Shown: one piece after another, positions 1 to 64,000 of the stretch | Position numbering within the stretch: the first letter of the stretch is position 1 | Layout: every line of letters starts with the position of its first letter | IMG/VR virus record: IMGVR_UViG_3300045125_000155 | Length of the DNA: 64,000 nucleotides | From: a virus | Direction: 5' to 3' (one strand) | Notes under the pieces: generated by a model | Database searches by the model: none | What the model was told of the DNA's origin: nothing | What the model saw: only the letters and a program-made list of their open reading frames with translations | Position numbers and translations under genes: made by a program

Positions 1-15
1 GAAAATGCTTATAAT

Positions 16-294
16 ATGCTCAAGGTCGTTGAACGTCAGCCTATCAGTCAAGCTTTGGCTACAATCAATATTGTTATTAACTCGGCTCACCAAACCGGCG
101 ATATGCTCGGTTATATATCAGACGTTACCCAAGATACAACACGAGACATCCGTCGTGCCATGGACCTGTTAAGTAATTCCGCCGATCTTACTGAATGGAA
201 TAAAGATCTTCAAACTGTTCAAAATACACAAAACCCAAAACAAGTTGGACTTCCGCCTAATACGCGAAATTTAATGTCTGACCCTATTGAATAA
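16..294 (+). CDS. Hypothetical protein (may be the 3' end of a gene starting before the window)
   Basis: 92-aa ORF at the window edge, convergent with the next gene. Confidence 0.5.
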   Translation: MLKVVERQPISQALATINIVINSAHQTGDMLGYISDVTQDTTRDIRRAMDLLSNSADLTEWNKDLQTVQNTQNPKQVGLPPNTRNLMSDPIE

Positions 295-426
295 GTTTGT
301 TTACTCAAATGTAGGTTTGTTTGTTTTTAATACTAGCATCTTCCTGTATTTATATTTTATGTCTACTAACAATATATTATAAATCTTTTTTTCATTTTTC
401 GCGCAAAATATAAATAAATTTTTGGC

Positions 427-813
427 TCATTCCGGGTCCGCCAAATCCCGCTCGCTCTCGACCGTCTCAATATAAAACTGTACGCCAGGAAATGCTTTTA
501 CTAGTTGATGCTTAAACCTGTTCTGATGTACCAAAGGCATATAATTGATCGTGCCAATACTCTTGCTTGGTATCACGCGACCACTCACAACATCTATTCC
601 TCGCTCGTATGCTTCTTCGAAAACCTCGCCAAAGTACTTGTCATGCAACTCTTCTCCATTAGCCATTTCCTTCATGATGTTTCCATGCCTGTATACCCAC
701 AAAATCACAGGCTCGTCGTCGTGCCCAATGTCATAGTACGCCTTGCCACTCGGCATCCTATTAAATACCTTGGCTGTCACAATCCTATATGCACTGCTTA
801 TAATGTATTTCAT
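427..813 (-). CDS. Hypothetical protein
   Basis: 128-aa ORF with protein-like composition, flanked by AT-rich intergenic DNA. Confidence 0.7.
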   Translation of the reverse strand: MKYIISSAYRIVTAKVFNRMPSGKAYYDIGHDDEPVILWVYRHGNIMKEMANGEELHDKYFGEVFEEAYERGIDVVSGRVIPSKSIGTINYMPLVHQNRFKHQLVKAFPGVQFYIETVESERDLADPE

Positions 814-838
814 ATTGCATCATATTGTAAAACCAAAT

Positions 839-1375
839 AAGGTATACCTTTTATGCGCAAAAATAAAAACAATATTTCCGTGGTCTTTTTTTGCTCATTC
901 TTCCAATACGCTCAAGGTATCCCTATTACAAAAATTGATACAATGAGCTACGTTCAAGGTATCCCTTACAAAAAAATCATAAAATAAACTACGCCTAAGG
1001 TATCCCTTCAGCGACGAAAATTTTAAATAGGGGGTACCTTATCTAGTTTCTTTTTTTACGCATTTTTTTATTATGTTAAATAGCCGCAGGGTACCCTCTT
1101 TTGACCAATTTTAAAATAAGGGGGTACCTTGCCTATCGTGCTTTGTGCGAAAAATTTTCTATTATAGCGTATGGACCAAGGGTACCCTTTTTAGGCCAAT
1201 TTTAAAATAGGGGGTAGGGGGTATGGGGGTATCTTTTGGGGGGAATAATTTTTTGGGGTTTTTTTGGGGTATTGTTGTTGAGAAGGCAAAGAGTTTCTGT
1301 AAGCGAGAATGGGGTAAGGTATCCCTAGAAATGAAAATTGGTTATAAACAAGTGCCCAGGGGTGGGGGGTACCTC
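839..1375. repeat. AT-rich non-coding region with about 11 GGTA(T/C)CC(C/T) near-palindromic repeats (origin/terminus-like)
   Basis: TACGnnnAAGGTATCCCT at about 907, 949 and 989; TTTTAAA(A)TA(A)GGGGGTACCTT at about 1021 and 1110; further copies near 841, 1089, 1159, 1316 and 1365; no credible ORF. Confidence 0.75.
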
Positions 1376-2161
1376 TCACACACGCTCTCACCCATTATAT
1401 ATCGCTTTCCCTATTATAATGGGTGACCCCCACACGCCAAACGTATACCATCCAAACACCAAACAATAACAATGTTCGGTTGGCTTGCGTCGAAACTTTA
1501 CGCCCGAAAGTGAAAGCACCCCGCATCATGGCGGGGCGCGATTCGTTCGGCTGAGGGTCGGGTTATGCTTCCTCGACCCAGACGGGGATCTTCTCCTTGC
1601 TCGGCTTGCCGATCTCCTCGGCGTACTTGTCGCCGCCCTTGCTGCGGATCTTGATCACGGGTCAGGATGCAGGCTGTTCCAGTCGCCACGGAACACGGGG
1701 GCCTGTCCCGTCGTGTGGATCGTCTTGGCGGTCAACTGGGCCTGCTGAGCGGTCATGGGCGCACAGTTCAACACACACTTCCTCGACCCAGCGGAACGTG
1801 TGAATGGGGCTGTCGCCCATGATGACCGTATACTGGGGTTCGGGCTGATTCTTGTAGCGCATTCTGCACCACGATCTCCACAGCCACTTCCATAGCCAAG
1901 TCTTGATCTGCCATACGCAAGCGATCCTTTCCGCCCCTCGTGGGGGCTGGTTGTGTACCCTTGCAGCTCCAACGCGAAACTTAGTCCGAATCTGGGCGTT
2001 GTGATGCACAGAGAGTCTGTATCGAAACTTTAGTCCGAATCTTCGTTCGCCAACGCCCAGTTATCAAGTGCTGCTTCGTCCCGATCTGCGTCACAATCCA
2101 TGAGAATCTCCTCGTTTACGCCAGCGTGAGGCCCTGCTCCGCCGCCACCCGCTTGACCGTA

Positions 2162-2443
2162 TCAGCGGCCCACAGATCCGTCCGCCAGCACGTCGAAGAA
2201 CTCCTGCATGGCCTTCTGGCTGAACCGTGCGGGGGCCGCGTGCGTGGCCTTGTAGCCCGTGTAGGCCGTGCGAATCTCGAACGATCCCTCGATCTTCACG
2301 GGAACGACGCTTACCAAGTAGTAAGGCATTGAAGGCAACCGGTCGTTCACGTAGTCGGGCGGTTTGTTGTAACTAGCCGTGACCTCGATGAACGTGAGGG
2401 GATCGGTCGTGTTGTAACGCTTTGCGAGTCGTCGGAGTTTCAT
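2162..2443 (-). CDS. Hypothetical phage protein
   Basis: 93-aa ORF preceded by a junction motif at about 2466. Confidence 0.7.
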   Translation of the reverse strand: MKLRRLAKRYNTTDPLTFIEVTASYNKPPDYVNDRLPSMPYYLVSVVPVKIEGSFEIRTAYTGYKATHAAPARFSQKAMQEFFDVLADGSVGR

Positions 2444-2482
2444 GCGTGCTGCTCCTGCAAGCGGATGTTTAGTCCGAATCTG

Positions 2483-2749
2483 TCACTTCTGGGGAATCAA
2501 ATCGTGCTGCACAATCAGCAAGTCGTGACCTCCAGCGGCGATGCTGTTGCTGTCAAGCGTGCCATGCCGCAAGCGGAGCCACTCGGAGCGGGAAGGCAAG
2601 CCAACGTGATGCGGGTACGTCATGCCATGCTTCCACTCGTGCGGCATGACGGTCCAGCGGCCCGTGTGCATACACGCCGCAAAGCCACGGGCGAAGATTG
2701 CTGCCTCGTCGTAGGATGCCATGCCCTTCGCAAGACGCACCAGCCGCAT
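2483..2749 (-). CDS. Hypothetical phage protein
   Basis: 88-aa ORF whose stop lies immediately before the motif at 2466-2479. Confidence 0.55.
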   Translation of the reverse strand: MRLVRLAKGMASYDEAAIFARGFAACMHTGRWTVMPHEWKHGMTYPHHVGLPSRSEWLRLRHGTLDSNSIAAGGHDLLIVQHDLIPQK

Positions 2750-3187
2750 TCGCCTTCTTCATGCTAGTCGTGCGTTGCGCGTCACTAAGCATCAGGAATG
2801 GGCGCGGAAGTGTGCCACGGGCGCATCGTCATAGTCGGGGTTGTACCCGATGTATGTGCGAGAATAGCAATCTCGTCGATAGTGCCGATCAGGTGGTGGT
2901 GAATCATGCTCAAAGATTTCTACGCGAAACTTTAGTCCTGTAATCAATCATTTATTTGCGCGAGAATAATCATTTATTTGCGCGAATAATGCGCATAAAT
3001 ACGTGCCTCACGCACGTGCGCGTGCGGCCTGGCGGCGTGGCTGGGGTCACCCATTATAATACGTCGGGTTCTGTCGTGTCACCCATTATATTCAAGTGAT
3101 TATAATGGGTGTGAACTCAACGCACGAACTAAGGCAGAACATGATTCTGCCCTGTTCGTTTGGTTGGATTGAAACTTTAGTCCCGAA

Positions 3188-3586
3188 TCAGCCCCACTGA
3201 CGGCTGCCCTGCGTCGTGTGCGAACCGGGCGTTTCCTCGACCGTCACGTAGTACGATTCCTCGCCGTCCACTTCAGGAAGGAAGTCGCTGTCCAGCCCGC
3301 GCTGCTCCAGCCACTCCAACTGCTTGCGGCAACCCTCGCTGAACGCCCGCTTAGCGTCCTTGTTGAGCTGCTCGGCCAACGCCTTGATCTTCTCGACCAA
3401 CGCATCGGCATCCTCGTCGCTGCTGACGAGCTGGTAGGCGACCAACTCCACGTCCTCGCCCCACCAGCCGCCCTCCTCGGGACCGCCGTAGAACGGAGTG
3501 CTGACGTAGAGAGACACGTACGACCGCCTAGCGGGCGTAGCGTTGGCACAGAGAGAGAAGAACGCTTCGGAAAGGTGGTTGTTCAT
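3188..3586 (-). CDS. Hypothetical acidic phage protein (FYGGPEEGGWW motif)
   Basis: ATG at 3586 is 18 nt from the motif at 3605; stop abuts the motif at 3171. Confidence 0.8.
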   Translation of the reverse strand: MNNHLSEAFFSLCANATPARRSYVSLYVSTPFYGGPEEGGWWGEDVELVAYQLVSSDEDADALVEKIKALAEQLNKDAKRAFSEGCRKQLEWLEQRGLDSDFLPEVDGEESYYVTVEETPGSHTTQGSRQWG

Positions 3587-3710
3587 GCTCAATGTCTCTG
3601 GTTTGAAACTTTAGTCCAAATCCTGCGCAGTGGTACAGTGGATCAGTGGGCCGCGCAGTGTTACACCGCCTGCATACGACGCTGGCTCTCGATGTATTCG
3701 TTCGCAATAC

Positions 3711-4410
3711 TCAGCACGTTGGCGCGACACTCGCTCTGCATGGCGTTGAGCGTATCGCTGACGCGATAGCGTTCGCCGTCAGCGCGATCTCGATGATGCT
3801 CGACAACTTGTAGACGACGAACATGATCTCATTGCCATCGCTCAATCCCTGATTCGTGGGCTTCGAGCGGGCCGCAAGGAAGGGTTCGACCGCCTCATCC
3901 GAAACTTTAGTCCCATCCTGCAACGACAGATACTCGGCCTGACCCTTGGCCTTGAAGATGAACCGCAGGTACGCCTCACCGTCGTCCTCCGAGTCCTTGT
4001 GGACCACGAGTGCCGTAGGGTGGCCTTCCGCGTCCAGAATCGGGCGGAACCATGCTGAACCACGGCGGAAGCGAGACTGAATCTCGACCGTCATGTCGGC
4101 TTCCGAAAGCGGCTCGATGTTCGCCTCGATGCGCTCTTCGATGATCTCACGCCGCAGGGCGTTGCTCACCATGCGATGATACAGGTTGCCCGTGTCATCG
4201 GTCTTGCCACCGATCAGGCCGTTTGACTTGTTGATCTTGGTGATGGTCAGGCCGTCGCCCAACTTACGTCCTGCGAGGAACGGATTGCGAGTGCCGTCCT
4301 TGCTCTTGGCGTTACAGCCGCGGCTCGACCGTGCTGACCACGCTGACAATCGTGGTGGTCGTGATACTCACGAGGATTGTTCGGAGTTCGTTCAGAGTGA
4401 TGGTGTTCAT
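3711..4410 (-). CDS. Hypothetical phage protein (one frameshift near the 5' end)
   Basis: ATG at 4410 is 18 nt from the motif at 4429; joins the 3711..4349 ORF after an indel near 4320. Confidence 0.7.
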
Positions 4411-4519
4411 GCACTTTCGCTTCTGCGCGAAACTTCAGTCCGATTTCTGTGTGCTATCAATCGTGCCTGGTGTGCGAAGCGCGCGCGACCTAGGGGCGTT
4501 CGATGCCTGGGGTCACCCA

Positions 4520-4849
4520 TTATAATACCAAGGTGGTCGCACCCATTATATTGAGGCTTGCACCCATTATATTTGAGCCGTACAAAGACTGAACAGCATC
4601 GGTTAGGACGCTGTTCGTTGGAGGACGAGGTTGTGTGTTGCTTTGAAACTTTGGGCCCGGAACGAAGATGTTCTCCCACGCCGTCCAGACGGCGGCAAGG
4701 TAGGCCGCATCACTCATCATGCGAACCAGAGTTTGGGCTGTGTCGTGGTTGACAACGTGTGGACGGTCGTTGGTGACTGGAACGCTCAGAAGGCCATTGA
4801 GAGCGTCGATGCCATCTTCGATTTCTTTGGCGGTGTACGTGGTGTTCAT
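4520..4849 (-). CDS. Hypothetical phage protein (3' end uncertain)
   Basis: ATG at 4849 is 18 nt from the motif at 4868. Confidence 0.6.
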   Translation of the reverse strand: MNTTYTAKEIEDGIDALNGLLSVPVTNDRPHVVNHDTAQTLVRMMSDAAYLAAVWTAWENIFVPGPKFQSNTQPRPPTNSVLTDAVQSLYGSNIMGASLNIMGATTLVL

Positions 4850-5136
4850 GCTCATGCGTTAGCGAATGAAACTTTGGTCCAGAAATCGGAATGATTCATC
4901 GCCTGCATGGCAATCATCAGCAGGGCGTAGACAACGAAATCGATCAGAGCCAGTTCCTCATCGTATTGGTATTTGACAATCATCCCAGCACGCTGATTGT
5001 GGCGAAGAAGGCCACGATTCCAAGAAGGCACGAGAAGGTAATCACGCCAATCAGGTCAAGACGGTTATTGCGGGCTTGCTGATTCATTTCGGCTCCTTTG
5101 CGCAGTGGTACAGTGGATCAGTGGATGCGCAGTGGC

Positions 5137-5448
5137 TCAGTGGCTCGGCGTTGCGAGTTTAGGGTCAGCATAGACGCGAACCGCAAACACATACTGGCTC
5201 ACGCTAGAGTCCCTGTAGGCGAGCATCTCGGCGTGAATGGCGTTAGCATCCTCAAGGGTGTCGCAGAGGATGTAGCCACGCTCGTAAGCGGCCTTGCCAT
5301 CCTTCTCACCCATGCGAGTGTTGAGGAAATGCTTGGCAGCACGCTTGCCGATGGTGACGTACTCCAACCGTTGCACCCAGAACAGAACGACAGCGTTGGC
5401 AAAGGGGGTGCGGCGCACGAAAGGATTGACGGTGGATTCGGTGTTCAT
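5137..5448 (-). CDS. Hypothetical phage protein
   Basis: 103 aa; motif 18 nt upstream, AAGGA RBS-like sequence. Confidence 0.8.
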   Translation of the reverse strand: MNTESTVNPFVRRTPFANAVVLFWVQRLEYVTIGKRAAKHFLNTRMGEKDGKAAYERGYILCDTLEDANAIHAEMLAYRDSSVSQYVFAVRVYADPKLATPSH

Positions 5449-5483
5449 ATCTAAATCCTTCTGCGCGAAAGTTTAGTCCCAAA

Positions 5484-5783
5484 TCAGGTTTCCATGTCGA
5501 TCATGGTGCCTTCAGGAAGTTCCTTGAGTCGTTGCATGAACACTTGCTCGGCGTGCTTATCAGCATCATCGTTGGAATCATCATCGCGGTCAAGCCAGCT
5601 GGTGATGCCACTATCGGGCGAACCGATGTTTGCATACACGTCGTGAGCAAGGATCAGGGTGTGGCGAGAATCGCCCCACGACACATTATCACCGATTGCG
5701 GACGAAACCGCTTCGGCCCAATCTTGGCTGATATTTGCGGTGAGGTCGCTCCAACTGACGTAGGTGACGGTCTTGAGTTTCAT
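5484..5783 (-). CDS. Hypothetical phage protein
   Basis: 99 aa; bounded by motifs at 5802 and 5467. Confidence 0.8.
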   Translation of the reverse strand: MKLKTVTYVSWSDLTANISQDWAEAVSSAIGDNVSWGDSRHTLILAHDVYANIGSPDSGITSWLDRDDDSNDDADKHAEQVFMQRLKELPEGTMIDMET

Positions 5784-5819
5784 ATCTATTTCCTTCTGCG
5801 CGAAAGTTTAGCTCCAGAA

Positions 5820-6056
5820 TCACCGTGCCACGATACAATCGCGAGTATATCTGTGACGATAATACCCACCAAAGATGCTCGTGTCAGTGACGGCTTCGTA
5901 GTTCTCTGATCCAAACACCAAACGCGCATGTTGAACCATTGCTGCCACGGCGGCTTCTTGCGTGCGAGAATAGGATGAGCCAGACACTTCGATGATCTCA
6001 AGCAAGCGACCATGTTCGTACCGAACATCATCAATCAGGCGAATCTCAATCTTCAT
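5820..6056 (-). CDS. Hypothetical phage protein
   Basis: 78 aa; GGAG upstream; stop abuts the motif at 5802. Confidence 0.65.
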   Translation of the reverse strand: MKIEIRLIDDVRYEHGRLLEIIEVSGSSYSRTQEAAVAAMVQHARLVFGSENYEAVTDTSIFGGYYRHRYTRDCIVAR

Positions 6057-6077
6057 GGCGGTTCTCCACGGATGATG

Positions 6078-6299
6078 TTAACCAGAAATGCCGTTGACGT
6101 AGACGCTCAGCACAATCTTGTTGCTACGTGCAAACTTCGTCAGCGTGTCGTAGTCAGGATGCGGCGTTGCGTCCATGAGTGTAACGCAAGCAGCAGGCGA
6201 CCCATCGAAGTAGACGGTCTTGGCCGTAATCTTGCCATAAGCAAGACCAAGGCGTTGCGATTCGGCTTTGATGAGTTTCTTGGCTTCGGTGGCGTTCAT
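6078..6299 (-). CDS. Hypothetical phage protein
   Basis: 73 aa; motif 18 nt upstream. Confidence 0.75.
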   Translation of the reverse strand: MNATEAKKLIKAESQRLGLAYGKITAKTVYFDGSPAACVTLMDATPHPDYDTLTKFARSNKIVLSVYVNGISG

Positions 6300-6586
6300 G
6301 TCTAAATCCTTCTGCGCAAAAGTTTAGGTCCGCTTTCTGCGCGGCTTTGATTGCATCCATCGCCTGAGTAAGACGATTCATGGCACTCGACAAGGCAATA
6401 CGCTTGGCTTCTTCGAGCGTATCGAACGGTCTTACGGCTAACTTCATCATTGATGATGAAGGTAAATCGCACGGTGCTGATTCCGTCGATTTGCTTCGTC
6501 AGACCATATGCTGCGATTTGCAGCAGGCCCGAAGGATCGTGATGTACGCTATAATCGAGAGAAGGATCACACTTACTCCACATAAC

Positions 6587-6778
6587 TCACTCCTTGATCT
6601 TGATACGATCCGATTGCACATTCAGCGTGCCGCTGCCATGAACGGGCGTGACCGTGTAGATTGTCTTGCCATACACATGCTTGACGGCAAGCAACTTGAC
6701 AGGAATCGTCAAGCCGTCGATTGACAGGTCAGCGTGCTTATTGGCAAGGTCCGCGATTTGTGCGATTGTCATGTTCAT
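6587..6778 (-). CDS. Hypothetical phage protein
   Basis: 63 aa; GGAG RBS and motif at 6810. Confidence 0.7.
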   Translation of the reverse strand: MNMTIAQIADLANKHADLSIDGLTIPVKLLAVKHVYGKTIYTVTPVHGSGTLNVQSDRIKIKE

Positions 6779-7088
6779 TGTGTTCTCCGATGCACAAATG
6801 CTTCTGCACGAAACTTTGAGTCCGATTTATGACGAAAGGCGCAGGACAACTTTCGCCATCCTGCTACCTATGAACACCAACCGCCACTTATCCACACAAT
6901 GTGGATAATACGTGGACAAGTATGAAACCAGGTGTGATCTACGAAGTCATCATGCACATAGATTTGTGCGTGAAACTTTAATCCAGAATGGATGTTGGTG
7001 ACGGCGATGGTCTGAGTCACCCATTATATATCAGAAAGCATCGTGTCACCCATTATATTTGAGGGATGCAGAATTGAGGTGGCACCCA

Positions 7089-7571
7089 TTATATTTTATG
7101 CGAAAAAATTGCGTTTGGAATATGTTTGAAACGCCAACACGCCGTGGAAACGGCGTGCAGCGTGCAGGAGGAAAATTTGTAGTCCAAAGGAACGATAGAG
7201 GCGGTCATCGAGACTTCGCTCTTGATGTTCATTTCCGCAGCAAGAGGATCACCGCCATAGTTCTCAATTTGTTCGCGTTTGAGTTCGCACACTTCAAGAT
7301 GTCCAGCGAAAACCTGTACCTGCTTGGCTCCCGTGAGAAGGGCGAGGGCAAGACTAATGGCCTGCTCGACCGTCATGCCACAAATCTTGGGAAGCATTTC
7401 GATCACATACTCATCGGTATGGACCGGGCTGTCGTGAAGAATCACGGCGTACTGCCTCAAAGGTTCGTGCTTGGGCACCTGCTTGACCTTGATCTTCTGT
7501 CCAACATCAGCCACAGCATCGTTGTTGCGATCGTACTCGTTGTAACCGAAGGGAATGTCGTGTTCGCTCAT
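7089..7571 (-). CDS. clpS: ATP-dependent Clp protease adaptor ClpS (planctomycete-like; true stop may be near 7180)
   Basis: YAVILHD..HTDEYVIEML.KI and ELKREQI..YG.DPL...SM.ASI.P match the ClpS fold; ATG 18 nt from the motif at 7590. Confidence 0.8.
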   Translation of the reverse strand: MSEHDIPFGYNEYDRNNDAVADVGQKIKVKQVPKHEPLRQYAVILHDSPVHTDEYVIEMLPKICGMTVEQAISLALALLTGAKQVQVFAGHLEVCELKREQIENYGGDPLAAEMNIKSEVSMTASIVPLDYKFSSCTLHAVSTACWRFKHIPNAIFSHKI

Positions 7572-7656
7572 AGTCAATACCTCTCAATCTAAATTTTAGC
7601 CGCGTTTCTGCGCAGTGGCACAGTGGATCAGTGCTAGCGCAGTGTTACAGTGGATG

Positions 7657-7908
7657 CTATGAACGGATAAAAGCACACGAAACAGTGTTAGAAACCGTAT
7701 TTTTCCTTGAGGTGTCTCTCTTACGCTGTTCCCACACGGTTTGAGCGCGATCAATAAGTTCACAAATCTGCGATTCATCCAAGTCCATGCTTGATTGCAA
7801 CTTCTCCATGACGCTGCGATTGAAACATGCTTCGGCTTCAAGTTCGCTGATGAGGCGAGCAAATTGGGTCAAGTTATCGTTCCACGGTGACTGATAATCA
7901 TTCTTCAT
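7657..7908 (-). CDS. Hypothetical phage protein
   Basis: ORF overlaps the stop of the upstream gene (translational coupling). Confidence 0.6.
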   Translation of the reverse strand: MKNDYQSPWNDNLTQFARLISELEAEACFNRSVMEKLQSSMDLDESQICELIDRAQTVWEQRKRDTSRKNTVSNTVSCAFIRS

Positions 7909-8125
7909 CGTCCACCTCCACTTCATTCACTTCGACCGAGCCAGCACGATGATCGAGAGCGCGATCATTCCAAGTGATGACTTGGAAGTAGCGTCCATTC
8001 ACCTCGTAAACGACGGCATCGCCAGCGTTGCTGTTGTCGATGCTTTCGTCCACAGGATATTCCTCAACGATATCACCATCAAGAATCTCGTCCAAAGAAA
8101 TGTCGGATAGTGGGTTGTTTGACAT
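7898..8125 (-). CDS. Hypothetical acidic protein
   Basis: 75 aa; AAAGGA upstream. Confidence 0.7.
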   Translation of the reverse strand: MSNNPLSDISLDEILDGDIVEEYPVDESIDNSNAGDAVVYEVNGRYFQVITWNDRALDHRAGSVEVNEVEVDDEE

Positions 8126-8197
8126 ATCCTTTGCCTCTTGAGTGAAATTTTGTATTCAAATCACGCTTGCTGATTTGGAGTGCGGTTACTGATATTT

Positions 8198-8530
8198 TTA
8201 CTTCGCCCTGTCGAGGGCTCCGCTGGTGTCGGTAACCTCGATCGCCACTCTCCTTGACTTGCAGGCCAGATTCCATTGCATCACTTGACTACGATCCCAT
8301 TGCATTCCATGACTGTCGCCATCATCGGCCATGCTTGACACCGCACGATTGGCCTGCACCTCCGCCGCCAACACCTTGCGGTCGGATTCGGCCTGTGCGA
8401 GTTGCTTTTGCAACTCATCGCAGTTGACCACGAGAACCTTGTCGGCGTACCCAATGTCCATGATTTCGCAAGCGTACCTATCGTATCCGTTAGGACCAAC
8501 GATGCTGATTTGTACCGAGAAATCGTTCAT
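8198..8530 (-). CDS. Hypothetical protein with coiled coil
   Basis: 110 aa; its C-terminal DTSGALDR resembles DKSGALDR in 9066..9326. Confidence 0.65.
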   Translation of the reverse strand: MNDFSVQISIVGPNGYDRYACEIMDIGYADKVLVVNCDELQKQLAQAESDRKVLAAEVQANRAVSSMADDGDSHGMQWDRSQVMQWNLACKSRRVAIEVTDTSGALDRAK

Positions 8531-8694
8531 ATTACACCTGATTAGTCTAAAAGTTAGCAAGAAATTTCTACCAAGGACGGTTTATTCGATGCACGGTAAA
8601 TCATTCCTGATGCGAGGATACGCATTGATCGCGCCTTCACTATACTGCATATAAGCGCGAACAGGAAACGTACCATCTTGACGAACGCCAAAAT

Positions 8695-9006
8695 TTACTT
8701 CTGCGCAATCAGAAGAAGCGCGTCAGCCACGGAAGGTTGACGAAGAACCCTCCGTACAACTTTCACGCCATGAAATTCTCGTTCGGTTGGTACATGATTA
8801 GGATTTCTGCAAGAACCAAGGCAACACCTAACGCACCAATCGCAATCATCTGTCACAATCTTGTTTGCGTAGGAAGGAGAGACCAGTTCAGCAGAATAAT
8901 CAGGCCAAACGGTCAGATGAAGGCCACTTGGCAGCATGGCTGTATATGAATCTGAAACTCCCATACGAGTCAGAACAACAATATCAGTATTGTGCGTGCT
9001 ATTCAT
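8695..9006 (-). CDS. Hypothetical Cys-containing protein
   Basis: 103-aa ORF; upstream TAGTCTAAAAGTTAG element shared with 8530. Confidence 0.65.
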   Translation of the reverse strand: MNSTHNTDIVVLTRMGVSDSYTAMLPSGLHLTVWPDYSAELVSPSYANKIVTDDCDWCVRCCLGSCRNPNHVPTEREFHGVKVVRRVLRQPSVADALLLIAQK

Positions 9007-9065
9007 GCTGTTGTTCGTTAGTCTAAAAGTTAGGAAGAAATTTCTTTACGCGAAATCACGAAAAG

Positions 9066-9326
9066 TCAAGTCATTACGCGGTCGAGGGCACCGCTCTTGT
9101 CGTTCGTTCGCATGGCAATACCCAACTCAGTAAGTGAACCATCATCAGAAAAAACAGGCACATCGCTGCATTGCTTTCGCCAAACCATCAGTTCTTTCGC
9201 AAGAGTCTTGCAGTCGGCCACGGCCTTCTTGTAATCATCTTCAAGTTGGGCCACACGATGAAGCGTCAACTCCAACTCAGCGTAGAGACGCTCGATTTTG
9301 ATTTGTTTGTACGCCGAATCACTCAT
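9066..9326 (-). CDS. Hypothetical coiled-coil protein
   Basis: 86 aa; GGAG upstream. Confidence 0.65.
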   Translation of the reverse strand: MSDSAYKQIKIERLYAELELTLHRVAQLEDDYKKAVADCKTLAKELMVWRKQCSDVPVFSDDGSLTELGIAMRTNDKSGALDRVMT

Positions 9327-10422
9327 TGTCGCTCCTGAAGTTCATGTTAGAGTTGCCTTGTCTACAATGTTAGCAAGAAATTTTAGTCGCAAAAAAACTG
9401 TGACTACGAGTTTTTGCCGTTGCCCCCGAAGGGGATTGTTACAAAGAGGCGCAGGTCGATTTGAACGACCAACCTACCGGGTGTCTCGACTTTCCCACCT
9501 CCGCCCAAGTAGGTTTCATGCCTAGTTTCTTTCGCGCGAAAATTTAGTCCATTTTCATGGTCAACCGCTGCGCACGCACAAGCCAACAATCGTCAGCATG
9601 AATCACATGAAACCCCTTGGTGGGCCATCCGCTTCGATACCCTTGAAACAGAAAGCACATTTGGTGCCGTTGTCAGCACACTCAGTCTTGGGGTCTTCGT
9701 TGATGGCTTCTCGCAGCAAATTCTTGAGCGTCTCATTCTCAGCAGACAACGCATCACAGCGAGTTTTGAGGTTCTTGACATTTACGACAGCATCCAGCAA
9801 TGCTTCAACCTCGGGCTGTGCTTGCTGGCGTGCGATTCGACCGCCGTAAAAACTTCAAGAAGCAAGTCGAAACACTTGGCCTTGTTCTCGATGGACGAAT
9901 CGTTGCTCATGGCTTTTTGCGACCAATTTTTCACGATTACTAATGTTGCGGGCTTGACAAATACGAAGCAGAAGGTCGTGATGCTTCACGCCCAATTCGT
10001 GCCACTCATTGATTTCGTCCAAGATTTTCGTGATGACACCAAGCATTTCAGTCTTGTTGTCAATTTTTGTGGCATCAATGATTTTTTACGCCTTGTGGTT
10101 CAGCACAGACTCGTAATTGGGCATCATCTGCGGGAAATTGCCCGCCAGTCTGTTCAGTTCTTCGTTGGTGAAATCAATTTGCATATCTAAAGCCTTCTGC
10201 GCAAATTTTAGCCCGATTTATCAACTCACTAGGGCTCTTGCAGCAAGCCATCTTCGAGCATGATTTGCTTGGCCTTCTTCATGCCAAGGTCAGCCACAAC
10301 CAGGCAAGCAGCTCCGACCAAGCACCGAATCATCGGATCGTTGCTGCGCCGATTCTTTCGGATTGCTGCTTCGAGCAAAGCACCAACGTTAGCCATCTCT
10401 GCCCACGTCTGATCACTCTTGC

Positions 10423-10668
10423 TCACACTGTCCAAGTAGATCTTTCGCAGTTCACTTCGCAATCGAAACCTCCTTGTTGTCGTTGCTGATGATATTCCAA
10501 AGGGCGAGTGGCTGATTCAATCGCCGTCGCCTCCAAGAATCGCATGTGATGTTCAGTCAGCGTGTAATCACCACGCGAGCAGAGTCCAGCATGAATCTGC
10601 GGCACGGTTGCAAGCATAAACTTCTTGAAGTTGGGGTCTTGCTTCTTCTTGCTCTTGGTGTTCTTCAT
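10423..10668 (-). CDS. Hypothetical phage protein
   Basis: ATG 18 nt from the motif at 10687. Confidence 0.6.
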   Translation of the reverse strand: MKNTKSKKKQDPNFKKFMLATVPQIHAGLCSRGDYTLTEHHMRFLEATAIESATRPLEYHQQRQQGGFDCEVNCERSTWTV

Positions 10669-10714
10669 ACACACTCGGTTCTGTGCGAAAGTTTAGTCCG
10701 AAATCGGCAATGCT

Positions 10715-11161
10715 TCAGGCAAAGAGATTTGGTCCTTCATACCTGACCATTCGCTCAGTCATGCTCATGTCAGCAACCTCGAACGCGCCGTCAACAAGAC
10801 TCTTTGCCGCAATCATGTCGCATCGCATACCGGCACGGCCTACGAAGCCAGTCAGGGCTGCTTGAGCATATCCGTCAAAGATGCGAAGACCCGCTCCCTG
10901 ATAAGTAAACGTATCGCGCTTCAACATACAGAATTGTGCGATACCGATGATCGTCGGCATCATGTTGCGAACGCTTGTGTCGCTCACGTTATGGTCAGGC
11001 CGACAAAACAGGCCAGTCATCACCGCTTGAGCGTACTTGTCAAGCACCAACCGTTCCGAATCGGTATACTCGCGAGTGACTTGCGGCACATGCTTGAAAG
11101 ACTTAGAAGCATGATCCGTGCTGTTGCCAAACATTTGCGTAATACGAGACACCAACTTCAT
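10715..11161 (-). CDS. Hypothetical protein with an internal duplication (YAQAxxTG twice)
   Basis: LDKYAQAVMTGL...IAQFCMLKR and FDGYAQAALTGF...VADMSMTER. Confidence 0.75.
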   Translation of the reverse strand: MKLVSRITQMFGNSTDHASKSFKHVPQVTREYTDSERLVLDKYAQAVMTGLFCRPDHNVSDTSVRNMMPTIIGIAQFCMLKRDTFTYQGAGLRIFDGYAQAALTGFVGRAGMRCDMIAAKSLVDGAFEVADMSMTERMVRYEGPNLFA

Positions 11162-11191
11162 ATAGAATTTCCTTTAAGGAGCAAAGATACG

Positions 11192-11441
11192 TCAGTCGAA
11201 CCCGCGACATCCGCAGTAATACTGAATCGAGCGGCCTATCAGAACGATGCTCGAAGAAGGGCAGATTGGTGTTGCTGGGCTTGATGCTGTTGCACGAACC
11301 ACACTTGGCTTCACGGCCAATGAACGAAGGGGTGGTGTCAACGATGTTCCAGCCGTTGTTGGGGCTGCAAATCGCACAACACGGCATACCTTCGGTCGTG
11401 GCGTTGGCGGCATGTCCACACTTCATCATGGGCTTGTTCAT
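11192..11441 (-). CDS. Cys-rich putative zinc-binding protein (frameshift near the 3' end)
   Basis: MKCGH, CCAIC, KCGSC and, after an indel, YYCGCRGFD; ATG 18 nt from the motif at 11460. Confidence 0.65.
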
Positions 11442-11475
11442 GCTCAAACCTTTCTGCGCGAAACTTTAGTCCGAT

Positions 11476-11718
11476 TTACACTACGTCTTGCAGGTCAATT
11501 TGCCCGTGTTGAGCAATGTACCTGCCAATCAACGTGTCAGCCCTTCGCAACAAACGATCATGCAAGGTCAAGTACGCTTCACGACCATCAATAACGACCT
11601 CGCTTGCTCGATCAGCTGCAATCTCATCAAAGTCACGAAGCATATAAAGCACTTGTTCAGCGTCCATCTCTTCGATGCTGATAGTCTTATTCATCAGCAA
11701 CCTCACATGCTGCGGCAA
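11476..11718 (-). CDS. Hypothetical phage protein
   Basis: 80-aa ORF ending next to the motif at 11460. Confidence 0.6.
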   Translation of the reverse strand: MPQHVRLLMNKTISIEEMDAEQVLYMLRDFDEIAADRASEVVIDGREAYLTLHDRLLRRADTLIGRYIAQHGQIDLQDVV

Positions 11719-11741
11719 GAGATTCGAGCAACGATGCCTTG

Positions 11742-12008
11742 CTATGCTCCTCCCACAAGGTGATTTCGTTGACTATTGAAGCGACTGAAACTTTGTTTGC
11801 TTGAATAAGCACAGAGGAAGCGGATTTGCTGCTCAGATAGCCGCAACATGCTGGCCTCGAACATGAGCATCACAATGTCAAGAGGCAAAGATTGTCCGAA
11901 GTAGAACCAATCGCCTCCATCATACTTGAGATTGAGGGGCCATGCTTCTTCTGCAATCCGCAACACGATGAGTTGCAATCCGCTAGGTGAAAGAGTGCTG
12001 TTTTCCAT
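11742..12008 (-). CDS. Hypothetical phage protein
   Basis: 88 aa; motif 18 nt upstream. Confidence 0.7.
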   Translation of the reverse strand: MENSTLSPSGLQLIVLRIAEEAWPLNLKYDGGDWFYFGQSLPLDIVMLMFEASMLRLSEQQIRFLCAYSSKQSFSRFNSQRNHLVGGA

Positions 12009-12032
12009 ACTATTCTTTTTCTGCGCGAAATT

Positions 12033-12443
12033 TTAGCCGCAAATCTGCGTAGCGGATTCCAAATAGTGGCGTTCCCAGCCGACCGGCTTGCAAACAAAGA
12101 TGTCGCCGCTCTTGAACTTGACGACATCACCAACATTCATGCTCGTGTGCTTGAGGCCAAGAGCTTTGATGAGCGAATTTGCCTCGCCGCAAGGCGACCA
12201 GGCAAACGCTTGCAGATTCTCGTAAATGTATTCAAGAGTCTCATGCTTGCTGCGAGAGGGATCAGCCGAGGTTGTGCCCAGAAGCGTGTGAGTAAATGTC
12301 AGCATCGCAGGATCGAACGGCACGTCGTTGAACATAGAAAGCAGCAACGAACCGCTGTTAGACGGCTTCATGTACCAGATTTCCACGTCGTCACCAGCAG
12401 GAAAGGCAGCACAGTTATTGAGATTTGCGAGGAGGTTGCTCAT
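12033..12443 (-). CDS. YodL-like domain protein
   Basis: C-terminal HTSMNVGDVV....FVCKPVGW resembles the YodL-like signature. Confidence 0.55.
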   Translation of the reverse strand: MSNLLANLNNCAAFPAGDDVEIWYMKPSNSGSLLLSMFNDVPFDPAMLTFTHTLLGTTSADPSRSKHETLEYIYENLQAFAWSPCGEANSLIKALGLKHTSMNVGDVVKFKSGDIFVCKPVGWERHYLESATQICG

Positions 12444-12566
12444 GCCTATTGCCATCTGCTTTGAAATTTTAGTCCAAATCTGAACCTATATGAAGGACAG
12501 ATTTCTTCTAACCTATCTTTCGAGGAGGGACAGTTTATTCGATGCACGGCAGAGAATTTATGTGAC

Positions 12567-12755
12567 TTATTGGCTAGCGTCATGGATTTGACACATGCCA
12601 ACAGTATTTCCGGTGCTGTCACGCAACACAAAATTCTGTCGAGTTTCGTAGCCCGTATACGCAAGACGCTCCGTAACCTGACGCAACACACGCTCGACTT
12701 CCTGCGGGTCGTCAAAGCTGTCGTTATCGAGATTGACTCTGATGAGCATGTTCAT
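12567..12755 (-). CDS. Hypothetical phage protein
   Basis: Short ORF with protein-like composition. Confidence 0.6.
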   Translation of the reverse strand: MNMLIRVNLDNDSFDDPQEVERVLRQVTERLAYTGYETRQNFVLRDSTGNTVGMCQIHDASQ

Positions 12756-12827
12756 GTTGTTCAACTCTTGTGAGGAAGTTTTCGCGCGCAGAAATCTGTT
12801 TGCAAAAAACAAAGAAGTTCCTAGATT

Positions 12828-13190
12828 TTACCTACTGACTTCTTCACAAACTTCCATTGGACTTGTCGTTCGCAAGTAGACAACAGCATCACATTGCTTG
12901 GGCGCAAATTCGATGCTTTTGCTATGAGACATATTTATTGAGAGATACAACGTGCGGTTTCCATCATACGCAACACCAGCCCCAATTTGTCCCTCAATAC
13001 TATCACCGCTCAACGGCTGGTAAAACACTTCTGCATACGAAGGATAATAGTCATGGGGTCCATGTCCCGTGCCGCCTGAATGATAAGCGATATCCACCAC
13101 CAGCCCTCGCCTACCTTGACGATTCTCAAACACATCGCCAATCGCAAGTTTACGGGTCATCGGAACGAAGGTTTTTTGATTATTGTTCAT
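12828..13190 (-). CDS. Hypothetical phage protein
   Basis: 120 aa; TAGTATAAT directly precedes the ATG. Confidence 0.65.
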   Translation of the reverse strand: MNNNQKTFVPMTRKLAIGDVFENRQGRRGLVVDIAYHSGGTGHGPHDYYPSYAEVFYQPLSGDSIEGQIGAGVAYDGNRTLYLSINMSHSKSIEFAPKQCDAVVYLRTTSPMEVCEEVSR

Positions 13191-13231
13191 TATACTACCT
13201 ATTGGTCTACACCAAAACTCGCCTAAGTCGC

Positions 13232-13257
13232 AAAAAGAAGGGTTGTTTAGGCCCTTC
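13232..13257 (-). terminator. Intrinsic terminator
   Basis: GAAGGG-loop-CCCTTC followed by TTTTT on the minus strand. Confidence 0.65.
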
Positions 13258-13473
13258 GCACTAACTCCCGATTGTCGTTCGGGTTCGACCATTCGGCTAC
13301 CTACCGACGAGGGGCAACTGGGCTTATGCCATTCCTATGCTACTTCCGATATAAACCCGAACGAAGTCACTCAAGACTCTGGCTTACAAGGCCGTTCGAG
13401 TGGGCTCTACCGAGGGAAACCATCGCCCCTGAATCCCTCGCCCCAGCACTATCGTAGTGGGCTACGTGTATTC
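13232..13473 (-). ncRNA. Candidate structured small RNA (about 240 nt)
   Basis: No credible ORF; 13275-13285 pairs with 13354-13364; motif upstream at 13492; terminator at the 3' end. Confidence 0.5.
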
Positions 13474-13519
13474 AACGTGAGTTTTCTGCTGCAAAGTTTA
13501 GGCCCTAAAGTCGCATGGA

Positions 13520-13689
13520 TGTTAGCAGTAAATTTTTTAGAAACCATCCGACACTGGTGCACCAGTAGTCGGACAGCGAATAACGAGACCTCTGTGTGCC
13601 TACTCCGTATGGATTCAGGGTCCACCCGTCCCTAACACTCACGCCGTTGGAGCCGAGAGGATCTAGCCACAGATGTTAGTCTCGTTGTC
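13520..13689 (-). ncRNA. Candidate structured small RNA (about 170 nt)
   Basis: 13582-13589 pairs with 13679-13686; hairpin 13547-13573; flanked by motifs at 13708 and 13492. Confidence 0.5.
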
Positions 13690-14386
13690 AGTTCTAGATT
13701 TCTGTTGCAAAGCTTAGTCCCTAAAGTCGCATCACCAATGACTCACCCATTATAATTCACTTATACGCTACATTCTACGCCCTCACCCATTATATTAGAA
13801 ATCGCCTCTAAAGATGTTTTAGGCATCTATAAAGGCTTACGCCATCGTTGTGAGGTTGAAGTATGTTTCGCGGCTTAATTTGAAATTTTAGCCGCTTTTT
13901 GTGATTTGCACACCAAGATCCTTGGCGGCATCCTCAAAATAGCGGCTTTTACACGACTCGACTGAGGCATTCTTGCTCGTAAGCAGGTTCCTGTGCAACT
14001 GGATAGTTCCTGCGGCACGATCAAAAGAACAAGTCATCGGCATGTGAACGCCAAACACAGACTGAGTACGAACAAAAACCTTACCATCGACAACATGCCG
14101 TCCGTAGTAGTTCTGCGACGAAGCATGATCGACGGCCAAGCACATATTCGCCCAGATTTCCAGGTTGTCAAGATTTGTATAATCACAAAAACTGTTGATG
14201 TAGTTTTTGACTGATCTCGAAATGCACCAATGAAGGCATTTCGTACAACCTCTTCAACCTTATCATTAGCATCGAGTTTGAAAAACATAGAACTCGTTTC
14301 AACAGCAGCCGCAGTGGATGCGCAGTGGTTGCTCCTCAAAAATTTGCGCAGTGGCTCAGCACCTCAAAAGCCGCAGTGTAACACTT

Positions 14387-14788
14387 TCAATCTTCACTCG
14401 GCAGAAGTGCAACCCAGCACAAGTCCTTGCCGTTCAACGATCCGAGTTTGACATAAATACTGAAGCCACTCGGAAAGCGATCAAACGGAAAATCCGTGTA
14501 TTCGATCTTCTGCGAGACAACAACGTTTCCATTACCGTCGTCGCAAGTGGCAACAGCCATGAAGCCCTGTTCTGTGAGGTGCTTGAGCGTCCAGTTCTGG
14601 AAATCTTCCAACTTGCCTCGTGCCTTGCTTTGATGCGATGCGATCAGGTCAACAAACCAACTCAATCCATTCATGCAGACGTACGTAACGCCATCTGTCA
14701 TTGCGAATTTACGGAATGGACCCCAAGCGTAACCTTCAGTTCCATAAAAGTGAGAAAGGGCAGCAGGCGTGAGATTGTCGGTCATCAT
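14387..14788 (-). CDS. DUF6876-like protein
   Basis: FYGTEGY...MTDGV, FQNWTL, CDDGNGNVV.SQKIEYTDFP and LLPSED match my recollection of this family; motif 18 nt upstream. Confidence 0.7.
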   Translation of the reverse strand: MMTDNLTPAALSHFYGTEGYAWGPFRKFAMTDGVTYVCMNGLSWFVDLIASHQSKARGKLEDFQNWTLKHLTEQGFMAVATCDDGNGNVVVSQKIEYTDFPFDRFPSGFSIYVKLGSLNGKDLCWVALLPSED

Positions 14789-14832
14789 GGTCGTTGCTTC
14801 TTCTGTGAAATTTGTAGTCCAAAAAGATGCGT

Positions 14833-15222
14833 TCAATAGAATCCGTGCGATTCACCAATTTTGTGTCTGATTTGCATGTGTGCTGCATCACACAGTTCAT
14901 TGGCGGTACAAATTTTTTCACCATCAGGTCCGTACAAGGTGTCGCCTTCGATGTATTCGTCGCTTCCTTCATACAGAATACCTTGCATAGCCTTGACACA
15001 ATCGGCCTCAGTCAAGTAGATTTCAATTTTGATGGAACTGGGATCAGGGCCACCAGAGGGCGTTGAACCTTCATACTCTTCAACGTCATATCCAACCTTA
15101 TTGAAGGTAAACTCGAAAGTGTTGTAATCGACGGTAAAATCTTTGTGATAATCACCTCGATGCTGGTATTTCGGTTTGTCTGATGCTGTCTTGAGGTTGA
15201 AGTAGTTGATTTTCTTGTCCAT
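14833..15222 (-). CDS. Hypothetical protein
   Basis: 129 aa; AAGGAG RBS. Confidence 0.7.
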   Translation of the reverse strand: MDKKINYFNLKTASDKPKYQHRGDYHKDFTVDYNTFEFTFNKVGYDVEEYEGSTPSGGPDPSSIKIEIYLTEADCVKAMQGILYEGSDEYIEGDTLYGPDGEKICTANELCDAAHMQIRHKIGESHGFY

Positions 15223-15404
15223 AATTGCTCCTTTATCGTGCTTTGTATCTTACATGCACATTCTACACATTCAAGGCAATTCCTTGTGATTGTGTGTCTA
15301 TTTATTTTTACGCGAAAATTTAGTCCGCAAAACAGGCAGACATCCTCACCCATTATATATGTCACGATCAACGAAAAACGGATCGCATGATCCGTTCAAG
15401 GTTC

Positions 15405-15773
15405 TTACGCAGGATTTTCGAGAGAAAACCTGTTATCGAAGCACAACTTGTACGTTTCGGTATCAAAGTCATGCTCGACCCAATTATTGTCACAATCAAC
15501 ACCATGCACCGTGATAACGACTCCATCCGTCTTGGTTGGGTTGTTGTGCTTCATACCAACCGGCATATGCTGAGGGAACTGAGACAAGAACAAAATCAGT
15601 TCAGCAATCGTTGTTGGCGTAGGAAAGGTTGTAGGAATCCACAAGCCATCACACGGAAGATTCAGCGAATAACGCTCATCCTCAGTAAAGATCGTTGCGG
15701 CTTCCTGCTCCACCCAACCATCTTCATTACTCCAGAAAGCCTTGAGATTCGTGCTGATGATTTGGAAATTCAT
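15405..15773 (-). CDS. Hypothetical phage protein
   Basis: 122 aa; motif 18 nt upstream. Confidence 0.75.
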   Translation of the reverse strand: MNFQIISTNLKAFWSNEDGWVEQEAATIFTEDERYSLNLPCDGLWIPTTFPTPTTIAELILFLSQFPQHMPVGMKHNNPTKTDGVVITVHGVDCDNNWVEHDFDTETYKLCFDNRFSLENPA

Positions 15774-16472
15774 GCTATAAGTCTCTTGTGCTAAATTTTA
15801 GCCGCAAAAAGATCAACACTCGAAACTATCAACCTGCGTCAGGTACAACATGCAGGCGGTTTCACGATCAGCGATGAGTGCGCCATGTTCAGAGACAGCT
15901 CAAGAGATCGCGCAGTGGACGAATCAGTGGTACAGTGGTCCATTTCTTCGTTACGCACCTTATTGACGTGAAGCCTGCGAAGTGTATCCAAAAGCAAACC
16001 GTACGTTTCGTGAGCCTGCGGATCACAGCACGAGTTCACATACTCCTCACGCATCATCTTGTGCATTTGGCTCACAGTGGGAGGCGTGTCGTCCTTGCTG
16101 TGGAAAACACAGCTCAGCATCGGGCGATTTGCAGCCAACTTGTTCCCCAAATTCTCGTAATCTTCGTCGTTGGGGATGTTGTCGAATAGTAGCGCAGATG
16201 CTCAGGAATCTTGCACCAACTAAATTGCAACATGTACGAGTGCTTTGGCATGGTGATGTCTCAGAGAGTTCCCAGACGAGCACCTTCTTGTCAAGACGCT
16301 TGATGCGGTTCTCAAGGGCCTTACGCCGCTTCTTGAAAGCCGCAGCCTTCTTCGCACGACGGCGAATTTCGGCGTTGATCTTGCTGATAGGAAGCGAACG
16401 CAGGGAAATGGTGGTGGTGCGAGACTTCTTCTTCATTGATGATCCTTTCTATCAAATACTGCTAGCGAAATT

Positions 16473-16949
16473 TTAGCCGCAAACCGGATCGCCGGTCAAC
16501 GGATTGAAACCAAGACGCTCGATAAGCCGCTCTTGCCGTCCATCTGCAACCTCGAAGAATCCCGTGGCAACGAGTCGCTCATGGGGAGTCATTGTTTCAA
16601 CATCGTCGGTGGCAATTTCAAGAGTCGGAGACTTGTCACCATCGGCAGCCATGACGACCTCAACCGCAACTGCCTTGAGTCGGTCTTGCTGCTCATCAGT
16701 AAGATGCGACAGCCAATCTCCATAATTGATGATGATATTGTCAATCCGATAAATTGCGCCACGCAACTTTTCGATAGTTGAGTGTTGGTCATACCGTCCA
16801 ACATTATCATCATTGTTGGACTGCAAGATTTCTCCGAATTGATCGAAGTCGTAGACAATTTCAATTGCCAAATCAATCAACTTCTGAAACTTAGGCCAGT
16901 TCTCGGGATTCTTGATGATTTCCTCGAAACGGATATTGACCTTATTCAT
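16473..16949 (-). CDS. Hypothetical phage protein
   Basis: 158 aa; motif 18 nt upstream; its TAA stop is part of the next motif. Confidence 0.75.
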   Translation of the reverse strand: MNKVNIRFEEIIKNPENWPKFQKLIDLAIEIVYDFDQFGEILQSNNDDNVGRYDQHSTIEKLRGAIYRIDNIIINYGDWLSHLTDEQQDRLKAVAVEVVMAADGDKSPTLEIATDDVETMTPHERLVATGFFEVADGRQERLIERLGFNPLTGDPVCG

Positions 16950-17700
16950 GCTCATAGAGTTGATCCTGAAATTTTAGCCCTGAATTTGCGCTTCCAGACG
17001 TCATCGGTTGCACCTTCATCTTCTTCAGATCCGGCTCAGGAACCAGGTTCTCAGACTTTTCCTCTACACAGAAATTAGCAACATTTCTTGAGTTCCAAGC
17101 AAATCCATCAAAGAATAGTGACGACTCAAGGTTGTGAGTGCAATGTTCTGCTTTGGAAACTTTTTCTACAATATCAACACTCAACCTAATTGATTTGGGC
17201 GTTGCAATCACAACTTTATTGAGTTCATCGTAGCGAGATGCACGAACATGAGAATGGATCAGAATTCTCCATCAAAAGAATTTCATCAACAACACGAAAT
17301 GTGTCTGACAAATTGAAGGCCTCGTCAGTAGCCAGAAAAACCTGTTCAGTATTGAATACGTCGCCATCTTGCATATTTCGCAAAATGCCGATCAGCGTAT
17401 CGAGTGCTGCGTCATCAAATTTCAGACTCAAATGAATGACCGTCGTCACGCAGTTCAAAGAGTCTCTTGTAGGCGTTTTCAAGACATCCCTTGTTGTTGC
17501 ACGAAGGGCACAAAAATCCTGGTTCAGAGGCAAATGTTTCGTCAACGTATGGATCGTCAGCAATACAGTACGAAATGTGATCGTACTTTTTCCGCGAAAG
17601 AACAGTCTGGTGTAGTGCAGACGATTGGCGAGACAAGACTCAGTTCTTGCAGAACATTGTTCATGCCTTGTGCTTCCAGTATGAAATTTTAGCCCTAAAG

Positions 17701-17734
17701 AAAAACCCCCGACATCTGGTTAGGACATCGGGGG
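17701..17734 (-). terminator. Intrinsic terminator
   Basis: CCCCGATGTC..GATGTCGGGG hairpin followed by TTTTT on the minus strand. Confidence 0.7.
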
Positions 17735-18281
17735 CTGGGCCATTTAGGTATTCCTACATCAGTCAGCGTTTTCCTGCTTTCCGAGCCGTTTCGCTCTGAC
17801 TGTTCGGTGGTCGTCACCATGCGTTTCTGATTACCTCCTCATCGTGTTGGGTAGGGATGCCCAATGATGAGTAGCGTTTTGAAGGTCAATGTGGTTGACC
17901 ATCCAGATGAACTCTTGCTTTCGCTTAAGTTCCTACCTAGTGCCTCGGGGCATTGAATCTAGGCAGTCGCAATACCAGACTATTTACTTGTCAACCATCT
18001 CTCATATTAGGATACCATCCTTTAGTGAGATGTGGCCTTTTCGTAGAACCTTCAAGTCAGCATTTGGTTGACGCAGAGGTTGGCCTCTGGAACATCGTCT
18101 AACCTTTGCCTCCGTCGAGTCCTAACAGCGATTGATCCAACTCTTAGTTCGTTTCGCCGTTAGTATGTCTCGTTGGTTCTTCTTCATCGACTCGATTTCT
18201 CGAACCGCTGAGGAATCACACCAGCATTTTCGTCATCTGTGTTACCTTTCGGTACTTTCTCGTGACTTGCGGCTGGCTGAC
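17701..18281 (-). ncRNA. Candidate large structured ncRNA (about 580 nt)
   Basis: Sigma70-like promoter upstream, terminator at the end, no ORF, many helices and GNRA loops. Confidence 0.65.
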
Positions 18282-18287
18282 GGGATA

Positions 18288-18316
18288 AGTATACCTTTCC
18301 GCCCCTCGCCCGTCAA
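18288..18316 (-). promoter_or_regulatory. Sigma70-type promoter TTGACG-N17-TATACT
   Basis: -35 at 18316-18311, -10 at 18293-18288. Confidence 0.7.
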
Positions 18317-18346
18317 CCTCTTTTGCCTTCGATTTACCCCTCATTT

Positions 18347-18745
18347 TCACAAGTCGTTGTCAGCACCAATCTTAGTTTCTTCGGCAATCTTTGCCTCGCT
18401 GCCACGGGCCTTGAACGGCTCACAGTCGAAGCATTGAACGCGATTAGGATTGCCACGAACGTAGTCCCCCTGCTCGTCACGGAAAGACGGCTTGAATACT
18501 TTTCCACAAGTTTTGCACGTATTGTGCTTCACAGGCTGGGCACGACGAGCATTCAAGCGACCATCAGGCAATTCTGGCAGCAAAATACCTGCACTTTTGC
18601 ACTCGGCAATCAGATTGAAAACAAAAGGCACAGGCTTCTTCCACTTCTCAGCAATCATGGTCGCAGTCATGCCGCCTTGCAACAAATCAGACATGATGTA
18701 AAGCCAACGCCTTGTAATCCGCTGTGAAGGATACTGCTCGCACAA
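18347..18745 (-). CDS. Putative HTH plus zinc-finger protein
   Basis: N-terminal MTATMIAEKW helix-turn-helix-like segment; CKTC and CFDC pairs. Confidence 0.65.
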   Translation of the reverse strand: MCEQYPSQRITRRWLYIMSDLLQGGMTATMIAEKWKKPVPFVFNLIAECKSAGILLPELPDGRLNARRAQPVKHNTCKTCGKVFKPSFRDEQGDYVRGNPNRVQCFDCEPFKARGSEAKIAEETKIGADNDL

Positions 18746-18774
18746 ATTCTTATCAATAATCAGACCGTTTCCAT

Positions 18775-19305
18775 TCAGACGATACTTTTTGAGAATCTTT
18801 TTGCGCGATTGATCGGAATCGAAAATGCAGAAGCCGATTCTTCAAGATTGTTGGTTTCTTCGTACTTGGCGACGAAATCTTTTTCGCGCTGATTTTGCTG
18901 CTCTTGCTTCCGAATCAACTTACGCTCAAGAACTTCTGATCGAGTCGGAAGATCATAGCCCAATGCCAAAAAGCGACTATGAACAATTTGCACATTTTGC
19001 TTTGTGCAACCCATTTGTTCGGCAATCTCTCGATATGTCAAATCAGTATTGAGAAGATTGAGGATTTGCGCAGTATTAGGATTCAGCTCCTTAACCTGCT
19101 CGACGGGCTTCTCAATCACTTCGGGAATCTGACTATCAATGTTGAATTCAACGCAGGCTTTGATAACTGTCGTTGCGCAAACTCCATAATAAGATGCAAC
19201 TTGCGTATAAGCATAAGTCTTTGTATTGCCATCGCAAAGGAGTTTAAGACATTCCTGTGCAATTTTTTCACGACGAGCCTTACGGTCTTGATGAGTCAAA
19301 GTCAT
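18775..19305 (-). CDS. Multi-HTH DNA-binding protein
   Basis: LTYREIAEQMGCTKQNVQIVHSR is a sigma region-4/LuxR-like HTH; two further HTH-like segments. Confidence 0.7.
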   Translation of the reverse strand: MTLTHQDRKARREKIAQECLKLLCDGNTKTYAYTQVASYYGVCATTVIKACVEFNIDSQIPEVIEKPVEQVKELNPNTAQILNLLNTDLTYREIAEQMGCTKQNVQIVHSRFLALGYDLPTRSEVLERKLIRKQEQQNQREKDFVAKYEETNNLEESASAFSIPINRAKRFSKSIV

Positions 19306-19382
19306 GTGATCTTACACCTTTTATATGCACCAAATTGGTACATATAACTTTTTTACGCAACTAAATTGCGATTTTGCGATGC

Positions 19383-19595
19383 TTACTGGGCTTGATCCGA
19401 AATTTTAGTCCCAGATTCCATCTTCTTGGCAACGCCACCGTACCGCTTCTCCAAATCCTTGGCACGTCGTTCGGTAATCCCGAACATCTTTTGCGACATC
19501 CATTGACCCTGCCACTCCCAATCCTGCGGCAACCGATTAGGATTGGTCATCTCCTCAGCAAGACTACGAAAGTGATTCAAAACGTGATCGTTCAT
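19383..19595 (-). CDS. Hypothetical phage protein
   Basis: 70 aa; junction motif encoded in its last codons (GTKIS). Confidence 0.65.
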   Translation of the reverse strand: MNDHVLNHFRSLAEEMTNPNRLPQDWEWQGQWMSQKMFGITERRAKDLEKRYGGVAKKMESGTKISDQAQ

Positions 19596-19649
19596 TGCAG
19601 TTCACCAAAGACAAGAGGACCGCTATTGATTGCGTCAAAAAACTCAGTA

Positions 19650-20063
19650 TCATCCATACCAACAGGATGCTGAACAGCAAGCGCATCCCTTCATCATAGA
19701 AGAAAAGAGAATGTTGTTCTGCTCAAGTGACCTGATGAAGTCGCTGGCCTCACGAGGCAACTTGTCAGGAATCTGCTCGTAATCAATCAACGAATACTTC
19801 AGATACCACACGACGCAGTTACGCTTGACAACATCCACGAACATATTGGGATGTTCACCAAGTTCTTCGCTGCCGCTGCGAACCCGAATCTCGTCGCCAA
19901 CCCCAAGCCCACAAACCAGAATGTTTTGCACGATGGCAATGTCGTCGTTCTTGAGGGTAATGAAAAATCCCTCAGCAATTGGCGATTCACCGTTTGTGAG
20001 TTCGTCGGCTTGCTCAGAACTAATAAAGCACCGACTATACTTTTTCTTTTGCGTAGAGTTCAT
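19650..20063 (-). CDS. DUF4265-like protein
   Basis: E..IA........QNI...GLGVGDEIRV pattern; motif 18 nt upstream. Confidence 0.55.
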   Translation of the reverse strand: MNSTQKKKYSRCFISSEQADELTNGESPIAEGFFITLKNDDIAIVQNILVCGLGVGDEIRVRSGSEELGEHPNMFVDVVKRNCVVWYLKYSLIDYEQIPDKLPREASDFIRSLEQNNILFSSMMKGCACCSASCWYG

Positions 20064-20112
20064 ATACTATAACTCTTGATCGAAATTTTAGTCCAATATC
20101 TGCAAACCCGAA

Positions 20113-20185
20113 TGGGACCGGTGCGACTCGAACGCACGACTTACGGCTTAAAAGGCCGCTACTCTACCAACTGAGTTACGATCCC
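20113..20185 (-). tRNA. tRNA-Lys(UUU)
   Basis: GGGATCG acceptor, GCGGC-CT-TTT-AA-GCCGT anticodon arm, TTCGAGT T-loop; no encoded CCA. Confidence 0.9.
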
Positions 20186-20485
20186 GAAGTAGTCATCTAT
20201 CGACACAATATCGTATGCCGACAGTAAATCACTTGCAAGCCCTTGGCCCTGAAATCTGATCGTGACAAGTGCCTAATCGTTAGACTCCAATTTTTCTTGC
20301 GCATCAAGATTTTGCTTGAATGTCTTGAATGGCAAAGCCTTGAAACCATGGAAATTTCTACGCTTCGCCCTCGCTCCCAAGTTAGATACATAAGCCAAGG
20401 GCACAAGGCGCAGAGGAATCAATTTTGTTCGACGAATAGGTTTATGCGTTTTTCCCATAAGATACCTGCTCTGTTTTGTATGTTG

Positions 20486-20866
20486 TCAATTATTATTAGA
20501 AATTTGCTGGTCGAAAACCTTTGCCCAATACAAGCCGACCGAATTGCCTCGATCAGCCGCCTCGATCACGTAATCAATTCCATACTGCGTCAACCTCTGA
20601 GTAATCAACGCACTCACAAAGATTCCACCAGTCTTGACGGGGTTGCCCTTGGCTCCAAGACGGAACTTTGCAAGGCACTTGTCGCCCGATGCACAGTGAT
20701 GAGGACTGTCGTGACGTTCATTGTCGGCGTGCTTAGGGTAATACTCCGAATCGAACGAACTCTCGTTCTCGACGCACGCAGGCCGCTTGCCAGCAGCAGT
20801 CAGCCGCTCACAAATCCTATCACCGCACTCGTCGCAATAAAGGTCGGCCCTATAGACGTATGGCAT
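20486..20866 (-). CDS. Hypothetical Cys/His-rich protein
   Basis: LYCDECG and PHHCASGDKC; AAGGA upstream. Confidence 0.65.
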   Translation of the reverse strand: MPYVYRADLYCDECGDRICERLTAAGKRPACVENESSFDSEYYPKHADNERHDSPHHCASGDKCLAKFRLGAKGNPVKTGGIFVSALITQRLTQYGIDYVIEAADRGNSVGLYWAKVFDQQISNNN

Positions 20867-30767: not shown

Positions 30768-30843
30768 CTCCAAAGTGCTAACTCTATCTACTATTTTGTT
30801 GTCAAAGAAATGCGACTACCAATTATTCTATGCGCCAAAAAAA

Positions 30844-31737
30844 TCACTTCTCGTCAATCTGCTTCTGAATTTCGGCTTCAAGCCGCTTGATTTCCTTTTT
30901 GCCAAGTTGCTGCTTGGTAATCGGCAACATCTTGCAACCAAAATACCGGTGAGAAAGCTCCCACGGCGAATTGAAATACCTGACATTCTTGCTGAAGTCC
31001 ATCGGTTCGGAATGAATTTGCTGCAAAAACTTGCAACCATCAGCAAACCACTCCTTCACCCAACACCGCTGATACGGATTGTAGTACCGCTCGAACTTGC
31101 CAAACTGCTGCTTCACAAGTTCGTCGGCAGTCGGCTTACGAAGACCGAACTTATACCAAATGCCATTCAACTTGTGATAATACTCAAGAGGATTCTTTTT
31201 GTCGTAAAACCTGTCAGTGTGAACCTTCTTCTTTGTGCGATAACGCGGCTCGCGGTCGTACTTCCGCAAAACACCATCAGAAGGATCAACGTAATAGGTA
31301 ACACGATACGAACTCTGGACTTCTTCGGGTCCAAAGTACCCGTGCTGCATGATCTTGTCGTTTTCGATCCAAGTGCGAGTCTCAACGATGCCATGGGCAA
31401 TGAGATGCTGCCAAACGTGATACTGAACAGCGTTGTTCAGATTCAAGTTGGACATGATCTCGCTGTAAACGTCATCCCACTTACGACCAACCTGCTTATT
31501 GAGAAAACGGTACAGTGGGTTGAGATTTTCGTTGAGCTGCTTCCTGTCGTCATAAGAACCAGGAGTTGAAGTGTGAAGCCGCTTCATCGAGTGAAACGAC
31601 CACACATCAACATCTTCGTCCTTTGAGGCGTTGCGAAGATTTTGCTTGGTATCACGACGATTTTGACGGATGTGCTTCTTGCCTTCGCCGCCAACACGCG
31701 GACGCTCAACAAGCACTTTGCTGATATCTGATCGCAT
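30844..31737 (-). CDS. Conserved hypothetical protein
   Basis: 297 aa; KVLVERPR and LNENLNPL.RFL.KQVGRKWDDVYSEI resemble a bacterial uncharacterised family. Confidence 0.8.
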   Translation of the reverse strand: MRSDISKVLVERPRVGGEGKKHIRQNRRDTKQNLRNASKDEDVDVWSFHSMKRLHTSTPGSYDDRKQLNENLNPLYRFLNKQVGRKWDDVYSEIMSNLNLNNAVQYHVWQHLIAHGIVETRTWIENDKIMQHGYFGPEEVQSSYRVTYYVDPSDGVLRKYDREPRYRTKKKVHTDRFYDKKNPLEYYHKLNGIWYKFGLRKPTADELVKQQFGKFERYYNPYQRCWVKEWFADGCKFLQQIHSEPMDFSKNVRYFNSPWELSHRYFGCKMLPITKQQLGKKEIKRLEAEIQKQIDEK

Positions 31738-31772
31738 ATAATATACCTCCAACTATACTATAAACTATCTAA

Positions 31773-31844
31773 TAGGCCGAGAGGGATTCGAACCCCCGAC
31801 TTATACCATGTAACGGTATCACTCTGCCGCTGAGTTATCGGCCC
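31773..31844 (-). tRNA. tRNA-Val(UAC)
   Basis: ATACC-GT-TAC-AT-GGTAT anticodon arm; TTCGAAT T-loop. Confidence 0.85.
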
Positions 31845-31868
31845 GCATTCCCCATCAAAGAATTCTAC

Positions 31869-32177
31869 TTATCGACCACCATATTGATCGTCGTCATTAG
31901 AATCCTCAAAATCATCTCCTTCACTCTCATTCGTATCAATTTCCTGCTGAATCCGCGACAACTGCGATTCAATCGACATTTTAGCTTTTTCAAGCTGCTT
32001 GGCGAAGGCAAACAAATGACCTTCGTTATCATGCAACTCTGTATTAAGAATCAGTGTAGCAAGTTCACCAGCCATCTTAGCATTCATCACCGTATGAACA
32101 TCCCCCAGATTATTGATGATAAACTTAGGGCTATTAGTGATCTTACGCGGACGATACGAACGCATACCTTCGGACAT
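31869..32177 (-). CDS. Hypothetical protein
   Basis: 102 aa; GAGGAG RBS. Confidence 0.75.
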   Translation of the reverse strand: MSEGMRSYRPRKITNSPKFIINNLGDVHTVMNAKMAGELATLILNTELHDNEGHLFAFAKQLEKAKMSIESQLSRIQQEIDTNESEGDDFEDSNDDDQYGGR

Positions 32178-33511
32178 TTTAGACTCCTCTAGATACAATA
32201 TCATTCTACTAACAATTGTAGAATGGCTCCTCTAATTTTACCTCACACGAATCTGCTGTCAATTTTGGGCAGGCGAATCGTGTGTAATTTCAATAATCGC
32301 TGGATACACCACCCAACCACCTAACGTAGCAAGACTATTATAATAGTCTGCGCATTTTTGTGCATCACGCATTTCGGCAAAAAACCTGCTTTCTGCGATT
32401 TTTTCAGAAGTAGGGAGCTTGCCATCCTTACGATTTACTGCCACCACATATACAAGATCACGCATTAAAACGATTCCTGGTTGTTTAGACGTACTTACTG
32501 AGTTGCTTGACGCTTTTTTCAATATGGGCCAGAATTTTACGTTCACAACGTTCAATAGCTTGCTCAAGCGTCCATGCTTGACCATCATATCTGAAATTTG
32601 GCATATCCAAATAGATATTGTATGCGTTTGTTAATGCAACGAAATCAATTTCACAAATGATGTAAAAATCAGCGGCACTACTGAAATCTTGATTCAAAGA
32701 TGCGTTGAGCCGATCTTTGGTTATTTGCCATTTGATTTTCTTTTGCTTTGCTTTTTCATACTCTTAGTTTTTTGCTAAAATTTTAGTCGCAAAAACAAAT
32801 ACCTAACATCAGGGCTTGATACCCAAAATCTTGCGGTCTTCGGGCGAAAGTTTAGTCGTTCATCATTTCATGAATTGGCGTAATAAACTTAGGCATAGCG
32901 CGTTGTCATTTTGGTATAGACAACAATAAATGGATAAATAACAAGTCCCAAGACAAGCAAGGTCAGAGGAATGAATAACATGATAATTAGGATATAGCAG
33001 ATCGTTGAAACTAAATGATAATTCATTGTTGTCCTTTCTGCTGGCAAATTCCCAAAATCTTGCGGCTCTGCAGGCGACAACTTGGCAAGTGCCGCATCAA
33101 CCTTCTTCTTTCGTTCTTGCTCTTGCAACTGCTTTTTGGTTGGACCCTTGGCTGCTCGGGCTGCCTGACGCTTGATGGCTCGCTCGCATTCGCCAATCGC
33201 CCTATCTAGCAACTGTCGCAGTTCGATGGCGTCGAGTTGATAATCAAAATGCGCAGCAACATCTCGATGACCATCAAAATCATAGTCAAAGTGAAAACGA
33301 ATGTCATTGCTGTGCGTGCGAACGAATGACGGATCAAGATCATATGATTTGGCAAAATTATTGACGATGCTATCGAACGTATCGCCATCTTCGATGGTCA
33401 CACGATAGTAGCCCATCGGATTGATACCCAGACGTTGCCACTCGTTGAGCTTCACGTTGTGAGGATCAAGTGCCTTCAACCGTTGGATCTGCTTGTGAAG
33501 GTCAATACCCA

Positions 33512-33781
33512 TCACTTGGTCTCCCGATTCTTACGACCATCCCAACCGTACTTCTCAATCAAGTCATCAGGCCATCCAAAATCGCCATCCTTCACCCAAA
33601 CGGTGGCCTCGGGTGCATCACGAGTACCATCAGGAAACAACTTATAACCCGCATCCAACAGCTTTGCGGTGGCCTTGTTGACAGTATTTGCGGCAAACGT
33701 GCGACGATTGTGGGCGTACCGTGCCGCCATCCATTGAAAGTCGATCAGATCAATAGCGTCAATAGGCAATTCTTTGGGCAT
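33512..33781 (-). CDS. Hypothetical phage protein
   Basis: 89 aa; GAGGA upstream. Confidence 0.65.
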   Translation of the reverse strand: MPKELPIDAIDLIDFQWMAARYAHNRRTFAANTVNKATAKLLDAGYKLFPDGTRDAPEATVWVKDGDFGWPDDLIEKYGWDGRKNRETK

Positions 33782-33898
33782 AATTATTTTCCTCGCAAAA
33801 TCAAGTGCAACGCAAGAAACACACGACAAGCAACAGCCAACTGGAACCTTACAAGCTTCTCATCAGTGCCAGAAACCTCGAACCTAAAAGATAAACGC

Positions 33899-34159
33899 TC
33901 AGCACCTCCAAAAACGGTGCCATAAGGAACTGCGAACAAACGTATAGGTGAATCCATCAGGCAAACAACGAGTGGCAGCATCCAAATCGTTGCTGATCGG
34001 ATGACGAGAATAAAAGGCAATTTCGCCGTTTTCGCTACGAAACCATCCCTCATTGTTATCGGTCACATAATCAGCGTTGAACTCGTATCCCTCATCCCTA
34101 GCAATCCAATAACGACATTCTTCTGTCGTCAATTCTCTTGGATTTTTAGTGGCCTGCAT
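33899..34159 (-). CDS. Hypothetical phage protein (likely frameshifted 3' end)
   Basis: ATG 18 nt from the motif at 34178. Confidence 0.6.
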   Translation of the reverse strand: MQATKNPRELTTEECRYWIARDEGYEFNADYVTDNNEGWFRSENGEIAFYSRHPISNDLDAATRCLPDGFTYTFVRSSLWHRFWRC

Positions 34160-34193
34160 GGCTGTCCACTCCTACTTGAAATTTTAGTCCTAA

Positions 34194-35231
34194 TCAGCTC
34201 TGCCGCCCAAGACTCGTCAAGGCGTAGCCGTTCGCATTCTTTTCAATCAAACCCTGTCGAACCAGCTTGAACACCGCCTGCTTCACGCTATTCACAGGGA
34301 CTGTCAGGCGTCAGAGCGTTTGCCCTGTCAACCAAACCTGACATATCCAGTCGTGACGAGCTTCTCAGAACCGACAGAATCGCATTCTTGACCGCGCTTC
34401 AGGCTTCACTTGCTTACGAGTAACCACCACTGGCTTTTCCTTCTTGCCAGCAAGCGTGGAAGCCATCTCCGCCAGCGAAGCCTTAGTTGCTGAAAGCGAC
34501 TCGATGATCTCGTTGCGCTTGATATCCAAGTCCTTCAGCTCTTGAAGGATACGCTTGTAATCGTCAGCAAGCTTGGCAAAGGCAACGGGATCGAAGTCAA
34601 GAGCAAAGTCGTCGCTCACAGTAACGGTCTCCTTCTTGCGTTCAGTCGGCTGAACAGGTGTGATAGTCTTGGATTCAATCAGCACAGGCTGAGCAGGAAC
34701 ATCCTGCTTCTGGTTGACAGTATGCTCGGCCAACCGGCTCGTAGCGTCAACGTCGGTAATCAGAATAGCATCGCTCGCATACGTCTTGCTGAATCCCTTG
34801 ATCGTTGATTCGGCATGTGCAAGGTCTCGATAAAAGATCGCAGACTGCACATTCTTTATCCACTTGCGATTCGAGCCAGCCCAAACACCCTCGGCCTTGG
34901 CACTGTAGATCACAAATCGTGTCTTGACAACAGCCTTCGTCTCGGTTTTTGTCTCTTGTTCGGTCATAAATTCTGCCTCAGTGATATCAAATTCGCAACC
35001 GCTCTTCCAGAATCGGAGACTGGCAAGCGGGACAATTTCTTCCTTGCGATGTGTGAATGGCTTGATACGAGCTTCGGTGCGGCTGATGACCGAAATCAAG
35101 AATGCTCGACCAGCGTGCGTGTGATTTGTGTCTTTGCGAAATGTTCGCACTTTGGCAAGGCAGCCAGCAGCTTCGGCAAGCTCAATCAATTTGCGTGCCT
35201 GAAAATCGGTAATACCAACCTGTGTTGACAT
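34194..35231 (-). CDS. Coiled-coil protein with a C-terminal winged-helix-like domain (frameshift near 34400)
   Basis: 288-aa ORF; alternate frame continues ILSVLR...SVKQAVFKLVRQGLIEKNANGYALT to a TGA at 34194. Confidence 0.65.
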
Positions 35232-35410
35232 ATAGCCAAATCCTAGATGACTACGAGTGCAATGTCAAACAAATTTACAAAATACTAGAAACGATTTTAT
35301 TGAATCGAATCCAACCAGTACCAACACTCATATATTTGTGTTGGAAATTTTAGTCCTGAAATAGCCCTGGTGGGACTCGAACCCACACGCCGTTTAAAAG
35401 ACTGCGGATT

Positions 35411-35629
35411 TTAAATTTCAGACCAGTTGGTGTATCCAGTTTTCTTGCTATATTTTCTCTGTTTTATTTCATGCTTTTCCTTTACTGGAAAATTACATAG
35501 TGGACATTTATTTTTCTTTGCAGAACATTTGGTAATGTCTTTATATCCTTTATAAAGGGCGGATATTGTCATACAAATTGCAAACAAAGATAAACAAAAC
35601 ACTGTAATCCAACCAAATATCTCTCCCAT
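35411..35629 (-). CDS. Small membrane protein with CxxC, inside the tRNA insert
   Basis: MGEIFGWITVFCLSLFAICM..., KCPLC; its TAA stop is the anticodon of the displaced tRNA half. Confidence 0.6.
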   Translation of the reverse strand: MGEIFGWITVFCLSLFAICMTISALYKGYKDITKCSAKKNKCPLCNFPVKEKHEIKQRKYSKKTGYTNWSEI

Positions 35630-35650
35630 AATTATTTTACCATTTTCAAA

Positions 35651-35723
35651 TAGGCGTGGTGGGACTCGAACCCACACTTTACGAATTTTAAATTCGTTGT
35701 CTCTGCCATTGGACTACACGCCC
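35651..35723 (-). tRNA. tRNA-Leu(UAA), short variable arm
   Basis: GGGCGTG/CACGCCT-A acceptor; ACGAA-TT-TAA-AA-TTCGT anticodon arm. Confidence 0.85.
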
Positions 35724-36281
35724 GATTCCGCTGCGTCTGCCATTCCGCCACAGGGCCTTTGATACTCAATTACTTCAATTCCTTTATGCAGTACGAATGA
35801 TTTCTGCGACAGTAATTTTTCTTTTCGCGCAAAAACCTGTACTCACAAAGTCTCGCAACACATCTTCAATCTCTTGCATGAAAGCAATGAAACGTGCCCT
35901 CTGGATAGGATTCAAAAAAATACCACCCTCCTGCATCAACCTATATACCGTAATAGTTGAAATAACTCGATCACGATATGCAGAGTTATTCGCAGCCTTG
36001 CTAGCCGTTTCGACAATATCAATCAACTCGGCCTGCTCCTCAATAGCCGCAATCACTCCAATCTTGGGCTTCGGAGCCTGCGATCCTTCAGCCTTCGCAG
36101 CTTCCTTTGCCTGCCGTTGACTCTTGAACGTACGAGTTACGTTAGGAGGCGGCTCCACAGGATTGTTCACATCAGGAACAGCAGTGGATGACTTCTTTGC
36201 AACCTTCTTTTTGTTGCCTTCTTCTTAGGCTTTTCTTCAACGACGACCGTGACTGTTTCTTCCATACATTTTTCTCCTCAA

Positions 36282-36366
36282 TGCCCTTGAGAGGACTTGA
36301 ACCTCTACTCCTTTAGGGGGAACTTGATTTTGAGTCAAGCGTGGCTCCCAATTACGCCACAAGGGC
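36282..36366 (-). tRNA. tRNA-Leu(CAA)
   Basis: GCCCTTG/CAAGGGC-A; CTTGA-CT-CAA-AA-TCAAG; long variable arm. Confidence 0.9.
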
Positions 36367-36399
36367 AACTCTGCAATTTTACACATCAGAAAATGCACA

Positions 36400-36930
36400 T
36401 CATTTAGTCATACTACAAACAATATCCGAAAACATCTTTCGCTGAGTGTTCGTGAGAATAAACTCAGATGCGTTCAACCTACACTCTACCTTTTTAGCAT
36501 TCACAATGTCAAGCAGGACAGTCGTAGGAATTTGAAAAATACCAAACTGCTCATCATGCAATTCCACAACCTTGCCATCAATCAAAAATTTGAAATCATA
36601 CACTCGATCCTTGTACACGAAGATGCTGATCTCACGAGGTGGAAACGGTGGAACAGACACGTTACCATCAACAGCATAGAAGAAACAAATCTGATTATTT
36701 CCAAAGTCAAAATAAGGATTAGTAAAAGATGTATGTTTATCAAACTTGTTATACTCAACGGCTACAGAGGTGCTTTTGCACTTGGGAAATGTATAGTTTT
36801 GCCATTCAGTGGCCCACTTCTCGTCAAGACTGATTTCTTTGCGAATGTTCGCAATAAGCGGGTCTTCGCGTTTATTGCAACTAGACGACGCAAAAATTGA
36901 ACACAAAACGATTGCTGTAATTTTTTTCAT
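36400..36930 (-). CDS. Putative lipoprotein
   Basis: MKKITAIVLCSIFASSSC lipobox-like N-terminus; AAAGGA upstream. Confidence 0.7.
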   Translation of the reverse strand: MKKITAIVLCSIFASSSCNKREDPLIANIRKEISLDEKWATEWQNYTFPKCKSTSVAVEYNKFDKHTSFTNPYFDFGNNQICFFYAVDGNVSVPPFPPREISIFVYKDRVYDFKFLIDGKVVELHDEQFGIFQIPTTVLLDIVNAKKVECRLNASEFILTNTQRKMFSDIVCSMTK

Positions 36931-36949
36931 AGCTTTTCCTTTAAGTAAA

Positions 36950-37031
36950 TGGGGACGACAGGACTTAAACCTGCACGTCTTTCGACACGGGAACCTAAAT
37001 CCCGCGCGGCTGTCAATTACGCCACGTCCCC
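36950..37031 (-). tRNA. tRNA-Leu(UAG)
   Basis: GGGGACG/CGTCCCC-A; CGGGA-TT-TAG-GT-TCCCG; long variable arm; T-loop variant TTTAAGT. Confidence 0.85.
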
Positions 37032-37039
37032 AAACCATC

Positions 37040-37335
37040 ATCCAGACGGTGATCTTGATCTTCACGTAACTGTCATCGCCAGAGTCCACTCCGACAAAAT
37101 CAGTGACTCGACGCTCATCATCGACATGCAAAAAACTGATCTTGTCTCCGACCGCAAGCATCGGACCTCCATCCATGTCAAAGAACTTCTGACCTTCGTT
37201 CAGAGTGCCACCACGACAATAGTGACTCTTGCCCTCAAGAACGTACTCATTCTCACTCACCTTCGTAATGATACGAGGAACAGCGTAGCGACTGCTGAAT
37301 TTTGCAGACTCACCGTTTGTCATTTTCTTCTTCAT
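37040..37335 (-). CDS. Hypothetical protein (3' end uncertain)
   Basis: N-terminal part of the 311-aa ORF that artefactually runs through the tRNA. Confidence 0.55.
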
Positions 37336-38972
37336 ATTATTACCTTTAATGTGAATCTTGATTTTTCGTTAGGAATGCTTGAGCCGTGCCAATTGCAATC
37401 TCATACTCATCAAGCGTCATTTTCAAAGCCTGCGAAACTTTAGTCTTAAACTCAAGACGATCCAGCGACTTTTGTGAATGAAGCACCTCGTCCATGGCAA
37501 TCAAAACACGTAGACTCTGCAAAATTGTATCATCTTCGAGCGGTGGATCAAGACTTTCGCCCAGAATTTTCCGGATCGACAATCTGAACCATGTCGTCCT
37601 CGACGTATGGATTTATGATATAGTTGGCGACTTCTTCAATGAAGTTGCTATCAATACCAATGTATCCGCCATCTATTTGATGCACATTTAGCGTAATGAT
37701 CTGACCAGGATTATGATTATCGTTGAGCGTGACACTTGTTATATATTTACTTGTTTTCATATTGTACTGTTCTTGCTGTCTTGAAATACTCCGTTCGCGT
37801 ATATTATCATGAAGAGCATAGTTGATCTCGTAGGCGTCATCAATTTTTTGCACAAAATCTAAAACTCGCACCTATGTCATCATTGACTAGGCTTTTGGAC
37901 CGAAATTTTAGTCCCGATCTTATCGACAAGAGCCTGGTGAATCGCATCTGAAGGACACCCATTATATTCAAGCCAGCCACTATCTTAGCATATGCACAAA
38001 GGTCTCTCATTGAACTTGCATATTTATGATACGTATATGCTCCACTATTACGATACTCAACAATCGCCCAACTTTGTGTTAACGCCACAATTGCAAACCT
38101 CACTTTGTGTGGCTCGTTTGTTTTCTGTAAGTACATGAGCTTCTTTTTCCTGCCAATCAGTCAAAAAACATAAAACGTTATCGATGAGAATTTTCTGTAT
38201 CTGTTTCCATATGTAATCTCTTATTGTGAAAATAAAAAACGCCTGAAACATAAGTTTCGGCGTTATGATGTTTTTTCTGCTGACTATCACTTATCGGACA
38301 GAACTTGACCGATGAATTCCAATCGTTTGTGCATACTTCATTACTTTCTGCATCATGTTTTCAGACATATAACCTGACACATCATTACCATAAGAATTTT
38401 GTAAGATTTACAAATGACTTCCAATACATGTTGTCTGTATTGTGTAGTTTTAACTGCTCACCACCAATAGTGACGCATTTACTATATTCTGCAAATCCAA
38501 AGTAAGCCATTTGCAGATTCTTTAACAAACATCCAAATGCAATGATCTGTGTAGGCGAAACAGTGTAAAGATTGTTTCGGTATAAGACTAAAGCTTGTGC
38601 ATGTAACTTGAATTCGTTCAAGTCTTCATCTTTTTGAACCGCACAATCCTGATCAAAAAACCTGTAAACGGGACTCGTGTACTCAAAAAGCGTTTCACAA
38701 ACCGTTTTCAGTGCTAGAAGTTTTTTGTATGTATCTTTTTTCGCGCAGAAAAGGTAAAGTGAAAATTTTCGCCACTTGACCGAAGAACTCTTCTATCAGT
38801 GGAACTAATCCCGTTTGCGCTCGAGATTATCTACTACAAGGTTCATGGCACAACTTCTTTCGTATTGTTTGATTTTTCGGATTCAATAATCTGTAGATAC
38901 TATAAGTAAAATCTTGAAAAATCAACTTCTTACGAGTGCTTTCCCTTGCTTAATCAAAACTAAACAAAATTC

Positions 38973-39525
38973 TTACATAGCAAAATTACGCAAATAATTA
39001 GCAATATCTTTTCTACCCATCTGAAATGCAATCTGATACGGAGTCATTCCACTATTATCTTTAATATCAGTTCGTGCTTGCTGATTCTCAACGAGGTCTT
39101 GCACAGCTTCTAATGTTCCTTTACTGGCTTCTACGTGTAAACGAGTTTGTCCGCCACGAAAAGATTTTTGATCCACAAGCTTCTCAGATGAAACTTGCGC
39201 AGTGGAACACTCTTTGTTTTTTGTAGATTGATTTTCCGCACAAACAAAATCTTGATAATCTTTTTAAAATCTGTGGCAAGTTCCTATGACAATCAATTTT
39301 GCTATTACGCTCAAGAAGACGCAATAGTGACTGATTATCAATCTTCTTCTCTGATACCCAATCAGAATGTAATTGCATGAACTCTCTGCGAGCTCGCTTC
39401 ATCACGAACTCTTTTAACATGTGCTTGTCAAAAGCTCGTGTGCCAGTTATAGAAAACAACTTCTCGTCAAACTGTTCAGAAAAAATGTCGCAATAAACTT
39501 CTTCGTTAGTATCTTCGAATGCCAT
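38973..39525 (-). CDS. Ankyrin-repeat protein (frameshifted)
   Basis: GQTRLHVEASKGTLEAVQDLV and GMTPYQIAFQMGRKDIANYL. Confidence 0.7.
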
Positions 39526-39668
39526 ACAATCGTCCTAATAATGCTCAGGACCAAATCCGTCTGGCCGCTACGAGCATCCCGCCCATTGTAACAAGACAAA
39601 TCGTTTTTTACGCCTCAAATAAGAAGATTTTTATCGCCACTTAAACTTCACACAAGTTATCCACATCC

Positions 39669-41230
39669 TCAAACCTCCAATTCTCGCATCTTGCGATAAA
39701 CCTGCCTCTCATCAAAGTGCGTGTCAATCTCAGTCAAAGTCATCGCAAACGTCTCGTTATGCATCGTCTCGACAACGTGTGCGACCTCATGCTTTGCATA
39801 TGCCATCAGACGCTTCTGACTAGCCATACTCGAAAGAAAATGTTGCAGGTTACCGTCCTCATCAACAGGATTCAACAACAGTGCAACAGCATTATCTTTT
39901 TGCATCTTCATCATCATCGCACGAGCATGATCCGAGAAAATCCAACCAATTCCCCAAACAACACCATTCATGCTGGGACGCGCCTGAAACAGTGCCTCAA
40001 AGGCATGCTCACAAGCAATTTTCCAGAACATCAACAACTTGTACATCACGCTGCCTTTGTTGATGCTGCGTCCGTTGCGATGCAGTGTAACCCAATTCGC
40101 AGGATTGTAGTTTTCAATCACACGACGAACTTTTTCGTTGTTCGTATCATCAACAATCACAACGTCAGGATAACGCTTGTTTGCAATCTCTTCCCTAACC
40201 TCCTCCAACTGCTTCATCTGCTTGTCTGAAATTTTAGTCGCAATTCCAACTCCGCCACCATTCACCGACACCAATGCCGTCACCCTTTCAGCTTCCTGCG
40301 CAGTGGTACCTGCAGCCTTTTCAACAACTTCCTCCGCCTGCCTGGTTGCCTTGCTAGACTTTGGTCCGGTAAAAAACAGACCCCTACCACGAACAGTCAT
40401 GTTCTTGCGAGTGAACTTGGGCTTGAGTGCCGACACCGTTTCAACCGCAAGTTCTTGCGTGAAACGATTCAAGACACCCATGTATCGCGATTGCATGCCG
40501 TCACGATTGGCCGTCAGGACCTCTCGACTCTTGCCAACGTAAACCTCAACAATAATGTGTGATTTGCTATTGATCCACTCAAGATACATCAGAGCATGCA
40601 TTCACACGCACAGCCAACATATTCTCATGCGAATAAGGCGCAGTTCTTACGCACATACACATCAGCAAATGCGACATCATCCTTTTCCAGATGACGAGTC
40701 ATGTTGCTCGACTTGTTCCATTCCGTAAACCTGATTCCATTCACAAAGACATGACAATTCATGTCGCTGAACATCAGATAACGCTCAAGCTATGAATTCA
40801 AGTCTGAAAGCGACTCGTCTTCCATCTCGACCGTCACGTTCGTTCCAGCAAGAGCGTCAGTCTTCTGAATCTCGTACTCGCCGCCTTCACCAATAACCAG
40901 GTTATCAAGCGTATGGATTTTGTACGACTTCATCGAGAAGCACGTCAGAATACGCGCCCGACCAAAGCCTCCAACCTGATCTTCGCCACCTTTGGTCGTA
41001 GCTCCCAGACTGAAGTACACGTTCTCCAAGATCTCGCGAGTCATGCCGCAGCCGTTGTCGCGGAATTCAACTCGAATCACATTATCAACTTGTTCCAATT
41101 CAATATCGATGCGAGTTGCACCAGCGTCGATGCTGTTCTGGAAAAATTCACGCCAAAAGGCAAACTGCCATTGGCTGTACATCCGACGCTCTTTGACAAA
41201 AAAACTCTTGGGAATACTGATGTTAGGCAT
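39669..41230 (-). CDS. GHKL (HATPase_c) ATPase with C-terminal HExxH motif (split by indels at about 40600-40790)
   Basis: REFFQNSIDA, FRDNGCGM, GATTK..VGGFG; C-terminal AKHEVAH. Confidence 0.8.
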
Positions 41231-41304
41231 TTGTTTACTCCTCGATCTGTGCCTTAGCCTTTCAAGCCAAAATTTTAGTCCAAAAGGCAAAAATCGGATC
41301 TGAC

Positions 41305-41337
41305 AAAAGAAAACCCCAACCGTTAGGAAGGGGTTTG
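41305..41337 (-). terminator. Intrinsic terminator
   Basis: AAACCCC...GGGGTTT hairpin followed by TTTCTTTT on the minus strand. Confidence 0.6.
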
Positions 41338-41365
41338 GTGATCTGTCAGACTGGGTTGACAGATA

Positions 41366-41938
41366 TTAGACGGGAAGGCTGGGGTCAGTGGCAGCGACCT
41401 GCTCTTCGGTAGCGTTGAAGCTTTCGAGGAACTTGGTGATGCCGTTGCTCGACTGCCACACGCCATGCTTGACGTTCTCGGCAACCTTGGCCTCGCTCAG
41501 CTTGCCCAGCGTCTGGCTGACCATCACGTTGAACGAAGCAGCGTTCGAGGTGTAACCAAGCTTCTCGACGCCAGCGATAATGTCGCTCACGCTCATCGGC
41601 TCGTTCGCCTCGGCCAACACCTGAGCAACAGCATGCATCAGGCTGATGCCGTTCGTGCTGCGGTTGCGGCTGCCCTTGGGACGGCCACGCTTGCCGCCGC
41701 TCGCCTTACGCTCAGTCTTGGGCTTGGCCTTGCGAGTGGCCTTCGGAGCCGCAGCCTTGTTCTTCGCGCGCTTGGGACGGCCCCGCTTGCTCGATGCCGA
41801 CTTCACCGTCTGAGTCGTGCCGCTGATCGACTCGATCACGCGAACCACGTTGGCGAGTTCGGCCTCCAGCTGAGCACGACGCTCATTGGCAGCCACCAGG
41901 ATCGGGTTCAAAACAGTCATGTTAACAGTCTTCGTCAT
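41366..41938 (-). CDS. Nucleoid-associated-like protein: coiled coil, two AT-hooks, winged helix
   Basis: KRGRPK twice in a Lys/Ala-rich linker; SLMHAVAQVL..MSVSDI..GY..VSQTLGKL..GVW. Confidence 0.8.
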   Translation of the reverse strand: MTKTVNMTVLNPILVAANERRAQLEAELANVVRVIESISGTTQTVKSASSKRGRPKRAKNKAAAPKATRKAKPKTERKASGGKRGRPKGSRNRSTNGISLMHAVAQVLAEANEPMSVSDIIAGVEKLGYTSNAASFNVMVSQTLGKLSEAKVAENVKHGVWQSSNGITKFLESFNATEEQVAATDPSLPV

Positions 41939-42283
41939 ATATATCTCCAAGCTGCAAACCTCGTGTGCCGCCTCAGCTACTACTCTTCGCTTCGTTCAGC
42001 CACGTTTGTGAATTTAGCTCCGAAAATTTAGTCGCGTTTCGGTTGTTGCTAATTCTGCCATCACTTTAACAGCTTCATCCGTCGCAGGCAAGCGTTTTTT
42101 CCTCGTTTTTGTCTAAGATTTATACGAAACCCAGTTTTTACGTTAAAAACGCCACTTTTATAATCAAAATTTTTGCCATAAAAGCTTTTTTCGCGCAAAA
42201 AGACAAAAATCCAACCCAAACAAAAACAAAAAGCCCCATAGCCGAAGCTACAGGGCTCTTTGCAACACCAATCACTACCTTCT

Positions 42284-42916
42284 TCAGTCTTCGCCGTCTT
42301 CAATCACCAACTTAGAGGGCAAACTCTGAACAGTCTTCATCACTTGTCTCACCCGATTCATGTTGATTGGCGTAATAGGAGATCCAGTAGGTATGTTCGT
42401 ACGCAAACGAATCAAAATCATACCCTCTTTGTCCTTCAAAACATCAATACATGCTCCTAACTGTGCCAACTTCAAGCCCCATGGATGAATTCCCCCAATC
42501 CTCTGCAAATATTCAACGTTGTACAAGAACCTTGGAAAGGCCTCCAAATGCGTATCCTCATTCCGAGGAGCTTTTGATGCAAATCGATCCCATGCCGTCA
42601 ACCCATTCTGCATCGTTCCTGGTTTACTCGCAATCTCGCGAAACTTCATAAACACATCACCAAGCGTATGACTCGCATTCTCTCCACATTCAATCAAACT
42701 ATTGATGATCATTCCATAGATACGGTTGGTTCCGTATGGATTCACAAACCTGCCAGTACTCTCAATCTGATTCAATAACCGAATTTGCTTCTTTTTTAAC
42801 AAATGATAACGCCTAATGCTCTTCTTACTGCCGTCTCGACCTACTACCACCTCACTTCTTTCTGCATTCTTGCAATTCGCATATGTTGCAACTTCACTAT
42901 ATACTGTTTTCTTCAT
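42284..42916 (-). CDS. Hypothetical protein
   Basis: 210-aa intact ORF. Confidence 0.75.
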   Translation of the reverse strand: MKKTVYSEVATYANCKNAERSEVVVGRDGSKKSIRRYHLLKKKQIRLLNQIESTGRFVNPYGTNRIYGMIINSLIECGENASHTLGDVFMKFREIASKPGTMQNGLTAWDRFASKAPRNEDTHLEAFPRFLYNVEYLQRIGGIHPWGLKLAQLGACIDVLKDKEGMILIRLRTNIPTGSPITPINMNRVRQVMKTVQSLPSKLVIEDGED

Positions 42917-43096
42917 GATACACCCCGTTTTCTTGTATCCAAACCAACTTGCCCTGTTATTATAAGCCGTTATCCGCCTTTTGCAACATCTTTTTTTCGC
43001 GCCAAAACGATTTTTTCACTCGTACGACATCCTCCTCACCCATTATATTCACCAAACCCACCCTCACCCATTATATTCAAGACGATATTCTACTGC

Positions 43097-43843
43097 ATGG
43101 ATGATCTCATTCCCCTTACAGATTTTGATCTGAGACAATTTCCTCAAGTCTCCGAAGATGAAAAGGCTGATTTCATTCTTTATACTAATAAATTTGAACG
43201 TATCAATTTCACAAAAGAAGCAATAGTCTCTGATCTTGTTCAACCGCATAAAGCACATCCAGGTACCGCTGGCCAATATCGTGCTCTAAACCTTATTCTC
43301 CAACTCGCAACTGACCCTCTCCTCGTTCCTATCAATAAACCTGTAACTCACAACCACTCTTTGATAAACAGTTTTCTTGGTTTAAACTATTGCAAAAGAA
43401 CATCTTATATGATTTCTATAGGCGTGGTGAAGAACTTAATAACTTTTTTGATTATCCACATATCAAAGATATTGGAGTCTATCAGAATCGAAGAGAAAGT
43501 TCTTGGTAGTCGTAAGATGCCAGAACCATCACAAATCAAAATACTTCTCTGCGATGCTTTTAACGAATATATCAACGTATACAAAACGTATGCTGAACAT
43601 CTCAACAATCCAAGAATGATGGAATTCAAAGATTGGAAGAAGCTAGAGACAGCTTGTTATAAACTTAATCTCAGAATTTGTTGTATCAAACCATTCAAAG
43701 ATGGTAGTAATCGTGTAGGACGACTTACTGAAAATCTTTTAAGACTCAACGTTGGACTCAAATTCAAAACTTTTGATGATTCAAAAGATCTTCTTGATGA
43801 TATCTGGAAACTTCAAGATTCTGGTTATCGTCGTAAAGATTAA
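43097..43843 (+). CDS. Fic/Doc-like protein with a degenerate active-site motif
   Basis: YTNKFERI N-terminal motif; IKPFKDGSNRVGRL versus canonical HPFxDGNGRxxR. Confidence 0.7.
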   Translation: MDDLIPLTDFDLRQFPQVSEDEKADFILYTNKFERINFTKEAIVSDLVQPHKAHPGTAGQYRALNLILQLATDPLLVPINKPVTHNHSLINSFLGLNYCKRTSYMISIGVVKNLITFLIIHISKILESIRIEEKVLGSRKMPEPSQIKILLCDAFNEYINVYKTYAEHLNNPRMMEFKDWKKLETACYKLNLRICCIKPFKDGSNRVGRLTENLLRLNVGLKFKTFDDSKDLLDDIWKLQDSGYRRKD

Positions 43844-44038
43844 CCAACGCCCTTGCGCAGTGCTACATCATCCATTTCTCTATTATTTTTTCGCAAATAA
43901 TCTTTTTCGCATAAAAAATATACTTCATCACAAAAATATTACACTAAACACCCATTATATTCATCATCAAAAAATCAGTTATAATATATTTATATATAAA
44001 TATATTATAAAAACCCTATTCAGTGTAACAATAAACTC

Positions 44039-44698
44039 TTATTTAATGTTTTTCATGGCACGATCAACATAACGAACGCCAGAACTCAACACACGAATAC
44101 TGTCTTGACCCAATAATTCAACAAGTTCCCTATTACGAGTTGTAACAATTAATTGATTGTCTCGCTCTAAACACTTGCGCAGTGCTACTTGTAACAGTAC
44201 TCTAGCATTTTCACTATCTAAACCTAAATCAAAATCATCAATCCACACAAGTGAATTCTTTATTTGATTATAATAGAAGTCTTGTAACAACATCGTGGTA
44301 AATGCCATGCCAATACTCGTGTTATTACTATCTAATGCGTTTATACGCATCTTTACATCATAGAATAAACAACCATCCGTTAGCTTGCGTGGCTCAATCA
44401 ACATACCACTAGCACTTGGTTTTTGTATCAATACGCCATCTTTGATGACGCCAACGTGTATTCCGCCTTGATATTCAAACTCTACAGTTGCTTGTATGTT
44501 CTTTGTAAACAAAGTTGGTTGATGATTGTCTTGCGCAGTGGACTGAAAGACGCGCAGTGCTACTTGCATGCACAAACTCTTGCCAACACCATTACCACCA
44601 ACAATAGCTAATGCTTGCAGTGGAACGCTTCCGCTATTCCTCGTATCAATCGTTATTCGCTGCTCGCCCGTACTGATCTCTAACTTGCGTAAACGCAC
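44039..44698 (-). CDS. ABC/AAA-type P-loop ATPase
   Basis: Walker A GGNGVGKS; Walker B LVWIDD followed by LGLD; QLIVTT strand. Confidence 0.75.
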   Translation of the reverse strand: MRLRKLEISTGEQRITIDTRNSGSVPLQALAIVGGNGVGKSLCMQVALRVFQSTAQDNHQPTLFTKNIQATVEFEYQGGIHVGVIKDGVLIQKPSASGMLIEPRKLTDGCLFYDVKMRINALDSNNTSIGMAFTTMLLQDFYYNQIKNSLVWIDDFDLGLDSENARVLLQVALRKCLERDNQLIVTTRNRELVELLGQDSIRVLSSGVRYVDRAMKNIK

Positions 44699-45019
44699 TC
44701 GTAACCTCGCTGGCCTTTGGCCGTCTGCCTACCCTTTTTCTCGATTCAGTGGGCCACTTACCCAGAAAACCATCACAGATGCACAACGTAACATCGACGT
44801 AATCGCGTTTAAATATCTGTTATTCTCACTTCAACATGCACTTGCGTCTATTTCATCATAAACAAGTTATAAACGTTTATAAACGATTTATTTTTGGGTC
44901 GCTGAATCGACGGTTGATAATAAATTCGTTTGTAGGTTCATTTGTGGATGAGTAAAAATATTAAATAATGTATGAAATGATATAAGATTTTTAGACGAGA
45001 GGCGAGGCTAAAGCACACA

Positions 45020-45104
45020 GTTATTTTAATATGTCAAAGTCATAAAGTATTTTAATATGTCAAATCGCAAGTTATTTTAAATATGTCAAAGCATCAAGTA
45101 TTTT
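45020..45104. repeat. Three AT-rich direct repeats GT(T)ATTTTAA(A)TATGTCAAA, about 26-bp period
   Basis: 45020-45038, 45046-45064, 45071-45090, partial at 45097; each contains TTGACA on the minus strand. Confidence 0.75.
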
Positions 45105-46749
45105 GCTTATCAACAAACGCGATTAAATTGTCTAATAGCTGATACGATGCAAACAGTGGTACAAACAGTGTAACAACGTTATTGGGAGCGTATAAGCAAG
45201 CTATAACGTCATATACCTGTATTTAGCGAAGCGTGTGAGTGACCACAAAGGCAAAAGTGGAGGTAGATAATCTAAGAAAATTTTAAATAAACAATTTATT
45301 TAATATTTTTACCAGCAATACTATTGTAGCATCTGAGACGGCAATAGGGTTAAGTATGGTATAAATGATTATGTTGAATAATATGTGTTGATGAGTGTAG
45401 GTAAGTGTAGCAAAGTGTGTGATGTATATAAAATTTTCTTTGTTATTGAAGTAAAAACGGCATTTAGTGAAAAAACTGATTCAGTGGAATTGGAAAAAGG
45501 AGCGCAGTGGAATTTTACAACATCAAAAAATGGCATTATAGAATAAAATGCCATAAACTAAAAATCTTACAGTGAGATAAGAATTAGATATGATTTTGGA
45601 TGAAGGCGATGAGTTGTTAGTGGGCAAGCACCAAGATCATGCATACTAGCAATTTGTCTTTGGAGCGAATCTGTGAGATTTATATCAACAAGAAGTTGGT
45701 TTGGAAGGTGATGGTTAAAGGAAGCATTTTTATAAGAAAAAGACACATCAAAATCTGACAGAACATGGTTAGTCGAATAGTGGGGTAAATTTGACGGTAA
45801 TAGGGTATTGGCAATCTATAAGAATTTTAACAAGATGACCAAGGGGGCAGAGGCAACAATCATCGAGTGAAGGTTCTTGAGCTTTGCTATTAGGGTTGTA
45901 GGTAGCAAGGTAACCATAACCAAAGTTCTCTTGATTCTTTACAAGACTTTCGAGGTATTTGTCTTAATAGGTTCAGGAAGTCTATTATCAGGATTGGGAA
46001 CAGGAATAGGGTTTGTATCAGTCATAGTATTTGTCTAAGTAATATATCGGATTAAGAAGATGATAGTAATAGTATTGACAAGATATATGTTCTTATGTAT
46101 CTTGGTATTGATTCAAATATGAGTATTGATTATATAAGTGATGGAGATACTAGTAGTGATGGAGATACTAGTAAAGTTATAGGTAATGGATTGTATCTAT
46201 TGTGGCTAATAATGTTGTTGAGAGTAAAGTTGTTGATAATAGTATTGTTGCGAATAGTATTATTGCGGAGTGGGATGCAATTTATTTTGCGCGAAAAATT
46301 GGTTTGTGCGAAAAAAAAGTTAGAATAGGAATATGTGAATCAATATCTAATATCAACATTACGAAGGGTGGTACCCTTACTGATCTTTAGAAACGATATC
46401 AGAAACGGCATTTTGAAGATTATCTTGGGACGAACCAGGATTAGCACTAAGGGTGACATTGAGTGGCAATCTATTCCAGCCATTAAGGGTAACGAGGATC
46501 CAATTGCATATTCATGGAGGCGATACAAGCTGGGAAGTAAGGATGACCACCGATTTTATAGAAAAGGTGTTCACCAAAGAGTGTAGAAGCTTCATGAAGG
46601 CTAGCTCTATTAGATTTAGCTGTGAGGGAGCCTACGAATTTCTTACCATCGAATGCCATGAAAGTATAAGTAAAGAGATTACCATTCTTTTTGGGACATT
46701 TCTTCTATTTTTTCTTGCATAATCTGGGTCAGCCATTTTATGTTGAGTC

Positions 46750-47019
46750 TTAGGTTTTTCTTGGGGTGTTTGCTTTTTGGGTTGGTCTTTGGGTTGATTT
46801 TGATTTTGCGAAATTTTTAAGTACTTCATAAGCATTATTAAGTTTGCTCATTTGGGCGGCATCACCAGTAGGTTTATCTGGATGGTATTGAAGTGCAAGA
46901 TCACGGTATCGTTGACGAAGTTGATCTTGAGAGGGTTTTGCTAGAATATCGAGACCAAAGACTTGAAGGGCTTCGGTACGAGACATTTGTTGACGAGCTG
47001 CTTGCGTGTACCAAGACAT
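46750..47019 (-). CDS. J-domain (DnaJ-like) protein
   Basis: RQRYRDLALQYHPDK...MSKLNNAYEVLK with the HPD motif. Confidence 0.85.
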   Translation of the reverse strand: MSWYTQAARQQMSRTEALQVFGLDILAKPSQDQLRQRYRDLALQYHPDKPTGDAAQMSKLNNAYEVLKNFAKSKSTQRPTQKANTPRKT

Positions 47020-47033
47020 AAGTGAGACTTCCA

Positions 47034-47837
47034 TCAAGCCAATCTAACAATAGATTTGGCTATACGTTGAATTGTTTGTTTGGGTATTGATTCAGGCTGA
47101 TAGATTCGCCATTCAGTTTCAGTAGGAAGATACGTATATTTATCTTTCATTTCTTGGGGATTGATATTAATATTATCAGTCCAACGTTTAGGTTGCGTTT
47201 CTATTTTGAGTATTGCAACATCATGAACATTAACTTTTTTGAGACGATCAAGAAGTTCATTGCTATCAACAAAGAGTGGAAACGTGGATTTATGGAAGAA
47301 GCTAGAGACGAGGAATCTAAGTAACAGATATTGAAGAGACGAGCTTTCTAGGTTTCTAGAAGACGTATAAGTTTGCACATCACGTTTTGCTTGATCTATC
47401 AGATATGAACGAGCAGAATCTGATATTTGGTAATATTGGCAGAAGTAATCAAGATCATGCCAAGTAAGTTGTTCATGAGCTATTTTAGCAACATCTTTGA
47501 GTGCATGATGATAGAGTTTAGCATTTTCGAGGCTTGTGAAGCTAGAGTAACCACCACGATCACCGCTACCAAAGGTTTGATCAACAAGATTCGTTTTGAA
47601 ACCTTCTTCGAGTATTTTGTGTGGATAGGGCGTTACATGGTAAAGTGTTTTAGGAAGGGGCATCGGAGGCGAGTGGTAACCTTTTTGGGATATCCAAAAG
47701 TCAGGTTTATAGGCAACTGGGCCATGGTGTTCTCCGAATTCTTGTTTATAGCCAATAGATTGTGGGTCAGCGATAGTATCCTCATCAGGATTACTAGCTT
47801 GTATGAATTTATTTTGGATATTTCGATACCAAGTCAT
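47034..47837 (-). CDS. Putative ADP-ribosyltransferase-fold protein
   Basis: LYHVT..ILEEGFK, YSSFTS and ETEWRIYQPESIP resemble ART motifs. Confidence 0.55.
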   Translation of the reverse strand: MTWYRNIQNKFIQASNPDEDTIADPQSIGYKQEFGEHHGPVAYKPDFWISQKGYHSPPMPLPKTLYHVTPYPHKILEEGFKTNLVDQTFGSGDRGGYSSFTSLENAKLYHHALKDVAKIAHEQLTWHDLDYFCQYYQISDSARSYLIDQAKRDVQTYTSSRNLESSSLQYLLLRFLVSSFFHKSTFPLFVDSNELLDRLKKVNVHDVAILKIETQPKRWTDNININPQEMKDKYTYLPTETEWRIYQPESIPKQTIQRIAKSIVRLA

Positions 47838-47955
47838 ATATTATATAGAAAGAAAAAAACACATGTTAAAGATACATGTGTTTGATTCGGATATCCTTTG
47901 TGATATTGGTATTTAGGGGTATGCGAAGTTTATTTTGCGAAAAAAAGAAAGAGTA

Positions 47956-48285
47956 TTAGGGATTAGGAAGGCAAAAATTATGGTTAAGGAAGCCAGTAAG
48001 AACACCAAAAGATTGAGAAGGGAATTGTTGATCTTGTGGTTGGTCATAGACAAGAGTGTAGTAGAGGTTTACAACATTAGAATGTATTTGGCGGATAGCA
48101 TCATCATAATCTTTAGCAACTGCAAGTTTACCAAGAATTTGGTGAATAACATGATAATGGAGGTCATCTAGAAGATGAACTTCAAGATGAAGTGGCGTAG
48201 TGCTCATGACACTACAATTTTGATGAGTGAACATTGTAGGTGGAATTTCAATTTGTTCAATCATAAGTGAAGGGTGATGATACAT
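47956..48285 (-). CDS. Hypothetical protein, paralog of 48324..48650
   Basis: LEVHLLDDLHYHVIHQILGKLAVAKDY. Confidence 0.65.
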   Translation of the reverse strand: MYHHPSLMIEQIEIPPTMFTHQNCSVMSTTPLHLEVHLLDDLHYHVIHQILGKLAVAKDYDDAIRQIHSNVVNLYYTLVYDQPQDQQFPSQSFGVLTGFLNHNFCLPNP

Positions 48286-48323
48286 AATATTGGTTCAGAT
48301 TATCTGATTTTTTGCGCGAAAAA

Positions 48324-48650
48324 TTAATCGAGTTTATTTTCTGGTCTTGTGAGGGTAAAATGTTTTTTAAGGAATGCAAAGATTGCGATATTAGAAGTAG
48401 AAACAGAGAGTTGTTGATTATGAGGACGTTCTACGAAATGAACATATATATTGAATAGAAAAGCCGTCAAGAGATTGATGAAATCTTGATAATCACGAGC
48501 AGCGGCAACTTTACCAAGAACATCATGAAAAACGTGCCAATTACAGTCTTCGAGTAGTTGGACTTTTAATTGAAGTTCAACATTGCAATCAAGTGTATGA
48601 TCAAGCATTTTGAACGAATAAGGCTTGAGTATAAAGATATCACTTTGCAT
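48324..48650 (-). CDS. Hypothetical protein, paralog of 47956..48285
   Basis: LKVQLLEDCNWHVFHDVLGKVAAARDY. Confidence 0.65.
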   Translation of the reverse strand: MQSDIFILKPYSFKMLDHTLDCNVELQLKVQLLEDCNWHVFHDVLGKVAAARDYQDFINLLTAFLFNIYVHFVERPHNQQLSVSTSNIAIFAFLKKHFTLTRPENKLD

Positions 48651-49594
48651 AAGATTATACGAGGTACAGATTAGAGAAAATGATCATAACATTTGTTTGA
48701 ACAATTGCGCGCAAGTTATGTTTAAGTTTTTGTTCAGCATGATTCGAGGAAATCATCAGGTTCATGCTAGCAAGAGAAACCCAAAGATCAAGAATAGTTT
48801 CTTCTATTTTGTGAGGCAGATCATCTTTGAAAATCGAGAAGGCGACTATCTCCTAAAGTTTCGTGTTTAGCAATCCAAAAATCAAGATCTGGATCAAACT
48901 CAAGATCAACAACAAAGATCTTCTTCGCAGATAAGTCTTGTATTGTCGTTTTCAAATTTATCAAATGAAAATTGATTTGCGTTAGTCATAACTATTGTTT
49001 GTATTTTTGTATGAGGATAAAGTTTTTTTCCGCGAAAAGTAAAAACTTACAAAAAACGAATTCGAAGGATTCGTAGGTAAAAAAAGATCATCAAGAAACG
49101 ATGACTTCTAAAGGACAATCTTGTCGTTTATTGTCAAAAGAATCGCTATTTGATTCTTGATCAGACTGGTTATAGAGAGCCAAGAGCAACAGCTTCGCAA
49201 TCATCAGGATTTTGAAAGACTGCTATGATTTTACCATCTTTGTCACACAAGCAAGTACCAAGTGCAAAAACTTCCATTTGGATCTCCATGAAGAGGTGAA
49301 GGCGAGAGCAAATGATAGGCCAGTTTTCAATCACTCGTAGGACGATTGCTGGTCAACGTTGAATTTTCTTCGATGAAGTGGGGTAACTGAGCTGGCGTCA
49401 GGAAGCTTTTTGCAATTGCACTTGTTGCCAATATTCGTAGGCGATGAATGAGCCCCAAAGAGAGAAGAGGAGCATTACCAAAAAGATAACAAACCAGAAC
49501 TTTTGAGAAAAAATGTCGTTGATGCTGAATTTTCCAGTAATCATTGAATTCTTTTTCTGTGCAATAAACCACATGATTTGGGTGAGTTGAGTGA

Positions 49595-49879
49595 TTACTT
49601 GACATTTGATTCCTCTTTAGCTGAATGAAAGAAGTCAAACTTATTAGGCAAGGCGTAGTCAGCACCAAGCTTAAGTAAGCGAACAGCGGCAATCAGAACG
49701 AGAACTTGCATTGCCAGAGCGACGGTGTAGATCAGGACATAAACAAAGACAGGCGAATCGCTTACTTTATTTTTGGCAAGATAAGAAAATCCGCTGTTTG
49801 CGATGAGGCTTCCAAGCAAGAAAACGGCAAGAGCTAGAAAACCAGCACCTACAAAGCCAAGAAGTTTGAGTAAAGGCAC
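49595..49879 (-). CDS. Membrane protein fragment (frameshifted at the 5' end)
   Basis: Two or more hydrophobic helices. Confidence 0.5.
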   Translation of the reverse strand: MPLLKLLGFVGAGFLALAVFLLGSLIANSGFSYLAKNKVSDSPVFVYVLIYTVALAMQVLVLIAAVRLLKLGADYALPNKFDFFHSAKEESNVK

Positions 49880-51085
49880 ATAGAATGGAGCAACGATAAT
49901 AGCAAGGCAACCATAGGAGCGTCACGAAAATTACGGCTATCTTGATTAGAAGAAAATTGTATTTCTGATTTTGGATTTCATTATCTTTCATGGTAGCATT
50001 CTCTGCGTCAAGAGTATGTGGCAAAATATTCTGGATTACGGTTAAGTGCTCGATCTGATTTTACGTTGCCATTCAGCGAATACAGGCAAATGTTCAATAG
50101 TTATTTTGGGCAAATGATTATTATTTGCAAATATTTTGGGTATGCGATGATCATTGCCAATAGCTTCTTCTAGAGGCTCAGTCCAGCCATGAGCCATGAA
50201 GCTATGTATTTCGCAAATATCACCGCAAAAAGGCCCTCAGGATTTTCTTCTGAAAAACCAGAAGGCGTGACAGACTGAAAAAGAACACCGCTAAAAGTGT
50301 GATTTAGGGTCATCCCAAATCTCAGCAATGAGTTGTGGATTTTCTTTAAAGAAATTGATAACGCGATCGTATATGTCCATGATTATTATTCCAGAGTATA
50401 TTAGGCGTTTTCCTGAGTAGCGGTCTGCGTTTCGGCTGCATCACTGATTTCATGACCAGTGAGACGAAGGAAAGCAGCAATCTTGTCAAAGCGATCTTGG
50501 TTCATGCCACCAACGGGGCTTTCAGGATTTTTGAAGTATTTACGAGCAAACGTTTTCTGCTGATTCCACCAACGCATCGCTTTCTGTTCATCATCATTTT
50601 CGGATTTGTAGCTAAAAAGTTTGCCAGTAGTCTTGTACTGATCAACAATTTTGTTATAGAAGTTGTTCCAAATACCGCTTCTTTCAAGATCATTATTCTG
50701 GTTTATAAGATCTTCAACAGCGGCTTTGCGATCATCTTCAAGTTTGCCATTTTTGAGGAGAAACTTTTGACGGCTCCACCATTGAGCAAGGCTTTTTCGG
50801 AAGCATTGTCACTAGTAGTAGATGGATAACGGCTATTGGTTTTTATGAAAACAGCGACAGCATTGAGGTGAGACAACCACTTTTCCATGAATCAAATTCC
50901 TTAGTAGGAGTTTTGGGGGAAAGAGAAAACTTTGGTAAAAGTCTTTTCGACGCACCAAGGATAGCTTGATTGAAAATCACTTATACGACGAAAAGAAAAA
51001 AGACGTTGTGCAAAAACTTTTAAAAAGGTATATCATCAAAATCTTTGTTTTGGGGTCTTTTGCTCGGAGGCTTTTGATTCTTCGG

Positions 51086-52564
51086 TTATTTTTCTTCTGA
51101 ATTGTAATAGTTCATGATATTATTTTCGCATAAAGATAATTTAATTCTATGATACCAGCCATATGCCTGCGTAGCATTTGGTTTTTGTTGTCTTATTTTA
51201 TAGACTTTAGCTCTGAAGATTGGATCATTTTGTAATTCATCAGAAGCATACCGTATTGCATCACCATCTTGTTTTACAGCTTCAAGTACAATATCTTTAT
51301 CATTTTTAAGCTGTTCAGAAGCATAATAAAGTGCATAATCATTTTGTTTTACAGCTTCAAGTACAACATCTTTATCATTTTTAAGTTGGTCAGAAGCAAA
51401 GTCAAGTTGCAAAACCATTTTGTTTTACAGCTTCAAGTACAATATCTTTATCATTTTTAAGCTGTTCAGAAGCATAATAAAGTGCAAGACCATTTTGTTT
51501 CACAGCCTCAAGTACAATATCTTTATCATTTTTAAGCTGTTCAGAAGCATACCGTATTGCATCACCATCTTGTTTTACAGCTTCAAGTACAACTTGTTTA
51601 TCATTTCTAAATTGTTTAGAAGCAAATTGAAGTTCCAAGCCATTTTGTTTTACAGCTTCAAGTACAAAAGCACGATTATTTCTTAATTCTTCAGAAGCCC
51701 ATTCCATAACGTGTCTTTTGGCCGCCAAGAGATATTTATCAATATTCAAACCTTGTGGCAATTCTGCAAGTTTTTTATTCTGCGTATCTTGTAATTCATC
51801 TAAATTAGGCGTAAATTGTGCAATCAAATTGCCTGATCTTGTGATTGTATAAATTGTACCATATTTTTCAATATAATCTTCTGCTCTAGACGCTAATTGC
51901 CCTTCGTATTTATAATCTCTTCTTGTGCACCAACGTGTTCCTAAACCAATTTGTTTTAGACTTTCAACATCAGTCACTTTCCAAATTTGATAACCATTCA
52001 TGCTGTCATCAAGTGTTACTCCTTCTAGTTTCCTTGGATCTACTTTACACTTAACAGCATTAGGATCAAAACCCGTAAATCTGTTCATTTCTTGTATCCA
52101 AGTTGCATAATTATTAAATGAATTTATATCTTTCTCAATTGGAACTTCGCTTTTCTTCAATTTTTCATATGTTCCTATATTTTCTTGTAATGTTGGTAAA
52201 TCGTGAGGAAAAACTTCCTTTGCCAATAATATCTTGATTATAAATGAATGATAAGACTGATCTATTGATGCAAAGAATTTTTGCATTTGCTCTTCATTCT
52301 GACCATCTTCAACGAATATCTTAAGTAATTTGTCTTGTGGTAATTTTTGTGGGTTTTGTGTTGGTAAATTACCTGCAGGCAATCTATTTATTTTTGTACG
52401 AGTTCATCTTCAGAAAGACCAGGATTATCGCTGATGATCTTTCCAACAGCTTTGTGTACGTTCTTTGGTTTCGAAAGCACCAAGGATACAAGATTTTCTG
52501 AATAACCTTGTTGTCTAAGGAAATTCTCTATTTGAGCAAATTTATTGAGATGAAAGTATTGCAT
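51086..52564 (-). CDS. DUF4116 repeat-containing protein (indels near 52385 and 51410)
   Basis: Repeated VLEAVKQNG.AL.YASE.LKNDK units; LGLGTRWCT-like motif upstream. Confidence 0.8.
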
Positions 52565-54041
52565 ATTATTATATTCGTATAAAACAGAAAAAACCTTTGC
52601 TATTGACACAATAACAAAGGTCTTAGTGTAGATTTTTGGCTGTATTAATTGTGGCTCAGGCGCCGCCACGAACTCTATCAAAAGAGCTTAGGAGCAGCAG
52701 CTGCTCCTTGAATTGGAAGCTGCTGCGGAAGTGATTCATAATTCCACAGCCATCTTCATCATATGAACCAGTCCACGCATACAAATCTTTTTGCAACTTT
52801 ACAAGATTGTCATCAATATCATCTTCTCCCGTCCTGCTTTTTATTTTTGCGCGTAAAATTCATCAAGATTCATAATAGGAAGCGTAGCGAGCTTTTCTTC
52901 ATCGGCAAACGGGATCTTTACTGAATGCTCCGCATGAGCATTCGCGAGACAACCATCCATAAGTCACTTTCTTGTGTTCTGCAAGACCAAGATTTGCATA
53001 GCCTTCATTTCTTACCATCAAGACTTAAAGAGTCTTTGCTATTCAAAACTTCAAGCAACGACGAATTGACGATGGCCGAAATACCAAATTCATTATCAAT
53101 CGCCACGCATAGCGTCACGAACGTCTCCTGCAAAGCAGATTTACGTTCCTTTGCCAAAATATCCTTGCTTTCTCGTTCAAACTCTCGTTTTTTGTATTTG
53201 ATGTATCGTTTGATACAGATTCGCAGACTGATTTTTTGGTAAGTTGCGGATTCTCACGCATCATCTCAATCAAAATTTCTTCATGCGGCTTCCTTGATGC
53301 TCAACCAGAGTCAAAACTCCCTCGTCGTCAGAGTCTGAAAACATGCATCAAGGCATTTTGTTTCTTGAAATGCCTGTTAACACGTCCCAGCTTAGCCTGT
53401 TTTGTTGATTCTACCGAACGAGCCTCAATAAATCCCATATCGCATGCCAAAGTCCATGCCAGCCTCAATGCAAGACGTGCCAACGATCCACAACATCGTC
53501 ACCCTGAGCAAGTCGCTGCTGAAGCTTGGCGATAATCCTGCCTGCGATCAAATGGCGTAAGACGAGTAGTAACGTGAAATACATTATCCTTACCGACTTT
53601 GTTGACCAAAGTATTGATAAAGGACGCCAGCATTTTGCGTAGTCGCCAGTAATAACAAGTTTAGATCCTTTTTCCCGTGCAAACAAAATCTACAAATTCT
53701 TGAATCTTACCGTAATCACCATTGTTCCACAATTTGTATTCCCGATGCGACCTCTTTCAAATTGCGTCAATGATCTACTTGTATTTGCTGTAAAGAGAAT
53801 GTTTTTTGGCGCGAAATTTTCTTGTTGCCCCAACAACTTGATCGATTTCCCCAGAGAGTCTGATTGGCGTTCCTGATACGAACAAAACTGTAACGGCCCC
53901 ACTTTTCCACAAGTTGCTTGAGGGATGTGAAGGAGCCATGGCCACAATTTAATTGGAATCTTGTGGAATTCTTCGATTACAATCACACTACGCGGAACAT
54001 TATGAAGTTTCTTGAGAGCGACTGGATAATTAGATGCAAAA

Positions 54042-54418
54042 CTAGAAATAAACTGCTCTGCAGAAGTTTCGACAATAGGAGCTTCCCAATTGGCAGCAGC
54101 AGCCTTCGGAACCCTGCAAATTTACGATTCGAATCACTAACTTTTCCGTAGTTAGCCCAAGATGATGATGCACCCCAACAATGTTGCCTTCATCAAAATT
54201 CTGCCCATCACGTTCATCATCAAGAATCACAAATTCACTGAAACAGATGCTAATTGATCGATGATATTTGTGAAAGGAGCAACCTCTACGCCTTGAGTTG
54301 CTTGCAAGCGCAGAGCACCCAGCAAACTTGAGGCTTGCAAGCGTTTTGCTGAATCACCGATCTGCATCCAAAATGTAAAACTTGTCCTGCAAATCAATAT
54401 GCACAGTGCTGGCATCAT
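54042..54418 (-). CDS. Possible HAD-SAK-like phosphatase fragment (frameshifted)
   Basis: VILDDERDG...LGLTTE pattern. Confidence 0.35.
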
Positions 54419-57272
54419 CAAAACTGCACTTTGCTTTTGATCTTTCAATCTTTTAAATGCTAAACTTCTCTTTATTGTAATGAATCGAGATGATCGATTC
54501 TGTCCTTTACGCGTAAATTGTATTTGCCGTAAATATCATCAACAGTTACAAATCCGCTTGCTCTAGCAGTGTCGGTGTGATCAGCGAAGAACATCGAAGA
54601 TGAAACAATTCTGAGGTCAAGCACTTGCTAAAATCATTTATGTCTAATTGATTATTATGGTTTGGATCAGACATTGATACGCAATATCAATATAATATCG
54701 TGCGTATCGATATCAGGTTTTCAAAATCGATTTAATTTCTTTGCCATCCTTGATTCTTGTATGTAGTAGTCAGGAATCAATTCTTTGATATTGATTAGTC
54801 TGCTCAGATTTTGATTTGTGTATTCGTAATTACTGCCATATTTACCAAAAATTTTCAGGATAAACAGTTGAGAATTCATCTGTTGATAACCAAGTTTTTT
54901 TGTCTCGCAAAAATCTGATTTACCATACTCTGCGATGTTGTTACTTTGTTTTATCCAACGGCATCAAAGCCAACGTTGGCACATTGGGCCTTGAGTTCAA
55001 CATGCCAATGTGATGACCTTGGATAATTACATATACAATTAAAAAGTCTGTAATTAATATCTTGATTGTTTCTCCGCATGACATCACGCTTGAACCACTC
55101 AAAAACACGCATACCAGCATCAACGTGATTCGAGCGAGGACCAACACAGCCGTTATGCATGAACTCTTGAAAATCCAGTGCAGTTTACCAAGATCATGAT
55201 TTTAAGCTGCATCTGCAACAATTTGCACTAGCAAAGCAAGTCTTTTTGCTTTATTCCATAATAGTATTTTACAGCACCTGAGATTGCACGCTGTGATAAA
55301 TCATGCACTCCACGCACATGTTGAGCGTAAGTTTGCGGAACATCGAATGCGCGAACTGTTGGGTGGTCACTTTAGGATAGATATTCTCTTTTATTTTCAA
55401 GCATAGAAAAACCAATAACACCGTTAAATGTTACTGGTTTGTAATTCATTCACAAAAGAAATAGGCTTAGTCCAACCAAATTCCTGATTTGCACACGCGA
55501 CCATTCTTGTGCTGGCTAATTTTGGTCGAACTTCCTCAGCGGATATCATACTCATCAAAAGACTGAGAAGCAACCGAAATAGCAAGCCACATCACTTAAA
55601 GTATCGAGGCTTGCAAGCATTGATGAAGTCGTAATCACTAATGACGCCAAGTGCATCGGATAGCACCAATGCGAACCGCAGCCTGCATGATTTCACAACC
55701 AGACCTCTGCGCTGATTGCGTCAGGAAAATGTGCAGGATAAGGCTTTTCAAGTCTCAATATCGTTCTCACTTCAGTGTTGGTTTCCGTGCGCCTGGGGTG
55801 AAACACGAATACAGCCGCTTAAATGGCGTTGTTAACAACCTTGATGGCTCCAGGCCCCATCTCGTAACGGTGTCCGTTCTATTGTTGGTGGAATTACCCT
55901 GCTTCTCTTCGTTCGTAGCGGCCGGCGTGGTGATGCCCTCAATGTCAACTTCGATGGGTCGCAAGCTTGCGAGGAAATCAACCTGCACTACGCCACGCTT
56001 TGCAGAAACGAACACGCGCGAACCATCTTCGTTATTTTCAGCATCCTCATATCTTCTTCAATATCCGACTTTGCCTTTTTCGTCTTGGGCTTGCTAGTCT
56101 TATTTTCGTTCTTTTCGAGAATAGTTCCACCAAACCATGCAGATCGATATATCGAGCAAGCCCCCTGCAAATCGCTACGGAACAAATCATCCTTAGTCCA
56201 AGCTTCATTTTCGTTCGCTAAGTTAGAAAAACCACGAGTGCGTGATTCGAAAATGTTGCAAGACTTAGGATAATCACTATAGCGTTCGATGATGTTCTTG
56301 GTGACCCAGGCGAGTTTTGATCGAGCAGCAAGTCACGAATCTTGCGGCACGTGCTCATAGGCGGGGAACCAGTGCCACGATTGTTGAATATGCGAGGCTC
56401 TCCATTGTCAATGTTGCCGTTGGGATTCGACGAGTGCTACGACCGTGACATGAATGACCGACTTACGATTAACAAACTGACTCATGTGATAATCCTTAGA
56501 AAACACCTAAATCAACGTACGTAACAACACGTTACATTCGATTCAAACAACCAGTTTTTCTGCAATTGCAGACTGTTTTACATGGGCATTGAGGGAACGC
56601 TGTAATAATGAAAAGCGTCAACTGGGCGCAATCACTCAATGACATTTTTTGCGGCAAGTTTTGAAGGTCACTCATCCTGCCGTGAAGCCATTTAAACTTG
56701 CTAATAATGTCATTAGTAACACTTTTGATTGATGTATTCAATTTCACCATCAAGCAAAACTTTTTGCACCAATTATTAATAAATTGAAAGTCACGTGATC
56801 AAATTGATGCATAGCCTCTGCCAAGTTGTGGCGATGATCAGAACATTGGCTTGAGACGGCTACCAATCAACTGCGAAGGCAACTCGCCACATGATTCACG
56901 TAACACAGTAGCCGAATGCAGATAATCTGCAACACCCAGAATCTGACCATAAATAAATCCAACGTTGTTTTCCATGTTCGTAATTCCTTTCGTTGCAAGT
57001 GCGATAGCAAAGAATTGCAGGCAGCTGCATGACAGAATTTCTTGCTGAGATTACAGGATCCTTATTACTGGGGAAAATTACAAACTCACGCCTATTATGT
57101 CTCGTAGTAATTATCATCCATCAAATGCGCATGATGTTCAACAAATTGCTTGACGATGCGATCTGCGACTAATTGATCTTTGTTGACCGAAAAGGTTGAT
57201 TGCATCTGCATGAGTGAATTTTGCCAACGTCGCATTTATTTGGCGTATTCAGGAATTGAATCGCCATTTCTG

Positions 57273-57876
57273 TTAACGCCAGCACCAGTGAGTCCAGTTG
57301 ATGTTTAGGATGCGAGGCAATTCATAAGGATGCACTGGCTTGCTAACGGCCATTCCAAGGAATTTACCTTTTGGCAAACATGGGGAATTTATGCTGCACT
57401 GCATTGCTGCACGATGCGTACCACCATCTCGATTGCATTCTGCAGTTTCATGCTTTTTGGAAAATTCAGGTTGTAAGTAACCGAAATAAGGACTTTTTTT
57501 GCTGTTACGACAAGCAATGATTCCTTTGTATTTGGCAAAAGGGATCCTTTTTGATGATACCAGCTTAAGAGCTGCAGCAATAGCAGAAGATTTGGAAGTG
57601 TAACTTTCGAGGCTTTCAACATTATTGTTAGCGGGCGTATTTTGCACTTCAACCTTTGTCAAAAAAGTCTTCATCATTACCCAAAATGTCGATGCAAGTT
57701 CCAGCAATTTCAGGCAAATTACTCGCATCATCAACAACAATCGGTACAACAACTACCAATTCTTCGAGGCTTTTCGTATACCGACTGTTCCACATCTTGC
57801 TTTTGTATTCAGATGAAAAAATCCAACTGGCCGTACTATGCAACAAATTCCTAGCCTTCATAGGGTAAGAGAACAT
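57273..57876 (-). CDS. Possible GT2-like glycosyltransferase (frameshifted)
   Basis: IVVDDAS motif and a SAIAAALK helix in successive frames. Confidence 0.3.
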
Positions 57877-59710
57877 GCCTCTTCGCTATTCAAGCCATAT
57901 GAGGCATATGCCCCCACATCTGCATTTCGTTGATAGATAGGGATTTTGTTGTGAAAAGTTTTTTCAACGGGACCAGTTGCGATACTCGCACTGAAATCCC
58001 AAAAAAATCTAATTGATCCCAGTTTCAATATGCTGCGTAGCCAGATTGATTTTGCGCTTGATTAATATCGTTGCCGAGACTGGTCTGAAAATCTTCTTTT
58101 TCATCAACATCAATAAAAAGACATCAGCGAACTTGATATCATCTTTGACGGATGCTTTCGCTTTATTGGTGATTACAAGCGTATTGCTAATGCTCGCATC
58201 AACCCCTCTCCTGACGAGATCAAAGAATCGTGTCAATAAAATTCACTGGAGAATTTTCAGACCACTTGAGGCGTTCAAGAATTTTCAGTGCAACATGAGA
58301 CTTGGGCGGCATCTCTTGCGTGCCATCAAAGATGCTAATAAAGCCATCGAGAATTAGCAACCAGATTGTTCGAATTCTTTTTCCTTCTTGCTGTATCATC
58401 CCAGTCTCGCTGTGGAATACGCAAACGAAGGACGCAGTTATTTTTATTGATCGTGTAAACTAACACTTCATCGTCTTTTTTGCAGCAAATCAACTTTAAA
58501 GTGACTTTTCCAGACTTGTCAATAAAAGCCATAAGCCTATATTTATTGCGTAGACGTTACAGCTGATGGTCCAATTTGCATAGGGCAAAGTTCACGAGTA
58601 TTGATTTGCGAACGAAAATTCTCATAAATGGCGCGCAAGAATAAATGAAATCAAGCATTGATGGTAACTCCTTTTGCAGTCGCTGCTTCTTCATTTTTGC
58701 TGTTGTCAAAAATCTCAACACCATGCGTAGCGATTACATCTTGCAAGAACTTGGGCTCAACTCTGGTTCCAAGTTGCGTCTTATCAAACATCGATAAAGT
58801 AAGGCTAGGAATAGTAAGGTTGACTTCTTGGCACGCTGAATGAATAGGATTGCCTTGGGCGTCAAGCCTGATGGGGCCAAAATATGAGGCGGCAAACTTT
58901 TTGCTACCAAGATTTGGCACAGTACGATATGATCCACGCTTTACCAACCTGTTGAAGATATCTCCTTACTGCGTGTGCAAAGTTTTTGTTGTTGGGATTA
59001 TTATGCATGTAATTTTAGTGCGATTAGAATACCTGTAGTCTTGCATATCAGAAGGCTGTATATTTTTGAAATATCCATCAATATGATACACAACATCATT
59101 TAGAATCGTGAATTTACGCTGCAAGCTATTGCCGTTCTTGATTTGATCTATTTTGCAAGTAGGAGAAGTACAATTGAAGCCAAAGCTTGAATAATTGACT
59201 GGCTTACAGATGGCAAGACGTGTAGTTACGAATTCCACAGACGGATTGAAGTATATTGAATCAATGATGCCTTTGATTGCACTAGGCGTAGGGATTGGAT
59301 AGGATGAAGCTTCAGAGCCGGTAGCGGGATTTCGGAAAAAGCAAAATCACCAGCAATTTCGAGAGTGTCGATAAAGTATTTTTATTGGGTCGATATTGCA
59401 TCTTGCATGTCCTCGTAAAATTGTGCGGCATTCCTGGGATCAGTATAGCAGTTCTCCCGTACGTAGATCAAGTTGCAGGCCACGATTTTCGATCAAAATG
59501 TTCTTTTTCTGGTGAAATAGTTGCTTGCCTGTGCTTTTTGCGAGTGCTAGTATGATGCTTAGGGGTGCTGTCTACGCTCGCAGCCATTGTCACATAGGCA
59601 CTTACGTCAGTTTTGTGGGTAAGAAGTGGGTTAGTAGCCAGAGTTGAAAACTATCACACTCGCAAACGTTGATCTAAGTACTTAGAAGACAATAGATTGC
59701 GAGCGTGGCT

Positions 59711-61822
59711 ATTTCAGGGGTTGAAAAGATCCCTGTTGATTGAAACATTGCATCCGTATGAATGGCGAGCCAGTGTATGTATTTCAGGGGTTGAAAGATC
59801 CCTGTTGATTGAAACCTAATTCTCGCAACAAATTAACACATTGATTTTATTTCAGGGGTTGAAAAGATCCCTGTTGATTGAAACGAAAAAGAATGCGTAG
59901 GCGAGCAACAGCCATTTATTTCAGGGGTTGAAAAGATCCCTGTTGATTGAAACAACACCGTTAACCTCTCGCAAATATACCGACTTGGTGATTTCAGGGT
60001 TGAAAAGATCCCTGTTGATTGAAAACGTTAAAACGCCCGCCCGTCAAGGAGTGTATGACGATTTCAGGGGTTGAAAAGATCCCTGTTGATTGAAACTCTT
60101 ACTCGCTCGACTGATTTAGTATATTCAGCATATTTCAGGGGTTGAAAAGATCCCTGTTGATTGCAACGATGCCGGTAAAATAAGAAAACTCTTAGACGGT
60201 ATGATTTCAGAGGTTGAAAATACCTCTGTTGATTGAAATATTGCCGATTTCCATACATCGCAAGCTCATGCTCTATTTCAGAGGTTGAAAATACCTCTGT
60301 AGATTGAAACCCAAGGTAACGCTCGATGACGTTCTTCATACTGAATTTCAGAGGTTGAAAATACCTCTGTTGATTGAAACATTCAAACTGGCGGAAATAC
60401 TATTGGTCCCATCAGCCTTCAGAGGTTGAAAATACCTCTGTTGATTGAAACACCAATGCTGTGGCTCCTGTCGGTATGAGCCTACTTTCAGAGGTTGAAA
60501 ATACCTCTGTTGATTGAAATCCCGACAGACCAGTGACATAGACCGGGTGTCAACGACTTCAGGAGTTGCGTCAAATTTCGCATCAATCCTTTCAGAGGTT
60601 GAAAATACCTTTGTTGATTGAAACAAGGCCGTTGTTACCAAGGTTGAAATGACTGAAGGATTTCAGAGGTTGAAAATACCTCTGTTGATTGAAACTATAA
60701 ATCTAAACTTTGGCATCGTATATGGGCACGCCTTTCAGAGGTTAAAAATACCTCAGTTGATTGAAACACAGGAGGTTGCTGCTTAAGATTTCTAATAATC
60801 GCCTTTCAGAGGTTGAAAATACCTTTGTTGATTGAAACTATGTGATTTCACCAAGACTGCCACCTTTGAGTTCTTTCAGAGGTTGAAAACACCTCTGTTG
60901 ATTGAAACCCGTTAAACCGTCACATTAGTAGTACTAGAATAACCTTTCAGAGGCTGAAAATACCTCTGTTCATTGAAACGCGTCAAAATTTCGCACGCAA
61001 AAAGAATGACGGTCATTTCAGGGGTTGAAAATACCTCTGTTGATTGAAACTCCAAGGCTCAAGCGTTTCAATCATTCTATTATGATTTCAGGGTTGAAAA
61101 TACCTCTGTTGATTGAAACGTAGGACATTCAGGATTTTTAGAATAATCTATTCCTTTCAGAGGTTGAAAATACCTCTGTTGATTGAAACCCAATATTAAG
61201 AGCAGAGGTAGCTGTAGTAATAGCCTTTCAGGGGTTGAAAATACCTCTGTTGATTGAAACATTGGGTTTTGTGCTTGGTCGTGAATGCGAGGAAGATTTC
61301 AGGGGTTGAAAATGCCTCTGTTGATTGAAACCCAACACTTCAAAGCGGAAACGATTGGAGTACCGGATTTCAGGGGTTGAAAATACCTCTGTTGATTGAA
61401 ATTTACATGCTGTAGTCTCGTTGACCAAGCCATAGGATTTCAGGGGTTGAAAATACCTCTGTTGATTGAAACCGCCGCTTACTTCTATTGCTGATGGAAA
61501 ATCTATTATTTCAGGGGTTGAAAATACCTCTGTTGATTGAAACATCAATGCTGTGGCTCCTGTCGGTATGGAAGCCTACTTTCAGAGGTTGAAAATACCT
61601 CTGTTGATTGAAACACAGGAATATCTACTTACATTGATAGTGCAGCAGCTTTCAGAGGTTGAAAATGTCTCTGTTGATTGAAACACTTACGGCACAACCG
61701 GTCTCGTCACTAGTTGTCGCTTTCAGAGATTCAAAAATTCTGTTGATTAAAATTCCCGAACGTAATTTTTTACACGTATAGTAAACTATTCAGGGGCTTT
61801 ATAAGTTCCTGTTGATAGCTAC
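59711..61822 (+). CRISPR. CRISPR array, 36-bp repeats (28 clear plus 2 degenerate), 29 spacers mostly 33-37 nt, no cas genes in the window
   Basis: ATTTCAGGGGTTGAAAAGATCCCTGTTGATTGAAAC (R1-7), then (A/C)TTTCAG(A/G)GGTTGAAAATACCTCTGTTGATTGAAAC; ATTGAAAC 3' handle; degenerate repeats at the right end. Confidence 0.97.
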
Positions 61823-61850
61823 TTCCAAAAGTTAGAATATATTAAATAGA

Positions 61851-61880
61851 AAAAGCCAAACTCAAATGTTTGGCTTTTTT
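61851..61880 (+). terminator. Intrinsic (bidirectional) terminator after the CRISPR array
   Basis: AAAAGCCAAAC-TCAAAT-GTTTGGCTTTTTT. Confidence 0.75.
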
Positions 61881-62602
61881 ATTGCCTAATCTAAATTGTT
61901 TTTTGCTCACAAAAATGCTAGTTCATTTTCTAATCTAGCATAGAAAAGACATAGTATTATTTACAGGCCGTAACAAGCTCTTAAGCATATCAATAGACTG
62001 GCTATCATTGGGCACCTCGATAGAGATGCCATTTGGCATCGTCACTTTAATCGTATTAGTAGTACTCGATTTGGAAGGCTGCTTGATGGGGATGGTAGAT
62101 TTTTCATCCTGCGGCGGCCTTATTGTTTTGGGCATGTTGCGTAGCCGTATTTTTCTTTTGAGCAGCCTTCTTATTACCGATATCGTACACATGCTTCATG
62201 TACGAAAAAAACTTTTTCTTTTGCAAGTGAATTTCATTTTCAATAATATCCTTCTTCATCTGCCTTCCGAGAGCCGTCAAAATAAAAGAAGATTTTTCAT
62301 TAACAACTCGTTTAACCAAATCACTCTTGAGCAAATAAGGCGAACCATGCTAAGAGCCGTTTCATTCAATCTGCTATTAGTTTTAGCAAAATAATCATGA
62401 CGGCTTGTCACAAAAGGCGAAGTAGGAGAAAGATCAACTTGCACTCCCCAATCGCTTTGAAAACTTCGTAATAAAAGAGATATGATTTGTTTTTCGTCAT
62501 TCGATCCTCAATAGTTTTTCACTTTTGAGAGCTACTGGCTCTGGAAGTGAATTCTGCGTCATGGTAGGCCAGAAAAAAGGCACTTGCAACTCTCATTTCT
62601 CA

Positions 62603-63488
62603 TCAAAAGTATTTCTGTACTTGCTCTGCATTCTTCTTGAGGCTGACATTAGGCGACTTCATACGCTCTCTAGCCATTTCTATGTAGTTGGCTTCTAATT
62701 CAATACCTATGCATTTGCGATCATACCGCAAGGCTGCTAAGGCTGTAGAGCCTGAACCCATAAAAGGATCACAAACGGTACCATCAGGCGGACAAAAGCC
62801 TCTCACAAAAAACTCTGCCAATTCGATAGGAAATTTAGCGGGATGCTGATATTTGTCTTTGGTCAACAATGCAGACGGGAAATACAGAATGTTGTCAGCA
62901 ATAGTCATTCCAGAACCTTGATCAGCAATATCGTGGTATCCGCCAAGATTGCCAGTAAGTTCATTGTAGGATGCTATACCTCTTTTGTTTACGAATGCAG
63001 ACTCTGTACGCATAAGAATATTGTCATGATTGATGTAGGGTCTGTGTGTTTTTGAGAAGTAATAAATAGGTTCCCACGCATTTTTTAAACGATGATCCCA
63101 CTTGCGTGGATTTGCTGATTTATACCACACGATCTCGTCTTGGAAGAGAAAACCTACTTTATATGCGTAGGTGTAAAACAAGCTCCATGACATAGAGCTG
63201 CTTTTCTCCATCTGTACAATTTGGAGCAAGATTGAGAAAAAAAGAACCTGTGCTTTTTAAGATTCTTCTTATTTCCGTTGCAATTGGCGAGAACCATTCA
63301 ATATATTGTTCTGCAGGAATAGAAAAATATTTACCTTTTCTTTGTTCAGCATATGGTGGAGACGTAAAAAGCAGATCAACTGATTCAGATTCAATCAGCT
63401 TTAGATTTTTTGTGCAATCTCCGTGTATTAGGGTTAGCTTAGATTCATCAAGATTTTCTACAGGCATTTCTTTCATATAGACTTTCAA
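62603..63488 (-). CDS. DNA methyltransferase, N4-C/N6-A beta class (frameshift at the A-run near 63240)
   Basis: LIHGDC, FTSPPY catalytic motif, HPAKFP, VCDPFMGSGST SAM-binding motif, IGIEL...Y. Confidence 0.88.
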
Positions 63489-63525
63489 TAATTAGAACAT
63501 ATCTGTATAAGTATTTGCTAGATCA

Positions 63526-64000
63526 TCAACAGCCATTTTCCCAACGTGCGAAGAATGCCTCAACATCCTGGAAATCGACACCACCATCTGCATTGAAGTC
63601 TGCAGGACATGAGATAGAAAAAGTTTACTGAATTACTCAGAATATATGAACCCGGCACCAGCTCGCAAGGGCAACCTCCAGAAATTTTACATCTATAACC
63701 AGTTGCTAATGATGGTGTAGCGCATTGATAATCGTCATAGTAGATCTGTCAGTATTTGTAAAAAATTTCCATTATCATTCAAATCAATCCATGCATCATT
63801 TGCATTTTCATCCATAACAACAGGATTTCTTTTGCCACCTGTACACCAGGGGTTCAATACGCACTCGTGGGAATTTGCATCTGCAAAGATAAAACTAACG
63901 TTATTGCCGACAGAAATATATTGATCTAAAGGCTGTTGTTTGACGGCCGGTCCATCAGGAATATTATTGTGATTATTGTCTGCAATTTGTCCTCGCAAAA
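63526..64000 (-). CDS. C-terminal part of a protein ending in a Phycisphaerales-type dockerin-like tag (frameshifted; runs off the window)
   Basis: 63609-63526 translates to CPADFNADGGVDFQDVEAFFARWENGC-stop. Confidence 0.7.

What the first reader, a model, noticed from the sequence alone, without database searches (positions are those of the whole stretch)
1491..42035. About 55-copy gene-junction motif with rigid geometry: candidate dedicated promoter class driving leaderless mRNAs
Seen: the sense-strand motif GGACTAAA(A/G/C)TTTC occurs about 55 times, in one orientation, nearly always at gene junctions, and disappears after about 42 kb. In about 24 copies the final C is followed by exactly 18 nt and then ATG (e.g. 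motifs at 3605, 4429, 5467, 5802, 10687, 11460, 12027, 14807, 15792, 16968, 20082, 22663, 23622, 24553, 25015, 34178). All 24 have A at -11 relative to that ATG, while most other spacer positions vary. The same A is present in copies heading the two small non-coding units (13708, 13492) and a leadered gene (41269). It is absent from copies buried in CDSs (3901, 40228). Copies also lie just downstream of terminators (17683, 29099, 41269), where re-initiation is needed. Established: -11A is the key melted base in sigma-family promoters, and leaderless mRNAs start at the A of AUG. Inference: this is a -31..-19 element plus -11A, read by a phage sigma/RNAP or activator, giving dozens of small genes their own mostly leaderless transcript. 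Alternative: an RNA-level translation-initiation element just outside the 30S footprint, with the -11A being part of an SD (several spacers contain AGGA/GAG).
Basis: partly seen in the sequence, partly recalled or inferred. Interest (0 to 1): 0.88.

Follow-up and report, generated by a model that had tools for sequence, protein, structure and literature searches.

The report
Huge-phage promoter family with leaderless starts
About 53 same-strand copies of a 13-base signal sit in front of the small genes of a large phage. They are most likely that phage lineage's own promoters, built so that many messenger RNAs begin exactly at the start codon, but no RNA data yet prove it.

Summary
GGACTAAANTTTC lies on the minus (gene) strand: 23 exact copies (0.01 expected) and 53 in all between 1492 and 42034, against 0-1 on the other strand. 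ATG follows the final C by exactly 18 nt in 23 copies, and all 23 have A at -11.

The motif and this geometry recur in uncultured huge-phage relatives (370-494 kb contigs and fragments). One lineage uses a variant, GGCTAGACTTTC. No held paper contains the motif.

Four indirect lines place an RNA 5' end at the A of the ATG:
- The base before it is a pyrimidine in 60/60 ATG+18 copies. Copies without an ATG there are also enriched for pyrimidine-purine at that position.
- ATG+18 genes lack strong Shine-Dalgarno sites (8%, random 9%), whereas motif genes with later starts have them (46%).
- Starts lie at +18 or at +30 and beyond, with none at +22 to +29.
- Terminator-like hairpins abut the motif five times more often than random positions.

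A 98%-complete relative has sigma genes, one FliA/WhiG-like, and no detectable phage RNA polymerase. The only RNA run gave sparse contigs, so no start site is measured.

Verdict: a new variant of phage-specific promoters. This scan has flagged the same kind in other phages.

The parts
1492..42034 (-). Whole array: 53 copies of GGACTAAANTTTC, about one per 765 bp, on the strand of the small genes. Copies not listed separately below (first base of each on the + strand): 42022, 37434, 35344, 32846, 32777, 30373, 29099, 27470, 26743, 26216, 25679, 21992, 20931, 19399, 15314, 13882, 12463, 10202, 9377, 3171, 2463, 2024, 1492.
34157..34190 (-). Module: motif, 18 nt, ATG (86-codon ORF); A at -11, C at -1
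24994..25027 (-). Module: motif, 18 nt, ATG (75 codons)
24532..24565 (-). Module: motif, 18 nt, ATG (141 codons). Pfam DUF6915 profile position 1 aligns to residue 2, so this ATG is the true start.
23601..23634 (-). Module: motif, 18 nt, ATG of the UvdE-like endonuclease (307 codons)
22642..22675 (-). Module: motif, 18 nt, ATG (145 codons)
20061..20094 (-). Module: motif, 18 nt, ATG (137 codons)
17662..17695 (-). Module: motif, 18 nt, ATG (35 codons), directly behind the terminator at 17736-17704
16947..16980 (-). Module: motif, 18 nt, ATG (158 codons)
15771..15804 (-). Module (3-mismatch motif CGGCTAAAATTTA), 18 nt, ATG (122 codons)
14786..14820 (-). Module with a 14-nt indel variant (GGACTACAAATTTC), 18 nt, ATG; A at -11
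12006..12039 (-). Module: motif, 18 nt, ATG (88 codons)
11439..11472 (-). Module: motif, 18 nt, ATG (112 codons)
10666..10699 (-). Module: motif, 18 nt, ATG (81 codons)
9517..9550 (-). Module: motif, 18 nt, ATG, but only a 26-codon frame
7569..7602 (-). Module (CGGCTAAAATTTA), 18 nt, ATG of a ClpS-domain protein (160 codons)
6951..6984 (-). Module: motif, 18 nt, ATG, but only a 4-codon frame
5781..5814 (-). Module: motif, 18 nt, ATG (99 codons)
5446..5479 (-). Module: motif, 18 nt, ATG (103 codons)
4847..4880 (-). Module: motif, 18 nt, ATG (109 codons)
4408..4441 (-). Module: motif, 18 nt, ATG (32 codons)
3584..3617 (-). Module: motif, 18 nt, ATG (132 codons; the gene has 63% GC)
2905..2938 (-). 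Module: motif, 18 nt, ATG (40 codons)
37881..37914 (-). Motif, 18 nt, ATG, but a 3-codon frame and A at -1: the one exception to the pyrimidine rule in this window
16434..16479 (-). Leadered type: the predicted +1 (16448) is the first base of AAAGGA (the SD), and ATG lies 12 nt after it (129-codon ORF)
41228..41281 (-). Leadered type: C then A at the predicted -1/+1, a 20-nt leader holding AGGAG, then ATG (146 codons)
13687..13720 (-). Copy heading an ORF-free unit; A at the -11 position, T then G at the predicted -1/+1; no Rfam match
13471..13504 (-). Copy heading a second ORF-free unit; same features
3901..3913 (-). Perfect 13-mer inside a coding frame; lacks A at -11 and the pyrimidine-purine step
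40228..40240 (-). Copy inside a 310-codon frame; lacks A at -11 and the pyrimidine-purine step
4645..4657 (-). Degenerate copy inside a coding frame
42226..42263 (-). Strong intrinsic terminator (17 pairs) closing the upstream unit. The array begins about 190 nt after it, and no sigma70-like site was found in between.
17704..17736 (-). Intrinsic terminator whose T-tract abuts motif 17695-17683
27494..27523 (-). Terminator-like hairpin abutting motif 27482-27470
29146..29184 (-). Intrinsic terminator 35 nt upstream of motif 29111-29099

Best explanation
The 13-mer is the upstream half of a lineage-specific phage promoter. It occupies -31 to -19. Behind it come a G+C-rich block (about -18 to -14), an A-rich tract holding the conserved A at -11, and a pyrimidine/purine step at -1/+1.

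Transcription would start 19 nt after the motif's final C. In about 23 copies that base is the A of an ATG, so the mRNA is leaderless. In most other copies it is the first base of a short leader (12 nt or more) that often opens directly with a Shine-Dalgarno sequence, or of a non-coding RNA.

The promoter is probably read by host core RNA polymerase directed by a phage-encoded specificity factor. Candidates are the sigma-70-family proteins seen in a near-complete relative, or an activator that replaces the -35 contact.

Shown: the motif, its strand bias, its geometry, its conservation and co-variation in relatives, and the sequence statistics. Inferred: that position +19 is a transcription start, that translation is leaderless, and who reads the motif.
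For: 1. Enrichment and strand bias: 53 copies against 0-1 on the other strand, 23 of them exact where 0.01 is expected.

2. Exact +18 spacing recurs in independent relatives: window 22/53, G001 19/64, G003 12/40, G004 14/32, and G005 21/35 with the variant motif GGCTAGACTTTC. Every p value is below 1e-12. Orthologous G003/G004 promoters keep the motif at 100% identity at 10 of its 13 positions while their flanks diverge.

3. In ATG+18 genes the -1 base is a pyrimidine in 60/60. Strong SD (dG of -6 or lower) occurs in 8%, against 9% in random 18-mers. Motif genes with later ATGs have strong SD in 46% and a pyrimidine at -1 in 57%.

4. In copies without an ATG nearby, a pyrimidine-purine step sits at exactly the same position in 49/97, against a background of about 0.22. 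The per-genome p values run from 8e-5 to 0.04. In G005 it is 10/14.

5. The first ATG opening a frame of 50 codons or more lies at +18 in 66 copies, at +22 to +29 in none, and at +30 to +39 in 17. About 13.6 would be expected in that gap (P = 1e-6). SDs start at or just after the predicted +1.

6. All 59 canonical start codons at that position are ATG, none GTG or TTG. The DUF6915 profile starts at residue 2 of one such ORF.

7. Terminator-like hairpins end within 14 nt upstream of 14/232 copies, against about 1.2% of random positions (p = 1.5e-6). Six of those copies are ATG+18 genes. The array itself starts behind a strong terminator.

8. G001 is 98% complete. It gave no hit for the T7-type RNAP family or for the beta/beta-prime core domains. 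It does encode a 280-aa FliA/WhiG-like sigma with regions 2, 3 and 4, and a divergent 307-aa sigma.

9. There is a precedent: phage phiYS40 makes most of its middle and late mRNAs leaderless (PMC3594737).
Against: - No 5' end was measured. The one RNA run holds only sparse 150-425-nt contigs at depth 2-3. One of them spans a motif without a break, which fits read-through as well as anything.
- There is no canonical -10 hexamer: T at -7 is only about 20-30%.
- The 13-mer lies where sigma-70-type promoters have their spacer, not their -35 element.
- The strict A at -11 falls to 52% in G001.
- The motif itself contains TA(A/G)ANT, which fits the minimal -10 pattern TAnnnT, with the variable bases at the least conserved positions. 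This favours the rival start near the motif's 3' end.
- Many spacers are purine-rich (mean SD energy -3.6 against -2.3 for random), so weak SD use from read-through RNA is possible.
- There are exceptions: SDs inside the spacer at window 2463 and G003 17454, three ATG+18 copies that open only 3-26 codons, and one relative's tRNA that begins 7 nt after a copy.
- The sigma genes were found in relatives, not in this 64-kb window.
Confidence: 0.55

Rival explanations
1. The motif is an extended -10-type promoter in itself. TA(A/G)ANT (motif positions 5-10) is the -10 hexamer, GGAC is an upstream extension, and TTC plus GCGC is a G+C-rich discriminator. Transcription would start at the C-A step 4-6 nt after the motif. 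ATG+18 genes would then have 13-15-nt leaders rather than none.
For: - T, A and T at the -12, -11 and -7 equivalents are 96-100% conserved. The variable bases (the central N, and A to G in the G005 variant) fall at the least conserved hexamer positions.
- The promoter scanner repeatedly picked TAAAAT inside the motif as a -10 hexamer.
- The GCGC block ends in C-A at a suitable distance.
- Purine-rich AGGA/AAGG tracts lie at -13 to -8 from many ATGs.
Against: It does not explain:
- why starts fall at exactly +18 or at +30 and beyond, with none at +22 to +29;
- why -1 of the ATG is a pyrimidine in 60/60;
- why the same pyrimidine-purine step recurs in copies without an ATG;
- why ATG+18 genes have no more strong SDs than random sequence, while later-starting genes behind the same motif do.

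Also, no -35 element is conserved 17 nt upstream, and the 96-100% conserved C and TTC flanking the hexamer are unusual for a plain -10.
Confidence: 0.17
2. The element acts in RNA. It is transcribed as part of polycistronic messages and serves one of two roles. It could be an SD-independent translation enhancer or ribosome-tethering site at a fixed distance from the AUG (like the T7 gene 10 epsilon sequence). Or it could be the recognition site of an endoribonuclease that cuts 18 nt downstream and so creates 5'-AUG mRNAs.
For: - Rigid spacing to a start codon is typical of translation signals.
- The upstream gene's stop codon often lies only 4-6 nt before the motif.
- ATG+18 genes lack strong SDs.
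- An RNA-library contig runs through motif 21992-22004.
- From my own recollection, untested here: the T7 epsilon sequence UUAACUUUA resembles CUAAACUUU and lies about 16 nt before the AUG.
Against: - More than half of the copies have no start codon at +18, and some head RNA genes or leaders with their own strong SD.
- A pure enhancer does not predict the pyrimidine-purine step at +18/+19 in those copies, or the empty +22 to +29 zone.
- Copies, including ATG+18 ones, sit directly behind strong terminators, where little read-through RNA would arrive.
- The processing variant predicts the same 5' ends as the promoter model, but it needs upstream promoters that are not seen behind those terminators.
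- No hairpin or other conserved structure accompanies the motif: only one reverse-strand match, and no complementarity conserved in relatives.
Confidence: 0.13
3. The motif is chiefly a DNA recombination or cassette-boundary site, like an integron attC or the recombinogenic promoter cassettes of T4-type hyperplastic regions. Small foreign genes would be swapped through it, and any expression role would be secondary.
For: - GC content differs gene by gene (0.33-0.63), and single-gene GC islands are bounded by motif copies.
- Neighbouring copies share the same central base.
- In relatives, similarity is higher downstream of the motif than upstream.
- The array is one-directional and ends abruptly.
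Against: - There is no inverted-repeat partner and no attC-like R/L box structure.
- The divergent 346-aa ORF beside the array is not an integrase; it gives only a weak Fic hit.
- A recombination site does not predict the 18-nt register to ATG, the pyrimidine at -1, the SD contrast or the terminator adjacency.
- Homologous recombination between repeated promoters could produce the mosaic as a by-product.
Confidence: 0.05

Closest known systems
Leaderless middle and late transcripts of Thermus phage phiYS40, and the '-10 next to the ORF' promoters of Deinococcus-Thermus (PMC3594737; PMC12340547)
   Same: A whole class of phage genes whose promoter stands in a fixed register with the ATG. The mRNA is predicted to begin at the start codon, and no SD is used.
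   Different: Those promoters use a recognisable TAnnnT -10 hexamer a few bases before the ORF and host sigma A. Here there is no T at -7. The dominant signal is a 13-mer at -31 to -19, and the same promoter also heads leadered genes and RNA genes. In phiYS40 the 5' ends were measured; here they were not.
Sigma-28 (FliA/WhiG) promoters: -35 TCTAAAG at -36 to -30 and -10 GCCGATAA at -15 to -8, with the A at -11 flipped out (PMC12784957)
   Same: The motif core CTAAA(G) equals the sigma-28 -35 core. In relatives a GC pair lies at about -15/-14 and an A at -11, counted from the ATG. A near-complete relative encodes a FliA/WhiG-like sigma (TIGR02479, 177 bits).
   Different: With the start at the ATG, CTAAAG lies at -28 to -23, which is 7 bp too close. 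The G+C block follows the core after 4-5 bp instead of 14. Keeping sigma-28 spacing would put the start 7 nt inside the ORF, which the DUF6915 alignment excludes. The sigma scores just below its family's cut-off (189.6).
T4 middle promoters (MotA box at -30 plus a sigma-70 -10 element, read through sigma appropriation) and P1 late promoters (a box centred near -22 plus a -10 element, Lpa-dependent); both from my own knowledge
   Same: A phage-specific box replaces the -35 element, is reiterated in front of many genes of one temporal class, and is read by a phage protein together with host polymerase.
   Different: The box sequence differs, and it is centred at -25. There is no TAnnnT or TATAAT -10 element. 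Neither T4 nor P1 couples the promoter to the start codon. No MotA, AsiA or Lpa homologue was sought or found.
Promoter-early stem-loop cassettes (PeSL) of T4-type hyperplastic regions (my own knowledge; Arbiol et al. 2010)
   Same: Reiterated promoters, sometimes behind a terminator hairpin, stand between small orphan genes in a mosaic region, and might also drive modular gene shuffling.
   Different: PeSLs are host sigma-70 early promoters without a fixed register to the ATG. Shuffling at the present motif is only suggested by the GC mosaic.
phiKZ early and middle promoters (PMC8244752)
   Same: A jumbo phage with dozens of reiterated phage-specific promoter motifs. The middle-class motif is centred about 22 nt upstream of the start.
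   Different: phiKZ promoters are read by phage multisubunit RNA polymerases. Its leaders are typically 31-40 nt, and no leaderless transcript was found. No such polymerase was detected in relative G001, though very divergent subunits could escape Pfam.

Membership tests
Host sigma-70 (-35/-10) promoter | TTGACA-like hexamer 17 +/- 1 bp upstream of the -10 hexamer | tested here: not met
   No information content at the -35 position for either candidate start. In relatives, the positions just upstream of the motif are not conserved.
Host sigma-70 (-35/-10) promoter | TAnnnT hexamer at -12 to -7 relative to the transcription start | tested here: inconclusive
   Not met if the start is the ATG: T at -7 is 20-30% and T at -12 is 3%. 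Met if the start lies 4-6 nt after the motif, because TA(A/G)ANT lies inside it. The start site is unmeasured.
Sigma-28 / FliA promoter | -35 core TCTAAAG | tested here: met
   The motif holds ACTAAA(G/C/A), which is 5-6 of 7 identical to the published element.
Sigma-28 / FliA promoter | GCCGATAA -10 element 14 bp downstream of the -35 core, with the start about 8 nt after it | tested here: not met
   The G+C block follows after 4-5 bp. The octamer position under sigma-28 spacing holds no GCCGATAA-like sequence and would put the start inside the ORF.
Leaderless-mRNA promoter class | Fixed promoter-to-ATG register, with the start codon as first transcribed triplet | tested here: met
   This covers the register only. 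ATG lies exactly 18 nt after the motif in 22/53 copies, and in 19/64, 12/40, 14/32 and 21/35 in relatives. All are ATG, never GTG or TTG.
Leaderless-mRNA promoter class | Absence of a Shine-Dalgarno sequence before those ATGs | tested here: met
   Strong SD in 8% of ATG+18 genes, against 9% in random sequence and 46% in later-starting genes behind the same motif.
Leaderless-mRNA promoter class | Mapped primary 5' end at the A of the AUG | not testable with these tools
   Only one RNA run holds the phage. It is kept as contigs, which are sparse and cannot show 5' ends.
T7-type single-subunit RNAP promoter | A phage-encoded T7-like RNA polymerase and a conserved -17 to +6 block with a fixed purine at +1 | tested here: not met
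   No PF00940 hit in the 98%-complete relative, although the controls cannot ring for this family. The base that would be +1 (the central N) is A, G, C or T.
Integron attC / cassette site | Imperfect inverted repeats (R''-L''...L'-R') and an adjacent tyrosine-recombinase integrase | tested here: not met
   No reverse-complement partner. No conservation beyond 5 nt upstream of the motif. The divergent neighbouring ORF is not an integrase.
T4 middle (MotA-dependent) promoter | MotA box (TGCTT core) centred at -30 plus a sigma-70 -10 element | tested here: not met
   The sequence is unrelated, the box is centred at -25, and there is no TAnnnT at -12 to -7. The consensus is from my own knowledge.

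The most novel reading that the evidence does not exclude
A lineage of huge phages runs a private expression channel. A phage-encoded specificity factor, possibly its FliA-like sigma used in a non-canonical geometry, fires 50-60 identical promoters that give each small accessory gene its own transcript. That transcript begins either on the AUG or on the first base of the SD. The phage's own IF3 homologue then tunes how well the leaderless set is translated, which would make a combined transcriptional and translational temporal switch. The same reiterated 36-bp stop-motif-start junction would double as the homology that lets single genes be swapped in and out.
Probability: 0.15. Interest if true: 0.8.

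Novelty: new variant of a known kind. Interest (0 to 1): 0.62.

Why it matters
If transcription really starts 19 nt after the motif, this would be among the largest sets of predicted leaderless mRNAs in any phage. It comes from uncultured huge phages whose gene expression is essentially unstudied.

It gives a precise, testable sequence rule: a 13-mer at -31 to -19, A at -11, and a pyrimidine/purine step at -1/+1. The rule can be used to:
- annotate true start codons and transcription units in these genomes;
- recognise members of the lineage;
- look for the reading factor.

The architecture does not fit the standard -35/-10 layout, so it could reveal a new way of directing bacterial RNA polymerase. 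Relatives also carry a FliA-like sigma and an IF3 homologue. That hints at coordinated control of leaderless translation, a long-standing question since phiYS40.

Practically, the motif is a compact candidate part for orthogonal expression, once its reader is known.

Tried and rejected
- Integron or attC reading: rejected. There is no inverted repeat, and the divergent 346-aa ORF is not an integrase.
- Bacteroidota '-7' promoter (TAnnTTTG): rejected. The motif is one base too long and ends in C, and leadered genes use strong AGGAG-type SDs, which that phylum does not (the consensus is from my own knowledge).
- Sigma-54 (-24 GG / -12 GC): the spacing and the GC dinucleotide do not fit. This was checked by hand only.
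- T7/T3-type promoter (ACTAAAG resembles the T3 -7 to +1): rejected. The would-be +1 is variable, and no PF00940 hit was found in G001.
- Canonical sigma-28 geometry: rejected. It would start transcription inside the ORFs.
- Hairpin between CTAAA and TTTAG in the spacer: present in a few window copies only and absent in relatives.
- Near-identical phage records: none. The published 642-kb phage LR756502, which gave the best UvdE hit, lacks the motif.
- A 14-base pattern scan of viral contigs gave only single chance hits. Adding the +18 ATG to the pattern found the relatives.
- UvdE-based loci L120-L123 lack the motif.
- Exact look-up of the window's own contig: not on record. No whole genome is held.
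- RNA evidence: one metatranscriptome, contigs only, no 5'-end information. One fold-back contig at 20903 is an assembly or cDNA artefact.
- tRNA 5' ends as start-site markers: too few and mixed, with two cases of 3-5-nt leaders from the predicted +1 and one or two conflicts.
- Rfam on the two ORF-free units: no match.
- Literature search for the motif strings: nothing relevant.
- Host prediction through the CRISPR repeat: no exact match in species genomes.
- Co-occurrence of the FliA-like sigma with the motif in other contigs: inconclusive, because those records are 11-66% complete. It did reveal the G005 variant motif.

Full report
OBSERVATION

The motif is real and lies on the minus strand, the strand of nearly all genes in the first 42 kb. 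GGACTAAANTTTC has 23 exact matches, against 0.01 expected. At up to 2 mismatches there are 50 minus-strand copies between 1492 and 42034, one on the plus strand and one weak copy beyond. A weight-matrix scan gives 53 minus-strand hits against 0-1 plus-strand hits and adds 15792 and 7590. The conserved block is a little longer in this window: (A)TTT(C/G) before the motif, and G..C..AA after it.

ATG follows the final C by exactly 18 nt in 22 copies plus the indel copy, where about 0.8 is expected (p = 5e-26). All 23 have A at -11. Nineteen of the 22 open frames of 30 codons or more. One of them (24534..24109) matches Pfam DUF6915 from profile position 1 at residue 2, so the +18 ATG is a true N-terminus.

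SETTING

The region is a dense run of small, mostly orphan minus-strand genes whose GC content varies gene by gene from 0.33 to 0.63. It also holds five tRNAs and a group I intron. The few recognisable proteins are a UvdE-like endonuclease, a ClpS-domain protein and DUF6915.

The window comes from a 115-kb contig. It has no near match among deposited phages, and no whole genome is held. A strong terminator (42263-42226) closes the upstream unit, and the array begins behind it.

RELATIVES

Homologues of one window protein lie on short contigs that carry the same motif on the gene strand (L124, L125 and L126). A pattern that includes the +18 ATG then found IMG/VR contigs of 370-494 kb and large fragments.
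- In G001 (494 kb, 98% complete) the copies at up to 1 mismatch are 32 on one strand and 1 on the other. All but one lie within 215-327 kb.
- G002 is nearly the same phage as G001.
- G003 and G004 have 25 and 20 copies, mostly GAACTAAACTTTC.

The 18-nt register is kept: G001 19/64, G003 12/40, G004 14/32. A more distant lineage, G005, uses a variant motif, GGCTAGACTTTC. It has 35 copies in 13 kb, and 21 of them stand exactly 18 nt before an ATG. Orthologous G003/G004 junctions keep 10 of the 13 motif positions at 100% identity while the flanks diverge.

The relatives also share the tRNA cluster order. The published 642-kb phage that gave the best UvdE hit lacks the motif. The literature search for the motif strings found nothing relevant.

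WHERE DOES THE RNA BEGIN?

I pooled the genomes and compared copies with ATG at +18 (class A) with the other copies (class B).

1. In class A the base before the ATG is C or T in 60/60. Among other gene starts it is 52-57%.
2. Strong SD pairing (dG of -6 or lower) occurs in 8% of class A, the same as random 18-mers (9%). It occurs in 46% of class B genes, whose ATG lies further on.
3. In class B copies with no ATG nearby, a pyrimidine-purine step occupies exactly the position of -1/+1 in 49/97, against a background of 0.22. The per-genome p values are 7.5e-4, 8e-5, 4e-3 and 0.04. In G005 it is 10/14.
4. The first ATG opening a frame of 50 codons or more lies at +18 in 66 copies, at +22 to +29 in none, and at +30 to +39 in 17. 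About 13.6 would be expected in the gap (P = 1e-6). At the onset the leader is 12-14 nt and begins with the SD itself. Examples are AAAGGA at window 16448 and AAGGAG at two G001 copies.
5. All 59 canonical start codons at that position are ATG.
6. Terminator-like hairpins with T-tracts end within 14 nt upstream of 14/232 copies, against about 1.2% of random positions (p = 1.5e-6). Six of those copies are class A.

Together these results mark the base 19 nt after the motif as an RNA 5' end that does not depend on coding. They also argue that this end is made by initiation rather than by read-through.

WHAT THE A AT -11 IS

It is invariant in this window's class A. In relatives it is 52% (G001), 83% (G003), 71% (G004) and 85% (G005), as part of an A-rich -13 to -10 tract behind a GCGC-like block. 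In class B of this window it is 14/30.

It is not an SD base. The tract is enriched (about 47% A against a 29% background) where no ATG follows, and class A has no excess of strong SDs. There is no T at -7, so no canonical -10 hexamer accompanies it.

WHO READS IT?

G001 gave no hit for T7-type RNA polymerase or for the beta/beta-prime core domains. It does have sigma-70-family genes:
- A 280-aa protein with regions 2, 3 and 4, whose best family is FliA/WhiG (TIGR02479, 177 bits, cut-off 189.6). It is preceded by an SD and by what looks, on my reading of the sequence, like a host-type promoter, but no motif.
- A divergent 307-aa sigma inside the motif region.

The published sigma-28 promoter has -35 TCTAAAG at -36 to -30 and -10 GCCGATAA at -15 to -8, with the A at -11 flipped out (PMC12784957). 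The motif core equals that -35 core. In relatives a GC pair and an A fall near -15/-14 and -11 from the ATG.

The register is wrong, however. With the start at the ATG the core lies 7 bp too close. With sigma-28 spacing the start would fall inside the ORFs. A phage sigma in an unusual geometry, or an activator occupying -31 to -19 together with a sigma, are the leading candidates. No sigma homologue lies in the window itself.

RIVALS

The most serious rival is that the motif itself is an extended -10 promoter. TA(A/G)ANT fits TAnnnT with its variable bases at the least conserved positions, and a G+C discriminator and a C-A step lie 4-6 nt after the motif. This would give 13-15-nt leaders. It does not explain the empty +22 to +29 zone, the pyrimidine at -1, the matching step in class B, or the SD contrast.

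An RNA-level element (a translation enhancer or a ruler-type cleavage site) is weakened by three points: the many copies without a start codon, the terminator adjacency, and the absence of a conserved structure. The cleavage version predicts the same 5' ends and can only be separated by their phosphate status.

A pure recombination site lacks attC features and an integrase. Recombination between reiterated promoters could still explain the GC mosaic.

DIRECT RNA EVIDENCE

None was usable. Two run searches found one aquatic metatranscriptome holding 6% of the sampled words. Laid on 12001-32000, it gave eleven short contigs at depth 2-3. One crosses a motif, and none can show a start.

COMPARISON AND NOVELTY

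A leaderless middle/late class is known in Thermus phage phiYS40 (PMC3594737), and '-10 next to the ORF' promoters are known in Deinococcus-Thermus (PMC12340547). phiKZ has reiterated phage promoters but no leaderless transcripts (PMC8244752). T4 middle and P1 late promoters replace the -35 element with a phage box (my own knowledge).

The present element shares the logic of these systems but differs from them in several ways:
- a 13-mer centred at -25;
- no canonical -10 element;
- a dual output (AUG at +1 or SD at +1);
- 50-60 copies per genome;
- a lineage of uncultured huge phages in which the motif co-varies.

Earlier notes of this scan describe comparable 'promoter in register with the ATG' motifs in other, unrelated phages. 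The kind therefore recurs, but not this motif.

I file it as a new variant of a known kind. Confidence is about 0.75 that it is a promoter and 0.55 that it starts at the A of the ATG.

Noticed in passing
window 1399-43959, minus strand (for example 7093/7057/7028, 4571/4550/4524, 3090/3058, 13794/13754, 43075/43047, 37966, 15357): A second repeat family, (GAA)TATAATGGGTG(A). It has 16 minus-strand and 2 plus-strand copies, often 2-3 in tandem 21-36 nt apart, and several lie 30-50 nt upstream of a GGACTAAA copy. It holds a perfect -10 hexamer. Relatives G001, G003 and G004 do not share it. It could be tandem host-type (early?) promoters or operator arrays.
   Followed up: partly
window 5108-5144, 3633, 7618, 14328-14363, 15918 and others, minus strand: Arrays of CCACTG(CGCA) units (16 copies of the 10-mer at up to 1 mismatch) clustered just upstream of some genes. 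They look like reiterated binding sites for a regulator.
   Followed up: no
window 1-42300: ORF GC content varies gene by gene from 0.33 to 0.63. Single-gene GC islands are bounded by motif copies (26673..26281 at 0.59, 41950..41366 at 0.60, 35677..35411 at 0.33). This suggests single-gene replacement at the reiterated junctions.
   Followed up: partly
window 1492-42034: The central variable base of the motif clusters by position: G in nearly all copies from 1492 to 6972, and A in most copies from 12027 to 41269. This fits local duplication or gene conversion, or it tracks local GC content.
   Followed up: partly
relatives: G001:C1:30899-31150, G005:C1:48742-48993, G006:C1:124030-124278: All three larger relatives encode an IF3 homologue (IF3_C, 51-53 bits, frames of 190-197 aa) but no IF1. 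IF3 is listed as antagonising start selection on leaderless mRNAs (Tedin et al. 1999, seen only as a reference title in PMC12340547). A phage copy could therefore bear on a leaderless gene class.
   Followed up: no
L182-L184 (G005:C1:207001-256820), reverse strand: A variant motif, GGCTAGACTTTC: 35 copies within 13 kb (one per about 370 bp), and 21 of them stand exactly 18 nt before an ATG. The -10 region consensus there is G-A-A-A/G-T-A-A at -12 to -6, with C at -1 in 85%.
   Followed up: yes
L155-L167, L126; window 20113-37032: The tRNA clusters inside the motif regions share their order (several Leu, then Trp, Val, His, Ile, Val, Met) in G001, G003, G004 and L126. The region is therefore syntenic across the lineage although most protein genes differ.
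   Followed up: partly
window 59699-61684: A CRISPR-like array of about 28 repeats of roughly 36 nt ending in ATTGAAAC, in two repeat subtypes. The repeat core has no exact match in one genome each of 185,579 species, so it gave no host clue.
   Followed up: partly
window 28577, 30081, 30240, 32262, 35268, 36512, 18316 (minus strand): Near-consensus TTGACA-N16-18-TAnnnT promoters lie in the tRNA and non-coding RNA part of the region. The host polymerase evidently uses standard -35/-10 signals, which coexist with the GGACTAAA class.
   Followed up: no
window 2442-2475; G003 (L161-L164 joined, reverse strand) copy at offset 17454: Two exceptions to the rule. In each a degenerate or variant motif is followed by a strong SD inside the 18-nt spacer and a start at +19 or +17. 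They look like junctions that have switched to SD-led translation from read-through RNA.
   Followed up: partly
window 42803-43843, plus strand: A divergent 346-aa ORF just beyond the array has a weak Fic/DOC hit (E = 0.008, below the cut-off). A Fic-like gene also flanks the related locus L126.
   Followed up: no

Follow-up and report, generated by a model that had tools for sequence, protein, structure and literature searches.

The gap between two protein-coding genes on the minus strand of a viral DNA of 64,000 nt (IMG/VR record IMGVR_UViG_3300045125_000155; the whole stretch analysed is called the window in the following) is confirmed to be a real, separately transcribed gene for a folded non-coding RNA of about 585 bases. 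A reading of the window from its letters alone (the sequence-only reading) had proposed a structured RNA of about 580 nt between a promoter and a terminator, and this proposal is supported by the folding energy of the interval, by covariation among homologues and by a contig assembled from an RNA library. That reading had also raised the possibility of a new class; we find no match in Rfam, ROOL and GOLLD included, and the RNA is very probably a real, stand-alone structured RNA of a new family within the large ornate phage-borne RNAs. It has the features by which a large ornate structured non-coding RNA is described, being longer than 400 nt, free of ORFs, folded into a covarying structure with several junctions and independently transcribed. 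To our knowledge, very few RNAs of bacteria or phages reach such a size and complexity. Two of these, ROOL and GOLLD, are phage-borne and have reportedly been shown in recent work to build RNA-only nanocages, the purpose of which is still unclear. For the whole of the reading that we favour, namely that a stand-alone structured RNA of a new family acts in trans as a folded particle, we estimate a probability of roughly 0.6.

The two signals between which the sequence-only reading had placed the RNA, a promoter and a GC hairpin followed by a U-run, are both found (Table 1). The sigma-70-type promoter, TTGACG-N17-TATACT, matches the consensus at 10 of 12 positions and adjoins the stop codon of the upstream HTH/zinc-ribbon gene; from its position, transcription is predicted to start at about 18281. 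Promoter-like matches in the region do not exceed chance (2 sites vs 3.4 expected); among the homologous loci described below, the -10 hexamer is invariant and the -35 hexamer is retained in six of seven. At the other end, the terminator stem has 13 bp, of which 7 are G-C pairs, and together with its U-run spans 17736-17704; it is conserved in the homologues L007 and L017, where one pair changes from U-G to U-A.

Table 1. Features of the RNA locus in window coordinates; hairpins, helices and domains are those of the predicted fold.
Feature	Coordinates	Strand	Description
RNA gene	17698..18281	-	About 585 nt, without ORF; homologues by nhmmer
Sigma-70-type promoter	18288..18316	-	-35 TTGACG at 18316-18311, 17-nt spacer, -10 TATACT at 18293-18288
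5' hairpin H1	18215..18281	-	Variable outer stems, conserved inner motif, GNRA tip (GAAA/GCAA)
Hairpin H2	18181..18214	-	Invariant GAAA cap; 14 pairs, 3 compensatory
Domain D3	18045..18180	-	Most conserved core, 136 nt nearly invariant; multistem junction
Domain D4	17738..18037	-	300 nt, closed by long-range helix 18037-18033/17742-17738
D4 hairpins	18032-17996, 17966-17933, 17932-17909, 17903-17881, 17877-17833, 17818-17809	-	
D4 three-way element	17802-17760	-	
D4 long-range helix	17971-17968/17823-17820	-	
Intrinsic terminator	17697..17736	-	13-14-bp stem, 7-nt loop, U-run
Upstream gene	18347..19305	-	Four HTH modules and C-terminal zinc ribbon; 322-347 aa in relatives
Downstream zinc-ribbon gene	17225..17664	-	About 220-256 aa in L007; here 35-, 73- and 112-aa ORFs

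RNA libraries contain the RNA as a discrete unit. Four runs were aligned over 17300-18800, and one of the RNA runs (X3, 58 million letters) contains a 555-nt contig of the L007 type at a depth of 75. This contig spans 17718-18273 and aligns over 17731-18230 at about 90% identity, its unaligned ends corresponding, in the L007-type homologue, to the variant 5' hairpin and to the terminator half; it begins about 8 nt past the predicted start and ends in the terminator loop, limits that are those of an assembled contig rather than exact transcript ends, and it does not run into the flanking genes. The evidence consists of assembled Logan contigs, which carry neither strand nor level, and RNA libraries can carry DNA; a DNA contaminant would be expected to extend into the flanks, so that confinement to the predicted unit at this depth argues for the transcript without which the sequence-only reading would have given up its proposal. 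A second contig from the same run (484 nt) represents a more diverged homologue, in which the blocks 17781-17826, 17961-17993 and 18104-18199 are conserved, with the intervening parts exchanged for other sequence of the same length. When only RNA libraries were searched, parts of the RNA were found in 9 runs from 4 studies, some of just 6-18 million letters, and the RNA would seem sufficiently abundant for assembly even from very small metatranscriptomes of lakes.

Homologues of the RNA were reached via its flanking proteins, after scans of DNA collections with exact patterns had failed. Seven exact patterns from the conserved RNA blocks had no match in the viral contig collection, an exact conserved-block pattern had none in the genome contig collection, and exact patterns from these blocks gave only one chance match (L001) in the metagenome contig collection. 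Blastn of the RNA against 50,697 phage records (INPHARED) gave no match, its core sequence strings are absent from the searchable literature text, and blastn, nhmmer and profile searches found no paralogue inside the window, where the RNA is single-copy. The 160-aa protein encoded downstream (16473-16955) has a 62%-identical relative on the contigs L007 (ENA) and L008 (JGI), each of which carries a full-length homologue of the RNA. A full HMMER search with the intact 322-aa upstream protein of L007 then gave four full-length relatives of 42-62% identity, and on every one of the contigs that encode them (L011/L012, L013-L015, L016 and L017) the RNA comes directly after the gene. In all seven related loci, the RNA lies directly downstream of the same multi-HTH/zinc-ribbon gene.

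Other routes were less productive. The 132-aa ORF of the window had no homologue by word search, the 176-aa ORF had none in the viral contig collection, and relatives of UvdE were rejected as a way to homologues, L005 and L006 ending before the RNA and L002-L004 being unrelated phages. Two of these last contigs, large, phage-like and sharing only UvdE with the window, encode a Ro60/TROVE-vWA protein (L002:11631-13313 and L003:11620-13965); on L003, a 124-nt match to the tRNA model lies about 580 nt upstream of the Ro60/TROVE-vWA gene, with one 187-aa gene between them, and may be a Y-RNA/YrlA-like partner of the protein.

In all, freshwater assemblies yielded five diverged homologues, of which two are full-length and three partial, with nhmmer E values from 1e-7 to 1e-138, the latter for L007/L008. 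The full-length sequences compared here are those of the window, L007 (identical to L008) and L017, and the partial ones are L011, L013 and L016. Parts of the stretch also occur in 20 public runs from 13 studies, nearly all of them freshwater and metatranscriptomes included. Judged from these comparisons, a group of uncultured phage-like genomes from freshwater share the RNA as a conserved feature; for the window, the term phage-like rests on its context only, namely five tRNA genes, an intron in a tRNA, small ORFs and a few PHROG matches.

The RNA is predicted to fold far more stably than expected from its dinucleotide composition, with a minimum free energy of -197.5 kcal/mol compared to -158.5 +/- 6.6 kcal/mol for dinucleotide shuffles (z = -5.9; 0 of 100 shuffles were as good). 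The consensus fold that RNAalifold gives for the three full-length sequences has 185 pairs, 15 hairpins and 5 multistem junctions. Over all six rows of the alignment, 30 of the 185 pairs are compensatory and 13 half-compensatory (one-sided compatible), and 93.7% of the cells are canonical. When the 3' partners are slid by 1-3 columns, 2-6 compensatory pairs and 31-39% paired cells are obtained; in 500 within-column shuffles, the mean is 15.3 compensatory pairs (sd 2.5, maximum 25), with at most 90.9% of the cells paired. Covariation, which the sequence-only reading had named as a requirement for its proposal, is therefore seen, and the comparison shows that a predicted fold of about 185 pairs has been maintained by compensatory changes. 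The statistics are modest because the set has only five lineages, all belonging to a single clade in which local gene order is conserved (the consensus being built from three of the sequences that were counted).

Several hairpins have been wholly re-written with their shape kept, among them the outer stem of H1 and hairpin 17877-17833 of D4, the sequence of which is fully replaced in L017 and L013. The GAAA and GCAA tetraloops that had been noticed on the minus strand are real, and three GNRA tetraloops vary only within GNRA (GAAA/GCAA, invariant GAAA, and GAAA/GGAA), as is typical of loops that make tertiary contacts. A crude search of the consensus demonstrated no conserved pseudoknot or loop-receptor pair.

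At the level of single domains, the six distinct sequences of H1 give 7 compensatory pairs over three stacked helices. The core domain D3 contains four invariant blocks (18171-18155, 18143-18132, 18130-18090, which is 41 nt long, and 18073-18055) together with covarying pairs, namely an A-U/U-A pair (columns 139-162) and an A-U/G-C pair in the closing helix, and the D3 hairpin 18089-18074 covaries at two pairs (C-G/U-A and G-C/U-A). Both long-range helices of D4 covary as well: the closing helix changes from GGCC/GGCC to AGCC/GGCU, a G-C to A-U replacement, and the inner one from UGCG/CGCA to UACG/CGUA in L017. Most of the helices that had been picked out in the window alone are recovered in the alignment. 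CAGTCAG/CTGACTG keeps 7 of 7 pairs in every full-length homologue, one pair changing from C-G to U-A; GAACT/AGTTC keeps all five of its pairs, with an A-U to G-C swap; and CCTAG/CTAGG becomes CCTCA/TGAGG in L017 and L013. The exception is the proposed long-range helix GGTTGAC/GTCAACC, which has to be rejected: its strands are complementary at 7 of 7 positions in the window, but at only 2 of 7 in L017 and 4 of 7 in L013, and these two homologues instead keep the local hairpin 17903-17881 with different sequences.

The alignments further show the RNA to be much better conserved than the genes that surround it. Pairwise identity of the RNA is 73-99%, compared to 41-62% for the upstream protein among the relatives and 36-50% between these and the window, and the flanking coding DNA is mostly not alignable at the nucleotide level. 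If our reading is true, the RNA constitutes a further family, unrelated to ROOL and GOLLD, with a 41-nt invariant core and with a conservation exceeding that of any neighbouring gene.

The comparison of L011 with L007 gives a different kind of pattern, with an identity of 0.53-0.73 over most of the upstream gene, of 0.80-0.92 across the end of the gene and the promoter, and of 0.98-1.00 in the RNA, the variable hairpins included. L011:2700-3254 thus has a sharp mosaic boundary relative to L007, where an identity of about 0.65 in the upstream gene gives way to the near-complete identity of the RNA. Since the variable hairpins are identical too, constraint alone is unlikely to explain this jump, and we infer, as the simplest reading, that the cassette of promoter, RNA and terminator was recently exchanged between phage lineages. 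The jump at the borders suggests that such RNA genes travel between phages as modules.

In the mechanism that we favour, host RNA polymerase would make the RNA in large amounts from its near-consensus promoter, early in infection. The RNA would then act in trans as a compact tertiary fold with GNRA-loop contacts and perhaps self-association, by analogy with ROOL and GOLLD (PMC12286853). By the same analogy, the folded RNA might bind or sequester a host or phage macromolecule (PMC12286853), rather than pair as an antisense RNA or serve as a leader, and it would pass from phage to phage as a self-contained promoter-to-terminator cassette. Taken by itself, this mechanism of a trans-acting, possibly sequestering particle is tentative, and we give it clearly less than even odds. 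A bolder version, in which the RNA forms an RNA-only higher-order particle or a catalytic core by virtue of its own fold, is made at a very high level and is swapped as a cassette among freshwater phages, seems to us slightly less likely again. The RNA would in any case be a new subject for structural work (cryo-EM, probing), and it would offer a second ecological setting in which to ask what large folded RNAs give phages.

Where the sequence-only reading had seen two HTH-type genes directly upstream of the RNA, there is one gene that is frameshifted in this assembly: its L007 relative is a single 322-aa protein, the 176-aa and 132-aa ORFs of the window match the two halves of that protein, and the matching frame switches at 18781-18799, a stretch with A5 runs. 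The AlphaFold model of the protein (mean pLDDT 75) shows four HTH modules of three helices each and, after them, a small beta zinc ribbon; Pfam gives weak matches to HTH_23, Sigma70_r4 and MarR_2, and Foldseek gives generic bipartite DNA-binding HTH domains only (Tc3/mariner, Mu transposase, MarR; E>0.1). The zinc-ribbon gene on the other side lies outside the RNA and marks its 3' limit. We note that both flanking genes are split when compared to their intact L007 relatives, the upstream one at the frame switch just given and the downstream one within 17415-17664, in each case at A5 runs or close to them. The pattern points to assembly errors in the form of homopolymer indels, which would also account for the sparseness of long ORFs in the window.

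The alternative that survives best, which we nonetheless consider unlikely, is that the RNA serves the adjacent four-HTH/zinc-ribbon protein as its dedicated partner, either in an RNP as a scaffold, decoy or guide that regulates transcription, or as a titrating RNA. The RNA starts about 40 nt past the stop codon of the gene in all seven loci with a homologue of 320-347 aa, and the contig of one distant protein homologue that has no zinc ribbon (269 aa; L018) holds no such RNA, both of which would fit a partnership. However, these are related genomes in which local gene order is conserved, and inherited synteny may account for the adjacency; a promoter of its own precedes the RNA; the fold of the protein matches generic DNA-binding HTH domains only, with no RNA-binding domain found by Pfam or Foldseek; and the RNAs of L011 and L007 are 99.3% identical while their proteins are 62% identical, which argues against tight co-evolution. 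For a link between the RNA and the protein, the conserved adjacency within related genomes is the only indication. On L018 we also observed a group I intron (L018:1795-1980) and a Pistol ribozyme (L018:93-155), whose 47.9 bits exceed the gathering score.

Considerably less probable is that the RNA is a giant cis-acting leader, which by attenuation or processive antitermination would control the downstream zinc-ribbon gene through the terminator at 17736-17704. With about 33 nt between this terminator and the next same-strand start codon, its position would suit such a role, as would the order of RNA and zinc-ribbon gene that is common to the window and L007. Yet the terminator is strong and conserved, the RNA-library contigs end inside it and do not enter the downstream gene, a length of 585 nt with 5 junctions is well beyond known leaders, and no alternative anti-terminator pairing is seen in the consensus.

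The reading of the RNA as a stand-alone molecule of a new family was compared with known families by covariance models. At the gathering score, Rfam 15 recognised five tRNAs and a group I intron in other parts of the window and nothing at the RNA; with permissive filters, a search of 1 kb of the window gave only terminator-like noise at E<=10, and three diverged homologues (L017, L013 and L008) gave no consistent match at E<=10. Detection of the group I intron at 30506-30743 by the same scan serves as a positive control. The models for ROOL (RF03087) and GOLLD (RF01998) remained unmatched both at the gathering score and at E<=10, as did the Rfam models for OLE, raiA, HEARO, RNase P RNA, tmRNA and group I and II introns at the RNA, so that none of the families put forward for comparison by the sequence-only reading matches; ARAGORN found no tmRNA in the window. 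That the RNA is a very diverged form of a known family (ROOL, GOLLD, OLE, raiA, RNase P RNA, or a group I or ORF-less group II intron) is in our view highly improbable. It would agree with a size equal to the ROOL average of 581 nt (PMC5737381) and with a phage-like setting with tRNA genes near, as for ROOL and GOLLD (PMC12286853); against it stand the lack of a covariance-model match at E<=10 in the window or in three homologues, the recovery of an intron by the very same scan, and the absence of exon-like flanks from a unit that is bounded by its own promoter and terminator.

The stand-alone RNA of a new family that we propose does resemble known ones in general character. With ROOL it shares a size of about 580 nt, a phage or prophage origin and, as far as its predicted fold goes, many stems and multistem junctions (PMC5737381, PMC12286853), and the likeness extends to frequent nearness to tRNA genes, an apparently high abundance, and the lack of a known protein partner or function (PMC5737381, PMC12286853). 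ROOL, however, comes from Firmicutes, Fusobacteria and rumen samples (PMC5737381, PMC12286853), whereas the present RNA comes from freshwater; ROOL has three pseudoknots, whereas none was found here by a crude search (5 junctions are predicted); and ROOL has few highly conserved nucleotides, in contrast to the long invariant blocks of the present RNA. GOLLD is likewise a large ornate phage RNA that was in part first seen in lake metagenomes, lies near tRNAs and is better conserved in one part than in the other, more variable one (PMC12286853), but it is usually longer than 800 nt and its universally conserved region is at the 3' end, whereas the RNA described here has 585 nt and a 5'-central core (18180-18045). 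OLE and raiA are also large or complex, abundant bacterial non-coding RNAs with an unresolved biochemical function; they differ in being chromosomal, in Firmicutes and Actinobacteria, with defined neighbours (Oap protein partners for OLE), while the setting here is phage-like. ROOL and GOLLD occur in phages or prophages and often beside tRNA genes (PMC12286853), and the phage-like window with its five tRNA genes offers the same setting. The nearest tRNA gene lies 1.8 kb upstream of the RNA in the window; in the 8-kb relative L007, no tRNA gene was found.

The statement of the sequence-only reading that the RNA holds no credible ORF is true in all six frames and for any reading of the stop codons. 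TAA, TAG and TGA all occur in every frame within the RNA interval, so that no stop-codon reassignment opens a frame, and alternative genetic codes were rejected. A conserved small ORF in the 3' part (AUG at 17820) was rejected as well, the alignment showing it cut to 16 codons in L017. Homopolymer frameshifts in the assembly meant that the check for a hidden ORF deserved care; the independent assemblies (ENA, JGI and Logan) have no ORF here. That the locus is a degraded or mis-assembled protein-coding gene, as the frameshift-split genes on both sides might lead one to suppose, can be dismissed almost entirely, since these assemblies, L007 among them, have 6-13 stops in every frame over the length of the RNA, the window and L007 differ by 81 substitutions that are distributed 22/28/31 over positions modulo 3, without codon periodicity, the only shared mini-ORF is the one so reduced in L017, and the changes come as base-pair swaps.

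Two further observations concern other parts of the window. Positions 29141-30050 on the minus strand hold a second ORF-free unit of about 900 nt, with a similar promoter, a folding z of -8.2 and no Rfam match. This unit has two short neighbouring motifs in common with the RNA, CTGGTATTGC exactly and TTGACAAGT[A/G]AATAG with one change, in swapped order, which may reflect a shared module or chance. Around the intron-containing tRNA, inverted repeats at 30429-30443 on the plus strand and 30791-30805 on the minus strand begin with TTGACAACAAAATAG, which differs by two changes from TTGACAAGTAAATAG, a conserved loop motif in the RNA; this likeness is probably due to chance or to promoter-like sequence.
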